The position numbers were made by a program, and so were the translations under genes. Positions 1-64,000 of a stretch of 64,000 bases of DNA are shown piece by piece (the first letter of the stretch is position 1; each line of letters begins with the position of its first letter). The stretch is from Phoronis australis. Taxonomy: Eukaryota > Animalia > Phoronida. The stretch is taken from positions 203,408-267,407 of the forward strand of contig NMRA01000578.1 in NCBI GenBank assembly GCA_002633005.1. Reading direction: 5' to 3'. Below the pieces are notes generated by a model. The model was not told the origin of the DNA. It worked only from the letters and a program-made list of their open reading frames with translations, and searched no databases.

Positions 1-118
1 AAAAGTGAGGTAAAAAATCGACATCTTGTCGCATGACTGTAAGGCCTGTAGCCCTGGACATGGAAAACTAGCGTTAACTCTTAACAATCCTTATCGAATT
101 CCTACTGTGCAATAATAC

Positions 119-271
119 AGCCTCCCGTTCAGCAACGCTAGGACCTCGCTAAAAAGCAAGATTTCGCGAGATTACGTGAGATATTGCCCTATACTTTAAC
201 TGAATTCACGTGATTTTGGCTAGATTTTAGCTAGGTCCTAGCGTAGATCCTAGAGTTACTGAACGCACGCC
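119..271. mobile_element. MITE with inverted ends (...GTTCAG(C/T)AACGCTAGGACCT / AGGTCCTAGCG...TACTGAACGCACGCC); second copy at 6770-6889
   Basis: Two dispersed copies with imperfect TIRs. Confidence 0.65.
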
Positions 272-1539
272 AGGTTAGCACCATGAGGCAAAATGAGACA
301 AAAACACATTGCTTCAGCTGTCTTACAAAAGGTCTAAGGGTTTACCTGCAAGCGTTCTTCAAGCTTCTGAAGTTTATCTGAAATTAAAAGAATTGCGGAT
401 TTAATTCTATAGACAAACTCTGTTTCTAAGTCCGTGTACACCGGTAACGCATTTCCGACGTAAGTAAACCGCGATTAATGAGGCAGTGTTACACGTTGGC
501 CATAAATAACGGTGTCGAATTCGGTGAAATTGTGAAAGAAACAGAGAGATAATTACCACAACAGAAGTGCTGAGCACCAACTATGCTGGCAACCAACACG
601 TAGTACAAAATTATGCGCAAGAGCATCTTCATTGTAAAGTAAACAAGTTGCGTGTTATTGACTGGCGAATCTACAATCTACGCAATTAAAGTTTGATGCG
701 AGACTTTATATATGTTCTGTGTTACTTCCGATAAAGCTTAAAAACTAGGTTAAGGTCAGAAAAGTTATCATTTTTGAAAAATGCATTCTGTAAAAAGCTA
801 CCGTACTAGTCGCATAGATTGTCACCTGTGGAATGCGAAGACATCGACTTCTAGATAATAGGTTTAACATCTATATTTATGCTAAATTGTAAGGAGTGTG
901 AAGTATTATAGCACTATTAATATGTTGTGCGTGTGAAAGCGCATGTGGGTGTGCATTTAATGTCCCTCCGCACCCTTTCCTTGTTTACTATTCGTGTTGC
1001 TAAGATGGTGAAATAAAAACACGTTATGCGCATTTGGCAATATTTCGTTGCAATGAGCGCTAACCAGTGGTGTAACGAGTCGTAGATGCGTGTAAGCCCA
1101 TTTATTTCGCAAGTCAACTCTAGAGCATTGGCTTGCTTAGCCGATGCGGTCGTATTATCATTCTTATGTAACCAGATGCAGTATTTTCAGACGAAAAAGC
1201 ACGACATAATCTTGATACATTGGGCATCAAAAATAATACCAAGGGACCATTTCTGTCTTCGATAACTTCTTCTTCCCTTCCTTTTGCCTTTGATGGTTAA
1301 ATTTTGAGTAGATTCACGAAATGTCAAATTCAACGACGTGTTGTTTGGCAGTTTTAGGTGAGCTGTCTCTTCGACGAGACGGTCCCACCACATAAATGTG
1401 TAGCGTTTTCTCACCATAGGTGGCACTCAATAGTTTTCCATATTTTTGCCTCCCGTCCCCATGCAGAGGGAACTGAGTTAAATCGGTTTATTTCTTGTCT
1501 ACATCAAAACCACAGAATATGAAACATATGCAGGTGCCA

Positions 1540-2270
1540 TGCTAAAAAACGAGCAAAATACACAAAATTGGCTGTTTTTTACCCAAAACCACAACTCGTA
1601 TGCGACTACTAAGCACCAGCAGACAACAAACTCAAAATGCCAAAACGCTCCAGATGCTAAAAATTGGGAAGACAATGGGTGTCGTCCACACCGTTTTTCT
1701 AACCTGAAAACTCTGACGGGTACCTGAATTTGCAGCCACAGCTTGCCTTGTCGACAGGAAGTGGTAGATTGGAAGTCATATTCGGTTTTCAAGCTGCAAA
1801 TTGTCAAAGTAGTGGTTTTGCTGACAAACCGAAAAATGTTCCAGCAAGTATACTGGTTGATATCTCGTCTACATGTTCCTTTAAGCCGTGTGGTAGTGTA
1901 CAAATTTCTAGAAAAAAATAAAGCCTTTGAAAACTTCTTGGATCACTCAGTAGGGACAGGTAACTATTTTTTCTCTAACATGCCAACCGAGAAATTGAAA
2001 AACGAAAAATTAAAACATCGAAAATTGAATCAATTTTCTAATTTTCCGATTTCGTTGAAAATTAATTTGATCCTTTCGCACACAGACCTTCTGGACTGAC
2101 TGCTGGTGGACGAATCCGGTGGAGTCGCCTCTGGTGTTCAGATTGCTTGTGGACCGGACTTTAATGAGAATCAATTTGCTTCTTATGTCATAGAGCCACA
2201 TTTAGGTTTCATAACGCGCCTTGTAGAAGGTAAAACCCACGAAGAAATTTCCACAACGTTGAGTAAATAA
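1540..2270 (+). mobile_element. Further partial copy of the IS3EU-like element 5' region, homologous to ~20050-20765 and ~46420-46676
   Basis: Clear nucleotide similarity. Contains the relic MS..EPHLGFITRLVEGKTHEEISTTL at ~2185-2262. Confidence 0.65.
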
Positions 2271-2686
2271 GTAAATTTTTATTATAGTGACATGTGTTCG
2301 TACAGATGGATTAAAACAATAAATACGTAACAAAATACAGGAACACTCAGTCCACCACGGGGCTTATAAGTCATCAGTGGAGGGGCCTGTCATATACAGC
2401 GACCACAACTCCGGCTCTATGGTAGCGGTACTGTACTGCTCATAGTGAGGAATCCAACCTGTCCTAGCGTGATGTGCAACAAGTCAAACGTCTTGCCTGC
2501 ACTCCGGAGGGGGGGTGAGCTTCAATGAATATGGAGGTAAATCCGAGACAAGCATCGGTCCGTTTCCCATTGGTTGCGACTACCTTTTTCCCACATTCCC
2601 TGCCACTCCTCTACCAGGGTCACGGCCCCACGCGGGTTGTAGCGGTGGACAGGATTGTTCATCCATGAACAACACTACCCATGTGT

Positions 2687-4008
2687 CACATACTGAGCCA
2701 CAACACCACGTTCCTTACAATATCTTTTTTATCACTCCGGCTGTTCCGCTCACTCAGCTTGTCCCGAACCTGCTTTGTAGGTTGTTATAGCCCAGTTGGT
2801 GTACTCACTTGGTACTTTATATGATATTTGCTCATTTGGCAGTTTGTACCAATTTGATAGTTGTTATTGAATTTGCCGTTTTGCTCTACCCGCTTGGTAG
2901 GCAATCGGCCAATACACATTTGGTATTATGTACACACTTGGTACTATGCTAACCTGTGCCACTTAGTATCCGATACTCAATTACACATTGGGTATCGTAA
3001 ACGTTATCTCTTGTAATTAAGGAGCCCAACTGGTTCCTTAAGTGAATTTGTATAGACGTGACCCTGAAATTCCCAATACAACCTAAAATATATATTATTC
3101 GTGATGTTTTATTTGTCCCCAATTATGAGATTTATGGCACTCTGACATAAATCCTATTATTTGGGCAAAAAACATTCTACAGCCCTTCAGGCTTCATATT
3201 CAACTCCTAGTTAGTTCCTACCTAGTCCGATGGTAGCGCTGTTTGTTCTTTCTCTCCAGCTTCGTGTTGGCCCAGCCTGAAGCAACAGTACATTCACTTT
3301 TAAGTTTTCCCAATTAGACAATTTGATACCTCTCCCACCCTCCCTACCCAGGGTTCCACAACAACCGATTTATACGTTTCCCACCCTCCCTATCTTTTGT
3401 CGAACAAAATCTGCTGTTGCTTATTATTGTTATTGCAGCCACTGCGGGTACCTCCTTCAAGCCTGGAGCGTGTTACCGTCAAGCAAGAAAAGACGTCATA
3501 GGCTAGCGACCAGACCTGTACTCGAGTGTCCATCACTGCACCTTGCCTTTCTCTACCCCGGTCACAGTTCTCAGCACATACTGAGCCACAACACCAAGTT
3601 CCTTACAATGTTTTTTATCACTCCGGTGGGTCTGCTCACTCAGCTTGTCCGGAACCTGCTTTGGAGATTGTTATAGCCCAGTTCGCTGTTTGGTGTACCC
3701 ACTTGGTACTTTGTATGATATTTGCCCATTTGGCAGTTTGTACCCATTTGGTACTTATTTTTGAATTTGCCGTTTTGCTCGACCCTCATGGTAGGCAATC
3801 GGCCAATACCCATTTGGTATTATGCTAACTTATGCCACTTAGTATCCGATACTCAATTACACATTGGGTATCATAAATGTGTGTGCTATCTTTTGTAATT
3901 AAGAAACCCATCTGGTTCCTTCTGTGAAATATTCATTTGTAGAGCTGTGACCCTGAAATTCCCAATACAACCTAAAATATTATTCTTGTTGTTTTATTTG
4001 TCCCCAAT
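2687..4008 (+). repeat. ~435-bp direct repeat (2687-3123 and 3575-4008) with internal short CA(C/T)TTGG(T/C)A subrepeats
   Basis: Direct alignment by eye. Confidence 0.85.
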
Positions 4009-5004
4009 AAGTCACTTTAGATACATGAAAAAACAAAAAGAAAAACATGTGTACACGCATTGCAAGAGGACCAAAAAGAGAACCCAGCGAAAAGAGTGAT
4101 CACAAATAAACAAAAAAAATTCCGTACCTCAAAAATTCTTTTGATGAAGAATGCAGTTTTCCTGATACTTAATCTCAACTTTAGAGTAAAAGGTGTTTCT
4201 GGCATCTAAGAAAACCAAACAGAAAATGTACTTCAGTTTCGACCCGACCAGTGTGACAAAGACAGCAAATTCCAAAGAACGAAAAAGTTCAATCTCAACC
4301 AATAGCTGTGGCGTTCCTGTTCTGATTTGAGCAAGAATTGACATAAATCTGACCGTCCCTGCAATGACGACTTCTATGAGTTGTGCACTATGTTGGCAGA
4401 ACGCTCACTGAAGTTACAGAGGCTGCAGACTTGTTTATCCAGTTGAGACATCATTGCAGCTGCACTGTACACTGTATTTAATTCATAATGCTATTATGAC
4501 CGTGTGGTGTATATGGTCGCATTTAGGCGCATGGGCCCATAGTCGAAGGCATAAAGTTTCAAAGTGAGCCCAACAAAACGTCTAGTCCGAGTGACAATCC
4601 CTTTTCGTTGTCTCGACTCTTCTCTCAAGGCGAGTTCGTATTGCTCATGACGAATTCAAACAGGTAGCCCAGATCCCACACTGTGTAAACACATACAATT
4701 TTCATACCAGATGTGAATGTCTGCAGTGAAAAGTAAATAGCAATTGTAGAATATTTATTTAGAAAAAAACAGAACTCTTAAATCCACATCACTCCACATC
4801 ACTCAGTAATAACAAGTCTCATAAATTATCAATAATGTCGTACTTGCAACTGCACGCAACATGATTGCCCTTGCGATAACTAAACAGACGGTTAAAACAT
4901 GGCACTTCGAAACAATTCACTACTTACACACTTTGGTGGCGCTACAAAATGATTGTTGAGCATTGTTTTTTAGGACACAATGCCTCGTTTTAGCATTAGT
5001 TTTT

Positions 5005-5345
5005 CCGGGATTTTCCGTAGATAAGCCCAGGGGCGTGTATTCGAAAAATGGAAATTTTTAGACGCTTTAATAACACCAAATAAACGCCTCGGCGTTTATT
5101 CGGAAAATGGGGGCGTATAAACGGAAGGTCATAGGTTTCCTGACATTGACATTTTTTACTTAAAAACGCGTTATGTTTTCGCTGGCACTTTGTTCGTTTT
5201 TATAAATGATAAATGCTCCACAAACTGAATTTGTGACTAAACGTTGACGCTTAGTGGGCTTTTAAGAGGATATTTCCGAAAAAACGCCCCACTCTCTGGG
5301 CACTGACGTCAGAAGTTGTAACACCAAATAAACGCCCATGGGTAA
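5005..5345. mobile_element. Degenerate pogo/Tc1-like MITE fragment with AATAAACGCC/GGCGTTTATT motifs
   Basis: Repeated and inverted AAACGCC motifs; the start resembles CCGTATTTTCCG...ATAAGCCC-type termini. Confidence 0.4.
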
Positions 5346-5720
5346 ACGTGAAAGCGCGCGTGTATCAAACATGCAGAACCATTGTAGTTTGGACACAACA
5401 CCTCATTCTCAAGCATGATGGCGAATTCTTGCAAGTAGTGAATTGTCAGCACGCAAACACAACAAATCGACTTATACATTACAAAATGGTGTCTACTAAT
5501 TTAAAAAACGATTTCAACAGTTCACCAGTCTGTTCCGTGCCTACAGATGGAGGCCAAAATACTGTCAAACTTGAAAGCAACAGTGCAGTAACCTAAGAAC
5601 CATGATTTTAGACAAAATCGCAAACGTTTCAACAATGACCGACTCTGAAAACTAACTCAGGTGTATCATGTTTACCCAGTTTGTGACAAACCCAGAACGA
5701 ACTTTAAACCGTAGAATACT

Positions 5721-5825
5721 CTATCGATAGAGATAGTAAGGCTATTGATAGAGATAGTAAGGCTATCGATAGAGATAGCAAGTCTATCGATAGAGTTAAT
5801 AAGTCTATAGATAGAGTTAGCAACG
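5721..5825. repeat. 21-bp minisatellite x5 (CTATCGATAGAGATAGTAAGG), probably inside a MITE ending ...GCCACCGTA at ~5867
   Basis: Units start at 5721, 5742, 5763, 5784 and 5805; each has the palindromic core CTATCGATAG or a one-base variant. Confidence 0.85.
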
Positions 5826-6381
5826 GAGAAAAAATAGTTGCCTTGCCGTCCTTTTGCAGCCACCGTACCACCGTATACAGTAACCGTATGCGTGTAAATT
5901 GTATTACAATTAGTGTTTAAATTCAGAATTTATAGGTCATCAGTTTCAGTGCATGCCCATAAAAGAATCGCGCAATGGGTGGTAAGGTGTGGGTCAGCGG
6001 ATATCAACGAATATGATGTGCACACAAGTAACAGCACGAAGTATCTCTTCCAGGTAACAGTGAGTGATTTATAAATGCTCATGAACTGAAACGCCTTGGG
6101 AAATTTTCGCTTCTGATGGGGTTGGTTCCCTCTTTGTATTTTGGGCGATTTTGGGTGTGACAAGCCTTTGCAAAATTCTTAGTTTTGCTTCACGCAGCAT
6201 TCGGAATGGCAATTAGGAAATTCAGTTATCCTTGTTTCCATCATTCCTAACCTTAAGGAATATCAATCCAACGAAGATAGTATTCATTTTATATCCTAAC
6301 ATGTATTAAATTCAACTGACTCAACTGAATACCCCTTAAATATGGAAAGCCAAAGGCTGAAGAAATTCCAGGGCATAAATT

Positions 6382-8262
6382 TTCTATTCAAGGATTAAAT
6401 TCTCTGCAGGACCAAAATACTCTCAAAACCAAAATTTATCATGCCTGGTCACAAAATTAATCACGCCAGGACATAAAATTTCTTGCCAGGAGAAAATTTC
6501 TTGCAGGAGGAAATTTCATACCAGGAGACCACATGACAATAACGATCCGCTGTGTCTATGTAATAGGCCTACTCAGTTGTATTCAAGTCCAGTGTGTCCA
6601 AGTGTACGTTGTTGTAAAACGTGGAAGAGACGTCAGACATTAAACCTCATTGTCACGATAATGTGGATTGTTCTAAAACCCCCTCGACCCCCACACCCCT
6701 CGACCCCCTAGACTCACAACATCTTCGACCCACGACCCCCTCGACCCACAACCCCCTCGACCCAAAGCCGGCCTCCAGTTCAGTAACGCTAGGACCTCGC
6801 TAAAAAACAAGACTTCGAGAGATTACGTGACTTTGACTAGGTTTTAGCTAGGTCCTAGCGTAGGTCCTAGCGTCTACTGAACGCACGCCGGGTTCGGCTC
6901 CGTCAGGTAATCGACTCACCGGCTTCGCTGTGTCTGTACAACTGTAGGTATACATACCGGCACAACTAGCAGCAGACAGCCTAGTCTTGGTACAAAACTG
7001 TATACTAAATATACAGCTTTGCACCGATGTGGGTAAAAAAGTGGTAAAATAAAACCTGACACTATATTAGTGTCATTAAAAGCTACAGTCTTCATACAGC
7101 TAGCTGGCTGGCTACAGACAGCCACAAGTTTCAAAAGCACCATAAACAGGCGTATATAATCGAACCAGGAACAACCCACCTTATCTGAGAGAAACGCCAG
7201 ACGGACCTCCGACCGGAAGCACCGAAAACAGGCCGATCCTCCTTTTGCCCCATAGCAGTACAGGAATGCCGACGATAGACAGGAATCACGAACCATTTTT
7301 CAGTTTGGCGCATCAAACCGCCACTACAGCTGGACGGGAAAGTTGCCACGCGAGCTGCCACGTGCTCTGTCGGCATGAGACCTGCTCCGCGGAGTCAGTG
7401 AGTACACTAATGTGTTCGTCCGCTGTAACAACTCAAAATTCGAATTTATTACATCAAGATATGAGCTGTGCAGCACTGAAATTAGTGGGCGGGCACTATA
7501 GCCTCCAGCTTCCTATGGTGCGTCGCCCGTGCAAGATTATTTTTCAAAACGGGTAAAATACATTAAACGTATTTAACGACAGCCCCATACCTGACACTGG
7601 ATAATTACAATAAAGAGACAAATTCGGTCACAATGAAGTATGAATCATGATGAAATGCCCAACGTTCAACTGAGAATTACACTGACTTTATCTCAGACAA
7701 GACTTCAGCAATTGTTCGGGGATTTTTTTCGATTTTCTTATGTGAATGTGCTTTTCTTTTGCTTTTATTTTCGCAAAAAAAATTGCTAGGCCTATGATCG
7801 TCGACCTCTCTGTTCCACCACGACTTCAACGAAAGTCACTCAGCGACGTAATAAGACTATGAAATATCGGCAAAAAGCGCAAAAATACATCTACAGCCAC
7901 AGGTCGTGGGTCTAGGGGTTCGTGGGTCGTGGGGGTCGTGGGTGCAGTGTCGAGGGGGTCGTGGGTCGAGAGGTGTGGGGGTCGAGGGGGTTTTAGAACT
8001 ATCCCGATACTGTGACTGTCGTCGGCGAGACATTGTGTACCTATTGCGTCATCTCTTGTGGATGATCACGTGGTCTCCTGGCATAAAATTTTCCCGACGT
8101 GAAATTTTCTGGACGTGTGAAATTTTCTGTCCTGGAGTGATAAGTTTTCGGTCCTGGCATGTTAAATCTTGGTATTGACGTGATGAATAATAGGGCCTGG
8201 GGTGTTAAATTTTGGTTTTGAGAATATTTTGATCCTAAAGAGAATTTTATTCTTGAATAGAA
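6382..8262. mobile_element. Nested foldback/MITE cluster: outer IRs 6382-6536 / 8066-8262, inner IRs 6670-6762 / 7903-7999
   Basis: Reverse-complement matches such as CCAGGAGACCACATGA / TCACGTGGTCTCCTGG and GTTCTAAAACCCCCTCGACCCCCACACC / GGTGTGGGGGTCGAGGGGGTTTTAGAAC. Confidence 0.8.
6982..7114. mobile_element. Non-autonomous TAG...CTA element with 9-bp TSD CAGACAGCC (AcademH-like)
   Basis: Exact TSD at 6973-6981 and 7115-7123; homologous to both ends of 30713-31490 in reverse orientation. Confidence 0.75.
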
Positions 8263-11200
8263 GATTAAATCATTGTTATGAGCAATGCTCTTTCAATGAC
8301 TTTGATATAATAGAGCAAGCAAAAACAACAAGGGAGCTGAAAATTCGTGAAGCTTTACAAGCCCAGTCTCAATAGGCTACTGACACACTACAAGTTGTCA
8401 TTTTTACTCTAGTCTACAGTTATACTCCCCTGTAACTGTGTCTGTGTGTCATTACCGTTGTTAGGCCTAGCAAGGTGGCCACTGTTTTTGCTTCTGAAGA
8501 TGGTGTTTTAATATACGCCAAAACATGTCAAACCGAGTTAAATCCATCGTTGTTTTTATCAATATATGCTGCTAGTTGCTATTCTGGAGATCTTTAAGCT
8601 GATATTCAAATAAATGTTTAACTCAGTTTGTCAAATACATTATTTTTACCTACAAATTATGTGATTTTACACTTGAGAATGTTCTCTTTTCGGCCAACAT
8701 GATCAACAGTTAGTCAAGTCCATTTCTCCTTTTCGCATCTACATTGAAAGCTGGTATTTTGCGATACGCAAAAAATCCTTTTTGATCTGCCGACGCCCAA
8801 AATTTGAATGCATCAGCCTGAACGGTCTGTGCTAGATATCTCCTGTTTGTGTACTTAATATATAATATTATTCAAAAAGAGTAAAATGACAATCTGTTTT
8901 TCGCTCCCGTTTTCCAGGAAATTGAGAAACTGAACATAATTTATGTTTGTTTGATGCACTATAAGGTGGTAGGTAAAATTAATTATATTGAGAATGGCGC
9001 CTTCTCGCGTTTTAACCAATCGGACGGCAATGGTTATTTAAGTTGGCGGTCTTTGTGCTAAGTGGTTCAAACAGACTTATAAGTTATTTTGTTATACATG
9101 CATAGAAAAACGTGATGTGGCACTTGTATAAACCACCTGTTTTGTGTTACTTTATGTCAAAGTGTTTGAGCTGTGGTAAATTTATTTCAAACATTCATGT
9201 ACATTTCAACTGAATTACAATACTCAATACCAGATGTTGCCAATCGTATTTGTTTCTTCCAGGTAATTATGTCAGTTCTACAAAATTTGGAGCTTATCTC
9301 TCAAAAGTTGAAACTTCTCTTTATTATTCAAATAAACTCTGACGTCACTTCCTTATTACTGGTGTTATCCATGCAGGTTTCTTATGTGTTTAATCCTCGT
9401 AACTTTTCTGTCGTGAAATACTGAAAGGTGCCATCTGAAATGTAACAGACACACCTTTATCTGCCTTTGAAAATAGAGCACAATTGACGGAAAACTGCAC
9501 AATTTCTTGAATCTGAATGTACATACATACATACATACATTCATATATTAGGCCTGCAATGGTACAACTGTCATATAGGAAACATACATCTGTGTACCAT
9601 GAAATTAAACAACAAAGAGTAAAGCAACATGGAGTATTCAACAAATCTATTCATAGGGAAATAGTCATGTCCTGGTCCATTTACGTGTATTTGATTCATG
9701 TTTTGATACGCAATGACGATTATTAACCCAGTCGACAAGTCTTGGAATTTGAGAAAAGGTTGAATTTTTTTCACAAAATCGGTTATTTGTGAAGTGACAA
9801 GCGTGACTAACGCATTGGATAAAATAATGGCTCACTGTGGGGAATGACTGCTAACATCGAAAGACAGGGTCATTTTGTTCTATAATGAAGAAATAGTTTA
9901 GCTGAGTAACGATTTCTTTCTCAGTGAAGGTATGAACCCGTGCAGGTGTCGGGACAAGTTAAGATGTTGGGTGAAATCTCTGAAGCAGAGTTTAGCATCC
10001 TTTTAAAACTGGATTTCATCTCTATTTAGTAGCCAAAAATGAAAAATTAATTACACCACCGGTGTCACAATAGTCCTTACCGTGATGTGACTTAATTATC
10101 ATTATTAAAAAGAACATTGAGACCAACAGCGAATCAAAAGAACTCTTCAGAGTTTATTGGCGTTGACCAACCTTAAAACTTTTAATTGGAACAAAAAATC
10201 ATTACAACACATTCATATGAATAACAAAGGAGACAAAGAATATGGCGACCGGCGGCGTTTTTCTATGTACCAACATATTTGTTCAAACGGGCAAAATTTA
10301 ACAAAACCACCTTCTTAAAATCTGAAGCTCATGTCACAGGATCTGTGAGCTAGTGACTTTCCAGTAACAAAATTTGAGCTGATGTAATATCCCATAGAGA
10401 AGTGGTGAAGGTTAGAACCAATATGACAAAATCTCTTAGACGACCCGAGTAAGGAGACGGCTCTTTCGTTCCCTATACGAAAATGATGCATGTAGACATT
10501 GCCTGCGATTTGATTTGTTGGCTTATTCGGAAATAATTCAATATCGGTTGAGCGTGGTAATGTTTTGAGTCCAACACGCCAAGAAAAACATTGGTAAATA
10601 AACAACGGCGAAATGCCCTTTAAGTTTTATTGATACCAAATGTTACTGATCAAATAAATATCATCTATTCAAATTACTGTGCAAATGTATGCATATAATT
10701 GAATAATACTGCCACCCTACCAGTTGGGAGATTGTTGAAAAAGAGTTAAAAATATCTACAAAACTACAACCCAATTCATTGACTCTCAGTAAAAGCAAAT
10801 ATATTCTGAAAGTAAAAAATGTGTACAATTTAATTTTGAGCCTTGTATCAATCTGTGCAATTTAATTTTGATTTTTATATCACTGACCTATCATACTTTA
10901 TGTCACGTGACCTTGTGTTTTGGTAAAATTAAGGAAAAATGAAGGAAGGTAGGTACGTAGAAAAATAACAACATTGAAAAATTCCCGTTGCTTTAAATGT
11001 TCAAGACGAACTCTTCAAATCGCTGTCATGGTTTCCTACATTATTCTTGCGTTTTTGTTTTATGTAACTTGAGATTCTTTTCGAGAATGTCTTCACACAA
11101 AAATGAAACATTTTGAAAACAGTTTCCTATAGAGTTTTGGGAAGACAATGCATAAACCACTGCGCGCACTTGAAAGATTCAAAATAATCATATTAGCACT

Positions 11201-11352
11201 TTCTGTGATGAGATGTTCTGAAATAAGCAACATCTTGATATTTTTAGGGGTTCTCACCGCAATTCTGCATCGACCAACACTCGCGCACGTCGACAATAAC
11301 TGTCAGCATGACTGTATTTGTCTTTTTGTTTTCAAAACAACTTACCATTAAT

Positions 11353-14300
11353 TTATATGTCACGTCGTCCTTTTCGGAGCCGATATCGTCGGCATCGATT
11401 AAACCTTTGTGGTGGGCAACTCTTGCAGATTTTAAGACTATATCTCAGCCATCCTGTAAGTATAAAGTAGAACAAACAAAGTTTATCAATATTTCACCTT
11501 GGTCATGTAGTAGGAACCCAATCTTTTGCTCAATATGCTGTATGGACATATACTCTACAGCATTCAGAGGGACTGATTTCGTTTTTCTCCCAATATATTT
11601 GCTCTACGGAACGCAGTAACGCGGCATCGTACACTCGTGAATTCATCGTTTATCGTGATTTCTCACACGAAAGTGTTTGGTGAATATGTAAAAAAGGATT
11701 TTAATAGAAAATCAAAAAATATTTGCTTTCATTTGAAAGGTGGTGAACTGTTTGAGCATGTTAAAATCAAATTTTAAAACACTTTTCTTTCTTATAAGTA
11801 AGAGTTATAAGTTTTCTTACGTTCCATGTATTTGTGTATAATAATTGTATATAGATTTCTTTGTATGCATTTAACCCAGACACAATGCCTCTTGGCGCTT
11901 TCTGGGTATGTATATTTATTGTACTGAATATTTCATAATAAACATTTAAAAAACATGACATTAGTTGGTGACATTGCGTGAACTGTAGATAATAAGTCTA
12001 AAAAGAACCCTGTCCCGACCGAGGTTCGAACCCGGACTTTCTGCTTGCAATGCAGAAAATCTCGGGTTCGAGCCCCGGTTGGGAGAGAGATTTTTTCTCA
12101 CTTAACTGTGATGTGACCAATATATGGCGTGAAAAAATAGATAAACATTTCGTATAGTTTATCAACACGCTAATTTTTTCTTCTTGGTACACTTTCCTCA
12201 CCTTATAGAGAATTGACAGCTGTTACACTAACGGCCGACCGACCAATCTTGTCGTTTCTTCATGCTGGCCATTTTTGGTTTATATTTTTAATATTTTGAT
12301 TGAGGTCGCATTTGTAATCTGATCCTTCTATATGCATGGTTAACCTGTGGCTGTTTATTTTTCCAAGAAAAGTTGTAAGCGACTTTCAGTCGTTAATACT
12401 TACTCTTATTTCCTTTCGATTTCATCGTTTGAACACGTGTCAGTATCTCGATACACAGAATGTTGAATAGGGAGTCGTGATATCAGTTATAAGTTATTGC
12501 GATCTGCCCGCGAATTTGATTCAATTAGATATCGATAACCATCAGATAGTGTTGCTACAACAAACAGTTATGTATCAGTTCAACGCATGGCTACAATTCA
12601 ATTAGACATCGATAATTATCACATAGTGTTATTACACGGTAGAGCATGCTGTTGGCGAAATAATAAATGATTAGTTGTTCCAGTTCAACGCAAGGATACA
12701 AACATCAAAATGATTGCAAGTATTTCTATATCTCAATAACGCAGTACCGATAACCATGACTACTGGCTGCAGAACACTTACCAGCAAAATGGAACGCTTG
12801 TCACTGGAGAGAGCCTTAGTCACTGTCCACAAAACAATTACCGGTTACTGTAGGAACTCGTGGGACGCGCAACGAACCCTATGGTGCATGGTAAATTCGT
12901 GTAGTTAAATTTCAGCTTTTACCGTGAGAGTTCCTTGCGCTTGGTAAGAGTTTTTTCGGTGACTGGTAAGTATTTTGTAAAGGGTGGTAAGAGCTTCCCT
13001 TCATGTCCGTGTCATATGCTGTGCGGCACAAAGTCATTAGAGGTTTGAATACCATCCCCGTGGCAAATCAAGGTTTTGACACATCAAGAAGAGAAATAAA
13101 TTCTCCGCCGTGAAATCACTACTCACCTGGAAAACGACGTCTAGTTGTCGGATGACACAGCCACACGACAAACTTAGTGCATTTGACGCAATACTTCGCC
13201 ATGTTTAGTTTGGTAGGGCCTGTTAATTAAGATAATTCGGCAACATTTGACTATGTTTTGACCCTTTGACAAAACAACAACTTATTACCACTCGTCCATT
13301 GTAGTTACCTGCCGAAAAGACTTCAAAAATTTTAACACAGCCAGTTTTATAGACTATAAAATAAATATCTTGAAGACCACTCGTTGTGTAACTTCAATAG
13401 ATGAGTCTTTATAAGTTGTTGAAGATTGACTCCAAACTCCATTCACAAAAGTACTATACTTTTTAGAGTCCCGTTTAAAAAAGGCACTTAACTGTTTTTT
13501 CTACGTAGAATTTATTTACATTACAGAGTTTAAAAATAAAAAATTGAATGTGTTTATACATTCATAGAAAACAAGTTTTACAACTGAAAAGTATATTCTG
13601 AAAAACACTAATCCTAGACCAGCTGATCTCTGAATACCAACGGAGTATATCTCCGCTGATTAAACGTAGTAACTCAGTCATGTACAATTGTTCGTTTTTA
13701 GATGAACAATTAAATTTAAAAATCTCAGGGCAACGTGGGAATGTACTTTATGTTGTTAACTTGCAATATTTGGAGAATAAAACAGCTTATTATTTAAAAT
13801 GACTTATTTTTATTAAAATGACAAAGGCAAAAATGAAGTTTGGGCCTCAAAAGAGAGGCGTCCAATATTAATATAGGTGGCCTCGTTTTTGAGGCTCGAA
13901 ATACAATTTTGCCTATGTCGTTTTAATAAGAATACGTCATGTTAAATAATAAGCTGTTTTAAATGTTTTTTATAAAAATGGTTGTTTTGCAAGAATTGTG
14001 ATATGGAAACAAAAACTTAGTCACATGGGGCACATGTTTGAAGATGACAAATAAATTGTGACCTCAGTTTTAACATGGCGAATATTAGAGAAAACTGCGC
14101 TGAACTGTGCCTAAACTAAAAAAGTAGCAAACTTAATGATTGTTAGACAACTTTCAATTGAGCTAATCAATAACGAAAGAGCGACACCTATAATTTTGTC
14201 AATGTTTTTACGTTTTCTTGACCATAAACCACCCCAAAACCGATTGTCAACTGCCAAACAATCCTGACACTCTTTGCCCTCGCTTTCAAATCCGTCTAGT

Positions 14301-15182
14301 GCTCCTAGCTTGTCCAGAAGTTCTGCAAAAAGAGAAAAGTCGTTATAGCTTTGGCGTCTCAGTTGAACGAAAAATTATAATTTTTCGCACTTTTTAGTGT
14401 CCTAGAAGACGGATACATTTTTCTGGTTTTTGACACAGTGAATCGACATTCCCAATTTTGGCAATTTCATCATGACAGGGGTGAAGTTATTTGGTTGCCT
14501 TTGCGGCCACGTCCTCTGCTACCAACTTATTTTAATTTGAAGTTGGCTTTCCTCTAACTCCAACTTGTTGTTGTATCTATATAAAAATTGCCAAAAGCCA
14601 ATTAATGAAAGATGTACTGCTCTCGGTATTTTACTTCACGTTCCAAAATACAATGAGACGATCAAACTTGTTCCTGAATTAACTTCAGGAAGTATGTTTT
14701 TTCAACAGTTTTACCTCGTCCAAGGAATATCAGTTTTTCCTTACTATAAGCATATGTTCTAGATGTGCTCGCTCTTTTTGATATCCAAAAATGATGCCTT
14801 CAAATATAGATTAAACACGTTAAATGCGGGTTAAAGAGCTAAAATGTCACCAAGAGTCCTAGCGTTACCATGGAATATTAGCGTGGGACTTCCTGGCTAA
14901 ATTCAGAATTTGCATAGTTGTTCTGACAGATACAAAATCAAAATAAAATAATATTCTCCACTAAATCACGCACGTCCAAATTAAAAGTTACACATTTAAC
15001 TGAAACGTGTGCCTATTGCGTTGTAAACAAAATGGCAGACAATACGAGCACGAGATCAGTTGCAAAATAACTGACTCTTACAGACAACACAATAACGACT
15101 TACCCTCTTCAGAATTTTCGTCTACAGTTCGGACATATCCATACATAGATAAACCAACAAGAATCACCAAAACTGCTTCCAT
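11353..15182 (-). CDS. Secreted cationic 6-Cys peptide precursor, copy A; join(15182..15104,13219..13127,11453..11353); 90 aa MEAVLVILVGLSMYGYVRTVDENSEEGPTKLNMAKYCVKCTKFVVWLCHPTTRRRFPGWLRYSLKICKSCPPQRFNRCRRYRLRKGRRDI
   Basis: Manual splicing gives a Kozak-like gcaccATGg start, donors G|gtaagt and CAG|gtgagt, and acceptors ttaacag| and cttacag|. Exon lengths 79+93+101=273 nt form one open frame ending in TAA. Hydrophobic N-terminus; same exon structure in copies B and D. No transcript evidence available. Confidence 0.85.
12008..12087. repeat. Hairpin made of two inverted tRNA-like 3' halves (B-box GGTTCGA.CC); paralogous copies at ~25378-25459 and ~49796-49880, right half only at ~38455
   Basis: CCCGACCGAGGTTCGAACCCGG...TGCA...TCGGGTTCGAGCCCCGGTTGGG. 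No D-arm or anticodon arm, so not a tRNA gene. Confidence 0.6.
13778..13961. mobile_element. Fully palindromic AT-rich foldback element; longer copy at ~52721-52955 in unit D, absent from B
   Basis: Ends TAAAACAGCTTATTATTT / AAATAATAAGCTGTTTTA, with pairing continuing to the centre. Confidence 0.75.
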
Positions 15183-15392
15183 GGTGCAGCCCCAAAACTA
15201 CAGCCTGTAATATCGTACAATGTTACTGTGTAGCATTTCTCACAATGGGGTGGGAGAGAGAGAGCACTAGAACTGGGAATTGGTTGAGCCACTGAAGCTC
15301 ATCAAAAAACATAATCCGTTAGCGACAAATGCTTTAGAGTGGGGCACGATGGTGTACGATCCCAGTGTTTACCCCNTTGAGTGACGGCTTAA

Positions 15393-15530
15393 CTGACCAT
15401 TTAGAACTAATCCTTCTTGACACCTTCGTTTCCGAGCCGCCATTATACCCGACAAACAACACGTTGCCGGGTAAAACTTATTTCTGTCAGTGTCGACATT
15501 ACGCAAGGGGCGGAGCTTGAGATAGGTCAA
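15393..15530. mobile_element. Short insertion private to unit A, flanked by TTAA, ends CTGACC/GGTCAA
   Basis: Empty site GGAATTAACAG in B and D. Confidence 0.55.
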
Positions 15531-15654
15531 TTAACAGCTTGGTTGACATGTCGCAACTTTACTTTAAATCAACGGTAATACATATACGTGTTTAGAAAAA
15601 GTCGGTGAATGCAACATGTATTCATAAACGAGTAAAATCAAGATGTCCACATAA

Positions 15655-16069
15655 ATGCCGTCCACACACAGACTTATCCTAGAACAAGTCACTCCTGGAA
15701 CGCTTTGACGCTAGGTTTAAGTGCTGTCTGGACGATATTTGAACTAGTGAAACTTACAACACTTGTGACAACTTATTCCGCAATATCGAGGTGGGTTAAC
15801 TTGTTCTAGGCTAACTTGTGCCACTTGTAATCTCTGTGAGGCCGCAAAAAATGGGGTAGGGCGTAATTAATTATCAGCCGTGGTTACATATACAAACGGG
15901 TTTTCTTGAGCGCACCGTACTCGCATTAGGTGTTCATTGTCATGCACAGAGCGACAACTTTCGCCTTATCCTAGTAATCAGATATGTGTGTGTGTGGACG
16001 CTCTGCTTAAATGTGGGGTAAGTTGCACTAGTGCAAGTTGTTCTAGGGTAAGCTGTGTGTGGACGGGAC
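15655..16069. mobile_element. Harbinger/PIF-like MITE (CCGTCCACAC...GTGTGGACGG); also in unit B at 32598-33141, absent from C and D
   Basis: ~30-bp TIRs; empty site CACATAGTCAT in C and D. Superfamily inferred from termini only. Confidence 0.7.
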
Positions 16070-16203
16070 TACAGCCATCAGTGCAGTCTGAGGTTTTAAT
16101 TCTGTTACACGCAAATACGAAGTCCCTCAGCCATTACTACACGAATAGAACTCTAGACCTGGGATAGATGTCTGTGCGCCAAAGACGGTAAGACGCGGTC
16201 TCA

Positions 16204-16520
16204 CAGGGGCGGATCCAGGATTTTGATTTAGGAGGGTCAGGGCACAGGAATAACCAGAATTTCGTCACATGCGCGCGCCCAGCCTAAAGTGTAGGGATGC
16301 AGGGGTCTCGAATATGTGGGTTTGTGGACCTTATTTATAAAAAAACGATAAACGGGCTTTGTTCAAGGCCTATGTATTGTGCATTGCTCCCCCCCCCCCC
16401 AGCACCCCTGGGTGCGCGCATATGTTAGTCAGCAATTCGCACCCCTAACTGCCAAATGGTTTCTGGGAGAGTTTTAGGGGGGGCATGGCCCCCTTGCCCC
16501 CACCCCCCAAATCCCCACTG
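16204..16520. mobile_element. CAGGGGCGGATCC-type MITE private to unit A, with an internal CATGCGCGC...GCGCGCATATG MITE
   Basis: Absent from B-D; a full-length relative lies at 58329-58651. Confidence 0.75.
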
Positions 16521-16837
16521 ATCTCTGGCTACACGCATGTCAGCCAACACTGACCCTTCAACAACAAATATAAGCGATGAAATGAATACAATAATCCCAT
16601 TTTATGTGAATAGAATCACCAATCAATGCAATAGTGAGGAGTTTAAAACTTCCAATTCATTCATCAAATTTTTGGAAGAAAATATTTTTTAAACATTATA
16701 TTATGGGAATTTTAGTTTAGATTACTTCTCATAGGGATTGCGCAACTGAAATAAGAATTTCGAAACTGTCAAAAAATGTCTCTGCAGCAATTTAAGAACC
16801 TAGAGCATGATATGTAAATATCTTCATGTTTGCGTAC

Positions 16838-16873
16838 CTTTCAGTCGTTCAGAGATTATCCGACTTGGCCGTC
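16838..16873 (-). other. Candidate non-coding 5' exon of the peptide gene (B 33858-33893; D 55692-55728; donor deleted in C)
   Basis: The ATG exon begins at an acceptor (ttacag| at 15205), so an upstream exon is implied. AAG|gtacg is a donor-like site conserved in the three intact copies. Confidence 0.4.
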
Positions 16874-17329
16874 CTAAATCAATGTGATAACCGGCCGGCG
16901 ACTACCGGGTTAAAAGTAAGAAGCGTGATGTTTCTGACGAGAAGTGAACCAGCACACACACACATACACACACCCACACACATATGCATATATGTAGAAT
17001 TCCGTGACGTTAATGTATTTCAAAGGAATGTGTACACTATACACAACAATGGGACGTTCGGATGTTGTGAAAAAAATGCCGCTGTACGATTGTTTTGTAT
17101 AAGTGAGTCATCGTCGCCTTCATTATTCTTGGTGGCCAACCTAGAAAAAGTAGAAAGGGACTCGTGCGTATAAAGTAGAGCCATACTCCCACTAAAGAGG
17201 AAAACAGAACATGTTAAATAGGACATCCTCACACAAAACACTATCAGAGTACAAATTTATCGGGCTGTTTGGCCCCCTGCATGAGGGAAGTCCCAGCTAG
17301 GCCCTGCGTGCCTCCTCGATGAGACACAC

Positions 17330-17418
17330 CCCTTTTTCCTCCTCCACCTTCTCATCTTCTTCATCACCATCATCGTCATCGTCATTGTCATCGTCATCGA
17401 ACTTGTCGCCTTCATCAT
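17330..17418. repeat. Degenerate (CAT/CTT/CGT)n trinucleotide tract; paralogues at ~34315-34395, ~43720-43796 and ~56180-56270
   Basis: Direct reading. Confidence 0.8.
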
Positions 17419-17446
17419 CCTATTGTCTCTGTGACTAGTAATCTAC

Positions 17447-17611
17447 TACCGTATTGCCGCCCCATTAGGCCCATGGGCGTCTGTGCGGAAATGCACTTAT
17501 ATGCAAAACTTAGGCGCATACGCCAATATGAGAAGCATTTGTATGAAAAAGGCCGCGAAAAAAAGAATTTCGGATATAAACCTATGGGCCTAAACGCGGG
17601 GCAATACGGTA
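17447..17611. mobile_element. pogo/Tc1-like MITE (TACCGTATTGCC...GGCAATACGGTA) present in all four units (~34422-34588, ~43822-43961, ~56344-56773)
   Basis: TIRs with terminal TA. The 142-aa ORF crossing it is not conserved in frame between copies. Confidence 0.7.
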
Positions 17612-18199
17612 ATACTAAATCATTGGTCAAATTTCTTGAAAATACTCCAAGAAACTCCAAAGATGCAGAAGCAAACGTAAAAATATCATTAGGACGGAGA
17701 GCGATAGTCAAAACGGGTGCGCCTATATGCAGATTAATGTATGGGCCTATGCATGACGACCTATATTACACCATTTTAAAAATTAACACTTTAAACAAGG
17801 AAATAAATGTCTGCTCTCGTTGTCGTCGTACTTTTGGGCTAAGTAATAAACGTCAGTGAGGCAAGGTCTATGAAGCATAAGTGAAATTAATAAACGCCCG
17901 GCTTCTATAAGAATCTGTACGATAAAAACAAAAATATCAGTTGATACGGAGCCTGAATTCCCAGCACACTCAAGACTTTTCGCCACAAACTAATGCGCCA
18001 GCAGTCTCTATATGTTTTGTTGTACTTTTTGCCACTTGCACAAAATTACGTGGTAAAAAGTGCTTGAATTTGGTTGGATTTCAAGATCCGTGGTTAGGTA
18101 TTAGGCCGGTGCGTGTTTTAACACTTGAATGTTTTTACAGTGTGCGGTGAGGAGGATTTTCATCCACTGAGTTATATTTTCTTCTTAACACCAAGTTAA

Positions 18200-19646
18200 A
18201 GGAAATGGCAACCTTTTGTCATGCCATTTTTAGTAAAAATACGGTTCCTTGATTCTCTCAGACATATGTTTCAGTTAATTTTATTAATTAGTCGTGACGT
18301 ACTCCGGAAGTGACGTTTAGGGGGTTAAGAATTTCCCGCCATTTTTCTGCGTGGGAGTTTACTGTGAGGATCTGTTCTACTGTTATTTTCGTGTTAGTTT
18401 TCTAAAATTGTCACCACTGCTCATTGACGAGTATTCTACAACAAGCTGGGTTGTTGGAGAACTCAAATACGTTGGGTTTAGGTATCGTTTAGTTTGTAGT
18501 AGCAAAAAAATGACTGGAGTCGGCGACCCATATCACAGACATAGTGACGTGCGTGACGGAGACAGTAGTGACGAGGAATTTTTTCACGAACAGTCAGTGG
18601 GTGGATGTTCGTTTGAGCCCGAGTATAGTGAGACAGAATACGCACTGACAGCTGCTGAGAGGGATGAGGTAGTGACTGAGGAGGGATGTCATGGTCCAAA
18701 TGCACGATGTGCACTGTTATGCCGACTTCAATGGAATGCCTACGCTATTCCCACTGGATGGTGACCTGAGCACCCAAACCGCTTACATACCACCATAACA
18801 CACGTGGCACCTTCTAAATAGCTCCAATACTTTAGTCAAGTCCACAATGAACTTATCAAAGTTTTTCTCACTAGACAACGAACTGTCCTCCTCACTGGGT
18901 GTCTAACTGGGCCTGTTTTCATTCCCACTACACAGCATCGTTGCAAGGTTGCTTACAGGCTCTGTGCTGGAGACAACACCAGCACAGAGCAAATCACTGC
19001 TAGTTCCCGGAATTGCACGCTCTGGAGTACATTCAGAGGCACGGGGGACAGTAGATGAAAGGTCTTTAGTCACTGTAGAGACCACAGCACGCGAGGCTTC
19101 TCGCTTCAAAAACGTACTTCTCGGGGGTGGCGACGAAATCAACAGCCTTGTTTTGCGGGAACCTTCATCAATTCTGCGTACACATCTCTTTCGTAATCCC
19201 ACGAAAAAAATGCTTGCCACATACTCGGTAACTCTCCACTGCTTTGTACGTTGCATGGACGGGTAACGCTGCGTTTTTCACACGAACGAGTCAAGTACAG
19301 CGGAGTGTGTCATCTTTCTGAAAGCGATGCAATTGCATACCTAGTTAATGAGGCTACTCCTGTACGCAGTAATCATGCGGCATGTTGACCGACTAGTAAA
19401 CAAATGCTAACGACGACTGAACCTACCACAACCGAGGTAAACAATGACTGACTCAGCAAGTCACACAGTCAGACTATATGAAAACAAAATGGCGAGAAAT
19501 TTTTAACCACCCTAAACGTCACTTCCCATGTAAGGCACGACTATTTAATAAATTACGGGAAGCCGTTGTTAACTGAAAAACATGTCTGGGATAACCAACG
19601 AACCGTATTTTTACTAAACATGACATGAAAAGGGTTACTTTCTCCT
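18200..19646. mobile_element. Kolobok DNA transposon, internally deleted: minus-strand THAP-transposase 5' relic and plus-strand KolX (P2X7-tail-like) 5' relic
   Basis: TTAA on both sides (18196-99, 19647-50), AGGA...TCCT termini and ~150-bp imperfect inverted ends. The minus strand from ~19383 reads MPHDYCVQE*PH*LGMQLHRFQKDDTLR...VCGKHF (THAP-like). The plus strand reads ...CSFEPEYS...C..C..MPTSMEC, the KolX motif. Confidence 0.8.
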
Positions 19647-20704
19647 TTAAGTTATTCCACACGTACTCCTGAAGGTTCCTGCATTTAAAAAGTGGAGATG
19701 TAATCAGTTAAAGGATAGTTATGGTTTAAAACTCACTCACTATATAATTTAAAGTATTTCATATCGTGTGTAAGAATATTTAACACAAACAAAAGCTACA
19801 ATCTACATTTGAAATAAATTACAACAACGATGCTATGTAACAGAGAGTGACAAGAGTCATGGGTGGAAACTATTCCATGGCTGGGAAACTAAATTCCATC
19901 TTCGATCCCCTAAACCCTACACCTAGACAATCATACACCAAACCAACGGTGTCAATCACAGACGTGTATCCCATAACAATTACTGCTAACATGGCACCGA
20001 AAATTCTCCGATATCCGGTGACCAAACTCGATACCAGGGGAGTAGATTCCTCATTAGCATTACAACAAAACTGACGGTTTTCAACCCAAGACTACGACTC
20101 GCATGCGACTACTAGGCACCAGCAGACAACGCACTCAGAATGCAAAACAATCCAGATTCCAAACATTGGAAAGAAAATGAGTGTCAATCAGACCTTTCTT
20201 TACTGACCTGAAATGTCTGAGGCGCACCTGAATTTCCATCCAAAGCTTGTCATGCCGCCAAGAAGTGGTAGATTGTAAGTCGTATTCAGTTTTCAAGCTA
20301 CGACTTTTTGAAATAGTGGTTTTGTTGACAAACCAAAAAATGTTCCAGCAAATATAATGGTTGATATCTCGTCCCCATGCTCATCTTAGCCGTGTGGTAG
20401 TACATGTTTTAGCTTTTGAAAAACTTTTCTTGGATCACTCAGTAGGCACATCTAACTAATTGTTCTCTAACATGCCAACAGAGTAAATGAAAAACGAAAA
20501 ATTAAAGCAACGGAAATTGACTCGATTTTTTTTCTAATTTTTCGATTTTGTTTTGAACGCAAAATTGATTTGATCCTTTCGTCTACATACCTTGTGGACT
20601 GAGTGCTGGTGGACTAATCGTAAGAACAAGATCGATTTCCGGTGGAGTCGCCTCTGTGTTCAGATTGCTCGTGGACCGGACTTCATGAGAATCGACTTGC
20701 TATA

Positions 20705-21135
20705 ATGTCAAAGTTAGAGCCACATAGAAGAAGGTAAAACCCACAACGAAATTTCCACAAAGTTGATACAAGATTGCGGTGTTGATAGAGGAACATCAAC
20801 AAGCAACATAAAGAAATTTTGCGCCCGATATGGAGTATCCAGGAAACTCGGAGGCGACGTTTTCATTGACGAGACTCAGAAGGCAATGAAGCAGGTAACG
20901 ATATTTTTCATTGTTAAGGTTGGGTTGAGTAAATGAAGAAGGTAATTAATTAAATTTAGTTAGGCGTCTTTCCATGTTTTCAGTTTTCGTTATTTGTATT
21001 GGATACAGGTTGGTCCCTCGTATGGAAGAAAAATGATGATGGGGTATTTTGGGCCAAAGGGATGTCGCTTAGAAAACCGCGAGTGGGCAATGTTCTGCAC
21101 CTAGTAAATGTCCGTACCACCACATGAAGCAGACG
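20705..21135 (+). pseudogene. 5' fragment of an intron-containing HTH/integrase-core (IS3EU-like) transposase gene; exons ~20705-20894 and 21009-21135
   Basis: Reads EEGKTHNEISTKLIQDCGVDRGTSTSNIKKFCARYGVSRK...AMKQ|VGPSYGRKMMMGY...RVGNVLHLVN with frameshifts across a GT-AG intron at 20895-21008. The GP.YGRKMM.GY motif is typical of these integrase-core proteins; the superfamily assignment is inference. Confidence 0.6.
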
Positions 21136-24100
21136 GTAATTGATGTTGATTTCTTATAATTTAAAACTAGATACTACCTTTTCCTCTCGTTTCAAAATTA
21201 AATCAAACACATATGCTGAACCAAAAATACATAGAACCCTGAAATGCGCAAGATGGAAAACATAGAACCCGGGACACATGGGGATGACCCGCAGAAATGA
21301 AACGATTTTCTCGTGTTGGCTGCGAATTCAGTTGAAAAAATTCTAGTTGACTGTTCAACGTTCGTGATTGGCATACTGAATGTGATTAAAATGTCAGTTT
21401 AGTTATACTATCAAAACGGAACCATGGAGTAGAAAGCAGAGCAGTGGGGGTAGGGGAAGCACCCCCCAAACCAAACTTGGAGGGCCTAATGAACATTTCG
21501 AACAAAAACATATAGACGCCACTGATGAGGAATTGGGGTGGGGGTGGTGTGTGTATCGACATGGTTATCCTACTAGGTTTTGATCATCAATTTCTTCCAG
21601 AACTACAATCATTGACACTGGTACGTGGGAATGGCACGGTGAACGGATGCGCTGAGAAACAAATTACTTTAATGTAAATGCAAGATATTACACACTTATT
21701 GTCTGAGGACAGTAAGTTGGCGTTAGACCCCAAAAACGTGATTATATCCGACACGGGGCCAACAAATTAGTCCCACTAATGCCGAGAGGATTCTAACTTT
21801 GAATAGGTAAGAAGAGACCGAAGAGAGATTAAAGCCATGATCTCTGTTGAGGTTTGGCTGATTAGCATCTTTTAAAATAGCACAACAGTGTCATTTTAGT
21901 AACAACAACAACATGAAGAATGTGCAACTTTCACCAACTTCGCAACCACTTGAAACATATAACGGAAAACGGTGGCTAAGTTTTGTTTTCACTTTTAGTA
22001 ACATTCTTCAAATCCTTTATGAAAATACGTTAAAAATATTAATCAGAGGGCGTAATTCAAGGTATAGCTCTGGAGAAACCTCTCTCAGACCCAGTATTCA
22101 CCACGACAGTAAGTTGCCATGGCAACAAAAATTAACTAATACATCATTTTGTACTTGAGAGTAACTTCTTATCGGCCACCATGATCTACAATTAGTCAAG
22201 TCCATTTCTCCTTCTCGCGACTACATAGAAAACTCATGATTTTGCGCAACACAGAAAAAATCTTTTCCATCTGACGACTCCCCACATAGGTATTTTTTAG
22301 CCTGAACGGTCTGTTCTAGAATTCTCTTGTTCGTATACTTTATGCAAAATGCTATTCATTGCCTATTAAACTATTCACCAAAAGTAAATGTACCATCTGT
22401 TTCTGCTCGTTTTCCAGGAAATTGAGAAACTGAATATGATTTATGTATGTTTGATGCACTTTAAGGCAGAATTCGACATGAATTATATGGGAAATGGTGC
22501 CTTCTTGCGTTTGAACCGATCGGACGACAATGGTTATTAAAGTTGGCGGTCTTTGTACCAAGTGCTTCAAACAGACTTTTAAGTGAATGTCGCTGTCTCT
22601 TTTGTTATACATGAAGAGAAAAATATAATGTGGCACTGATATAACCCACCTGCTTTTGTGTTTCTTTATGTCCAAGTGTTTGAGCAGTAGTAAATTTATT
22701 TCAAAAATTCATATACATTTCAACTGAATTACAACACCCAATATCAGATTTCGTCAATCGTATTTGTTTTTCCAGGTAATTATGTCAGCCTGAGTTGATA
22801 AAAATTGGGAGCTTATCTCTCAAAGTTGAAACTTTTCTTTATTTTCCAAATATGCTCTGACGTCACTTCCTTATTATATAGTACTACTATCCATGTTGGT
22901 TTCTTCGGGGTTTAATCCTCGTCCCTTTTATGTCGTGAAATACGGGTGCTATCTGAAATGTAACAGACACACTTTTATTTTCCTTTGAAAATAGGGCACA
23001 ACTGATCGAAAACTACTGAATTTCTTGAATTTCTTGAAACATACATATATATGTACATACATACATACATATATATACATACATACATACATACATTCAT
23101 TCATTCATATATTAAGCCTGTAAAGGCACAGCTTTCACATAAGCAACACAGACCTGTGTACCATGAAGTTAAATAATGAAGAGTAAAGCAACACAGAATA
23201 TCAACAAATCTATTCATAGGGAAATACAGTCATGTCCTGATCCATTTACTTGCATTTGATTCATGCTTTGATACACAACGACGATTATTAACCTAATCGC
23301 CTAGCCCTGAAATTTGAGAAAAAATTGAAATTATTTACAAAATTTGTTATTTGTAAAGTGGTATGCGTGACTAACGTATTGGACGAAATAATGGCACACT
23401 GTAGGGAATGACTGATAACATCGAATCACAGGGCATTTTTCTCGGATAATGAAGAAATAGTTTTGCTAAGTAACGATTTGTTTCTCAGGGAAGGCAATAC
23501 CCGTGCAATAACAGGTGTCAGGACAGGTTACGATGTGAGGTGAAATCTCTGAAGCAGACTTTAGTATCCTTTTAAAACTGGATTTCATCTTTATTTAGTA
23601 GCAACAAACGAAAAAACAATCAAGCCACTTAGGCTGACAAAACTGGTCTCATAGTAGTCCTTATTGTAATATGACTCAATTACCTTTTTTCCAACAAGAG
23701 CATCAGACCAACAGCGACTCAAGAAAACTACAGAGTTTATTGGGGTAGGCTAACCATCAAACTGCTAATTGGAAGAAAAGTTATTACGTCACATCCATAC
23801 CAATTCATCGAAATTGGAGACAAGGAATATGGCGGCCGGCGGCGTATTCCCATGCATGAAAAAATTTGTTCAAACGGGCAAAATTCAACAAAACCAACTT
23901 CAATCTGAAGCTCATGTCAAAGGATCTATGAACTGTTTACTTTCCAGTTGACGTAATGTAATATCCCATAGAGAAGTGGTAAGGGATACAACCAAGACGG
24001 TGTAATCTCATAGACAACCAGAGTAAGGTGACGTCACTCATTACGTCCCTTTTTGAAAATGACGCAGGTATGCACGCTTATTCTGGAATAATGCAAGATC

Positions 24101-24889
24101 GGATGAGCATGGAAATGTCTTAAGTCCAAAACGTTAAAGAAAATCATTGGCAGTTAAACAGCGGTGAAATGGACTTGTTAATACGAAATGTTACTGATCA
24201 AATAAATATCATAACATCTATTCAATTTACTGTGCACACGTATGCATGTAAATGAATAATGCTACCTTTAACGCCCTACCAGTTGAGAGATTGTTGAAAA
24301 AGAGCCAAACATCTACAACAAAACTACAACCCAATTGACTGACTCTCAGTGAAAGTAAAAAGCGTGCAGAATATTTTTGAACCTTGTATCAATCTGTGGA
24401 ATTTAATTTTGAGCTTTATACCAATCTGCCATTCTTTGTATCACGTGACAATGTGTTTTGGTAAAGTTAAGGAAAAATGAAGGAAGGTACGTATGTAGAA
24501 CAACAACATTGAAAATTTTCCTTTGCTTTATATGTTAGTAATGAATTTTCAAATCGCTGTCATAGTTTTCTACATTATTCTTGCGTTTCTTTTTTATGCA
24601 ACTTGAGATTTTTACGAGAACATCATTACACAAAAATGAAAAATTTTGAAAACAATTTTCAGTGGAGTTTTTGGAAAACAGTGCAGAAACCACTGCGCGC
24701 ACTTGAAAGATTCAAAATAATCAGATTAGCACTTTCTGTGATGAGATGTTATTAAATAAGCTACATTTTGATATTTTTAGAAAAGTGGTCTAACCGCAAT
24801 TCTGTATCAACCAACAATCGCGCACGTCGATGATAACTGTCAGCATGACTGCGTTTCTTTTTGTATTTCCAAAATAACTTACCAATAGC

Positions 24890-27800
24890 TTAAATGTCAC
24901 GTCGTCCTTTTCCAAGTCGATATCGCCAGCAAGGATAAAGTCTTTTCAGTGGGCACTTCTTGCAGATTTTAAGAATAAATCTCAGAAATCCTGTAAGTAT
25001 AATGTAGGACAAACAGAGATTATCAATATTTCACCTTGTTCATGTAGTAGGAACAAAATCTTTTGCTCAGTATGCTGTATGGACATAAATACTACAGCAT
25101 TACAGGGGCGTGATTTCGCTTTTCTCGCAAGAAATTTGCTCTGCGGAACACTTCGTACACTCGAAGTGATTTCGCAAACGAGAGTGGTTGGTGAAAATGT
25201 AAAAAGGAGTTTCATGAACACTGAAAAATTCTTTGCTTTCATGTGAATGGTAGTGAACTGTTTGAGCATAATAAAATCATCAACACTTTTCTATCAGATA
25301 AGTAAGAATCATTAGCCTTCTTACGTGCCATAGGTGGTTGACACTGCGTGACCTGTAGTTAATTAAGTCCAAAACGAACCCTGTCCTGGCCGAGGTTGGA
25401 ACCAGGACTCTCTGCTAGCAACGCAGTGAGTCCCGAGTCAGATCCCCGGTCGGGAGAGTGAGACTTAACTGTAGTGTGACCAACATATAGCATGTAAGAA
25501 GACTAATAAATATTTGGTACAGTTTAACAACGCGCTGATCTTATTTCTTCTTGGTCCACTTTCCGCACCTTTTAGAGAATTGACAGCTGTTACACTAACG
25601 GCCCACCGACCAATCTTGTCGTTTATTCATTCTGGCCATTTTTGGTTTTTATTTTTAATATTTTTGGTTGAGGTTGCTTTTGTAATCTGATCCTTCTATT
25701 TCTTTGGTTAACCTGTGGTTGTTTATTTTTCCAAGAAAAGTTGTAAGCGACTTTCAGTCGTTAATACTTACTCTTAGTATTTCCTTTCTATTTCATCGTT
25801 TGAACACGTGTCAGTATCTCGGTACACAGAATGCTGAATAGCGAGTAGTGATACCAGTTACAAGTTATTGCGATCTGTATTAAATTCGTTTATATATCGA
25901 AAAATGTGTTTCGAGCGATAATCTAAACTTAACCCACAACCTTTGAAACATCAAAATCATTGCAAGTATTTCTATATCTCACTAACATAGAAGTGATAAC
26001 CATGGCTACTGGTCGCAGAACACTTACCAGGAAAATGGAACGCTTACCACAGTAGGGAGCCCTAGCCATCGTCCCCTAAACACTTACCTGGTTCTGTAAG
26101 ATCTCATAGGACGCACAGCGAACCCTGGTGTATGGTAAATGTGTATTCGTGTAGTTGAAGTGCGGCTTCTATGGTAAGGGTTCTTTGCGCTTGGTAAGAG
26201 TTCTTTCGTTGGCTGGTAAGTTTTTTGTAAAGAGTGGTAAGAGTTTCCCTTCATGTTCGTGTTATATGCTGTGCGGCACGAGGTCATTAAGGGTTTGACT
26301 ACCCTTCCTGTGGCAAATCAAGGTTGTGACACATCAAGAAGAGAAATAAATTCTCCGCCGTGGAATCACTACTCACCTGGAATACGACGTCTAGTTGTCG
26401 GATGACACAGTAGCACTATAGGTTTAGTGCATTTGGCGCAATACTTCTTCCGTTTGGCAGGGTCTGCAAATTAAAATAATTCGACAATATTTGATCACGT
26501 TTTGACCCTTTTGACAATATAACCACTAATTAACACTCGTTCATTGTAGTTACCCGTCAAATGATCTTCAAAAACTTTAACAGTTGTATAGACTATAATA
26601 AAAAGCACCTTGAAGATCAGACGGTGTGTATCTCCAGTAGATGAGTCTTATACGTTGGTGAAGATTGACTACATACTACATTTATTAAAATACTATGTTT
26701 TTAGAATCCCGTATAAAAAAGAAAACAAGGCACTCTATTGGTTTTCCACGTAGAATAAGTTTACAGTACAGAGGTTAAAAATTGCTTAAATTTGAATGGT
26801 TTTTAGATATTAATAGAAAACAGTTTTACAACAGAAATGTACATTCTGAAAAACACTTATACTACACCAGCTGATCTCTGAATACCAAAGGGACTATTTC
26901 TTCGCTGATTAAACGTAGTATCTCAGTCATATGAATTGTTCATTTTAGATAAATAATTAAAGCAACAAATTTCAGGGCAACTTGTGCATGGCGTGTTTAT
27001 GAATACATGTACTCCATGTTGTTAACTTTCAATATTTGAAGAATCATAAATGGTTGTTTGGTAAGAATTGTGACATAGGGACAAAAATGTTAGTCACATG
27101 GGGCACATGTTTGAAGATGACATATAAATTGTGACCTCAGTTTTAACATGGCGAATATTAGAGAAAACTGCGCTGAACTGTGTCTTTTACACAGGCTTAC
27201 ATCACACGAAACTAAAAAAGTATCAAAATTTGATAACTGATGGACAAATTTTAATTGAGCTAATTAATTACAGAAGAGTAACGTCCTTCATTTTGTCATT
27301 CTTTTTACCCATGTTTCTCCATAAGCCACCCCAAAACCGTTTGTCAACTGACGAACAGTCCTGACACTCTTTTTCCTCTCTTTCAAATCCGTCTAGTGTC
27401 TCTAGCTTGTCCAGAAGTTCTGCAAAGAAAACACTAGTTATAGCTTTGGTGTCTCGGACGAAAAACTCTAAACTTATGCGCTTTTTAGTGTCTGAAAAGA
27501 CGGATATATTGGTTTATGGTACGGTGAGTCGACATTCCCAATTTTTGTCGATTTTATCAGGAAAGGTTTTCCTCTAACTCCACATTGCCAAAACTAATAA
27601 ATGAAAGATGTACTGATCTAGATATTTTACTTCCCTTTCCAAAATAAAATGTGGCGATCGAACTTGCTCCTGAATTGACTTCAGGAAGTATATGTTTTTT
27701 CAACAGTGTTAGCTCGTCGAAGGAACTGCTGTCTTTCCTCACCTCAAGCATAAGATAAAGAGCTCCATTGTCACAAAAATACCTAGTGTGGCCATAAAAT

Positions 27801-28160
27801 ATTAGCGTGGGACCTCCTGGCTAACTTCAAAGTTTGCATGTTTCTTCTGACAGATACAAAATCAAAATAAACTAATATTCTTCATTAAATTACACACATC
27901 CAATTTAGTAGTTACACCTTGAACTGTGACGTTTTCCTATTGCGTTGATTTGTAAACAAAATGTCAGACAATCCGAACACGAGGTCAGTTGCAAAATAAC
28001 AATGCTAACGTTACCCTTAAATGTTGTTTACAAACTGAATAGCTAAATTTGACTCTTACAGACAAGAGAATAACGACTTACCCTCCTCAGAATTTTCGTC
28101 AACAGTTCGGACATATCCATAGACAGATAAGCCAACAAGAATCACCAATACTGCTTTCAT
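24890..28160 (-). CDS. Secreted cationic 6-Cys peptide precursor, copy B; join(28160..28082,26463..26377,24990..24890); 88 aa MKAVLVILVGLSVYGYVRTVDENSEEDPAKRKKYCAKCTKPIVLLCHPTTRRRIPGFLRFILKICKKCPLKRLYPCWRYRLGKGRRDI
   Basis: Canonical splice sites at the same positions as in copy A. Exon 2 is 87 nt (in-frame 6-nt deletion). All six Cys and the GRR are retained. Confidence 0.85.
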
Positions 28161-28434
28161 CGTGCGGTCCCAGAACTACAGTCTGTAATATCGTACAATA
28201 TTACTGTGTAGTATTTCTCACCATGGGTTCGGAGAGAGCACTAGAACTGGGAATTGGTTCAGTGTCCCAAACTCATCAAAAAACATAATTCGTCTTCCGT
28301 TAGCAACAAATGCTTTAGAGTGGACCACGATGGTGTATGATCGTAGTGTTTACAAGTTACAACCCCCTGATTGTCTGGAATTAACAGCTTGGTTGACATG
28401 TCGCAACTATCCTATAAATCAGCGGTAGTACACA

Positions 28435-31400
28435 TAGGACATAGTCCATTCGATTCTAGGAAGCCAAGAAAATCACTTCCGTGGCTACTTTTTGGGGACA
28501 AGATAATTTTGGTATTTATAAGGTCATTAAGTACTATACTTTAAGAATTTAAAAAGTTCCCATGGTTTGACTTGCACGTTTTCGAGAAATTTGACCTAAA
28601 AATATGATTTTTTAATAATTTGGCACAGAAAACTAATCTTCGAAAACCAACAACACTAGACAAAAACTGAATGATTGGGTTTTATTCATTTGAAGTTACC
28701 GGACAAGAAAAGTGATAAATATTATGGCATTAGGTGAAAATTGCTCAAAAAGAGAAGCAGCTCCTCCTGTAGGCTAGAAAACATGCTAGTATTTTCTGAA
28801 ATCCTACCAAAAGAATAACACTGTTAACCATTTGGAACTTGATAAAGATTTGATATCACAAACTACATATGAACAACATACAATTCCAACCCTTCTACAA
28901 TGAATTCATTCTCATCACTTCAATTAATTGTCACAATTATCATTATCCACATTGCAATTCATTGTCAACTGTCACAGAGAATTATACACCATACAGTTCT
29001 GACAGTCACCAGCATGAAAAAAAATGTTGTCAACATTATCTGTCAGGTTACAAATTTAAAGTTCTTTAACAACATACACTTATTATGTTACTTCATCCAC
29101 TCCATCATCATTTATATCGTCATTATTGTCACCCAAAGTTGTTTCTTGAGACACCGTGTTCACACAGTCTGGACAGTCACACAACTTAGAACATGGCATA
29201 CCAGACTTCAAACAAGAGTACATTTTTTTACTACAACCACTTCTTTTAAAATTCCCATTAACATTTTTCATGACATTTTCTGGGGCTAAAGGCAGAGTCA
29301 TCCAGTGGAGCTTCAGACTATCCTGCTCCAAAAGTCACTCTTTACAAACTGAAGATGGTGCACTGACATGCTGTTGCAAGGCTCGTTTGTGAGTGGCACA
29401 CTGTTAGTTTGGTCTTTTGGCATGTAACAGCAAACAATCATTATTAGGACGCAGTGATGATTCCATCACAGATTTCAACCTGAATATGTAGTAGCGTGCT
29501 TTGTTAACTGTTGATGAGTAGCCGCACACTTGCATACAAACGGTTCAATGTCTTCCATGAGTTGACCAGGAAACACAAATGTTGAGCCTAATTTTAATGA
29601 CAAAGTTTAAAAAATATCTGCAACCCTGCACCCTACCCGAAATAACTTTTTCTGTCAACCTGAATAACGTTTCATCTTGTTACAGTAATTCTTTTAACTG
29701 AAACAGATAACCAAAATGCTCTTCACTTTAGCACACGTATGGCCAATAAGTGAAATTTCATTTTGTCTCAGGGCTCAGCAAAAATAAGCATTAAGAGAAA
29801 TGAGTATCATTACTAGCATTGATTGCACTGTACATTTGACTTCAAACAATTTAAAACATAGAAAAATTTTTATCATCCTTAATACTGTAGTTCAGTCTTT
29901 GAAAATAGAGGAATGGTCATGTTGGCAAGAGTTTTTGTTTGAAATTTAAAAGCGTCTTATTTACCATACACCTAAAATTTCTTTTGACGCTTCCTCTTTT
30001 AAAAAGCACATAATTGGAAGAGTAAACATTTTCTTATGCTAAAAACTGCAATTTAAGAATTTCCAACCTGTGAGATACTGAAATCTGAGCAACATTTGAA
30101 TTTTCAAGATTTTAATCTTGAAAATTCAAATGTTGCTCAGATTATTAAAATAATTACAGAACACCGGTAATATTTCCATTTTTCATATTTCTTAAATTTC
30201 AAACACTGCTCATATTTTGAATAAAAGGGACTAAAAATAGGTTTAGAAGTTCATAAAAAGCGATGTTGATCACTCACATGTAGGTAAAAACTACTGCCAG
30301 TACCTTTGAGATTGGGACGGCTAGTACTGCAAATTTATCAAGCAAAATAATTTTTTTCTCTGACCTACACTAAAGATTGTTTACCATAAATGACAGTTTT
30401 TAAGTATAGGTAGGCCTATTTACAGGTGAATGTTTGGAACTGGGATAGGTTTTCAACTTTTTCTTTTGTTTGTGAAGTTCCCCTGTGATGAAATTTGATT
30501 TGTGGCAAATGGTTTATTGTGGTGGCAAGACGGTACATTTCTTTGAACATTGTTAAATGTAACTGACAGTGACAATCTCCTTAATTTTCTAGTGGGTTCA
30601 ACATAATTTCCTTCATCAGCTTGGTCTTTTTCTTTTTTTAAGAGCTCTTTCAATTTTTGTTACATCCGTTACATGCCTGTAACACTGCTTGTGATAGAAG
30701 CATGCGCGCACCTAGACAGCCAGCTAGCTGTATGAAGACTATAGTCAGAATACAGCTAGGTACCACTGTGTGATAATCTTCCATAGACTCCGGAATTGCA
30801 CACAGCCAGGGTAGGTCTGCTCCGTCACCTCGCCATGAAACTTATATCAACATGTAAAGCTGAGACCGGATGGGGTGCATGCAAAATCTGGTAATCAACC
30901 GACATTCACCTTGCCCGTTACAGCCGTTTAAGTGAAAAAAATCTAATAAACGTCATTTTCTTGCGTAATCCTCCGCCTTTTTTAACAAAGAAAAGTTATG
31001 TCGTTGTATTGAAAGCAGTACGCTCGTGACACGTCCACGCGCCGTTTCCTAAATTTTTGCGACATCTCTCGGGAGATGATGATAGCTTGGCAGCAGCAAA
31101 CTTTCTTCTGCAATATTTGGTTTTTTCGGTATCAAAATTCTGAAAGCTTATAATGCAGTGAAACCAGTCCCGATAATTTGTTGTGAAGTGTACGCAACCT
31201 CCTGAAAGAAAAACAGTTGATTGAAGAATCGGCGAAAAAAGAAACTGACCAATAGGTGACGCAATATTTCATGGCACCGAAAGCCGACGCAGAAGATCGC
31301 TCCATAACTTTAGCAGCAGAAAAACGGTAGAACGCCAATTTTTCCAAAACCAGAAAATAACTTTATCTACTCGAATAATTGTGTAGTTTTTGATGACACT

Positions 31401-32524
31401 AATTTTGTGTCATATTTTATTTGGTCATTTGTTTACCCACGTCGGCGCAAAACTGTATATTTAGTGTACACCTTTGTACCATTAAGGCTAGCGCGCACCC
31501 AGCCTAAAAATAGGGGGCTCGAGTTTTTGAGAATGTGGACATTAATTAAGATTCACAGGGTACGTTCAGAGCTATGAATTGTGCATTCGCCGAATTTTGG
31601 TAGTTCTTGCCTTTTTAGTGGACTTTTGTCTCGTTTTATGCTTTTTTGGAATTTTCGTTTTGTCTGAGGCGGACCTTTTTACCCACTTTACCAAATGGGG
31701 GGCTCGTTCAAGCCCCTTGAGCCCCCCTGGGTGCGCTCTGTTTTTTTCACAAAAACTTAAAACCTTCGCAGTAGATACTTCACTTGCACTCAATGTTGAT
31801 ACATTTGTTTGCAGTAGCCTTAGACCAGGTAATACCTGAAAATTCCACCTCAGAAATTTGAGCAGAACCCGAGACATGAATGCAACAAGGAGCAGACATC
31901 TTGCGAGTCTATTGTAAAGTCGCACACTCGTTCAACAATTCATGGTTTCAGCAGAGCCCTAGCTCTCCCAAAACTGCTGTTTGCGAAACACAAAAGGTTT
32001 CATCATTCAGGAATATGCCAAAAAAATTTTCAGTATGATGACACTCGTAGCCACTTGACTTGGCTTTCCTCAGTTCATAATTGCTGCCTGCTTGTTTATG
32101 AGACATGACCCTTGGTAATTGCCTATTGCTTGCACACCATTCCATTAATACTATTCCATGTACAGTTGTACATAGTACTGGTAAACAAGTTAGCTAAGCC
32201 AGCAGGATAACATCAGCTGACTGTCCTCTGATGAAGGTTTTCATGAAGCAGGCTACTTTGAAGGGGAAAGATATGGACACAATATTTTCCAGGCATTTGA
32301 TTGGCTGTTCTGATCATTTTGCACTGACACCTGGTGGCTAATATGTTGAGGCTATATTTTTCCAACATTTAAATTAAAATTCTTACTAAACGTGCAAGTG
32401 TATTCTTAGAAACTTTTCTGAAATTGACTTTTGAACATCTGTAGATGGGTTTAATGCAAAGTTCCCACTCACCCCAAAAAGTAGCCACGAGGTAAAAGAT
32501 AGGAGAGCTGGGACTATGGCCTTA
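28435..32524 (-). mobile_element. Degenerate Academ-type DNA transposon private to unit B
   Basis: Absent at the orthologous site in A, C and D. Inverted ends GGACATAGTCC/GGACTATGGCC plus an exact 18-bp subterminal IR (CGTGGCTACTTTTTGGGG at ~28480 and ~32472). Minus-strand fragments CCIH...TWSK (~31850), YHKQCYRHVTDVTKIERA (~30670) and EPFVC..VNKARY...HAKRPN*Q...WMTLPLAP...CSKLCDCPDCVN (29130-29560) match the Academ N-terminus and the XPG/Cys8 C-terminus. Confidence 0.8.
30713..31490. mobile_element. Longer member of the same TAG...CTA family, 9-bp TSD GCGCGCACC, nested in a MITE (30701-31740) inside the Academ relic
   Basis: Exact TSD at 30704-30712 and 31491-31499. Confidence 0.75.
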
Positions 32525-32651
32525 TATACGTGTTTAGAACGAGTCAGTGAAGGCAACATGAATTCATAAAACGTGCAAAATCAAGATGACCACATAAGTG
32601 CCGTCCACACATAGACTTACCTTGGAACACTGAAGTTATTCCTGGGACGAG

Positions 32652-32789
32652 CATAGGCGGCGCAGCACTGAAAAAGTGGGGGCCAAAGCCCCCAGCCCCC
32701 TTTGGTGCACCGCCTGTAGACCATGGGAGGCGGAGCACTGAAAAAAGTGTGGGCTATGGCCCCCAGCCCCCTCTGGTGCGCCGCCCATG
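32652..32789. mobile_element. Dimeric CATAGGCGGCGCA...TGCGCCGCCCATG MITE with 5-bp TSD ACGAG
   Basis: Exact TSD; absent from unit A. Confidence 0.75.
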
Positions 32790-34878
32790 ACGAGTTGACG
32801 CTACGTTTGAGTGCTGTCTGGACGCCATTTAAACTAGTGACAACTTACACCGCAATATCGAGATGGGTTAACTTGTTTCAGTTAAGGTAACTCAGTCGTG
32901 CTACTTGTAGTCGCCGCTGCAAAAGTGGGGTCGGGCGGAAGTAATTATCAGCCGTGGTTACATACACAGACGGGATTTCTTGCGAGCGCCATACTTGCGT
33001 TAGATATTCATTGTCATGCACAAAGCGACAACTTCCGCCTTGCCCTAGTTATCGGGTATGTGTGTGTGGACGCTCCGTTCAAACGTGGGATAAGTTGCAC
33101 TGGTGCAAGTTGCTCTAGAAAAGGCTGTGTGTGGACGGGACTACAGCCATCAGTGCGGTCTGGGGTTTTACTTCTGTTACACGCAGATACGAAGTCCGTG
33201 AACCATTACTACACGCATAGAATTCTAGCCCTGCGATTGAGTGCTAAGACGGATAGATATGATCTTTGGCTACACGCAATCCGACACTGGCCCGTCAACA
33301 ACAAATATATGCGACGACACGTGACGATGCGTTTTGTCAGTAATTCAACAAAAGGGTGCAATGAACGTCCATAAATCCTTGGTGTACGTTCATTGCTGTT
33401 AATAGTTTTCAACATAATGATGTTTAGACACCAAGTACGTTCGAGTTTTAAAAACCGAGATAAACTAAATGCATCAGAAATCACACGAAAAGAACAGAGT
33501 TCAGTCACTTGTAACTGTTAATGCGTATCTTCCATGTTTTGTATCATATGTCGTCCGACAGTCCAACAGACATTGAAATGAATACATTATTACCATTTTA
33601 TGTGAATAAAATATAAACATTACTATATCACCAATCAAGGCAATAGTAAGGAATTTATAACTGTTTCAATTCACTCAACAAATTTCTGGTCGAAAATATT
33701 TTTTTAAATATTGTATCCTGGGAATTTTAGTTTAGATCACTTCTCATGGGGATTGCGAAACTGGAATAAGAATTTCAAAAATGTCAAAAAATGACTCTGC
33801 ACCAATTTAAGAACCTAGGGTATAATGTATTACGTAAATATTCTGGTGTTGACGTACCTTCCAGTCGTTCAGAGAGTATCCGACTTGGCCGTCCTATATC
33901 AGTGTGATAACCGGCCGGCGACTACCGGGTTAAAAGTAAGAAGCGTGATGTTTCTGGCGTGAAGAGTATCTACACAAATACACACATTCACACACATATG
34001 TATATATATATATATTTGTACAATTCCGTGACGTTGATGTATTTCAAAGGAATGTGCACACTATACCCAACAACAGGACGTTCGGTTGTTGTGGACAAAA
34101 AACTGCACGATTGTATCAGTGAATCATCATCGCTATCATTATTTTTTGGGGGCCAACCTAGAAAGAGTAGAGCGGGACTCATACGCATAACTGAACATGT
34201 TGAAAAGGACAATCCCCAACAAAACACTATCAGAGTACAAATTTATCGGGCTGTTTGGCCCCCTGCGTGAAACAAGTCCCAGGCCCTGCGTGCCTCTTCG
34301 ATTAGACACACTTCTTTTCCTCATCATCATCATCTTCTTCATCACCATCATCGTCATCGTCATTGTCATCATCATCGAAGTCGCCTTCATCATCATATCA
34401 TCTCTGTAACTACTAAATGTACTACCGTTATTGCAGCCCCATTAGGCCCGTGGGCGTCTGTGCGGAACTGCGCCTATATGCAAAACTGAGGCGCATGCGC
34501 CAATATGTGAAGCACTTGTGCAAAAAAGGCTGTGAAAGGTATTGTTTCGAATATAAATCTATGAGCCTAAAAGCGCGGCAATACGGTAATACAAAATTCT
34601 GAATTTCTTGAAAATACTCCAAGAAACTCCAAAGATACAGAGGCAAACGTAAGATATGCCATTAGGAGGCGCAGCGGTAGTCAAAACGGGTGCGTCTATA
34701 TGCAGATTAATGCTAGAGCCTATGCATGACGAACGATATTACACTAATTTAAAAAATATCTCTTTAAACAAGCAAATAAACGTCTGCTCTGGTTGTCGAA
34801 GTAGTTTTTGGCTAAGAAATAAATACCAGGTCGATGAAAATGGTAGTCAGGAATTGAGGCAGGGTCATCGAAGCATAA

Positions 34879-35004
34879 ATATAGATTAATACATTGCGAA
34901 GTCGTCATCCCCATATTCTAGAGCCCCTCGGGCGATAATTTTCCAAAATTCACTCGGGCTCTAGACTATGGGGGATAACGACTTCGCCATGTAATAATCT
35001 ATAT
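34879..35004. mobile_element. 126-bp palindromic element private to unit B, TSD ATAA
   Basis: Near-complete hairpin ATATAGATT...AATCTATAT; empty site GAAGCATAAGTG in A and C. Confidence 0.75.
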
Positions 35005-37465
35005 ATAAGTGAAATTAATAAACGCCCGGTTTCTACGAGAGTCTTTGGGATAAAAACAAAAATTCAGTGTATACGGAACCTGAATTACAATCACATTCAA
35101 GAATTTTCGCCACTATTCAATTTTAAAACGAAAACTGGACTAGAAAGCTGCACACCGTCTGGCTGCAGTGGATGCGGTCCCAGCTTGAAATCAAACTTAT
35201 GCGCCAGCAGTCTCTATGCGTTTTCTTGTGCTTTTTTGCCACTTGCACAAAAATTACCTAGTAAAAATGCTTGAATTTGGTTAGAGTTAAAGATCTGTGG
35301 TTAGGGATTTGGTTGGTGCGTGTTTTAACACCGAACACCGTAGAAATTGAATGTTTTTACGGTGTGCGGTAATGGTGATTTCCGCCCACTGAGTTATATT
35401 ATCTTCTTAGTACCAAATTATAGGAAAAGGCAACTTTTATCGTGTCATTTTTAGCAAAAACACATATCGTTGATTATCACAGACATATGTTTCAGTTAAT
35501 TACGGCTTCCCGTGTGACCTACTGCTGAAATGACGTTCAGGGGGTTAAGAATTTCCCGCCGTGATTAGCCTTCCTGATAGAGCTTTATTGAAAATTGCGC
35601 GCTATAAGGTGGGAGACGACACAGATTACAAAAAGAATGATGCTGTCTAGCGTTTTCATCAATCATACAACAACTGTTATTTTAGTTGGCGTTCTTTGTA
35701 CCAAGGGCTTCAAACAGACTTGTAAGTGAGTGTCGCTGTCTCTTTTGTTATACATGCATAGAAAAACATAATGTGGCACTGATATAACCCACCTGCTTTT
35801 GTGTTGCTTTATGTCCAAGTGTTTGAGCTGCAGTAAATTTATTTCAAAGATTCATATACATTTCAACTGAATCACAACACTCAGTATCAGATTTCGTCAA
35901 TTGTATTTGTCTTTCCAAGTAATTATGTCAGCCTGAGTTGATCAAAATTTGGAGCTCATCTCTCAAAGCTGAAACTTTTATTCATTTTTCAAGTAAGCTC
36001 TGACGTCACTTCCTTATAACCATTATTATCCATGCTGGTTTCTTCGGTGTTTAATCCTCGTAACTTTTCTGTCGTGAAATACAGATGCCATCTGAAATGT
36101 AACAGACATACTTTTATCTGCCTTTAAAATTAGGACACAATTGATCGAAAACTGCACACACACGCACACACACGCACACACACATACATACATACATACA
36201 TTTATTCATTCATATATTAGGCCTGCAAGAGTAAAGCTGTCATACATGCAACACACACCTGTGTACCATGAAATTAAACAATGAAGCGTAAAGCAACACA
36301 GAGTTTCAACAAATCTGTTCATAGGGAAATAGAGTCATGTTCTGATCCATTTACATGTATTTGATTCATGCTTTGATATGCAATGACGATTATTAACCTG
36401 GTCACCAAGTCTCGGAAATTTGACAAAAGGTTGAAAATTGTTTACAAAATCGGTTATTTGTAAAGTTGTGTGCGTGACTAACGCATCGGATAAAGTAATG
36501 GCCCATTGTGGGGAATGACTGCTACGGTAACATCGAATCACAGGGCTTCTTTGTCGGATAATGAAGATATGGTTTAGCTGAGTAATTATTTGTTTCTCAG
36601 GGAAGGCAATACCCGTGCAATAACAAGTGTCAGGACAAGTTAAGACTTTAGTATCCTTTTAAAACTGGATTTCATCTGTATTTAGCAGCCAAAAACGAAA
36701 AAATAGTTGAGCCACTTAGGCTCATAAAACCTTTACCAAAAAGAACATCAAACCAACAGCGACTCAAGAAAATTCTAGTTCAAACACCTTATTTGAACGG
36801 AAAATCATTACGTCACATCCATAGCAATTACTCAGAACAGGGGATAAAGAATATGGCGGCCAACCGGCGTATTCCCATGCACCAATGTGTTTTAAAATTT
36901 AATACGGGCAAAATTCAACAAAACCACCTTCTTTATATCTGAAGCTCATTTCACAGGATCAAAGGATCTGTGAACTGGTGAATTTCCAGTAACAAAGTTT
37001 GACCTAATGCAATATCCCGCAGAAAAGTGACAAGGGTTAGAACCAATCTCCTAGACAACCCAAGTAAGGTAACGTCACTCATTCCGTCCCTATTCGAAAA
37101 TGATGCATGTATGTATTGCCTGTGACGTGAGTTGCTTGCTTATTCTGCAATAATGCAAGATGGGATGAGCGTGGTAATGTTTTGAGTCCAAAAACGCTAA
37201 GAGAAATATGGCAGTTAAACATCACCGAAATGCCCTTTAAGTTTTGTTAATAACAAATGTTACTGATCAAATAATTATCATCTGTTCAATGTGGTTTGCA
37301 GATGTATGACTTCAACACCCTACCAGTTAAAAGATTGTTGAAAAAGAGTTAGATATCTACAAAACTGCAACCCAATTTGCTGACTATCATAAAAAGCATA
37401 AATATTCTGGAAGTAAAACAGTGTGTAATACCTAATTTTGAACCTTGTATCAATCTATGGAATAT

Positions 37466-37685
37466 AATCAAGGAGTCTAGTGCAACAGGAGTGTTCCTTT
37501 GTGTGTTATCGCTACTACTAGCGCCACCAAGTAGCGAATAAGCAACGGTCAAGCACGAAGCACGAGAATAAAGACGAAGGGCGTCTTTTGCAGGGCAATA
37601 AATTGCACAAATTTATCCACGAAAACACCAGAACTGTCATTTTTTTCTTTTCCTAAGTATCCAGAAAAATACACACTCCTTGATT
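37466..37685. mobile_element. MITE private to unit C, TIR AATCAAGGAGT/ACTCCTTGATT
   Basis: 11-bp perfect TIR; empty site in A, B and D. Confidence 0.65.
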
Positions 37686-38155
37686 TAATGTTCATCTTTA
37701 TGCCAATCTGCCATTCTTTGTATCAGGTGGTCATGTGTTTTGGTAAAATTAAGGAAAAATGATGGAAGTTACGTACAAAAAAAACAACAATAATAATAAC
37801 ACTGAAAATTTCCGTTGCTTTAGGCGTTCGAAATGAACCCTCAAATCGCTGTCATGGTTTTCTGCATTATCCTTTCGAGATGAATATGTTCATACAAAAA
37901 TGAAACATTTTGAAAGCAATTTCCTATAAACTTTTTGGAAAACAGTTTATAAACCTATGACATATTCAGGATAATCAGACAGCTAATTTTTATGATAGAG
38001 GCTCCGACAAAAACCATATTTTCATATTGTTAGGATTATGGTATCACCGCAATTCTGTATCGATCAACAATCGTGCAAGTTGACAATAACTGGCAGCATG
38101 ACTGCATTTATGTTCTGCATTTGTCTTTCTATTTTCAAAATAGATTACCATTAGC

Positions 38156-39832
38156 TTACATTTTACGTCGTCCTTTTCCACGTCGATACGCCCGACAACG
38201 ATAAAGTCTTTGTAGTGGGCACTTCTTACAGATTTTAAGAATCAGTCATCCTGTAAGTACAACGTAGAACAAACAAAGATTATCAATATTTCACATTGGT
38301 CATGCTGCAGGAACACGATCTTTTGCTCAATATGCTGTATGGACAAATAAGGTACAACATTACAGTGGCGTAATTTAACTTTTCTGGCAAGACATTTCAT
38401 CCACGGAACGTAGCGACGTGGCATCGTATATTCGTGAATTCATCGTTCAGCGTGAGTCCCGGTCGGAAGAGAGATCATTTCAGACTAAGTGTGACGTGAC
38501 CAACCTATGGCGTGGAAGACCATAGGCGGATTTAGGGGGGGGGGCTTGGCTGCCGCATGAAAAACGAAACAGATACAGCGTGAAGCGTGAGGAAATAGGG
38601 AATCGTGTTCCCGTTTTTTTATTAGTCCACCGATAGATTTTCTGAACAGAAGGTCTACATACCTGGTTCCCGAAACTTTCGGGCCGCCTGTGCACTTACA
38701 ATCGCGCTTGCCCAATTCCCCCGCCACTGAAGACGACTGATCAATCTTCCGTATACTTTATCAACACACTGTATTTTTCTTCTTGGAACACTTTTTGCAC
38801 CTTTTGGATAATTGACACCTGTTACATTAACGGCCGACCGACTAATCTTGTCGTTTATTCCTCCTTACGTTTTTTTTTCTTATCTTTAATTATTTTTTCG
38901 CTTATGTCGCATTTGTTTGGTTAGCCTCTGGCTGTTTTTTTTTTGTTTAGAAAAGCTGTAAACGATTTTCCACCGATAATACTAACTCTTATTTTCGTTC
39001 GATTTCATGGTTTGAACACTCTGAGTAGGTATCCAGAAAGTTGAATAGGGAGTAGTGATATCAAGTTCATGTTATTGTGATCTGCTCGTGTGTTAAATTC
39101 AATTAGATATCGATAACTATCACATACTGTTATTACACGGAACAGCAAGCTGTTGGCGAAATAATAGACAATTAGTTGTTTCAGTTCAACGCATGGATAC
39201 AAACTTTAAGGCTTAAGAAAGATTGGTTTTGTGTTAATTACCTCAGTCTACTTCCTATCAAAGAGAGTTTTGCACAAGTTTCTCTAACCTTTTTAAAGGT
39301 GTTTCGAGTGGTAATCTAAACTTCACCCGCAACCACTGTAATATCAAAATGATTGTAAGTATTACGCGTATCTCACATTGAAGTGATAACCATGACTACT
39401 GGTCTCAGAGCTCTTACCAGCAAAATGGAATGCTTACCACGGTAGGGAGCTCTAGCCTCTGTCCACAAAATACTGACCGGGTCTTGTAGGAACTCGTGGG
39501 ACGCGCAAAGAACCCTATGGTACATGGTAAATTCGTGTAGTTGAAGTTCAGCTCCTATAGTAAGGGTTCTCTCGGTGACTGGTAAGAAGTTTGTGAAGGG
39601 TGGTAAGAGCTTCCCTTCCGGTCCGTGTTATATGCTGTGCGACACGAAGTTATTAAGGGCTTGCCTACCATCCCTGTGGCAAATCAAGGTTTCATATCAA
39701 AAAGGGAAATAAATTCTCCGTTGTGGAACCACTGCTCACCTGGAATACGACGTCTAGTTGTCGGATGACACAACCACACGACTTACTTAGTCCAATTGAC
39801 GCAATACTTCGCCATGTTCAATTTGGCAGGGT
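38156..39832 (-). pseudogene. Pseudogenised copy C of the 6-Cys peptide gene; exon 2 at 39832..39740 (DPAKLNMAKYCVNWTK*VVWLC...), exon 3 at 38250..38156 (G*LILKICKKCPLQRLYRCRAYRRGKGRRKM*); signal exon absent
   Basis: In-frame stops in both remaining exons and Cys2 changed to Trp. The segment holding the ATG exon in A, B and D is replaced by the Academ fragment at ~41381-42363. Confidence 0.85.
38521..38729. mobile_element. CATAGGCGG...CCGCCACTG MITE with 5-bp TSD AAGAC, private to unit C
   Basis: Exact TSD at 38516-20 and 38730-34; empty site in A, B and D. Confidence 0.75.
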
Positions 39833-40218
39833 CTGTAAATTAAAATAACTCGGCAACATTTGACCATGTTTTGACCCTTTTGTCAAAACAACCACTTAGT
39901 AGCACTCGTTCATTGCAGTCACCCGCCAAATGAACTTCAAAACATTAATTTAGCCAGTTTTATAGACTACAAAACAAACACCTCGAACACCACTCGGTTT
40001 GTAAGTCCAATTACCAAGTAGTTGAAGATTGACTACAAACAACATTTAGAAAAATTCTATACTTCAAAGAATAGAAAAAGGCACCTGGTTGTTTTTTCTA
40101 CGTAGAATACGTTTACATTACAAAGGTTAAGAATTGTGATGTAGAGACAAAAAACATGTTTGAAAATGACAAATAAATTGTGATCTCAATTTTAGAGAAA
40201 GCTGGGGGTGAATTGTGC

Positions 40219-40463
40219 TTACGCTGAGCTTTTTGGTTTTGTGTATGTTTTTGTATATTATTATTTTGTTAAAATGTCCTCTTTTATTTCCGTACCACTA
40301 TCTTCTTGTTTTTGTTTTCTTTACCTTTGGTGTTTTTTCTCAATATTATGTATCACTTACGTAACCAATTGTTCTATAGTTAACAGGTTAGATATAATGG
40401 TTCGCTTTCTGGGCTAAATATTTGTATTTTAATGAATTGTAATTTATTTGTGTGGCAATAAAA
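40219..40463 (+). mobile_element. Probable 5'-truncated non-LTR retroelement 3' tail, private to unit C
   Basis: T-rich insertion ending in AATAAAA and flanked by a TGTGC duplication. Confidence 0.5.
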
Positions 40464-41380
40464 TGTGCCTTTTACAAAGGCTTACGTTAAACCACAATAA
40501 AAAAGCATCAACATTTCATAACTGTTGGACAAATTTTAATTGAACTAATTAATTACAAAAAGCAACACTTATCACTTTGTCGATGTTTTTATCGGTTTTT
40601 CTTCATAAACCACCCCCCAGAAAGGCCGTTTGTCAACTGCTGAACAATCCTGACACTCTTCGCCCTCGCTTTCAAATCCGTCTGGTGTTTCTAGCTTGTC
40701 CAGAAGTTCTGCAAATACAGAAACGTCGTTATACCATTGGTGTCTCAGTTGGACGAAAAACTCTAATCTTTCGCGCTTTTTAGTGTCTGAGAAGACGGAT
40801 ATATTGGTTTATGGTACGGTGAGTCGACATTCCCAATTTTTGTCGATTTCATCAGGAAAGGAGTTACGTTCTTTGGTCACCTTCGCGGCCACGTTCTCTG
40901 ATACAAACTTATTTTAATTTGAGGTTGGCTTTCCTCTTTCTCCAACTTGTTGTATCTGAGTAAAACACTGCCAAAATCAATTGATGAAAGACGTACTGCT
41001 CTCGGTATTTTATTTCTATTCCCTTTCCAAAATAAAATGAGAAGATCGAAGTTGTTCGTGAAGTGACTTCAAGAAGTTTTATGTTTTTCAACAGTTTTAG
41101 CTCGTCCAATGAACTTCTGTCTTTTCTCACCATCAGCAGAACATAAATTAGATGTTCTCGCTCTTTTTGATCCCCAAAAATTATGGCTTCACATATAGAT
41201 TAAACACGTTAAATGCGGGTTAAAGAGCTAAAATATCACCAAAAGTCCTAGCGTTGCCATAGAAGCGTGGGACTTGCAGGCTAACTTCAGAATTTGCATA
41301 TTTTTTCTGACGGATACAAAATCAAAATAAAAAATATTCTCCATTAAACTACACAGCCCAAAGTAGTAGTTACACCTTGA

Positions 41381-42363
41381 AATTTTCGTCCACTGAAGGG
41401 TGGGCCTTTGGAAGTTGTACCATGGCTCTCAAGAAAAAAGTCATCCAGCGTAATTCGTATGTCCAAATGCAAAAAAAAACATAGACACAATTCTTCACAT
41501 GGGCTTTTAAAGTCAATGGCCAATTGCCCAATCTCTGACCTCGAATGAAGCGACAGTTAATTAGCAGGTAGTCTCTTATTACAATTTTCCAGTAACAAAC
41601 TGTTGGAGCATTGCAGACTCATTTTTCCCACATATCAAAGCTTTCGTGAGGTCCAGACTTTTCATGACAGTACTCATCATCATATGCCTGTTTCTTTAAT
41701 TCATTAAGCCAGAGTGTGTTGGTATGCACATCTGGTACGTTGACATGCTTTCCACCCAGAGGAGATGGTGCAAAACCAGGAGTGAAGACATTGTCTAGGG
41801 ATAACATGTGGTCCCATCCAACAGTTTACCTCCACTCTCTTGAGATGCCATTTCGATGTGGAGCATGCCCATGAAGCATAGGTCTACCATTTTTGATTCA
41901 CCGAACTCATCAGGGAAGCCATTGCATTTTTTCTTCATAGCATTATATGCAGCCTGATTCAAACCAACAAAAATAATATAACCAATAGATGCAAGAGTGG
42001 AGCTGCGCGAGAACAAGCGTTTGACATTTTCTATCCGGACACAAGGCGCGTGACCAAGCGTTTGGTATTTTCAGTTCATAGAAAGTGTAAAAAGATTTTA
42101 ATGGCCTCAAAGCATAAAAGTAACATCAAAAATATTGGAAACATGGATTTACAACATGATCTGGTGATGATAATAGCCGAGATATGCCAATTTCCATTTT
42201 CGGCGGCGGCCACGTTGGATTTTGTGCGTAGCGGCCACTAGGGGGTTAGCACAATTTGTTTGCGGTGCTTTTTAGAAATGTTCCACCTATTCCTAACATT
42301 GTACCAATTTGCAGAAACTTGTCACAAAGTGCGCGATTTTCATGAATTCCTTCTCCGCTACTA
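41381..42363 (-). mobile_element. Academ transposase core fragment with one terminus, private to unit C
   Basis: Minus-strand fragments FPDEFGESKM...MGMLHIEMA...G.LLDG, YWKIV...FIRGQRLGNWPLTL...FFAFGHTNYA resemble the Academ DDE core. The right end terminates in ...CGCTACTA. Confidence 0.8.
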
Positions 42364-44525
42364 GAACTGGGTATTGGTTGAGTCACCCAAGCTCAACAAA
42401 AATCATAATTCATCTTCCGTTAGCGACAAATGATTTAGAGTGGGCCACGATGGTGTATGATACCAGTGTTTACACATTGCCGCCCCTTTATTGGCTGGAA
42501 TGAACAGCTTGATTTACATGTCGCAGCTATCCTATAAATCATCGGCAGCACCTATACATGTTTAGAAAGAGTCGGTGACTGGAACATGAATTCATGAAAC
42601 GTGCCAGATCAAGATGTCCACATAGTCATTAGATTAGTCTGGGCTTTTACTTCTCAGTGTTACACGCAGATACGAAATCAGGTTAAGCCCGTCAAGCATT
42701 ACTACACGCCTAGAAATCTAGCCCTGCGTTAGAGTTCTGTGCACCAAAGACGGATAGATTCGGTTTCTGGGTACACTCAAGCCAACACAGACCCGTTAAC
42801 AACATAAACGATGACATTTGACGATGTTTTGTTGGTAATTTAACAAAATGAACGTCCATGAATCCTTGGTGTACGTTTATTGCTGTTAATAGTTTTATAA
42901 CGATGCTCAGACACCAAGTAGGTTCGAGTTATTCAACTTTAGAAAAAACGAGATAAACTAAATACATCAGAAATCACGCGAGAAGAATAGATTTCAGTTG
43001 TTAGTAACTGTTTATGCGTATCTTTCATGTTTCGTATCAATATACATATGTCGTCAGTCTAACAGACATTGAAATGAATACAATAATTCCATTTTATGTG
43101 AATAGAATACTAACATTACCATATCACCAATCAATGCAATAGTAAGGAATTTATAACTGTTCCAATTCACTCATCAAATTTTCAGAAGGAAATTTTTTAA
43201 AAATATTGTATCCTGGGAACTTAAGATGAGATTACTTCTCATGGGGATTGAGAAACTGGAATAAAAATTTCAAAAATATCCTCAGTCATTCAGAGAGTAT
43301 CCAAGTTGGCCGTCCTAAATCAATGTGATAACCAGCCTGCGGCTATCGGGTTAAAAGTAAGAATCGTGATGTTTCTGACGTGAAGTGTACCTGTACACAC
43401 ACACACACACCCACACATATATGCATGTATGTACAATTCCGTGACGTTAAGGTAAGTCACTATACCCAGAAAAAATGCCACTGCACGGTTTTATTGCATC
43501 AGTGAGTCATCGTCGCCTTCATTATTCTTGGTGGTCAACTTAGAAAAGTAGAGGACTCATGCGCATAAAGTAGAGCCATTCTCCGACGAAAGAGGAAAAC
43601 AGAACATGTTAAACAGGACATCCTCCAACAAAACACTATCATAGATAGAAGAGCCGTTTGACCCCTGCCTGAAACACAAGTCCCAGGCCCTGTCTGCCTC
43701 CTCGATTAGACACACCTCTTTTCCTCCTCCTCATCTTCATCACCATCATCGTCATCGACATTGTCATCATCATCGAATTCGTCGCCTTCATCATCATATC
43801 GTCTACGTGACTAGTAATGTACTAGCCGCGCCATTAGGCCCATGGGCGTCTATGCAAAACTTAGGCGCATACTCCAATATGAGAAGTAGTTGTGTAAAAA
43901 AGGAGAGAAAAAAGGCATTTCGGATATAAACCTATGGGCCTAAAGGCGCGGCAACACGGTAATACAAGACCATTTACCAAAGTTCCAGAAAATATTCCAA
44001 GGAACTCCAAAGATATGTACAGAGACAAACGTAAAAATGCCATTAGGAGGCACAGCGGAAGTTAATACGGGTGCGCCTATATGCTGATTAATGCATGGGC
44101 CTATACAGGCCGAACTACACTACACCATTTCAAAAATTATCTCTTTAAAAAGGGAATAAATATCTGCTGTCGTTGTCTTGGTAGTATTGGCTAAGTATAA
44201 AACGTCAGGTCTCTGAAGATGGCAGTCAGGAATTGAGGCAGGATCTGTGAAGCATAAGTGGAGTAAATAAACGCCCGGCTTCTATAGGAATCTCTACGAT
44301 AAAAACAAAATTATCAGTTGATGCGGAACCTGAATTCCCAACACACTCAAGAAATTTTGCCACAAACTAATGCGCCAGCATTCTTTATGTGTTTTGTTGT
44401 GCTTTTTGCCACTTGTACAAAAATTACCTGGGAAAAAGTGCTTGAATTTGGTTGAATTTCAAGATCCGTGGTTAGGGATCTGGCTGGTGCGTGTTTTAAC
44501 CTGAATGTTTTTAAGGTGTCCAGTA

Positions 44526-46004
44526 AGGAGATTGCAACCTTTTTTCACGTCGTTTTTAGTAAAAATACGGTTCGTTGAATATCTCAGACATATGTTTCAG
44601 TTAATTGCGGCTTCGCGCAATTTTATTAGTTAGTCGTGACGTACTCTGGAAGTGACGTTTAGGGGGTGAAGAATTTCCCGACATTTTTTTCTGCGTTGGA
44701 GTTTACTGTGAGGATCTGTTCTACTGTTATTTTCGTGCTGGTTTTCTAAACTTGTCGTCATCACTTCCCATCGACGAGCATTCTACAACAAGCTGGGTTG
44801 TTAGAGAACACAAACACGCTGGATTTAGGGATGGTTTACTTTGTAGTGGTCTGAAAATGGCTGTAGTCGGCGACCCATATCACAGGCACAGTGACGTGAG
44901 TGACGGAGACATTGTTTATAGCAGTAGTGACGAGGGATTTTTTCACGAACAGTCAATGGGTGGATGTATGTTTAAGCCCGAGTATAGTGAGGCAGAATAT
45001 GCAGTGACAGTTGTTGAGAGGGATGAGGCAGTGACTGAGAACAGATGTGATGGTACGTCTTGGTCCAAATGCACGATGTGCACTGTTGTGCCGACGTCAA
45101 TAGAATGCCTATGCTATTGCCACTGGATGGTGACCCGATCACCCAAACCGCTTTCATACCGCCATGTGACTCCCTTGACACACACGTGGCACCTTCTAAA
45201 TAGCTCCAATACTTTAGTCAAGTCCAGAATGAACTTATCAAAAATCTTCTCACTGGCCTGTTCACTGGACAACGAGCTGTCCTCAGTGGGTTTCGAACTG
45301 GGCCTGTTTTCATTCCCATTACACAACATCGCTGCATGGTTGCTTACAGGCTCTGGGCTGGAGACAACACCAGCACAGGGCGAATCACGGCTAGCTCCCG
45401 GAATTGCACGCTCTGGAGTACATTCGGAGGCACGAGGGACAGTAGATGAAAGGTCTTTAGTCACTGTAGAGGCCACAGCTCGCGAGGCTTCTCGCTTCAA
45501 AAACGTACTTCTCGGGGGTGGCAACGGAATCAACAGCCTTGTTTTGCGGGAACCTTCATGAATTCTGCGTAAACATCTCTCTCGTAATCCCACGGTAAAA
45601 AAACTTGGCACATACTCCGTAATTCTCCCCTGCTTTGTACGTTGCATGGACGGGTAACGCTGCGTTTTTCACACGAACGAGCCAAGTACGCCGAAGTGTG
45701 TCATCTTTCGGAGAGCGATTCAATTGCATACCTAGTTAATGAGGCTACTCCGGTAAGCAGCAACCATGCGGCATGTTGACAGACTAGTGAACAAATGCAA
45801 ACGACGACTGAACTTATCATATGACTGACTCGGCAGCTCCTACAGACAGACTCTATGAAAACAAAATGGCGGGAAATTCTTAACCCCCTCTAAACGACTA
45901 ATTAATAAAATTACGAGAAGCCGTTACTAACTGAAAATATATTTGGGATAATCAAAGAACCGTATTTTTACTAAAAATGACATGAAAAAAGATTGCCTTC
46001 TCCT
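44526..46004. mobile_element. Kolobok relic, paralogous copy in unit C
   Basis: Homologous to 18200-19646. KolX-like FKPEYS...WSKCTMCTVVPTSIECLCYCHW on plus. THAP-like MPHGCCLPE*...RSPKDDTLRRTWL...VCAKF and KFILDLTKVLELFRRCHVC on minus. The 269-aa ORF is a chimera across the internal deletion. Confidence 0.8.
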
Positions 46005-47439
46005 TTAAATTATTCCACTTGAACACCTGGCGGTTTCCGCAATTAAAAAATGGAGATGTAATCAGTTAAAGGATAGTTATGGTTTAAAACTATAACTCAC
46101 TATATATTTTAGAGTATTTAATGTCGTGTGTTAAGAATATTCAACACTAACAAAAGATACAATCTACATTTGAAATAAATTACAACAACAATGCTATGAA
46201 TTATTTTGCGTTGTAACAGAGAGAGTGACAAGAGTCATGGGTGGAAACTATGCCATGGCTGGGAAAATCTTCGATCCTCTAAACCCTACACCTGGACAAT
46301 CATACACCAAACCAAAAGTGTCAATCACAGACACGTATTCCATAACAATTACTTCAAACATGGCACCGAAAATTCTCCGATACCCGTTGACCAAACAGGG
46401 GAAGTAGATTCCTCATTCCCGCAGCAACAAAATTAAAGGTTTTTCAACCCAAGACTACGACTCGCATGCGACTACTAGGCACCAATACACAATGCACTCA
46501 GAATGCAAAACACTCCAGATTCCAAACATTGGAAAGAAAAAGGGTGTCAATCAGATCTTTCTTTACTAAACTGAAACGTCTGAGGCGCACCTGAATTTCC
46601 ATCCAAATCTGGTCTTGCCGTCAAGAAGTGGTAGATTGGATATTGTATTCAGTTTTCAAGCTGCGATTTGTTGAAAGGTTAGGATTTTGCGCAACGCAGA
46701 AAAAAATCCTTTCCTGACTCCCCACTAGGAATTTTTCAGCCTGAACGGTTTGTTCTAGAATTCTCTTGCTCGTGTACTTAATACAAAATACTATTCATTG
46801 CCTATTAAACTATTCACCAAAAGTAAATGTACCATATGTTTTTCGCACGGGTTTTTCAGGAAATTGATAAACTGAATATGATTCAGATATGTTTGATGCA
46901 CTATAAGGTAGAATTCGACATGAATTATAAGGATATGGCGCCTTCTAGCATTTTAACTAATCGGACGACAATGGTTATTTAAGTTGGCGGTTCTTGTACC
47001 AAGTGATTCACACAAACTTCCAAGTGAATGTTGCTGTCTCTTTTTGTGGTACTTGTATTACCCACTCGCTTTTGTGTTGCTTTATGTTCAAGTGCTTGTA
47101 GTAAATTTATTTCAAAGATTCATATACATTTCAACTGAATTACAATACTCAATATCAGATTTCGTCAATCGTATTTGTTTCTTACAGGTAATTATGCCAG
47201 TCTCAGTTGTATTAAATTGGGAGCTCATCTCTCAAACTTTTCTTTATTATTCAAATAAGCTCTGACATCACTTCCTATTACTGTTATTATGCATGCAGGT
47301 TTCTTTGGTGTTTAATCCTCGTCCCTTTTCTGTCGTGAAATACTGAAAGGTGCCATCTGAAATGTAACAGACATCTGCCTTTGAGAATAGGGAACAATTG
47401 ATCGAAAACTGCACAATTTCTTGAATCTGACTGTATTTG

Positions 47440-47555
47440 CATGCGTACATGCATGTATGCATACATACATACATACATACATACATACATACATACATAC
47501 ATACATACATACATACATACATACATACATACATACATGCATGCATACATACATT
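47440..47555. repeat. (CATA)n microsatellite; shorter paralogues at ~9520-9541, ~23040-23100 and ~36156-36200
   Basis: Direct reading; it generates the MYVC/HTYI spurious ORFs. Confidence 0.95.
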
Positions 47556-49286
47556 CATATATTAGGCCTGCAAAGGTACAGCTGTCATATACGCAACACA
47601 AACCTGTGCACCATGAAATTAAACAAAGAAGAATAAAACAACATGGAGTATCAACAAATCTATTCTTAGGGAAATTGAGTCATGTCCTGGTCCATTTACA
47701 TATATTTGATTCATGATTTGATACACAATGACGATTATCAACTTGACCACCAAGCCTTGAAATTTGAGAAAAGTTGGAAAATTATTTACAAAATCGGTTA
47801 TTTGTAAAGTGGTGTATGTGACTAACGCATTGGATAAGGTAATGGCCCACTGTGGGGAATGACTGCTAACATTGAATCACAAGGCATCTTTGTCGGCTAA
47901 TGGAGAAATAGTTTAGCTGACTAATGATTTGTTTCTCAGGGAAGGCAATACTCGTGCAATAGCAGGCCTAGGAGTCAAGACAAGTTAAGATGTGGGCTGA
48001 AATCTGTGATGCAGACTTAAGTATCCTTTTCAAACTGAATTTCATCTGTATTTAGCAGCCAAACACGAAAAAATAATTAAGCCACTTAGTCTGACAAATC
48101 TGGTCTCATAATAGTCCTTAACGTAATATGACTCAATTACCTTTACCAACAAGAGCATCAGACCAACAGGGACTCAAGAAAATTATATACTTTATTGGGG
48201 TTGGCCAACCTTAAAACTGTTGATTTGAACGGAAAGTCATTACGTAGCGTCGAAATTGGACTACAGAATATGGCGGCCGACGGCACCAATATATTAGTTC
48301 AAACGGGCAAAATTCAACAAAACTAACCTCTTTAAAAAAATTGAAGCTCATGTCACAGGATTTATGAACTGTTGACTTTACAGTTAAATGATTTGACCTA
48401 ATATAATATCCAATAGAGAAGTGGTACGGATTACAGCCAAAATGGTGAAATCTCCTTGACGACCAGAGTAAGATGACGTCACTCATTCCGTCCCTATTCG
48501 AAAATGACGCATGCATGCATTGTCTGACTTGCGTTGCTGGCATATTCTGCAATAATGCGAGATCGGATGAGCGTGGTATTGTGTTGAGCCCAAAGTGGAA
48601 AGAAAAACCTTAGCAGTTAAACAACGGCGAGATGCCCTTTAACGTACATTCACTATACTGCGCACACGTATGCATATAAATGAATAATGCAGCCCTTCTA
48701 CTTCGGAGATTGTTGAAAAGGAGCCAAATATCAACAAAACTGCAACCCTCTTCATCGACTCTCAGTAAAAGCACATACCTTCTGGAAGCAAAAAGCGTGT
48801 AAAATTTAATTTTGAAACTTGTAGCAATATCTATGGAATTTAATTTTGAGCTTTATACCAATCTGCCATTCTTTGTTTCAAGTGACCCTGTGTTTTGGTA
48901 AAATGAAGGAAGGCACGTACGTAGAAAAACAACAACATTGAAAGATCTCTGTTGCCTCAAATGTTCGAAATGAACTCTCAAATCGCTGTCATAGTTTCCT
49001 ATGTTATTCTTGCGTTTTTGTTTTCTGCAACTTGAGATTTTTTACAAGAATATCTTGATACAAAAGAACATTTGAAAGTAATTTCCTAAAGATTTTGTGA
49101 AAACAGTGCATAAACCAATGACAGTACTCGGATTGAAAGATTCAAAATCATCAGATTAGCACTTTCTGTGATGAGATGCTCCGAAATAAGCGACATTTTG
49201 ACATTTTGATATTTGAAAGGCCTTTCATACTAACGTTGACGCGTCCATGTATTGGGGAGTTGCGGTTATGTATAACTTACCATTAT

Positions 49287-52200
49287 TTATATGTCACGTC
49301 GTCCTTTTCGAAGTCGATATCGCCGACAACGATAAAGCCTTTGTAGTGGGCACTTCTTGCAGATTTTATGAATATTAAATCTCAGCAGTCCTGTAAGTAT
49401 AATGTAGAACAAACAAAACTCATCAATATTTTACCTTGGTCACGTAGTAGGGACGCATTCTTTTGCTCAATATGTTGTATCGTTATGTACATATACCTTA
49501 CAACATTAGAGGGGCGTGGTTTCGTTTTTCTCACAAGACATTTGCTCTACGGAACGCAGCAACGCGAAATCGTACTCTCGTGAATTCATCGTTTATTGTG
49601 ATTTCTCAAACGAGAGTGTTTGGTGAAAATGTGAAAAAGGAGATTCATCGATAGTCAAAAATTCTTTGCGTTCGTTTGAATTGTGGTGAACTGTTTGATC
49701 ATGTTGAAATCATTACACTCTTCTTTCTTATCAGTAATAATCGTTAATCTTCTTACATGCCATATGTTGGTGACATTGCATGACCCATAGTTATTCCTGT
49801 CGCGACCGAGGTTCGAACCCGCCGGGACTTTCTTCTAGCCGTGCAGAAAGTCCCGGTTCGAGTCCCGGTCAGGAGAAAGGTCTTTTCACACTTAACTGAG
49901 ATGTGACCAACATATGACGTGTAAGAAGACCGAGATATCTTTCGTATACCTTATCCACACTTTGTTTTTTCTTCTTGGTACATTTTCGCACCTTTTTGAG
50001 AATTGACACCTGTTACATTAAAGGCCGACCGACCTATCTTGTCGTTTATTCATACTGGCCTTTTTGGTTCATCTTTTATCATTTTTTCGCATTTGTCGCA
50101 TGTGCAATCTGATCTTTGTTTGGTTAGTCTCTGGCCGTTTTGCTAGAAAAGTTGTAAACGACTTTCTGCCATTTCAACACGTGTGATTAGGTATTCAGAA
50201 TGTTGAATGAAGAGTACTGAGATCAGTTACAAGTTATTGTGATCACATAGTGCTATTACACGGAACAGCATGCTGTTGGTGTAATAATTAACAATTAGTT
50301 GTTCCAGTTCAACGCATGGATACAAATTTTAAGGCCTAAAAAGATCGGTGTTGTGTTTAGTATAATTACCTCAGTCTACTTTCTACAGAAGCGAGTTTCA
50401 CATAAATTTCTGCAACAATTTTAAAAGTGTTTCGAGCGATCCACAACCAGTGTAACATCAAAATGAAACTCGTGAAAAGCGGTGAGACTGTCTAGCTGTG
50501 CTGTCTCAAGGTCAATTCAGTGCTCACGCACGGGTAAGCCTTGCTGACTATTATTTATAAACATTTTTTAAATTCTAATATTACAACTTCAAAGACTATT
50601 TATTAAATTCTAATTTGAATATTTACTACGAAAGCTCAATACAATTTACAATTGTTAAGCTTAAAATAAATCTATTGACAAAAAGTAACTGAATCATTTT
50701 ACATTGCGCAAGCGTGTTTTTACAAAAGTTGCGTCATGTCGTTGAAGGTTTTAGACCCGTCAAGTTTTTCGGCATAAAAGATCGTTTTTACGGTTCATGT
50801 TTGAAAACAAATCCTACACATGTTTCAGATTCATGACATTGGCAAGTCTTGCGATTTTGACGAATTTTCCAAATGGTTTTTCCCGTATCATAAACCTGAT
50901 ACTCGTGTGGGATTCTCTATATTTCACTAACACAGGAGTGATAACCATGTCTCTGGGCCGTAGAACACTTACAAGCAAAGGTGGCACTGAACAGCTAGGC
51001 TGCGGCAGCAGCCAATTTGCACTCCCAAAACACTAAAAGGGTAGGCTAGGCTTGGGGGTATTTTTAGGTAGGCAATACATGTAGGCTCAATGAATGTGGT
51101 TTTTTGTATTTGGTGCAGTTGGGTACCAGCCATTCGCTAACACAAACGTCGTTGAAAACACGACTAAACTTTTTGTTTGAAAGCTTTCAAACAAAAAGTT
51201 TAGTCGTGTTTTCAAGGAAGTTTGTTTGTATTTGTAAAAAATTTTGAGAATAAAACTAAAAAAGACCACTTGCTCGGCTGTAGCTGCACTCTTCTTCAAG
51301 ATGGCGTCCCCTGTTGCGATTGTGCCTTGCTGGGTAGCGACTGAGAAATTGACTGCGATTTCAGGTAGCCCTCAAACAAGCCAGATTTGCAAAAAAGTAG
51401 TTGGTTGACAGTACTTTTGGACCACATTTTTGGAATCGGTAGGACATTTTCTTTCAGAATAGAATGTTAGCTTTAGTCGTGCATCGGCATGAAAATGGTG
51501 ATTTTGGGATGAAAAGAGACGATTTTGTGGGGTTTTCTGCCCCTTTACCTTGCTTTTCAGTAGGAGTGAAAGGGTCAAAAATACAAGAGAGTCAAAGTTT
51601 CTGTGCTCATCCGTAGGGGTTGTGATGTGAAACGACTCAAAACTTTTCATTCTTTGCCTACAGTTTTTGACAGAATGAAAAATGACTGACGAGTCCAATG
51701 ACGTGTGTTCTGATAGGCAAACCCTACAGAGAACTGTTCTTTTCCTCGAAATGGAATGTAGGTAACCCTAGCCACTGTCCACAAAACACTTGCTGGGTCG
51801 AGTGGGAACTCATAGGACGCACAGCGAACTCTGTGGTGCATGGTAATTTCGTGTAGTTGAAGTTCAGCTTCTGTGGTAAGGGTTCTTTGCGGTTGGTGAG
51901 AGTTCTTTCTGTGGCTGGTAATTATTTTGTAAAGGGTAGCAAGAGCTTTACTTACTGTCCGTGTTATATGGTGTGCGACACAAGGTTATTAAGGGTTTAA
52001 CTAACAACACCGTGGCAAATCAAAGTTTTGACACACGAAGAAGAGAAATATATTCTCCGACGCGGAATCACTACTCACCTGGAATACGACGTACAGTTGC
52101 CGGATGACACAGTATCACTATATGTTTAGTGCATTTGACGCAATACTTCGCCATGTTCTGTTTGGCATGGTCTGTAGATTAAAATAATTTGGCAACATTT

Positions 52201-54224
52201 GACCATGTTATGACCCTTTTGACAAAACAACCACATGTTAGCACTCGTTCATTGTAGTTACCCGCCAAATGAACATCAAACTTTTAATGTAACCAGTTTT
52301 ATGGACTCTAAAATAAACATCTTGAAGACCTCTCGGTGTGTAAGTCCAATAGGTGAGTCTTAATAGGTTGTTGAAGATTGACTACCAACTAAATTTAGAA
52401 ATATCATCTACGTTTTAGGATCACGTTTAAAAAACACGATATCCGGTTGTTTTTTCTACGTAGAATACTTTTACAGAGCTTAAATCACTTAATTTGAATA
52501 TGTTTTTATAGATCAATAAAAAACAACTGAAAAGTATATTCTGAAAAGCAGTAATCCTAGACCAGCTGATCTCTGAATACTAAGGGAGTATATCTTAACT
52601 TATTAAACGTAGTAACTCAGTCATGTAGAATTATTCATTTTTAGAAGAACAATTAAATTAATAAATCTCAGGGCAACGTGGGAATGTACTTTATGTTGTT
52701 AACTTGCAATATTTGGAGAATAAAACAGCTTATTATTTAAAATGACTTATTTTTATTAAAATGACATAGGCAAAAATGATATATGGGCCTCAAAAGCGAG
52801 GCGTCCAATATTAATATAGGGGGCTGGCCTAAAGGCCGTCGGAAGCGGGGCCTTTCCAAATTAATATAGGTGGCCTCGTTTTTGAGGCCCGAAATACAAT
52901 TTTTGCCTATGTCGTTTTAATAAGAATACGTCTTGTTTAATAATAAACTGTTTTAAATGTTTTTTTAAATTGTTTGTTTTGCAAGAATTGTGATGTGGAA
53001 ACAAAAGCTTAGTCACATGGTGCACATGTTTGAAGATGGCAAATAAATTGTGACCTCAGTTTTAACATGGCGAATATTAGAAAAAAACTGCGTTGAACTG
53101 CGCCTTTTACACAGGCTTACAGCAAATGAAACGAAAACAGTACCAACAATTAATAATTGTTGGACAACTTTCAAATGCGCTAATCAATTACAAAAAGGGA
53201 CACTTATCATTTTGTCGATGTTTTTACCTGTTTTTCTCCATAAACCACCCCAAAACCGTTTATCAACTGATGAACAATCCTGACACTCTTTGCCCTCGCT
53301 TTCAAATCCTTCTAGTGTTTCTAGCTTGTCCAGAAGTTCTGCAAAGACAGAAAAGTCGTTATAGCTTTGGTGTCTCTGTTGGATGAAAAAATTTAACTTG
53401 TCGCCCTTTTTAGTGCCTGAGAAGACGGATATATTGGTTTTTGATACCGTGAGTCGACATTCCCAATTTTTGTCGATTTCATCAGGAAAGGAGTAAAGTT
53501 CTTTGTCCGCCTTTGCGGCCACTTTCTCTGCTACAAACGTATTTTAATTTGAAGTTGGCTTTCCTCTAACTCCAACTTGTTGTTGTATCTATATAAAACA
53601 AATTAATGAAAGGCGTACTGCTCTCGGTATTTTACGTTCCTTTCCAAAATGAAATGTGAAGATCAAACTTGTTCGCGAATTGACTTCAGGAAGTATATGT
53701 TTCTTCAACAGTTTTAGCTCGTCGAAGGAACTTCCGTCTTTCCTCATCCCAAGCATAAGATGTTTTAGATGTGCTAGGTCTTTCTGAGACTCGAAAATGG
53801 TGACCTTCAAATATAGGTTGAACACGGCATAAAGACCTAAAATGTCGCCAAAACGATAAAATATTGGGGGGCGGGACTTCCTGGCTAACTTCAGAATTGG
53901 CATATTTCTCCTGACACTTACAAAATCCAAATAAAATGATATTCACCAATAAATTACACACGTCCAAATAAATAATTACAGCTTGATCTGTGACGTTTGC
54001 CTATTGCGTTGACTTGTAAACAAAATGGCAGACAATCCGAATACGAGGTCTCCTATAATATAACAATGCTTACATTACCCTTAAATATTGTTTACGGAGC
54101 TAAATAGCTAAACTTGACTCTTACAGACAAAAGAAAATGACTTACCCTCTTCAGAATTTCCATCTACAATTTGGACATATCCATAGATAGATAAACCCAT
54201 AAGAATCACCAAAACTCCTTTCAT
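49287..54224 (-). CDS. Secreted cationic 6-Cys peptide precursor, copy D; join(54224..54146,52171..52079,49390..49287); 91 aa MKGVLVILMGLSIYGYVQIVDGNSEEDHAKQNMAKYCVKCTKHIVILCHPATVRRIPGLLRFNIHKICKKCPLQRLYRCRRYRLRKGRRDI
   Basis: Canonical splice sites. Exon 3 carries an in-frame 3-nt insertion. Six Cys and GRR are retained. Confidence 0.85.
50468..51747. mobile_element. Two unclassified insertions private to unit D intron 2 (~50468-50910 and ~50981-51747)
   Basis: Absent at the orthologous sites in A-C; termini not resolved. Confidence 0.5.
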
Positions 54225-54334
54225 GGTGCGGCCCCAAAACTACAGCCTGTAATATCGTACAATGTTACAATGTAGTATTTCTCACCATGAGGTGGGAGAG
54301 AGAGCACTCTAACTGGGAAATTGCTGAGCCACCC

Positions 54335-54744
54335 TACCCTCTGACACAGCGCCCCCTATACTGTAAAGTGGCCCTGTGGAAACATGATGAACAACACACG
54401 CTGAATTCCGTGTGTGGGTATCAATGCGCATGCCTTGGTCCGAAGTATACCGATCACATCCCCACCACTTGCACATGCCTTTATGCACTCTCAACTTGTT
54501 TGAACTTAAGCCACTGGCCATTTATTGGGGTTTTCTTGATTTTGTTTAGTTCGATCACTGCCAGTTTTAATAAGTTGCAACTATTCAAGTCAAAAGTGGT
54601 CGCCATACTACGTAAGAGTAAACTGAAAGGGATTTCCCAGATTTCAACCATTGAGACGTCGGTTAATTCATTAGTTTAACCAACGAGAAGCCATATCAAA
54701 GAACATTCCACAGTGCTACCTTTCGTGGCACTGTGAAACAATGA
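54335..54744. mobile_element. 410-bp insertion private to unit D, 9-bp TSD GAGCCACCC, subterminal hairpin, no TIR
   Basis: Exact TSD at 54326-34 and 54745-53; stem CACAGTGC...GCACTGTG about 10 bp from the right end. Confidence 0.7.
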
Positions 54745-57700
54745 GAGCCACCCAAGCTCATCAAAAAACTATACTTTGTCTTGCGTTAGCTACAAATGCA
54801 TGTGAACGGCATACGATCGCAGTGTTAACAATTTACCGCTCCCTGATTCGCTGGAATTAACAGTTTGGTTGACCTGTCGCAACTATCCTATAAATCAACG
54901 GTAGCACATGCACAAAGAGTCTGTGAATGCAACATGAACTCATAAAAAGTGCAAAATCAAGATGTCCACATAGTCATCAGTGCAGATACGAAATGATGTT
55001 AGGCCCCGCCGTCAACCATTACTGCACGCATAGAACTCTAGCCCTGGGAGTTCTGTGCACCAAGGGACGGATCGATCTGATAGATACGCGATCTCTGGCT
55101 AAATGCAAGCCAACTGACCCGTCAACAACAAATATAAGCGATGACACGTGACGACGTTGTTGTTAGTAACCCGGACAAAAGGATGTAATGGGCGTATATG
55201 AATATTTGGTGTACCTATTGCTGTTAGCAGTTTTATAACGATGTTCACACACCAAGTAGGTTCGAGTTATTCATCTTTAGAAAAAACGAGATAAACTAAA
55301 TGCATCAGAAATCACGCGAGAAGAATAGAGTTCAGTTGTTAGTAACTGTTTATGCATATCTTTCATATTTCGTATAAATACATATATGTCGGCAGTCTAA
55401 CAAACATTAAAATAAATACAATAATCCGATTTTATGTGAATAGAATACAAGTATTACCATATCACCAACCATTGCTATTATAGTAGGAAATGTTTAACTG
55501 TTCCAATTCAGTCTCCAAATTGTTGGAAGAAACTATTTTTTTAATATCATATCCTGGAGATTTCAGTTTAGATCACTTCTCATAAAGATTGCGAAACTGG
55601 AATAAGAATTTCAAAAATGTCATAATTTTCTGCACCAATTTAAGAACGTAGAGAATATTGTAATATATAAAGATCCTCGTGTGTTGCGTACCTTGAAGTC
55701 CGATCAGAGAGTATCCGACTTAACCGTCCTAAATCTGAGACAACCGGTCGGCAACTAACGGGTTAAATGCAACAAACGTGATGTTTCTGGCGTGAAGAGT
55801 ACCTGTACACAACATACACTCGCACACATAATACACATATATATGTATGTATGTACAAATCAGTGACGTTAATGTATTCCAAAGGAGTGTGCACACTATA
55901 CCCAACAACCGGACGTTCGGTTGTTGTGGTGAAGAAATGCTGCTGCACGATTGCATTTTATCAGTGAGTCATCGTCACCTTTATTATTCTCGGTGGCCAT
56001 CCCACAAAAGGTAGTGAGGGACTCATGCGCATAAAGTAGAACCATTCACCGACTAAAGAGGAAAACAGAACTTATTAAACAGGACATCCTCCAACAAAAC
56101 AATATCAGAGTGCAAATTGATAGAAGGTCCGTTTGACCGCTTCCTGAAACAAGTCCCAGTATTTGTGTGCCTCCTCACCCCTTTTCCTTCTCAATATCAT
56201 TTTCTTCCTAACCGTCATCATCATCGTCATCTCCATTGTCATCATCATCGAACTCGCCGCCTTCATCACCATATCGTCTTCGAGATTAGTAATGTAGGTC
56301 TACTGCCTATAGACATCACATAGTATTTTGATGTCTATGGTACTGCCGTATTGGCGCGCCAATGGGCGTCTGTGGGGAACTGCCCTTATATGCAAAACTT
56401 AGGCGCATGCGCTAATATGAGAAGCACTTGTGTAAAAATAAGGCCACAATAAGGGCATTATTTCGGATATAAACCCGTGGGCCTAAAGGCGCGGCAATGC
56501 GGTACAAAACAATTTACCATTGTTTTTGAAAATACGCCAAGGAACTCCAAAGATATAGAGGCAAACGTAAAAAAATGCCTAGAAGGCTCAGCGGTAGTCA
56601 AAACGGGTGTGCCTGTATGCAAATTAGTGTATGGGCCTATGCATAGGACTTTACCTGGGCTATACGAAACTTAGGCCCATGTGCCAATATGGGGAAGACT
56701 TGGGTAAGAAAAGCCCTCAAAAAGGCATTATTTTGACTGTAGGTTTGTGGACCTAAAGGTGCAGCAATACGGTGTTCGAATGAATGTTAGTCATTCAGTT
56801 GTTGAATAAATGTAATTAGAATAAATCTAATACTGGACAGTTTGATGATGACGTAGCCTCCCCATAACACTGGCTGGGGTTCCGACCTTGGTGGGAATCT
56901 TCGTCAAGTGCGTTGTGATATAATGGCATCGTTATACACAAGCTTGTATCTTTATACGTAGAGAACACCATACGGAAATTATCGAACGAGCTTGCAAGAT
57001 GCCCATATTTAATTGCACTTGTGGAGCTTCAGCAAGTCATGTGACTCTCAAAATGAATCAAGCTCTTCCTTTTTTGACACCCGTACTCACGATGATATAC
57101 GAAAAGAGGTGTACCACTATACTTGTACCGAAAAACAAAACAAACCAGTGTTCTACTAGAAGGAATTTGGGCATGGTGATCAATTTTATCTCCTCGTTTA
57201 TCATCTGCCAATGAGCCTGAGTTCGAGTCTGCTGTGAAGTGCTCCTGGTGGCAAGGTATAGTCAGTGGGCCTCGAGCCGCAGGAGCAAATTTCGAGAGAA
57301 CGTTCACCTGGCAACTCAGTTTTTATGTAAAATGTTGCCAGGTTTAAAGCGGAACATTTTTTAACAAGTTTTTATGGATTAAAGGGTCACATATATTCAA
57401 CAGTAGAGGGCGCTGTAAACAACAGCATGAGCCAATCCTTCTGGAACCCGATGAAGATGTAGATTAACTTGCCTACCGCGGGCACTGGGGTACGAAATCC
57501 ATGGCTAAGCTTCTTTTAGTACAGTTAAAACGGATTAGACTATGTTATTAAAGTTGATGATATTAAAAATGGTAATAAAAGGAGACACGGAAAATGTGTT
57601 TACAATACACAGCTCTTAAACATGTTTAGGTCTGGTGCACCGATTACTACAGCGGGTATGATGGGTGCGATCAAGGCCTTATAATGGAACTGCATCAACC

Positions 57701-58328
57701 TTTAACTTTTTCAAACCACAAACGGAGCTCTGTCCATGTACATTTTAGACAATATTAAAAATATAGTTAGCTACGAAGACAAGTTTTCTGAAAATATCAC
57801 CTAAAACATGTTTTTTCATAAACACCACCACTTTTACGAATAAATTAATGGTATGCAATACATCAATCACTTTTCAAATTCATTTTTTTTAAACAAGTTT
57901 CGTTATATCAATATAAGACTCACAATTGGGTAAAAGTAAGCAATTTGGGGTAACAAATCAAAACGCCAATAATTTAGTAAAAGTTCACCAATATTCAATT
58001 TTTTTTGCGTCTTGCATGTCTCAGTGAGCTCGACTGGATAACACAACTTTGTGCTTCGTAATACTTGTTACGAAGGTTTTACTTCAACGTGGAGAAGGCC
58101 CCTCAAAGAGGCCAGGAGAAAAAATTGGTGGCGCACCAGCGGGTCAGAATTTGACGTAGTTAAATTTGATCTGTTGAATCTTTACCCCCTTTTAGGACTC
58201 GGCGGTATTGATTGTGGTATTCATGAGCTGGGTATCTCTGGTAAAACTCAACGAAAACTAATCGAGAATTGAAGTCTGCATTTCATATGTCCTCGCTTTT
58301 ACCTTTTTATCCTCACAATATCACTTTG

Positions 58329-58651
58329 CAGGGGCGGATCCAGGATTTTGATTAGGGACGGGCAGGGCACAGGAATAACCAGAATTTCGGCAGATGCGCG
58401 CGCCCAGCCTAAATAGTGGGGATGCAGAAGTCTCGAATTTTGGGTTTGCGGACCTGTTGACTAAAAAAAGAAACGGTAACCGGGGTTTGTTCAGGGCCTA
58501 TGCATTGTTCATTCACTTTATTCATCCCCGAGCCCCCTTGGTTGCGCGCATGTGCTAGTCAGCAATTCGCATCCGAACTCCCAAATGGTATCTGGTAGAA
58601 TTTTAAGGGGGCCATGGCCCCCTTGCCTCCCTCCCTCTAAATCCGCCTCTG
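58329..58651. mobile_element. CAGGGGCGGAT...ATCCGCCTCTG MITE with 5-bp TSD CTTTG
   Basis: TIRs and exact TSD at 58324-28 and 58652-56. Confidence 0.8.
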
Positions 58652-60040
58652 CTTTGTCATTATTTTGTGAACAAAATAGCTCCATCCCGTCCCTACTCTT
58701 TGAATAGATTGTAAATGTAAATTTTAATTCAGAACTTGCTGGATATAAACACCAAACACGGTTCCAGTATTTGCAATTTACCACCAGGTGTTGGTGTAAT
58801 TTTAAAAAGTTCATTTTAGCTGCTGTTTTGGTCATTTTTCCCGTTTCTTTTGTTTATGTCACCAACAGTGCTTAAGGCCTGTTAGGATCATGGCGGAGAC
58901 AACATTATTTATCAACAATGGGACAATGTACACGAATTCTAATTTTCAACATTTTGTCATTTTGCACCAAATTCTTTGACAGATTACACGAAAATGCCCA
59001 GCGTACTGAACGCGGGAACTTCTTACATGAAAAGCAACTACAGTTCGGGGCCCACTGTATACCCTCTCCCAGTACTGTCAAGGAAAATGCAACAGTGGTA
59101 CGACGTAGGGTGCAGAATTCTAGTGCCTTGCCGTGTACACGACACGTTTTCGGACCCGGTCGAGAAACCTATACTCCGTCTGAAGAATATCTTGCCGGAC
59201 GGGGTGCTAGTTGTCATGACTGCACTGCGACGTGGTCCTCTTGGTGCCGGAATTATACCTCTGCGCATCACGAAGCCTTTTTTTCCCCCAGATACTGGTT
59301 GTGGGTCGAAGTTCGCGGCGCGCCCACACTTGCCGCAGCCAACTCGGGGTCAAAATGGCACCGTGCGCCGCACCATTCATCGCGGCCGGCCGGACGTCGC
59401 TGGCTTTACACACGAACTGAAAAATGTGATTACATAACAGCAATTTTCATTAAACCAAAGCTGTCGAACTTGTAGAAAACGTATATCTTTCGAGCAGTTA
59501 GTTGTGACAAAAACAGTGAGGGTGGAAATTAACCGTTTATACGAATGTTGAGAGATTTGAGATGAGCAGCTGACAATTCTCAGAAATTTCCATACAGTTA
59601 AACTAATTCTTCAATTCAACAGAAAGTTAATAGAGATAATGCTTATCGATAGCGTTTCAAAAATCAGACTCTCTACTTACATTCTTGGAAGTTTGATTTT
59701 AAGATCTTTCAGTGCCTTTGGGAGAATGGTTTTATTAAGCAGTGCTATATTTTTTAATTAATTTATTTTTAAGATACAATAAAACTAATTACATAATGAA
59801 AATACATGCATACATAAAAAACAACAAAAGACTATGAATGAGGTGACACCAAGCAGATGAGAAATAGTTCCATATGATTGTAGTCCATTGCAAAATTGCG
59901 ATGGGTTGAGAGTTCATAGACAAGGACATAAAATAAGATGAGCAAGCAAGAAATGAATAGTTCCTGATTTATAAATAAAAACTGAATTATGCCGACTTAC
60001 ATAGCTCCTGGACTATATTATATTAAATATCAAATGTCGC

Positions 60041-63000
60041 TCGTAAAAAATAAAGGTAACTTACAACTTCATAGAATAATGTACGTCCTCTCAAATGCGA
60101 TTAGAGGTCAAAGAAAATGCAACAATACCAATTAACTGAATAGATATCCATTGTGCATTGCTTTCAAGCTTAAAACTAAAAAAATATATGTGGGTGGCTT
60201 ATTGTTTACCCAAGGCATGTCAAAACAAAAACATAAGGTTTGACTGTGATAAAAAGCACCTGCCAAGTAGTGGGAACTGAACATGTTTCGAGCTAGTGCC
60301 GGCAGAAAAGGTCATATGAACGTGGATCCTTGATTACGTAATTTCCTGCTTAATCTCAAGATCGCGTATGCGTCAGTGATCTTGGAATTGAATATTCATT
60401 AAGGCAATAAGGTGAATTTTTTGTTCAGTGTCAATATTTTTTGCAATTATTGACCTCACCATCATCCATTTCTTCTTTACCGTAACTTGTGTCGCTGTAT
60501 CGGAGGCATCATTGAGTGGTTAAATCAATTATTGTACGGCGAATAAGGTCGCCAATAGTTGAAAGACGGTTGCCTGAAATTTACATTTTTTTATTAACAT
60601 GTAATTCGATTTAGTGCAGTGCAAATTTTTGTCAACGCGAGCGTGATTATTTGAGTGAACTAATCAAGTTCCTCGTGCATCACAAGATCACGCATACGCG
60701 ATCTTGAGATAAAGCAGAAGTCCAAGTGCACCACAGCACACGCCGTCGCAGTTATGGGCAGCCTCGTCCCCAAGCCTCAAGATGAAAATGATCGCTTTAG
60801 ACATTTGAGGCTTGGTTGTGGGAAATGTGTCAGAATCATAGACATTATTAAGTATAATGATGTCTATGGTCTGACCCATTTTACTTAAATTTATCGCCGG
60901 AACATAGGCCTAAGTTTGAAATTTTCTCCAGTTTTATTTTAATATGAAAACCAACGGTATATTGCTAGCTGCTATTTAGAATTAAATTATTAAAAAAATG
61001 ATGTATTTTGATTCGAAAAAAGATTAATTTCTATGATACTACTAATGAAAAAGAATTGCAAATAAGTACGCAAACAAAGTCCAGGCAATAACAAAACAAT
61101 GCCTTTGGTTCATGAGTCAGTGGTAGCAACGCCTGTGAAAATAATTCTGCCTTTATTTCAATGACGTCAAGGTGGCGGCAGGAGACATTTCCCATAACCA
61201 AGCCTCGAATGGCTAAATCATAGACAAGAGTTATGATTTCTTTGTTATTGGCCACTCTTTACCCTTTTGAGCATTTTCTTACACGAAAAACCGTGGTTAT
61301 CATCAGATTTTATTACTTATCGTGAAATTATGACTTTTCTAAGGTCGAGATTAACGAAATCATGTGACAATGTTTCATAATGTGAAAACTCTGACGTCCG
61401 TCGTCCGTAATCGAAGATAAAGAGGTTAAATAATAGATCGCCTAACCCGTCTCGTGACCGACCATGAAGCAATGAACATGTAATAATGTAATATTAGGAA
61501 AGGAAAGGAACCTACAACTATTTAAGAAAAGAAGCGAGCGAAGTAAGTACTTTTTTATTTGCATTGACTGTATGAGCTCAGCGTTCCACTGGCTTTATAC
61601 CAGTCTTGCTTGTCCTGGCTTTAGACAATAACCGTCTCTGGTTGAACTACAAGCGGTGAAGCTCCTATATCGGTGCTTCATCATGAGCAGGGCACCATAG
61701 TGGACTGGGGACCATAGTCTTGGTACAAAGCTGTATACTGTCTAAATTTTGACGATAGTCTTCATACAGCTAGCTGGCTGCCCAGTATGGGGGCAGTAGC
61801 CCTCCCCCCTCAGTTATTTCAGTGCATGGCACTGGGCGGCGCACCATAGCCAGGGGTAGGCAACACATTGCCCCTCGGTTGGCCGGTTAGGGGCTACCCT
61901 ACTTCCCATGGCTGCAATACTTCCCATCGCTTCCTGTACGAATTTCGTTCCGTGTATTTTAAACTTAGCTAGGTACGTGGTAGGCCAAATCCGGTCAACG
62001 ATTGAGAGTTTTCACTTCGTCAAAAAATGCATTCCAAACTTAAAACTATGACTTAAAAAAGCACTTAATTTCTTTGAACAGTGTTCCTTTCTACTTCGCA
62101 GAACTACACATATCTTATATGAAGTATAGCTATGTCGATTAAGGTAACTTTGGTGAAGAATAATATTCCAACACCACTTTTTGGTCATCGTTAACTATTG
62201 CACCACACGCGCGATAAAAACCACAAAAGTATTTCAACTGCGTCACGTGAGTTACTAGTAGGCAAAGGCTGGCGTGAGATTGAGCGAAGCGCGTGACGCA
62301 AAATATCATGGGAAAGTATCAGGTGAAATTTGTAAGAATACTGTCTCTTGTACTTTTTAGTCGATCGTCAACATGCGGCATTTCACTTAACTTCCTCAAA
62401 ATGGCACCCAGTAAGAGAAACTTGAGCAAACCACTACAGATTTTCATCGATTTGTTCAAATTATCTGAATCGTCTCCAGACTTATGGTATGTGTTGAAAT
62501 TTATTTTATATGCATGTTTCATTTGATTTTATTTCCTATATTTTGAAATTTGTAGCTTATTGAACATATCCACGAAAATCTGTCGGTTTACTCAACCTTC
62601 CCTTACTGGGTGCCACTTTGTGGAAGTTATGTGAAATCATGCGCGTTGTCTAACAAAAGTCCAAGGAACACAAATCTTACAAATTCCAATGGATAACTCC
62701 CAATCCCATGCTTCTTTTTGTAAGTGTTACCACCAGGGCCCGGTCTCCAATCTCCGTACTCAGACTCGAATCATGCTCAAACTCACACTTCATATTCAAC
62801 TCGAGTACAGACNTCGTAAAAAATAAAGGTAACTTACAACTTCATAGAATAATGTACGTCCTCTCAAATGCGATTAGAGGTCAAAGAAATTGCAACAATA
62901 CCAATTAACTGAATAGATATCCATTGTGCATTGCTTTCAAGCTTAAAACTAAAAAAATATATGTGGGTGGCTTATTGTTTACCCAAGGCATGTCAAAACA

Positions 63001-63955
63001 AAAACATAAGGTTTGATAAAAAGCACCTGCCAAGTAGTGGGAAAATCAGGATTCTCTGAACATGTTTCGAGCTAGTGCCGGCAGAAAAGGTCATATGAAC
63101 GTGGATCTTTGATTACGTAATTTCCTGCTTAATCTCAAGATCGCGTATGCGTCAGTGATCTTGGAATTGAATATTCATTAAGGCAATAAGGTGAATTTTT
63201 TGTTCAGTGTCAATATTTTTTGCTATTATTGACCTCACCATCATCCATTTCTTCTTTACTGTAACTTGTGTCGCTGTATCGGAGGCATCATTGAATGGTT
63301 AAATCAATTATTGTACGGTGAATAAGGTCGCCAATAGTTGAAAGACGGTTGCCTGAAATTTACATTTTTTTATTAACATGTAATTCGATTTAGTGCAGTG
63401 CAAATTTTTGTCAACGCGAGCGTGATTATTTGAGTGAACTAATCAAGTTCCTCGTGTATCACAAGATTACGCATACGCGATCTTGAGATTAAGCAGAAGT
63501 CCAAGTGCACGCACAGCATACGCCGTCGCACAGTTATGGGAAGCCTCGTCCCCAAGCCTCAAGATGAAAATGATCGCTTTAGACATTTGGTTGTGGGAAA
63601 TGTGTCAGAATCATATACATTATTAGGTATAATGATGTCTATGGTCTGACCCATTTTGCGTAAATTTATCGCCGGAATATAGGCCTACGTTTGAATTTTT
63701 CTCCAGTTTTATATAAATACGAAAACCAACGGTATATTGCTAGCTGCTATTTAGAATCAATTATTAGAAAAATGATGTATTTTGATTCGAAAAAAGCTTA
63801 ATTTCTATGATACTACTAATGAGAAAGAATTGCAAATAAGTACGCACACAAAGTCCAGGCTATAACCAAAACAATGCCTTTGCTTCATGAGTCAGTGGTA
63901 GCAACGCCTGTGAAAATAATTCTGCCTTTGTTTCAACTTGACGTCAAGGTGGCGG
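60041..63955 (+). repeat. ~1.14-kb high-identity direct repeat (60041-61178 and 62814-63955); the second copy begins immediately after the N at 62813
   Basis: Direct alignment shows only scattered SNPs and small indels. Confidence 0.9.
60345..60717. mobile_element. MITE with 28-bp TIR CTGCTTAATCTCAAGATCGCGTATGCGT; duplicate at ~63125-63496
   Basis: The reverse complement ACGCATACGCGATCTTGAGAT(T/A)AAGCAG lies at the other end. Confidence 0.7.
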
Positions 63956-64000
63956 TGTCGTGTCCAATAATGCATCCTGTCCAATAATGCATCCAGAGCT

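Follow-up and report, generated by a model that had tools for sequence, protein, structure and literature searches.

Few antimicrobial peptides (AMPs) are known from echinoderms: sea stars have contributed a single one and sea urchins two main families, according to a 2025 review (PMC11767717), and sea cucumbers three short peptides, according to a 2026 review (PMC13673367). Sea-urchin centrocins are described as products of a ~120-aa precursor with a 20-aa signal and a 30-aa prosequence, consisting of two chains with one Cys each and a 24-aa interchain spacer (PMC4805251). The same text reports the pre-pro regions of sea-urchin AMPs as more conserved than the mature ones (PMC4805251), and further traits are a Trp at the N-terminus of the mature peptide and a Gly-Arg signal for amidation (PMC4805251, PMC8659048). 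The np11 and np15 precursors of echinoderms are read as neuropeptides (PMC6586643, PMC4772807). The functional class of the peptides proposed below is itself well known.

The window, i.e. the whole stretch of 64,000 nucleotides analysed, carries on its minus strand four tandem units, A to D, which are 75–80% identical and 17–20% diverged, a divergence that ruled out allelic or assembly duplication as their source. The reading frame is intact in copies A, B and D, whereas copy C is a pseudogene. A paralogue search within the 64-kb window gave nothing beyond these units, and comparison with Rfam gave no match. Transposon-like insertions were observed just upstream of copies B and D. The features are as follows.

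15104–15182, minus strand, copy A coding exon 1: ATG, hydrophobic signal-like stretch, acidic propeptide start
14212–14322, minus strand, copy A coding exon 2: acidic propeptide, C-Q-D-C, N-R, F-W-G-G-L-W
13127–13219, minus strand, copy A coding exon 3: cationic module K-x-C-x2-C-x7-C, then R-R-R
11346–11453, minus strand, copy A coding exon 4: cationic module K-x-C-x2-C-x7-C, G-R-R-D-I, stop 11355–11353
9165–9434, minus strand, copy A predicted 3' UTR exon: AATAAA near 9186; lower end approximate
28082–28160, minus strand, copy B coding exon 1
27309–27419, minus strand, copy B coding exon 2: 3' end 27309 or 27330
26377–26463, minus strand, copy B coding exon 3: 6 nt less than copy A
24883–24990, minus strand, copy B coding exon 4: stop 24892–24890
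22680–22952, minus strand, copy B predicted 3' UTR exon: lower end approximate
35830–42360, minus strand, copy C pseudogene: lesions in several exons
54146–54224, minus strand, copy D coding exon 1
53228–53338, minus strand, copy D coding exon 2: donor CAG/GTAAAA at 53228, the best in-frame, open donor of this copy
52079–52171, minus strand, copy D coding exon 3
49281–49390, minus strand, copy D coding exon 4: 3 nt more than copy A; stop 49289–49287
47090–47356, minus strand, copy D predicted 3' UTR exon: lower end approximate

The sequence bears out the existence of this family and lets us infer the splicing as modelled. The sequence-only reading had proposed three exons per copy with phase-1 GT/AG boundaries (15182–15104, 13219–13127 and 11453–11353 in copy A, with equivalents in B and D), and these were recovered, joining into frames of 90, 88 and 91 aa (A, B and D, respectively) free of internal stops. 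Its exon count fell short, as a fourth coding exon (14322 in copy A) and a 3' UTR exon (acceptor 9434) had been overlooked, and the 88–91 aa precursor is probably wrong: with the added exon, four phase-1 coding exons give 125–128 aa and 8 Cys, or 118–121 aa with the shorter exon-2 donor. When splice sites were scored with textbook site frequencies, the three-exon donors took ranks 1–3 among 194 GT sites conserved across the intact copies A, B and D (exon 3 rank 1; exon 1, AGG/GTAAGT, rank 2), and the predicted acceptors ranked 1, 2, 3 and 9 of 163 conserved sites, that at A 14322 being the best and that of the UTR exon (9434) the third. Exon 3 also ranked first of 187 open conserved candidate exons. 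The exon at A 14322 is phase 1 and open in A, B and D, with 77 of its first 90 nt identical across them; its donor, scoring −2.2 to 3.3, is weak and its position ambiguous; in copy A the exon's 3' end may be 14212 or 14233, either in frame. An in-frame TAG lies 5' of the ATG in copies A, B and D, and the donor of coding exon 4 sits 6–7 nt past the stop (7 nt in copy A). Three-way identity of the 3' UTR exon was 209/251, equalled by 0.8% of intron windows, and its AATAAA is present in all four copies.

Under simulated intron-like neutral drift, the three-exon structure survived in 1.6–8.3% of lineages and the four-exon structure in 0.3–2.9%, and exon 2 alone had a probability of 0.008–0.05 of surviving in all three copies, the tested features having been picked after viewing the sequence. 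Conservation of the coding parts across copies is modest only: 302/378 columns were identical in the three copies versus 3257/4372 in introns (Fisher p = 0.011), and variable sites numbered 20, 24 and 32 at codon positions 1, 2 and 3 (126 each). Pairwise dN/dS in the three-exon model was 0.52, 0.98 and 0.72, and pN/pS of exon 2 was 0.86, 1.37 and 0.26, indicating that purifying selection is weak. By exon, conservation was 82% and 86% in the pre-pro part and 79% and 77% in mature exons 3 and 4, for which 24% and 39% of intron windows, respectively, were at least as conserved. Coding indels are indeed multiples of 3, as had been claimed (−6 nt in a copy B exon, +3 nt in D), and as an argument this is weak with two indels only; in introns, 37 of 150 gap runs were multiples of 3 (~1 in 4). 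Copy C is as diverged as the other copies, yet its three-exon structure is gone: exon 1 is missing, with unrelated DNA at ~41381–42360, exon 2 (acceptor 40708) has a frameshift, exon 3 (39832–39740) has lost one Cys and gained an in-frame stop, and exon 4 has an in-frame stop at its start (38250).

The predicted precursors show the prepro layout of cationic Cys-rich host-defence peptides, namely signal, anionic propeptide and cationic Cys-rich mature part. The N-terminus, judged as a signal peptide by hydropathy only, peaks at 3.1–3.8 over residues 3–9, and is followed by an anionic propeptide of ~35 aa with 12–14 D/E that holds a fourth cysteine pair, C-x-x-C, an unusual feature. The acidic propiece of the sequence-only reading is thus present, its DENSEE being the propeptide start only. 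Before F-W-G-G-L-W the exon encodes D-K-R, with K-R present in B and D and N-R in its place in copy A, which has no dibasic site there. The mature segment (66–69 aa) would contain 19–20 K/R, 0–1 D/E and, arranged as two C-x2-C-x7-C modules, six Cys (copy A residues 74, 77, 85, 104, 107 and 115), with a predicted net charge of about +16 to +20 and G-R-R close to the precursor C-terminus. Both the spacing C-x2-C-x7-C-x18/19-C-x2-C-x7-C and the composition of copy A (17 K/R and no D/E in the 58–59 residues ahead of G-R-R) agree with what had been reported, and the architecture inferred earlier fits better with the overlooked exon, which supplies a long acidic propeptide and the K-R site. Copies A, B and D agree in all 8 Cys, in F-W-G-G-L-W and in G-R-R-D-I, and each of the three C-x-x-C motifs has a Lys two residues ahead. 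Exon 4 contains amphipathic stretches (helical moment 0.57–0.83). AlphaFold models of single exons reached pLDDT 56 and 53, too low for a fold search.

Compared with centrocins, the predicted peptides are alike in precursor size, signal and propeptide (~19 + 35 here), early Trp, cationic mature part and Gly-Arg end, and in both the pre-pro part is more conserved than the mature; they differ in having six Cys in two modules, a propeptide C-x-x-C and no acidic spacer between modules. Strongylocins share the prepro layout, the cationic character and six Cys, and strongylocin 2 an N-terminal Trp (PMC4805251, PMC8659048). Their precursors of 89–90 aa, with a 16-aa prosequence and a 51–52-aa mature part, differ from the 125–128 aa and ~35-aa propeptide here. 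Strongylocin spacing, which includes adjacent cysteines, probably differs from that of the A, B and D peptides, where none are adjacent; a partial strongylocin Edman sequence showed no likeness to them by eye. CS-alpha-beta defensins combine a C-x3-C helix motif with a C-x-C strand motif; such spacings are absent among the 8 Cys, and Pfam defensins were unmatched exon by exon. ShK-type peptides (aurelin, damicornin, AmAMP1) have a ShKT domain with six Cys ending in C-x3-C-x2-C, a spacing absent here, and Pfam and PDB were unmatched with single exons, i.e. half a domain each, a weak test. Saposin-like proteins (NK-lysin, SapB) form a ~80-aa helical domain with a terminal C-x5-C; the predicted peptide has no C-x5-C and, exon by exon, no Pfam match.

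The CS-alpha-beta motif is named in PMC5116183. The big-defensin pattern C-X6-C-X3-C-X13(14)-C-X4-CC (PMC10608444) does not fit the Cys positions of copy A. Macins (neuromacin, theromacin) have eight-Cys patterns ending in or holding C-X-C, which does not occur here, and theromacin shares one C-X2-C-X7-C sub-motif, the remaining intervals disagreeing (PMC12295236). Turgencins are, as predicted here, cationic, amidated and partly helical with six non-adjacent Cys and one C-x-x-C, whereas they are 35–36 aa long, far less cationic, and spaced x3-x4-x7/8-x2-x3 with CXMAC and KKXGG, against x2-x7-x18/19-x2-x7 here (PMC7024374). The np11, np15 and np11-like precursors have, as here, a signal, an acidic spacer, K-R and six Cys in 90–120 aa; in three sequences their spacing is C-x3-C-x2-C-x10/12-C-x3-C-x8/15-C, which differs from ours, they show no comparable cationic excess, and the G-R-R end is absent in three A. 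japonicus sequences (PMC6586643, PMC4772807). Hydra periculin-1 resembles copies A, B and D in its anionic N-terminal part, cationic C-terminal part and 8 Cys; in our copies two of the 8 Cys lie within the anionic part (PMC12466427). The predicted Cys framework fits none of the families compared.

All homologue searches used single exons, and are weak for distant relatives. Pfam, exon by exon (12 proteins, then 3), and NCBIfam (4 proteins), the two collections with which exon 1 was compared, gave only sub-threshold L33 and hydrogenase matches; PDB gave none for exons 3 and 4 and five for exon 2 (E 0.7–1.0). In a word-indexed protein search, none of 1385, 133 and 26 candidates reached E <= 10, and on metagenome contigs none of the 459 and 346 pattern matches was confirmed. 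Two matches among 1.84 billion representatives, searched with exon 2 only, were rejected as tandem-repeat ORFs with only C-Q-D-C in common. KRFWGG, FWGGLW and KGRRDI were absent from the literature matches listed, and no such family was found in the literature searched. In keeping with the novelty suspected earlier, the Pfam, PDB, protein and metagenome searches with single exons returned no described relative.

On this evidence we lean, by a modest degree, to the reading that A, B and D encode a new family of amidated host-defence peptides belonging neither to centrocins nor to strongylocins; judged by composition, these may have an antimicrobial or toxin role, more likely the former. Signal cleavage near residue 19 would release a secreted propeptide, whose anionic part may mask the charge of the cationic part in storage; prohormone-convertase would cut at K-R and G-R-R, and the G-R-R end would lead to C-terminal amidation. 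The mature peptide would form three disulfides, at least one of which should bridge modules or chains because each module has three Cys. It would then probably bind anionic microbial membranes, disrupting them and killing the microbe. Duplication, a fast-changing mature part and the loss of copy C would together represent birth-and-death evolution of an immune effector family. If true, a tandem gene-encoded family whose cysteine framework is new and whose charge is ~+20 would constitute a new class of immune effectors and offer a candidate salt-tolerant antibiotic scaffold.

The same processing could also serve a secreted signalling peptide acting on a receptor (neuropeptide, hormone or pheromone, possibly reproductive), since K-R and G-R-R are neuropeptide hallmarks too and Ajnp11, Ajnp15, Ajnp11LP and Arnp15a share the signal, acidic spacer, K-R and six Cys in precursors of 90–120 aa. 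We hold this to be improbable, as the Cys spacing is unlike np11/np15 and as it is unusual for receptor ligands to have a charge of +16 to +20, a mature dN/dS of ~1 and four tandem copies of recent origin. The F-W-G of CCK/sulfakinin was considered and rejected: there it forms the C-terminal end, and here it comes after K-R. A prepro, Cys-rich, amidated layout with tandem duplication is typical of animal toxins, and the amphipathic cationic stretches would suit a cytolytic toxin from the skin, the mucus or some defensive organ, directed at predators or foulers and not at microbes; with no solved toxin or Pfam toxin family matched exon by exon and nothing in the window indicative of a venom organ, this is slightly less probable again.

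A structural, adhesive or metal-binding role, in which zinc is bound, or a matrix, an egg coat or mucus is cross-linked, through the three C-x-x-C motifs, appears very improbable. In its favour are the three motifs themselves, with a Lys two residues before each, the odd Cys count per module, which permits intermolecular links, and the best family matches of exon 3, which fall in the zinc-knuckle region of L33, a ribosomal protein (sub-threshold, E 0.013); however, these reach 16 bits against curated cut-offs of 25–40 bits, secreted Cys are usually oxidised, and convertase and amidation sites fit a released active peptide. Least probable of all is that the copies are non-functional, either decaying duplicates or a chance exon path in duplicated non-coding DNA. 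Exon conservation scarcely above that of introns, dN/dS up to 0.98, empty homologue searches and the transposon-like insertions close upstream of B and D speak for it; against it stand the splice-site ranks, simulated survival of 0.3–2.9% per lineage, intact A, B and D versus the lesions in copy C, the conserved UTR exon with AATAAA, and the coherent order of signal, propeptide, K-R, mature part and G-R-R.

An unlikely elaboration of the host-defence reading is that the precursor arose by triplication of one phase-1 exon (K-x-C-x-x-C-x7-C) and gives a two-chain product. Two exon copies would have become cationic killing modules, and the third, acidic and with Trp replacing the last Cys, a built-in antidote that carries cysteines and assists folding; cleavage at the R-R conserved between the modules would yield two chains with up to three disulfides. 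This would mean a new fold and a new route to a host-defence peptide. Shuffle tests gave p = 0.007 for exons 3 and 4, 0.05 for 2 and 3 and 0.12 for 2 and 4, with in-register nucleotide identities of 21–34 of 78–90 and an hhalign probability of 1.9%; these results point towards triplication and are suggestive only. The longest coding exon has <=37 codons, which shows how such genes elude ORF-based annotation.

Self-comparison resolved four units arranged in tandem, all on the same strand: A (~8.7-20.3 kb), B (22.1-35.6), C (35.6-46.7) and D (46.7-56.6). Their local alignments showed 75-80% identity, and their 3′ regions diverged pairwise by 17-20% in a near star tree; GC content was 34-45%. Three small exons with GT/AG phase-1 sites, as proposed in the sequence-only reading, were found at their positions, and when joined gave stop-free frames of 90, 88 and 91 aa in A, B and D, respectively, with the six Cys spaced as claimed and a basic part in copy A holding 17 K/R and no D/E. 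Phase 1 was the sole open frame in copy A for the last two coding exons, numbered 3 and 4 hereafter. That exon set is probably incomplete, as it omitted the top-ranked conserved acceptor overall (14322 in A, 27419 in B, 40708 in C and 53338 in D).

The 25 nt around this acceptor, which opens exon 2, were identical in all four copies, and the phase-1 frame was open in A, B and D, giving a D/E-rich segment, K-E-C-Q-D-C, D-K-R (D-N-R in A) and then F-W-G-G-L-W. The end of exon 2 is uncertain because A, B and D have two in-frame donors in common, one at 90 nt with a score of ~0 and another at 111 nt that scores 3.3, −0.5 and −2.2 in D, B and A, respectively. The three copies agree at 77 of its first 90 nt, which 2.9% of intron windows match, and persistence of an intact exon of this kind in all three copies through drift alone had p = 0.008-0.05. 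In the three-exon precursor no cleavage site separates the acidic part from the basic one, a gap that predicted exon 2 fills. The resulting precursors have 127, 125 and 128 aa (A, B and D) with 8 Cys each; residues 20-54 contain 12-14 D/E and 3-5 K/R, and the stretch that starts with F-W-G-G and runs as far as the last G-R-R (66-69 residues) contains 19-20 K/R and 0-1 D/E. Exon 2 is symmetrical, and therefore its skipping would yield the shorter form. A donor 6-7 nt past the stop and a conserved acceptor (9434 in copy A), with AATAAA ~250 nt beyond, define a predicted 3′ UTR exon. Two features flank the coding exons:

9516-9545, 23039-23109, 36155-36200 and 47460-47559: (CATA)n microsatellite of differing length per unit, immediately 5′ of the acceptor that opens the 3′ UTR exon
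15267-15277, 28241-28251, 42361-42371 and 54307-54317, minus strand: CCCAGTT-x-x-AG motif, ~85 nt 5′ of the ATG in all four copies

The latter, which follows a CCAAT in copies A, B and C, is a candidate transcription start.

Since pairwise identities of exons (80-91%) and introns (79-86%) are close and dN/dS of the three-exon model was 0.52, 0.98 and 0.72, nucleotide conservation by itself is little evidence for genes, and splice sites are more informative. In splice-rank and simulation tests, both picked post hoc with the sequence already known, the predicted donors 13126, 15103 and 11345 had the top three scores among 194 GT conserved in A, B and D (metazoan donor matrix with textbook frequencies); of 163 conserved acceptors, exon 4 had the second best, the UTR exon the third and exon 3 the ninth; and the three-exon structure was retained in 1.6-8.3% of simulated lineages at intron-like rates, or 0.3-2.7% once six Cys and the Gly-dibasic end were also demanded. 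Three-way identity was 302/378 in the four coding exons versus 3257/4372 in introns (p = 0.011). Copy C, with divergence equal to that of the other units, is a natural control: it has lost exon 1 and one Cys and carries one frameshift and two in-frame stops. Judged from these sequence features, the family is real, a tandem set of genes predicted to encode secreted, Cys-rich cationic peptides, and the five-exon model replaces the earlier one.

Along the precursor run a hydrophobic N-terminus, an anionic segment, K-R, a cationic six-Cys segment and G-R-R-D-I. Prohormones are processed by convertase, carboxypeptidase E and peptidylglycine amidating monooxygenase. By analogy with such processing the peptide would be secreted, a propeptide near −9 would mask a charge near +20, processing would free an amidated peptide, and its amphipathic stretches, for which exon 4 gives helical moments of 0.57-0.83, would attack anionic microbial membranes. 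Because each K-x-C-x2-C-x7-C module (one each in exons 3 and 4) has three Cys, at least one disulfide would join the modules or two molecules; a cut at the conserved inter-module R-R could give two chains. We lean towards this membrane-attacking, amidated cationic peptide. The same precursor might instead release a signalling peptide, which is unlikely, or a defensive toxin, slightly less likely still; a structural or metal-binding role for the Cys-rich product is improbable, and non-functional sequence, to be set against the splice-site and retention results, is the least probable.

The Cys exons 2, 3 and 4 are alike in phase (1-1), size (87-111 nt) and K-x-C-x-x-C, and exon 2 has Trp at the third-Cys position of the others, which suggests that an exon was triplicated and that one of the modules became acidic; we hold this doubtful. 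Shuffling gave p = 0.007 for exons 3 vs 4 and 0.05 and 0.12 for comparisons with exon 2, nucleotide identity was near background and hhalign probability was 1.9%.

No relatives were found by any search, every query being a single exon of 26-46 residues, which detects close and not distant relatives, in collections poor in unannotated animal genes. Such queries gave sub-threshold matches only in Pfam and NCBIfam and no match below E 0.7 in PDB; word-indexed protein search yielded 0 relatives among 1385, 133 and 26 candidates, and 0/459 and 0/346 pattern matches were confirmed in metagenome contigs. Two repeat-derived ORFs among 1.84 billion representatives were rejected, the common feature being C-Q-D-C alone. 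AlphaFold single-exon models were unreliable (pLDDT 56 and 53), exon 4 being modelled as helix-loop-helix.

Among known families, the closest likeness, if any, is to centrocins and strongylocins, sea-urchin antimicrobial peptides, in prepro layout, N-terminal Trp and Gly-basic end (PMC4805251, PMC8659048). Conservation here is higher in the pre-pro exons (82-86%) than in the mature exons (77-79%), the same trend as PMC4805251 reports for both families. Membership was rejected for these two, strongylocins being set apart by their precursor and prosequence lengths, and for big defensins (PMC10608444), macins (PMC12295236), turgencins (PMC7024374) and the echinoderm precursors np11/np15 (PMC6586643, PMC4772807). 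Strongylocin, PpCrAMP, AmAMP1 and periculin were considered by description and not by sequence, and CS-alpha-beta, ShK and saposin peptides by their usual spacings, which do not occur here. The framework is not described in the available parts of PMC10608444, PMC11767717, PMC12466427, PMC13673367, PMC5116183, PMC4065081 and PMC6409789, and the predicted family is apparently undescribed so far.

Elsewhere in the window, a ~4-kb insertion (28480-32489) with perfect 18-nt terminal inverted repeats and a perfect 30-nt hairpin (30082-30143) lies ~320 nt upstream of the copy B ATG; it is a probable non-autonomous DNA transposon and may affect the copy B promoter. At the expected site of copy C exon 1 lies ~1 kb of unrelated DNA (41381-42360), in which terminal repeats were looked for and not found. 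Degenerate ORFs at 44656-45668 and 18321-19277, which combine a Cys cluster with a Ser-rich acidic stretch, were duplicated along with the units; they had no significant Pfam match and are reminiscent of the P2X7-like tails that certain animal DNA transposons carry. On the plus strand, a region of higher GC (58876-59475) holds two open frames, of 199 and 164 aa, that overlap and had no Pfam match. A direct 1.14-kb duplicate (60041-61178 and 62814-63955, 94.7% identity) may reflect two haplotypes joined during assembly, because an N at 62813 lies where the second copy starts. The palindrome TAGGCCTA, abundant in echinoderm genomes, a trait that a paper search did not confirm, occurred at 6564, 7787, 8462, 30411, 60905 and 63680 (6 observed vs 0.40 expected, 15-fold; 0/100 shuffles reached 6). 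An echinoderm origin of the window would on this basis be a guess. Inverted repeats at 6378-6764 and 7907-8266 (75-84% identity), with short tandem arrays within, probably form the termini of an element of foldback or MITE type.
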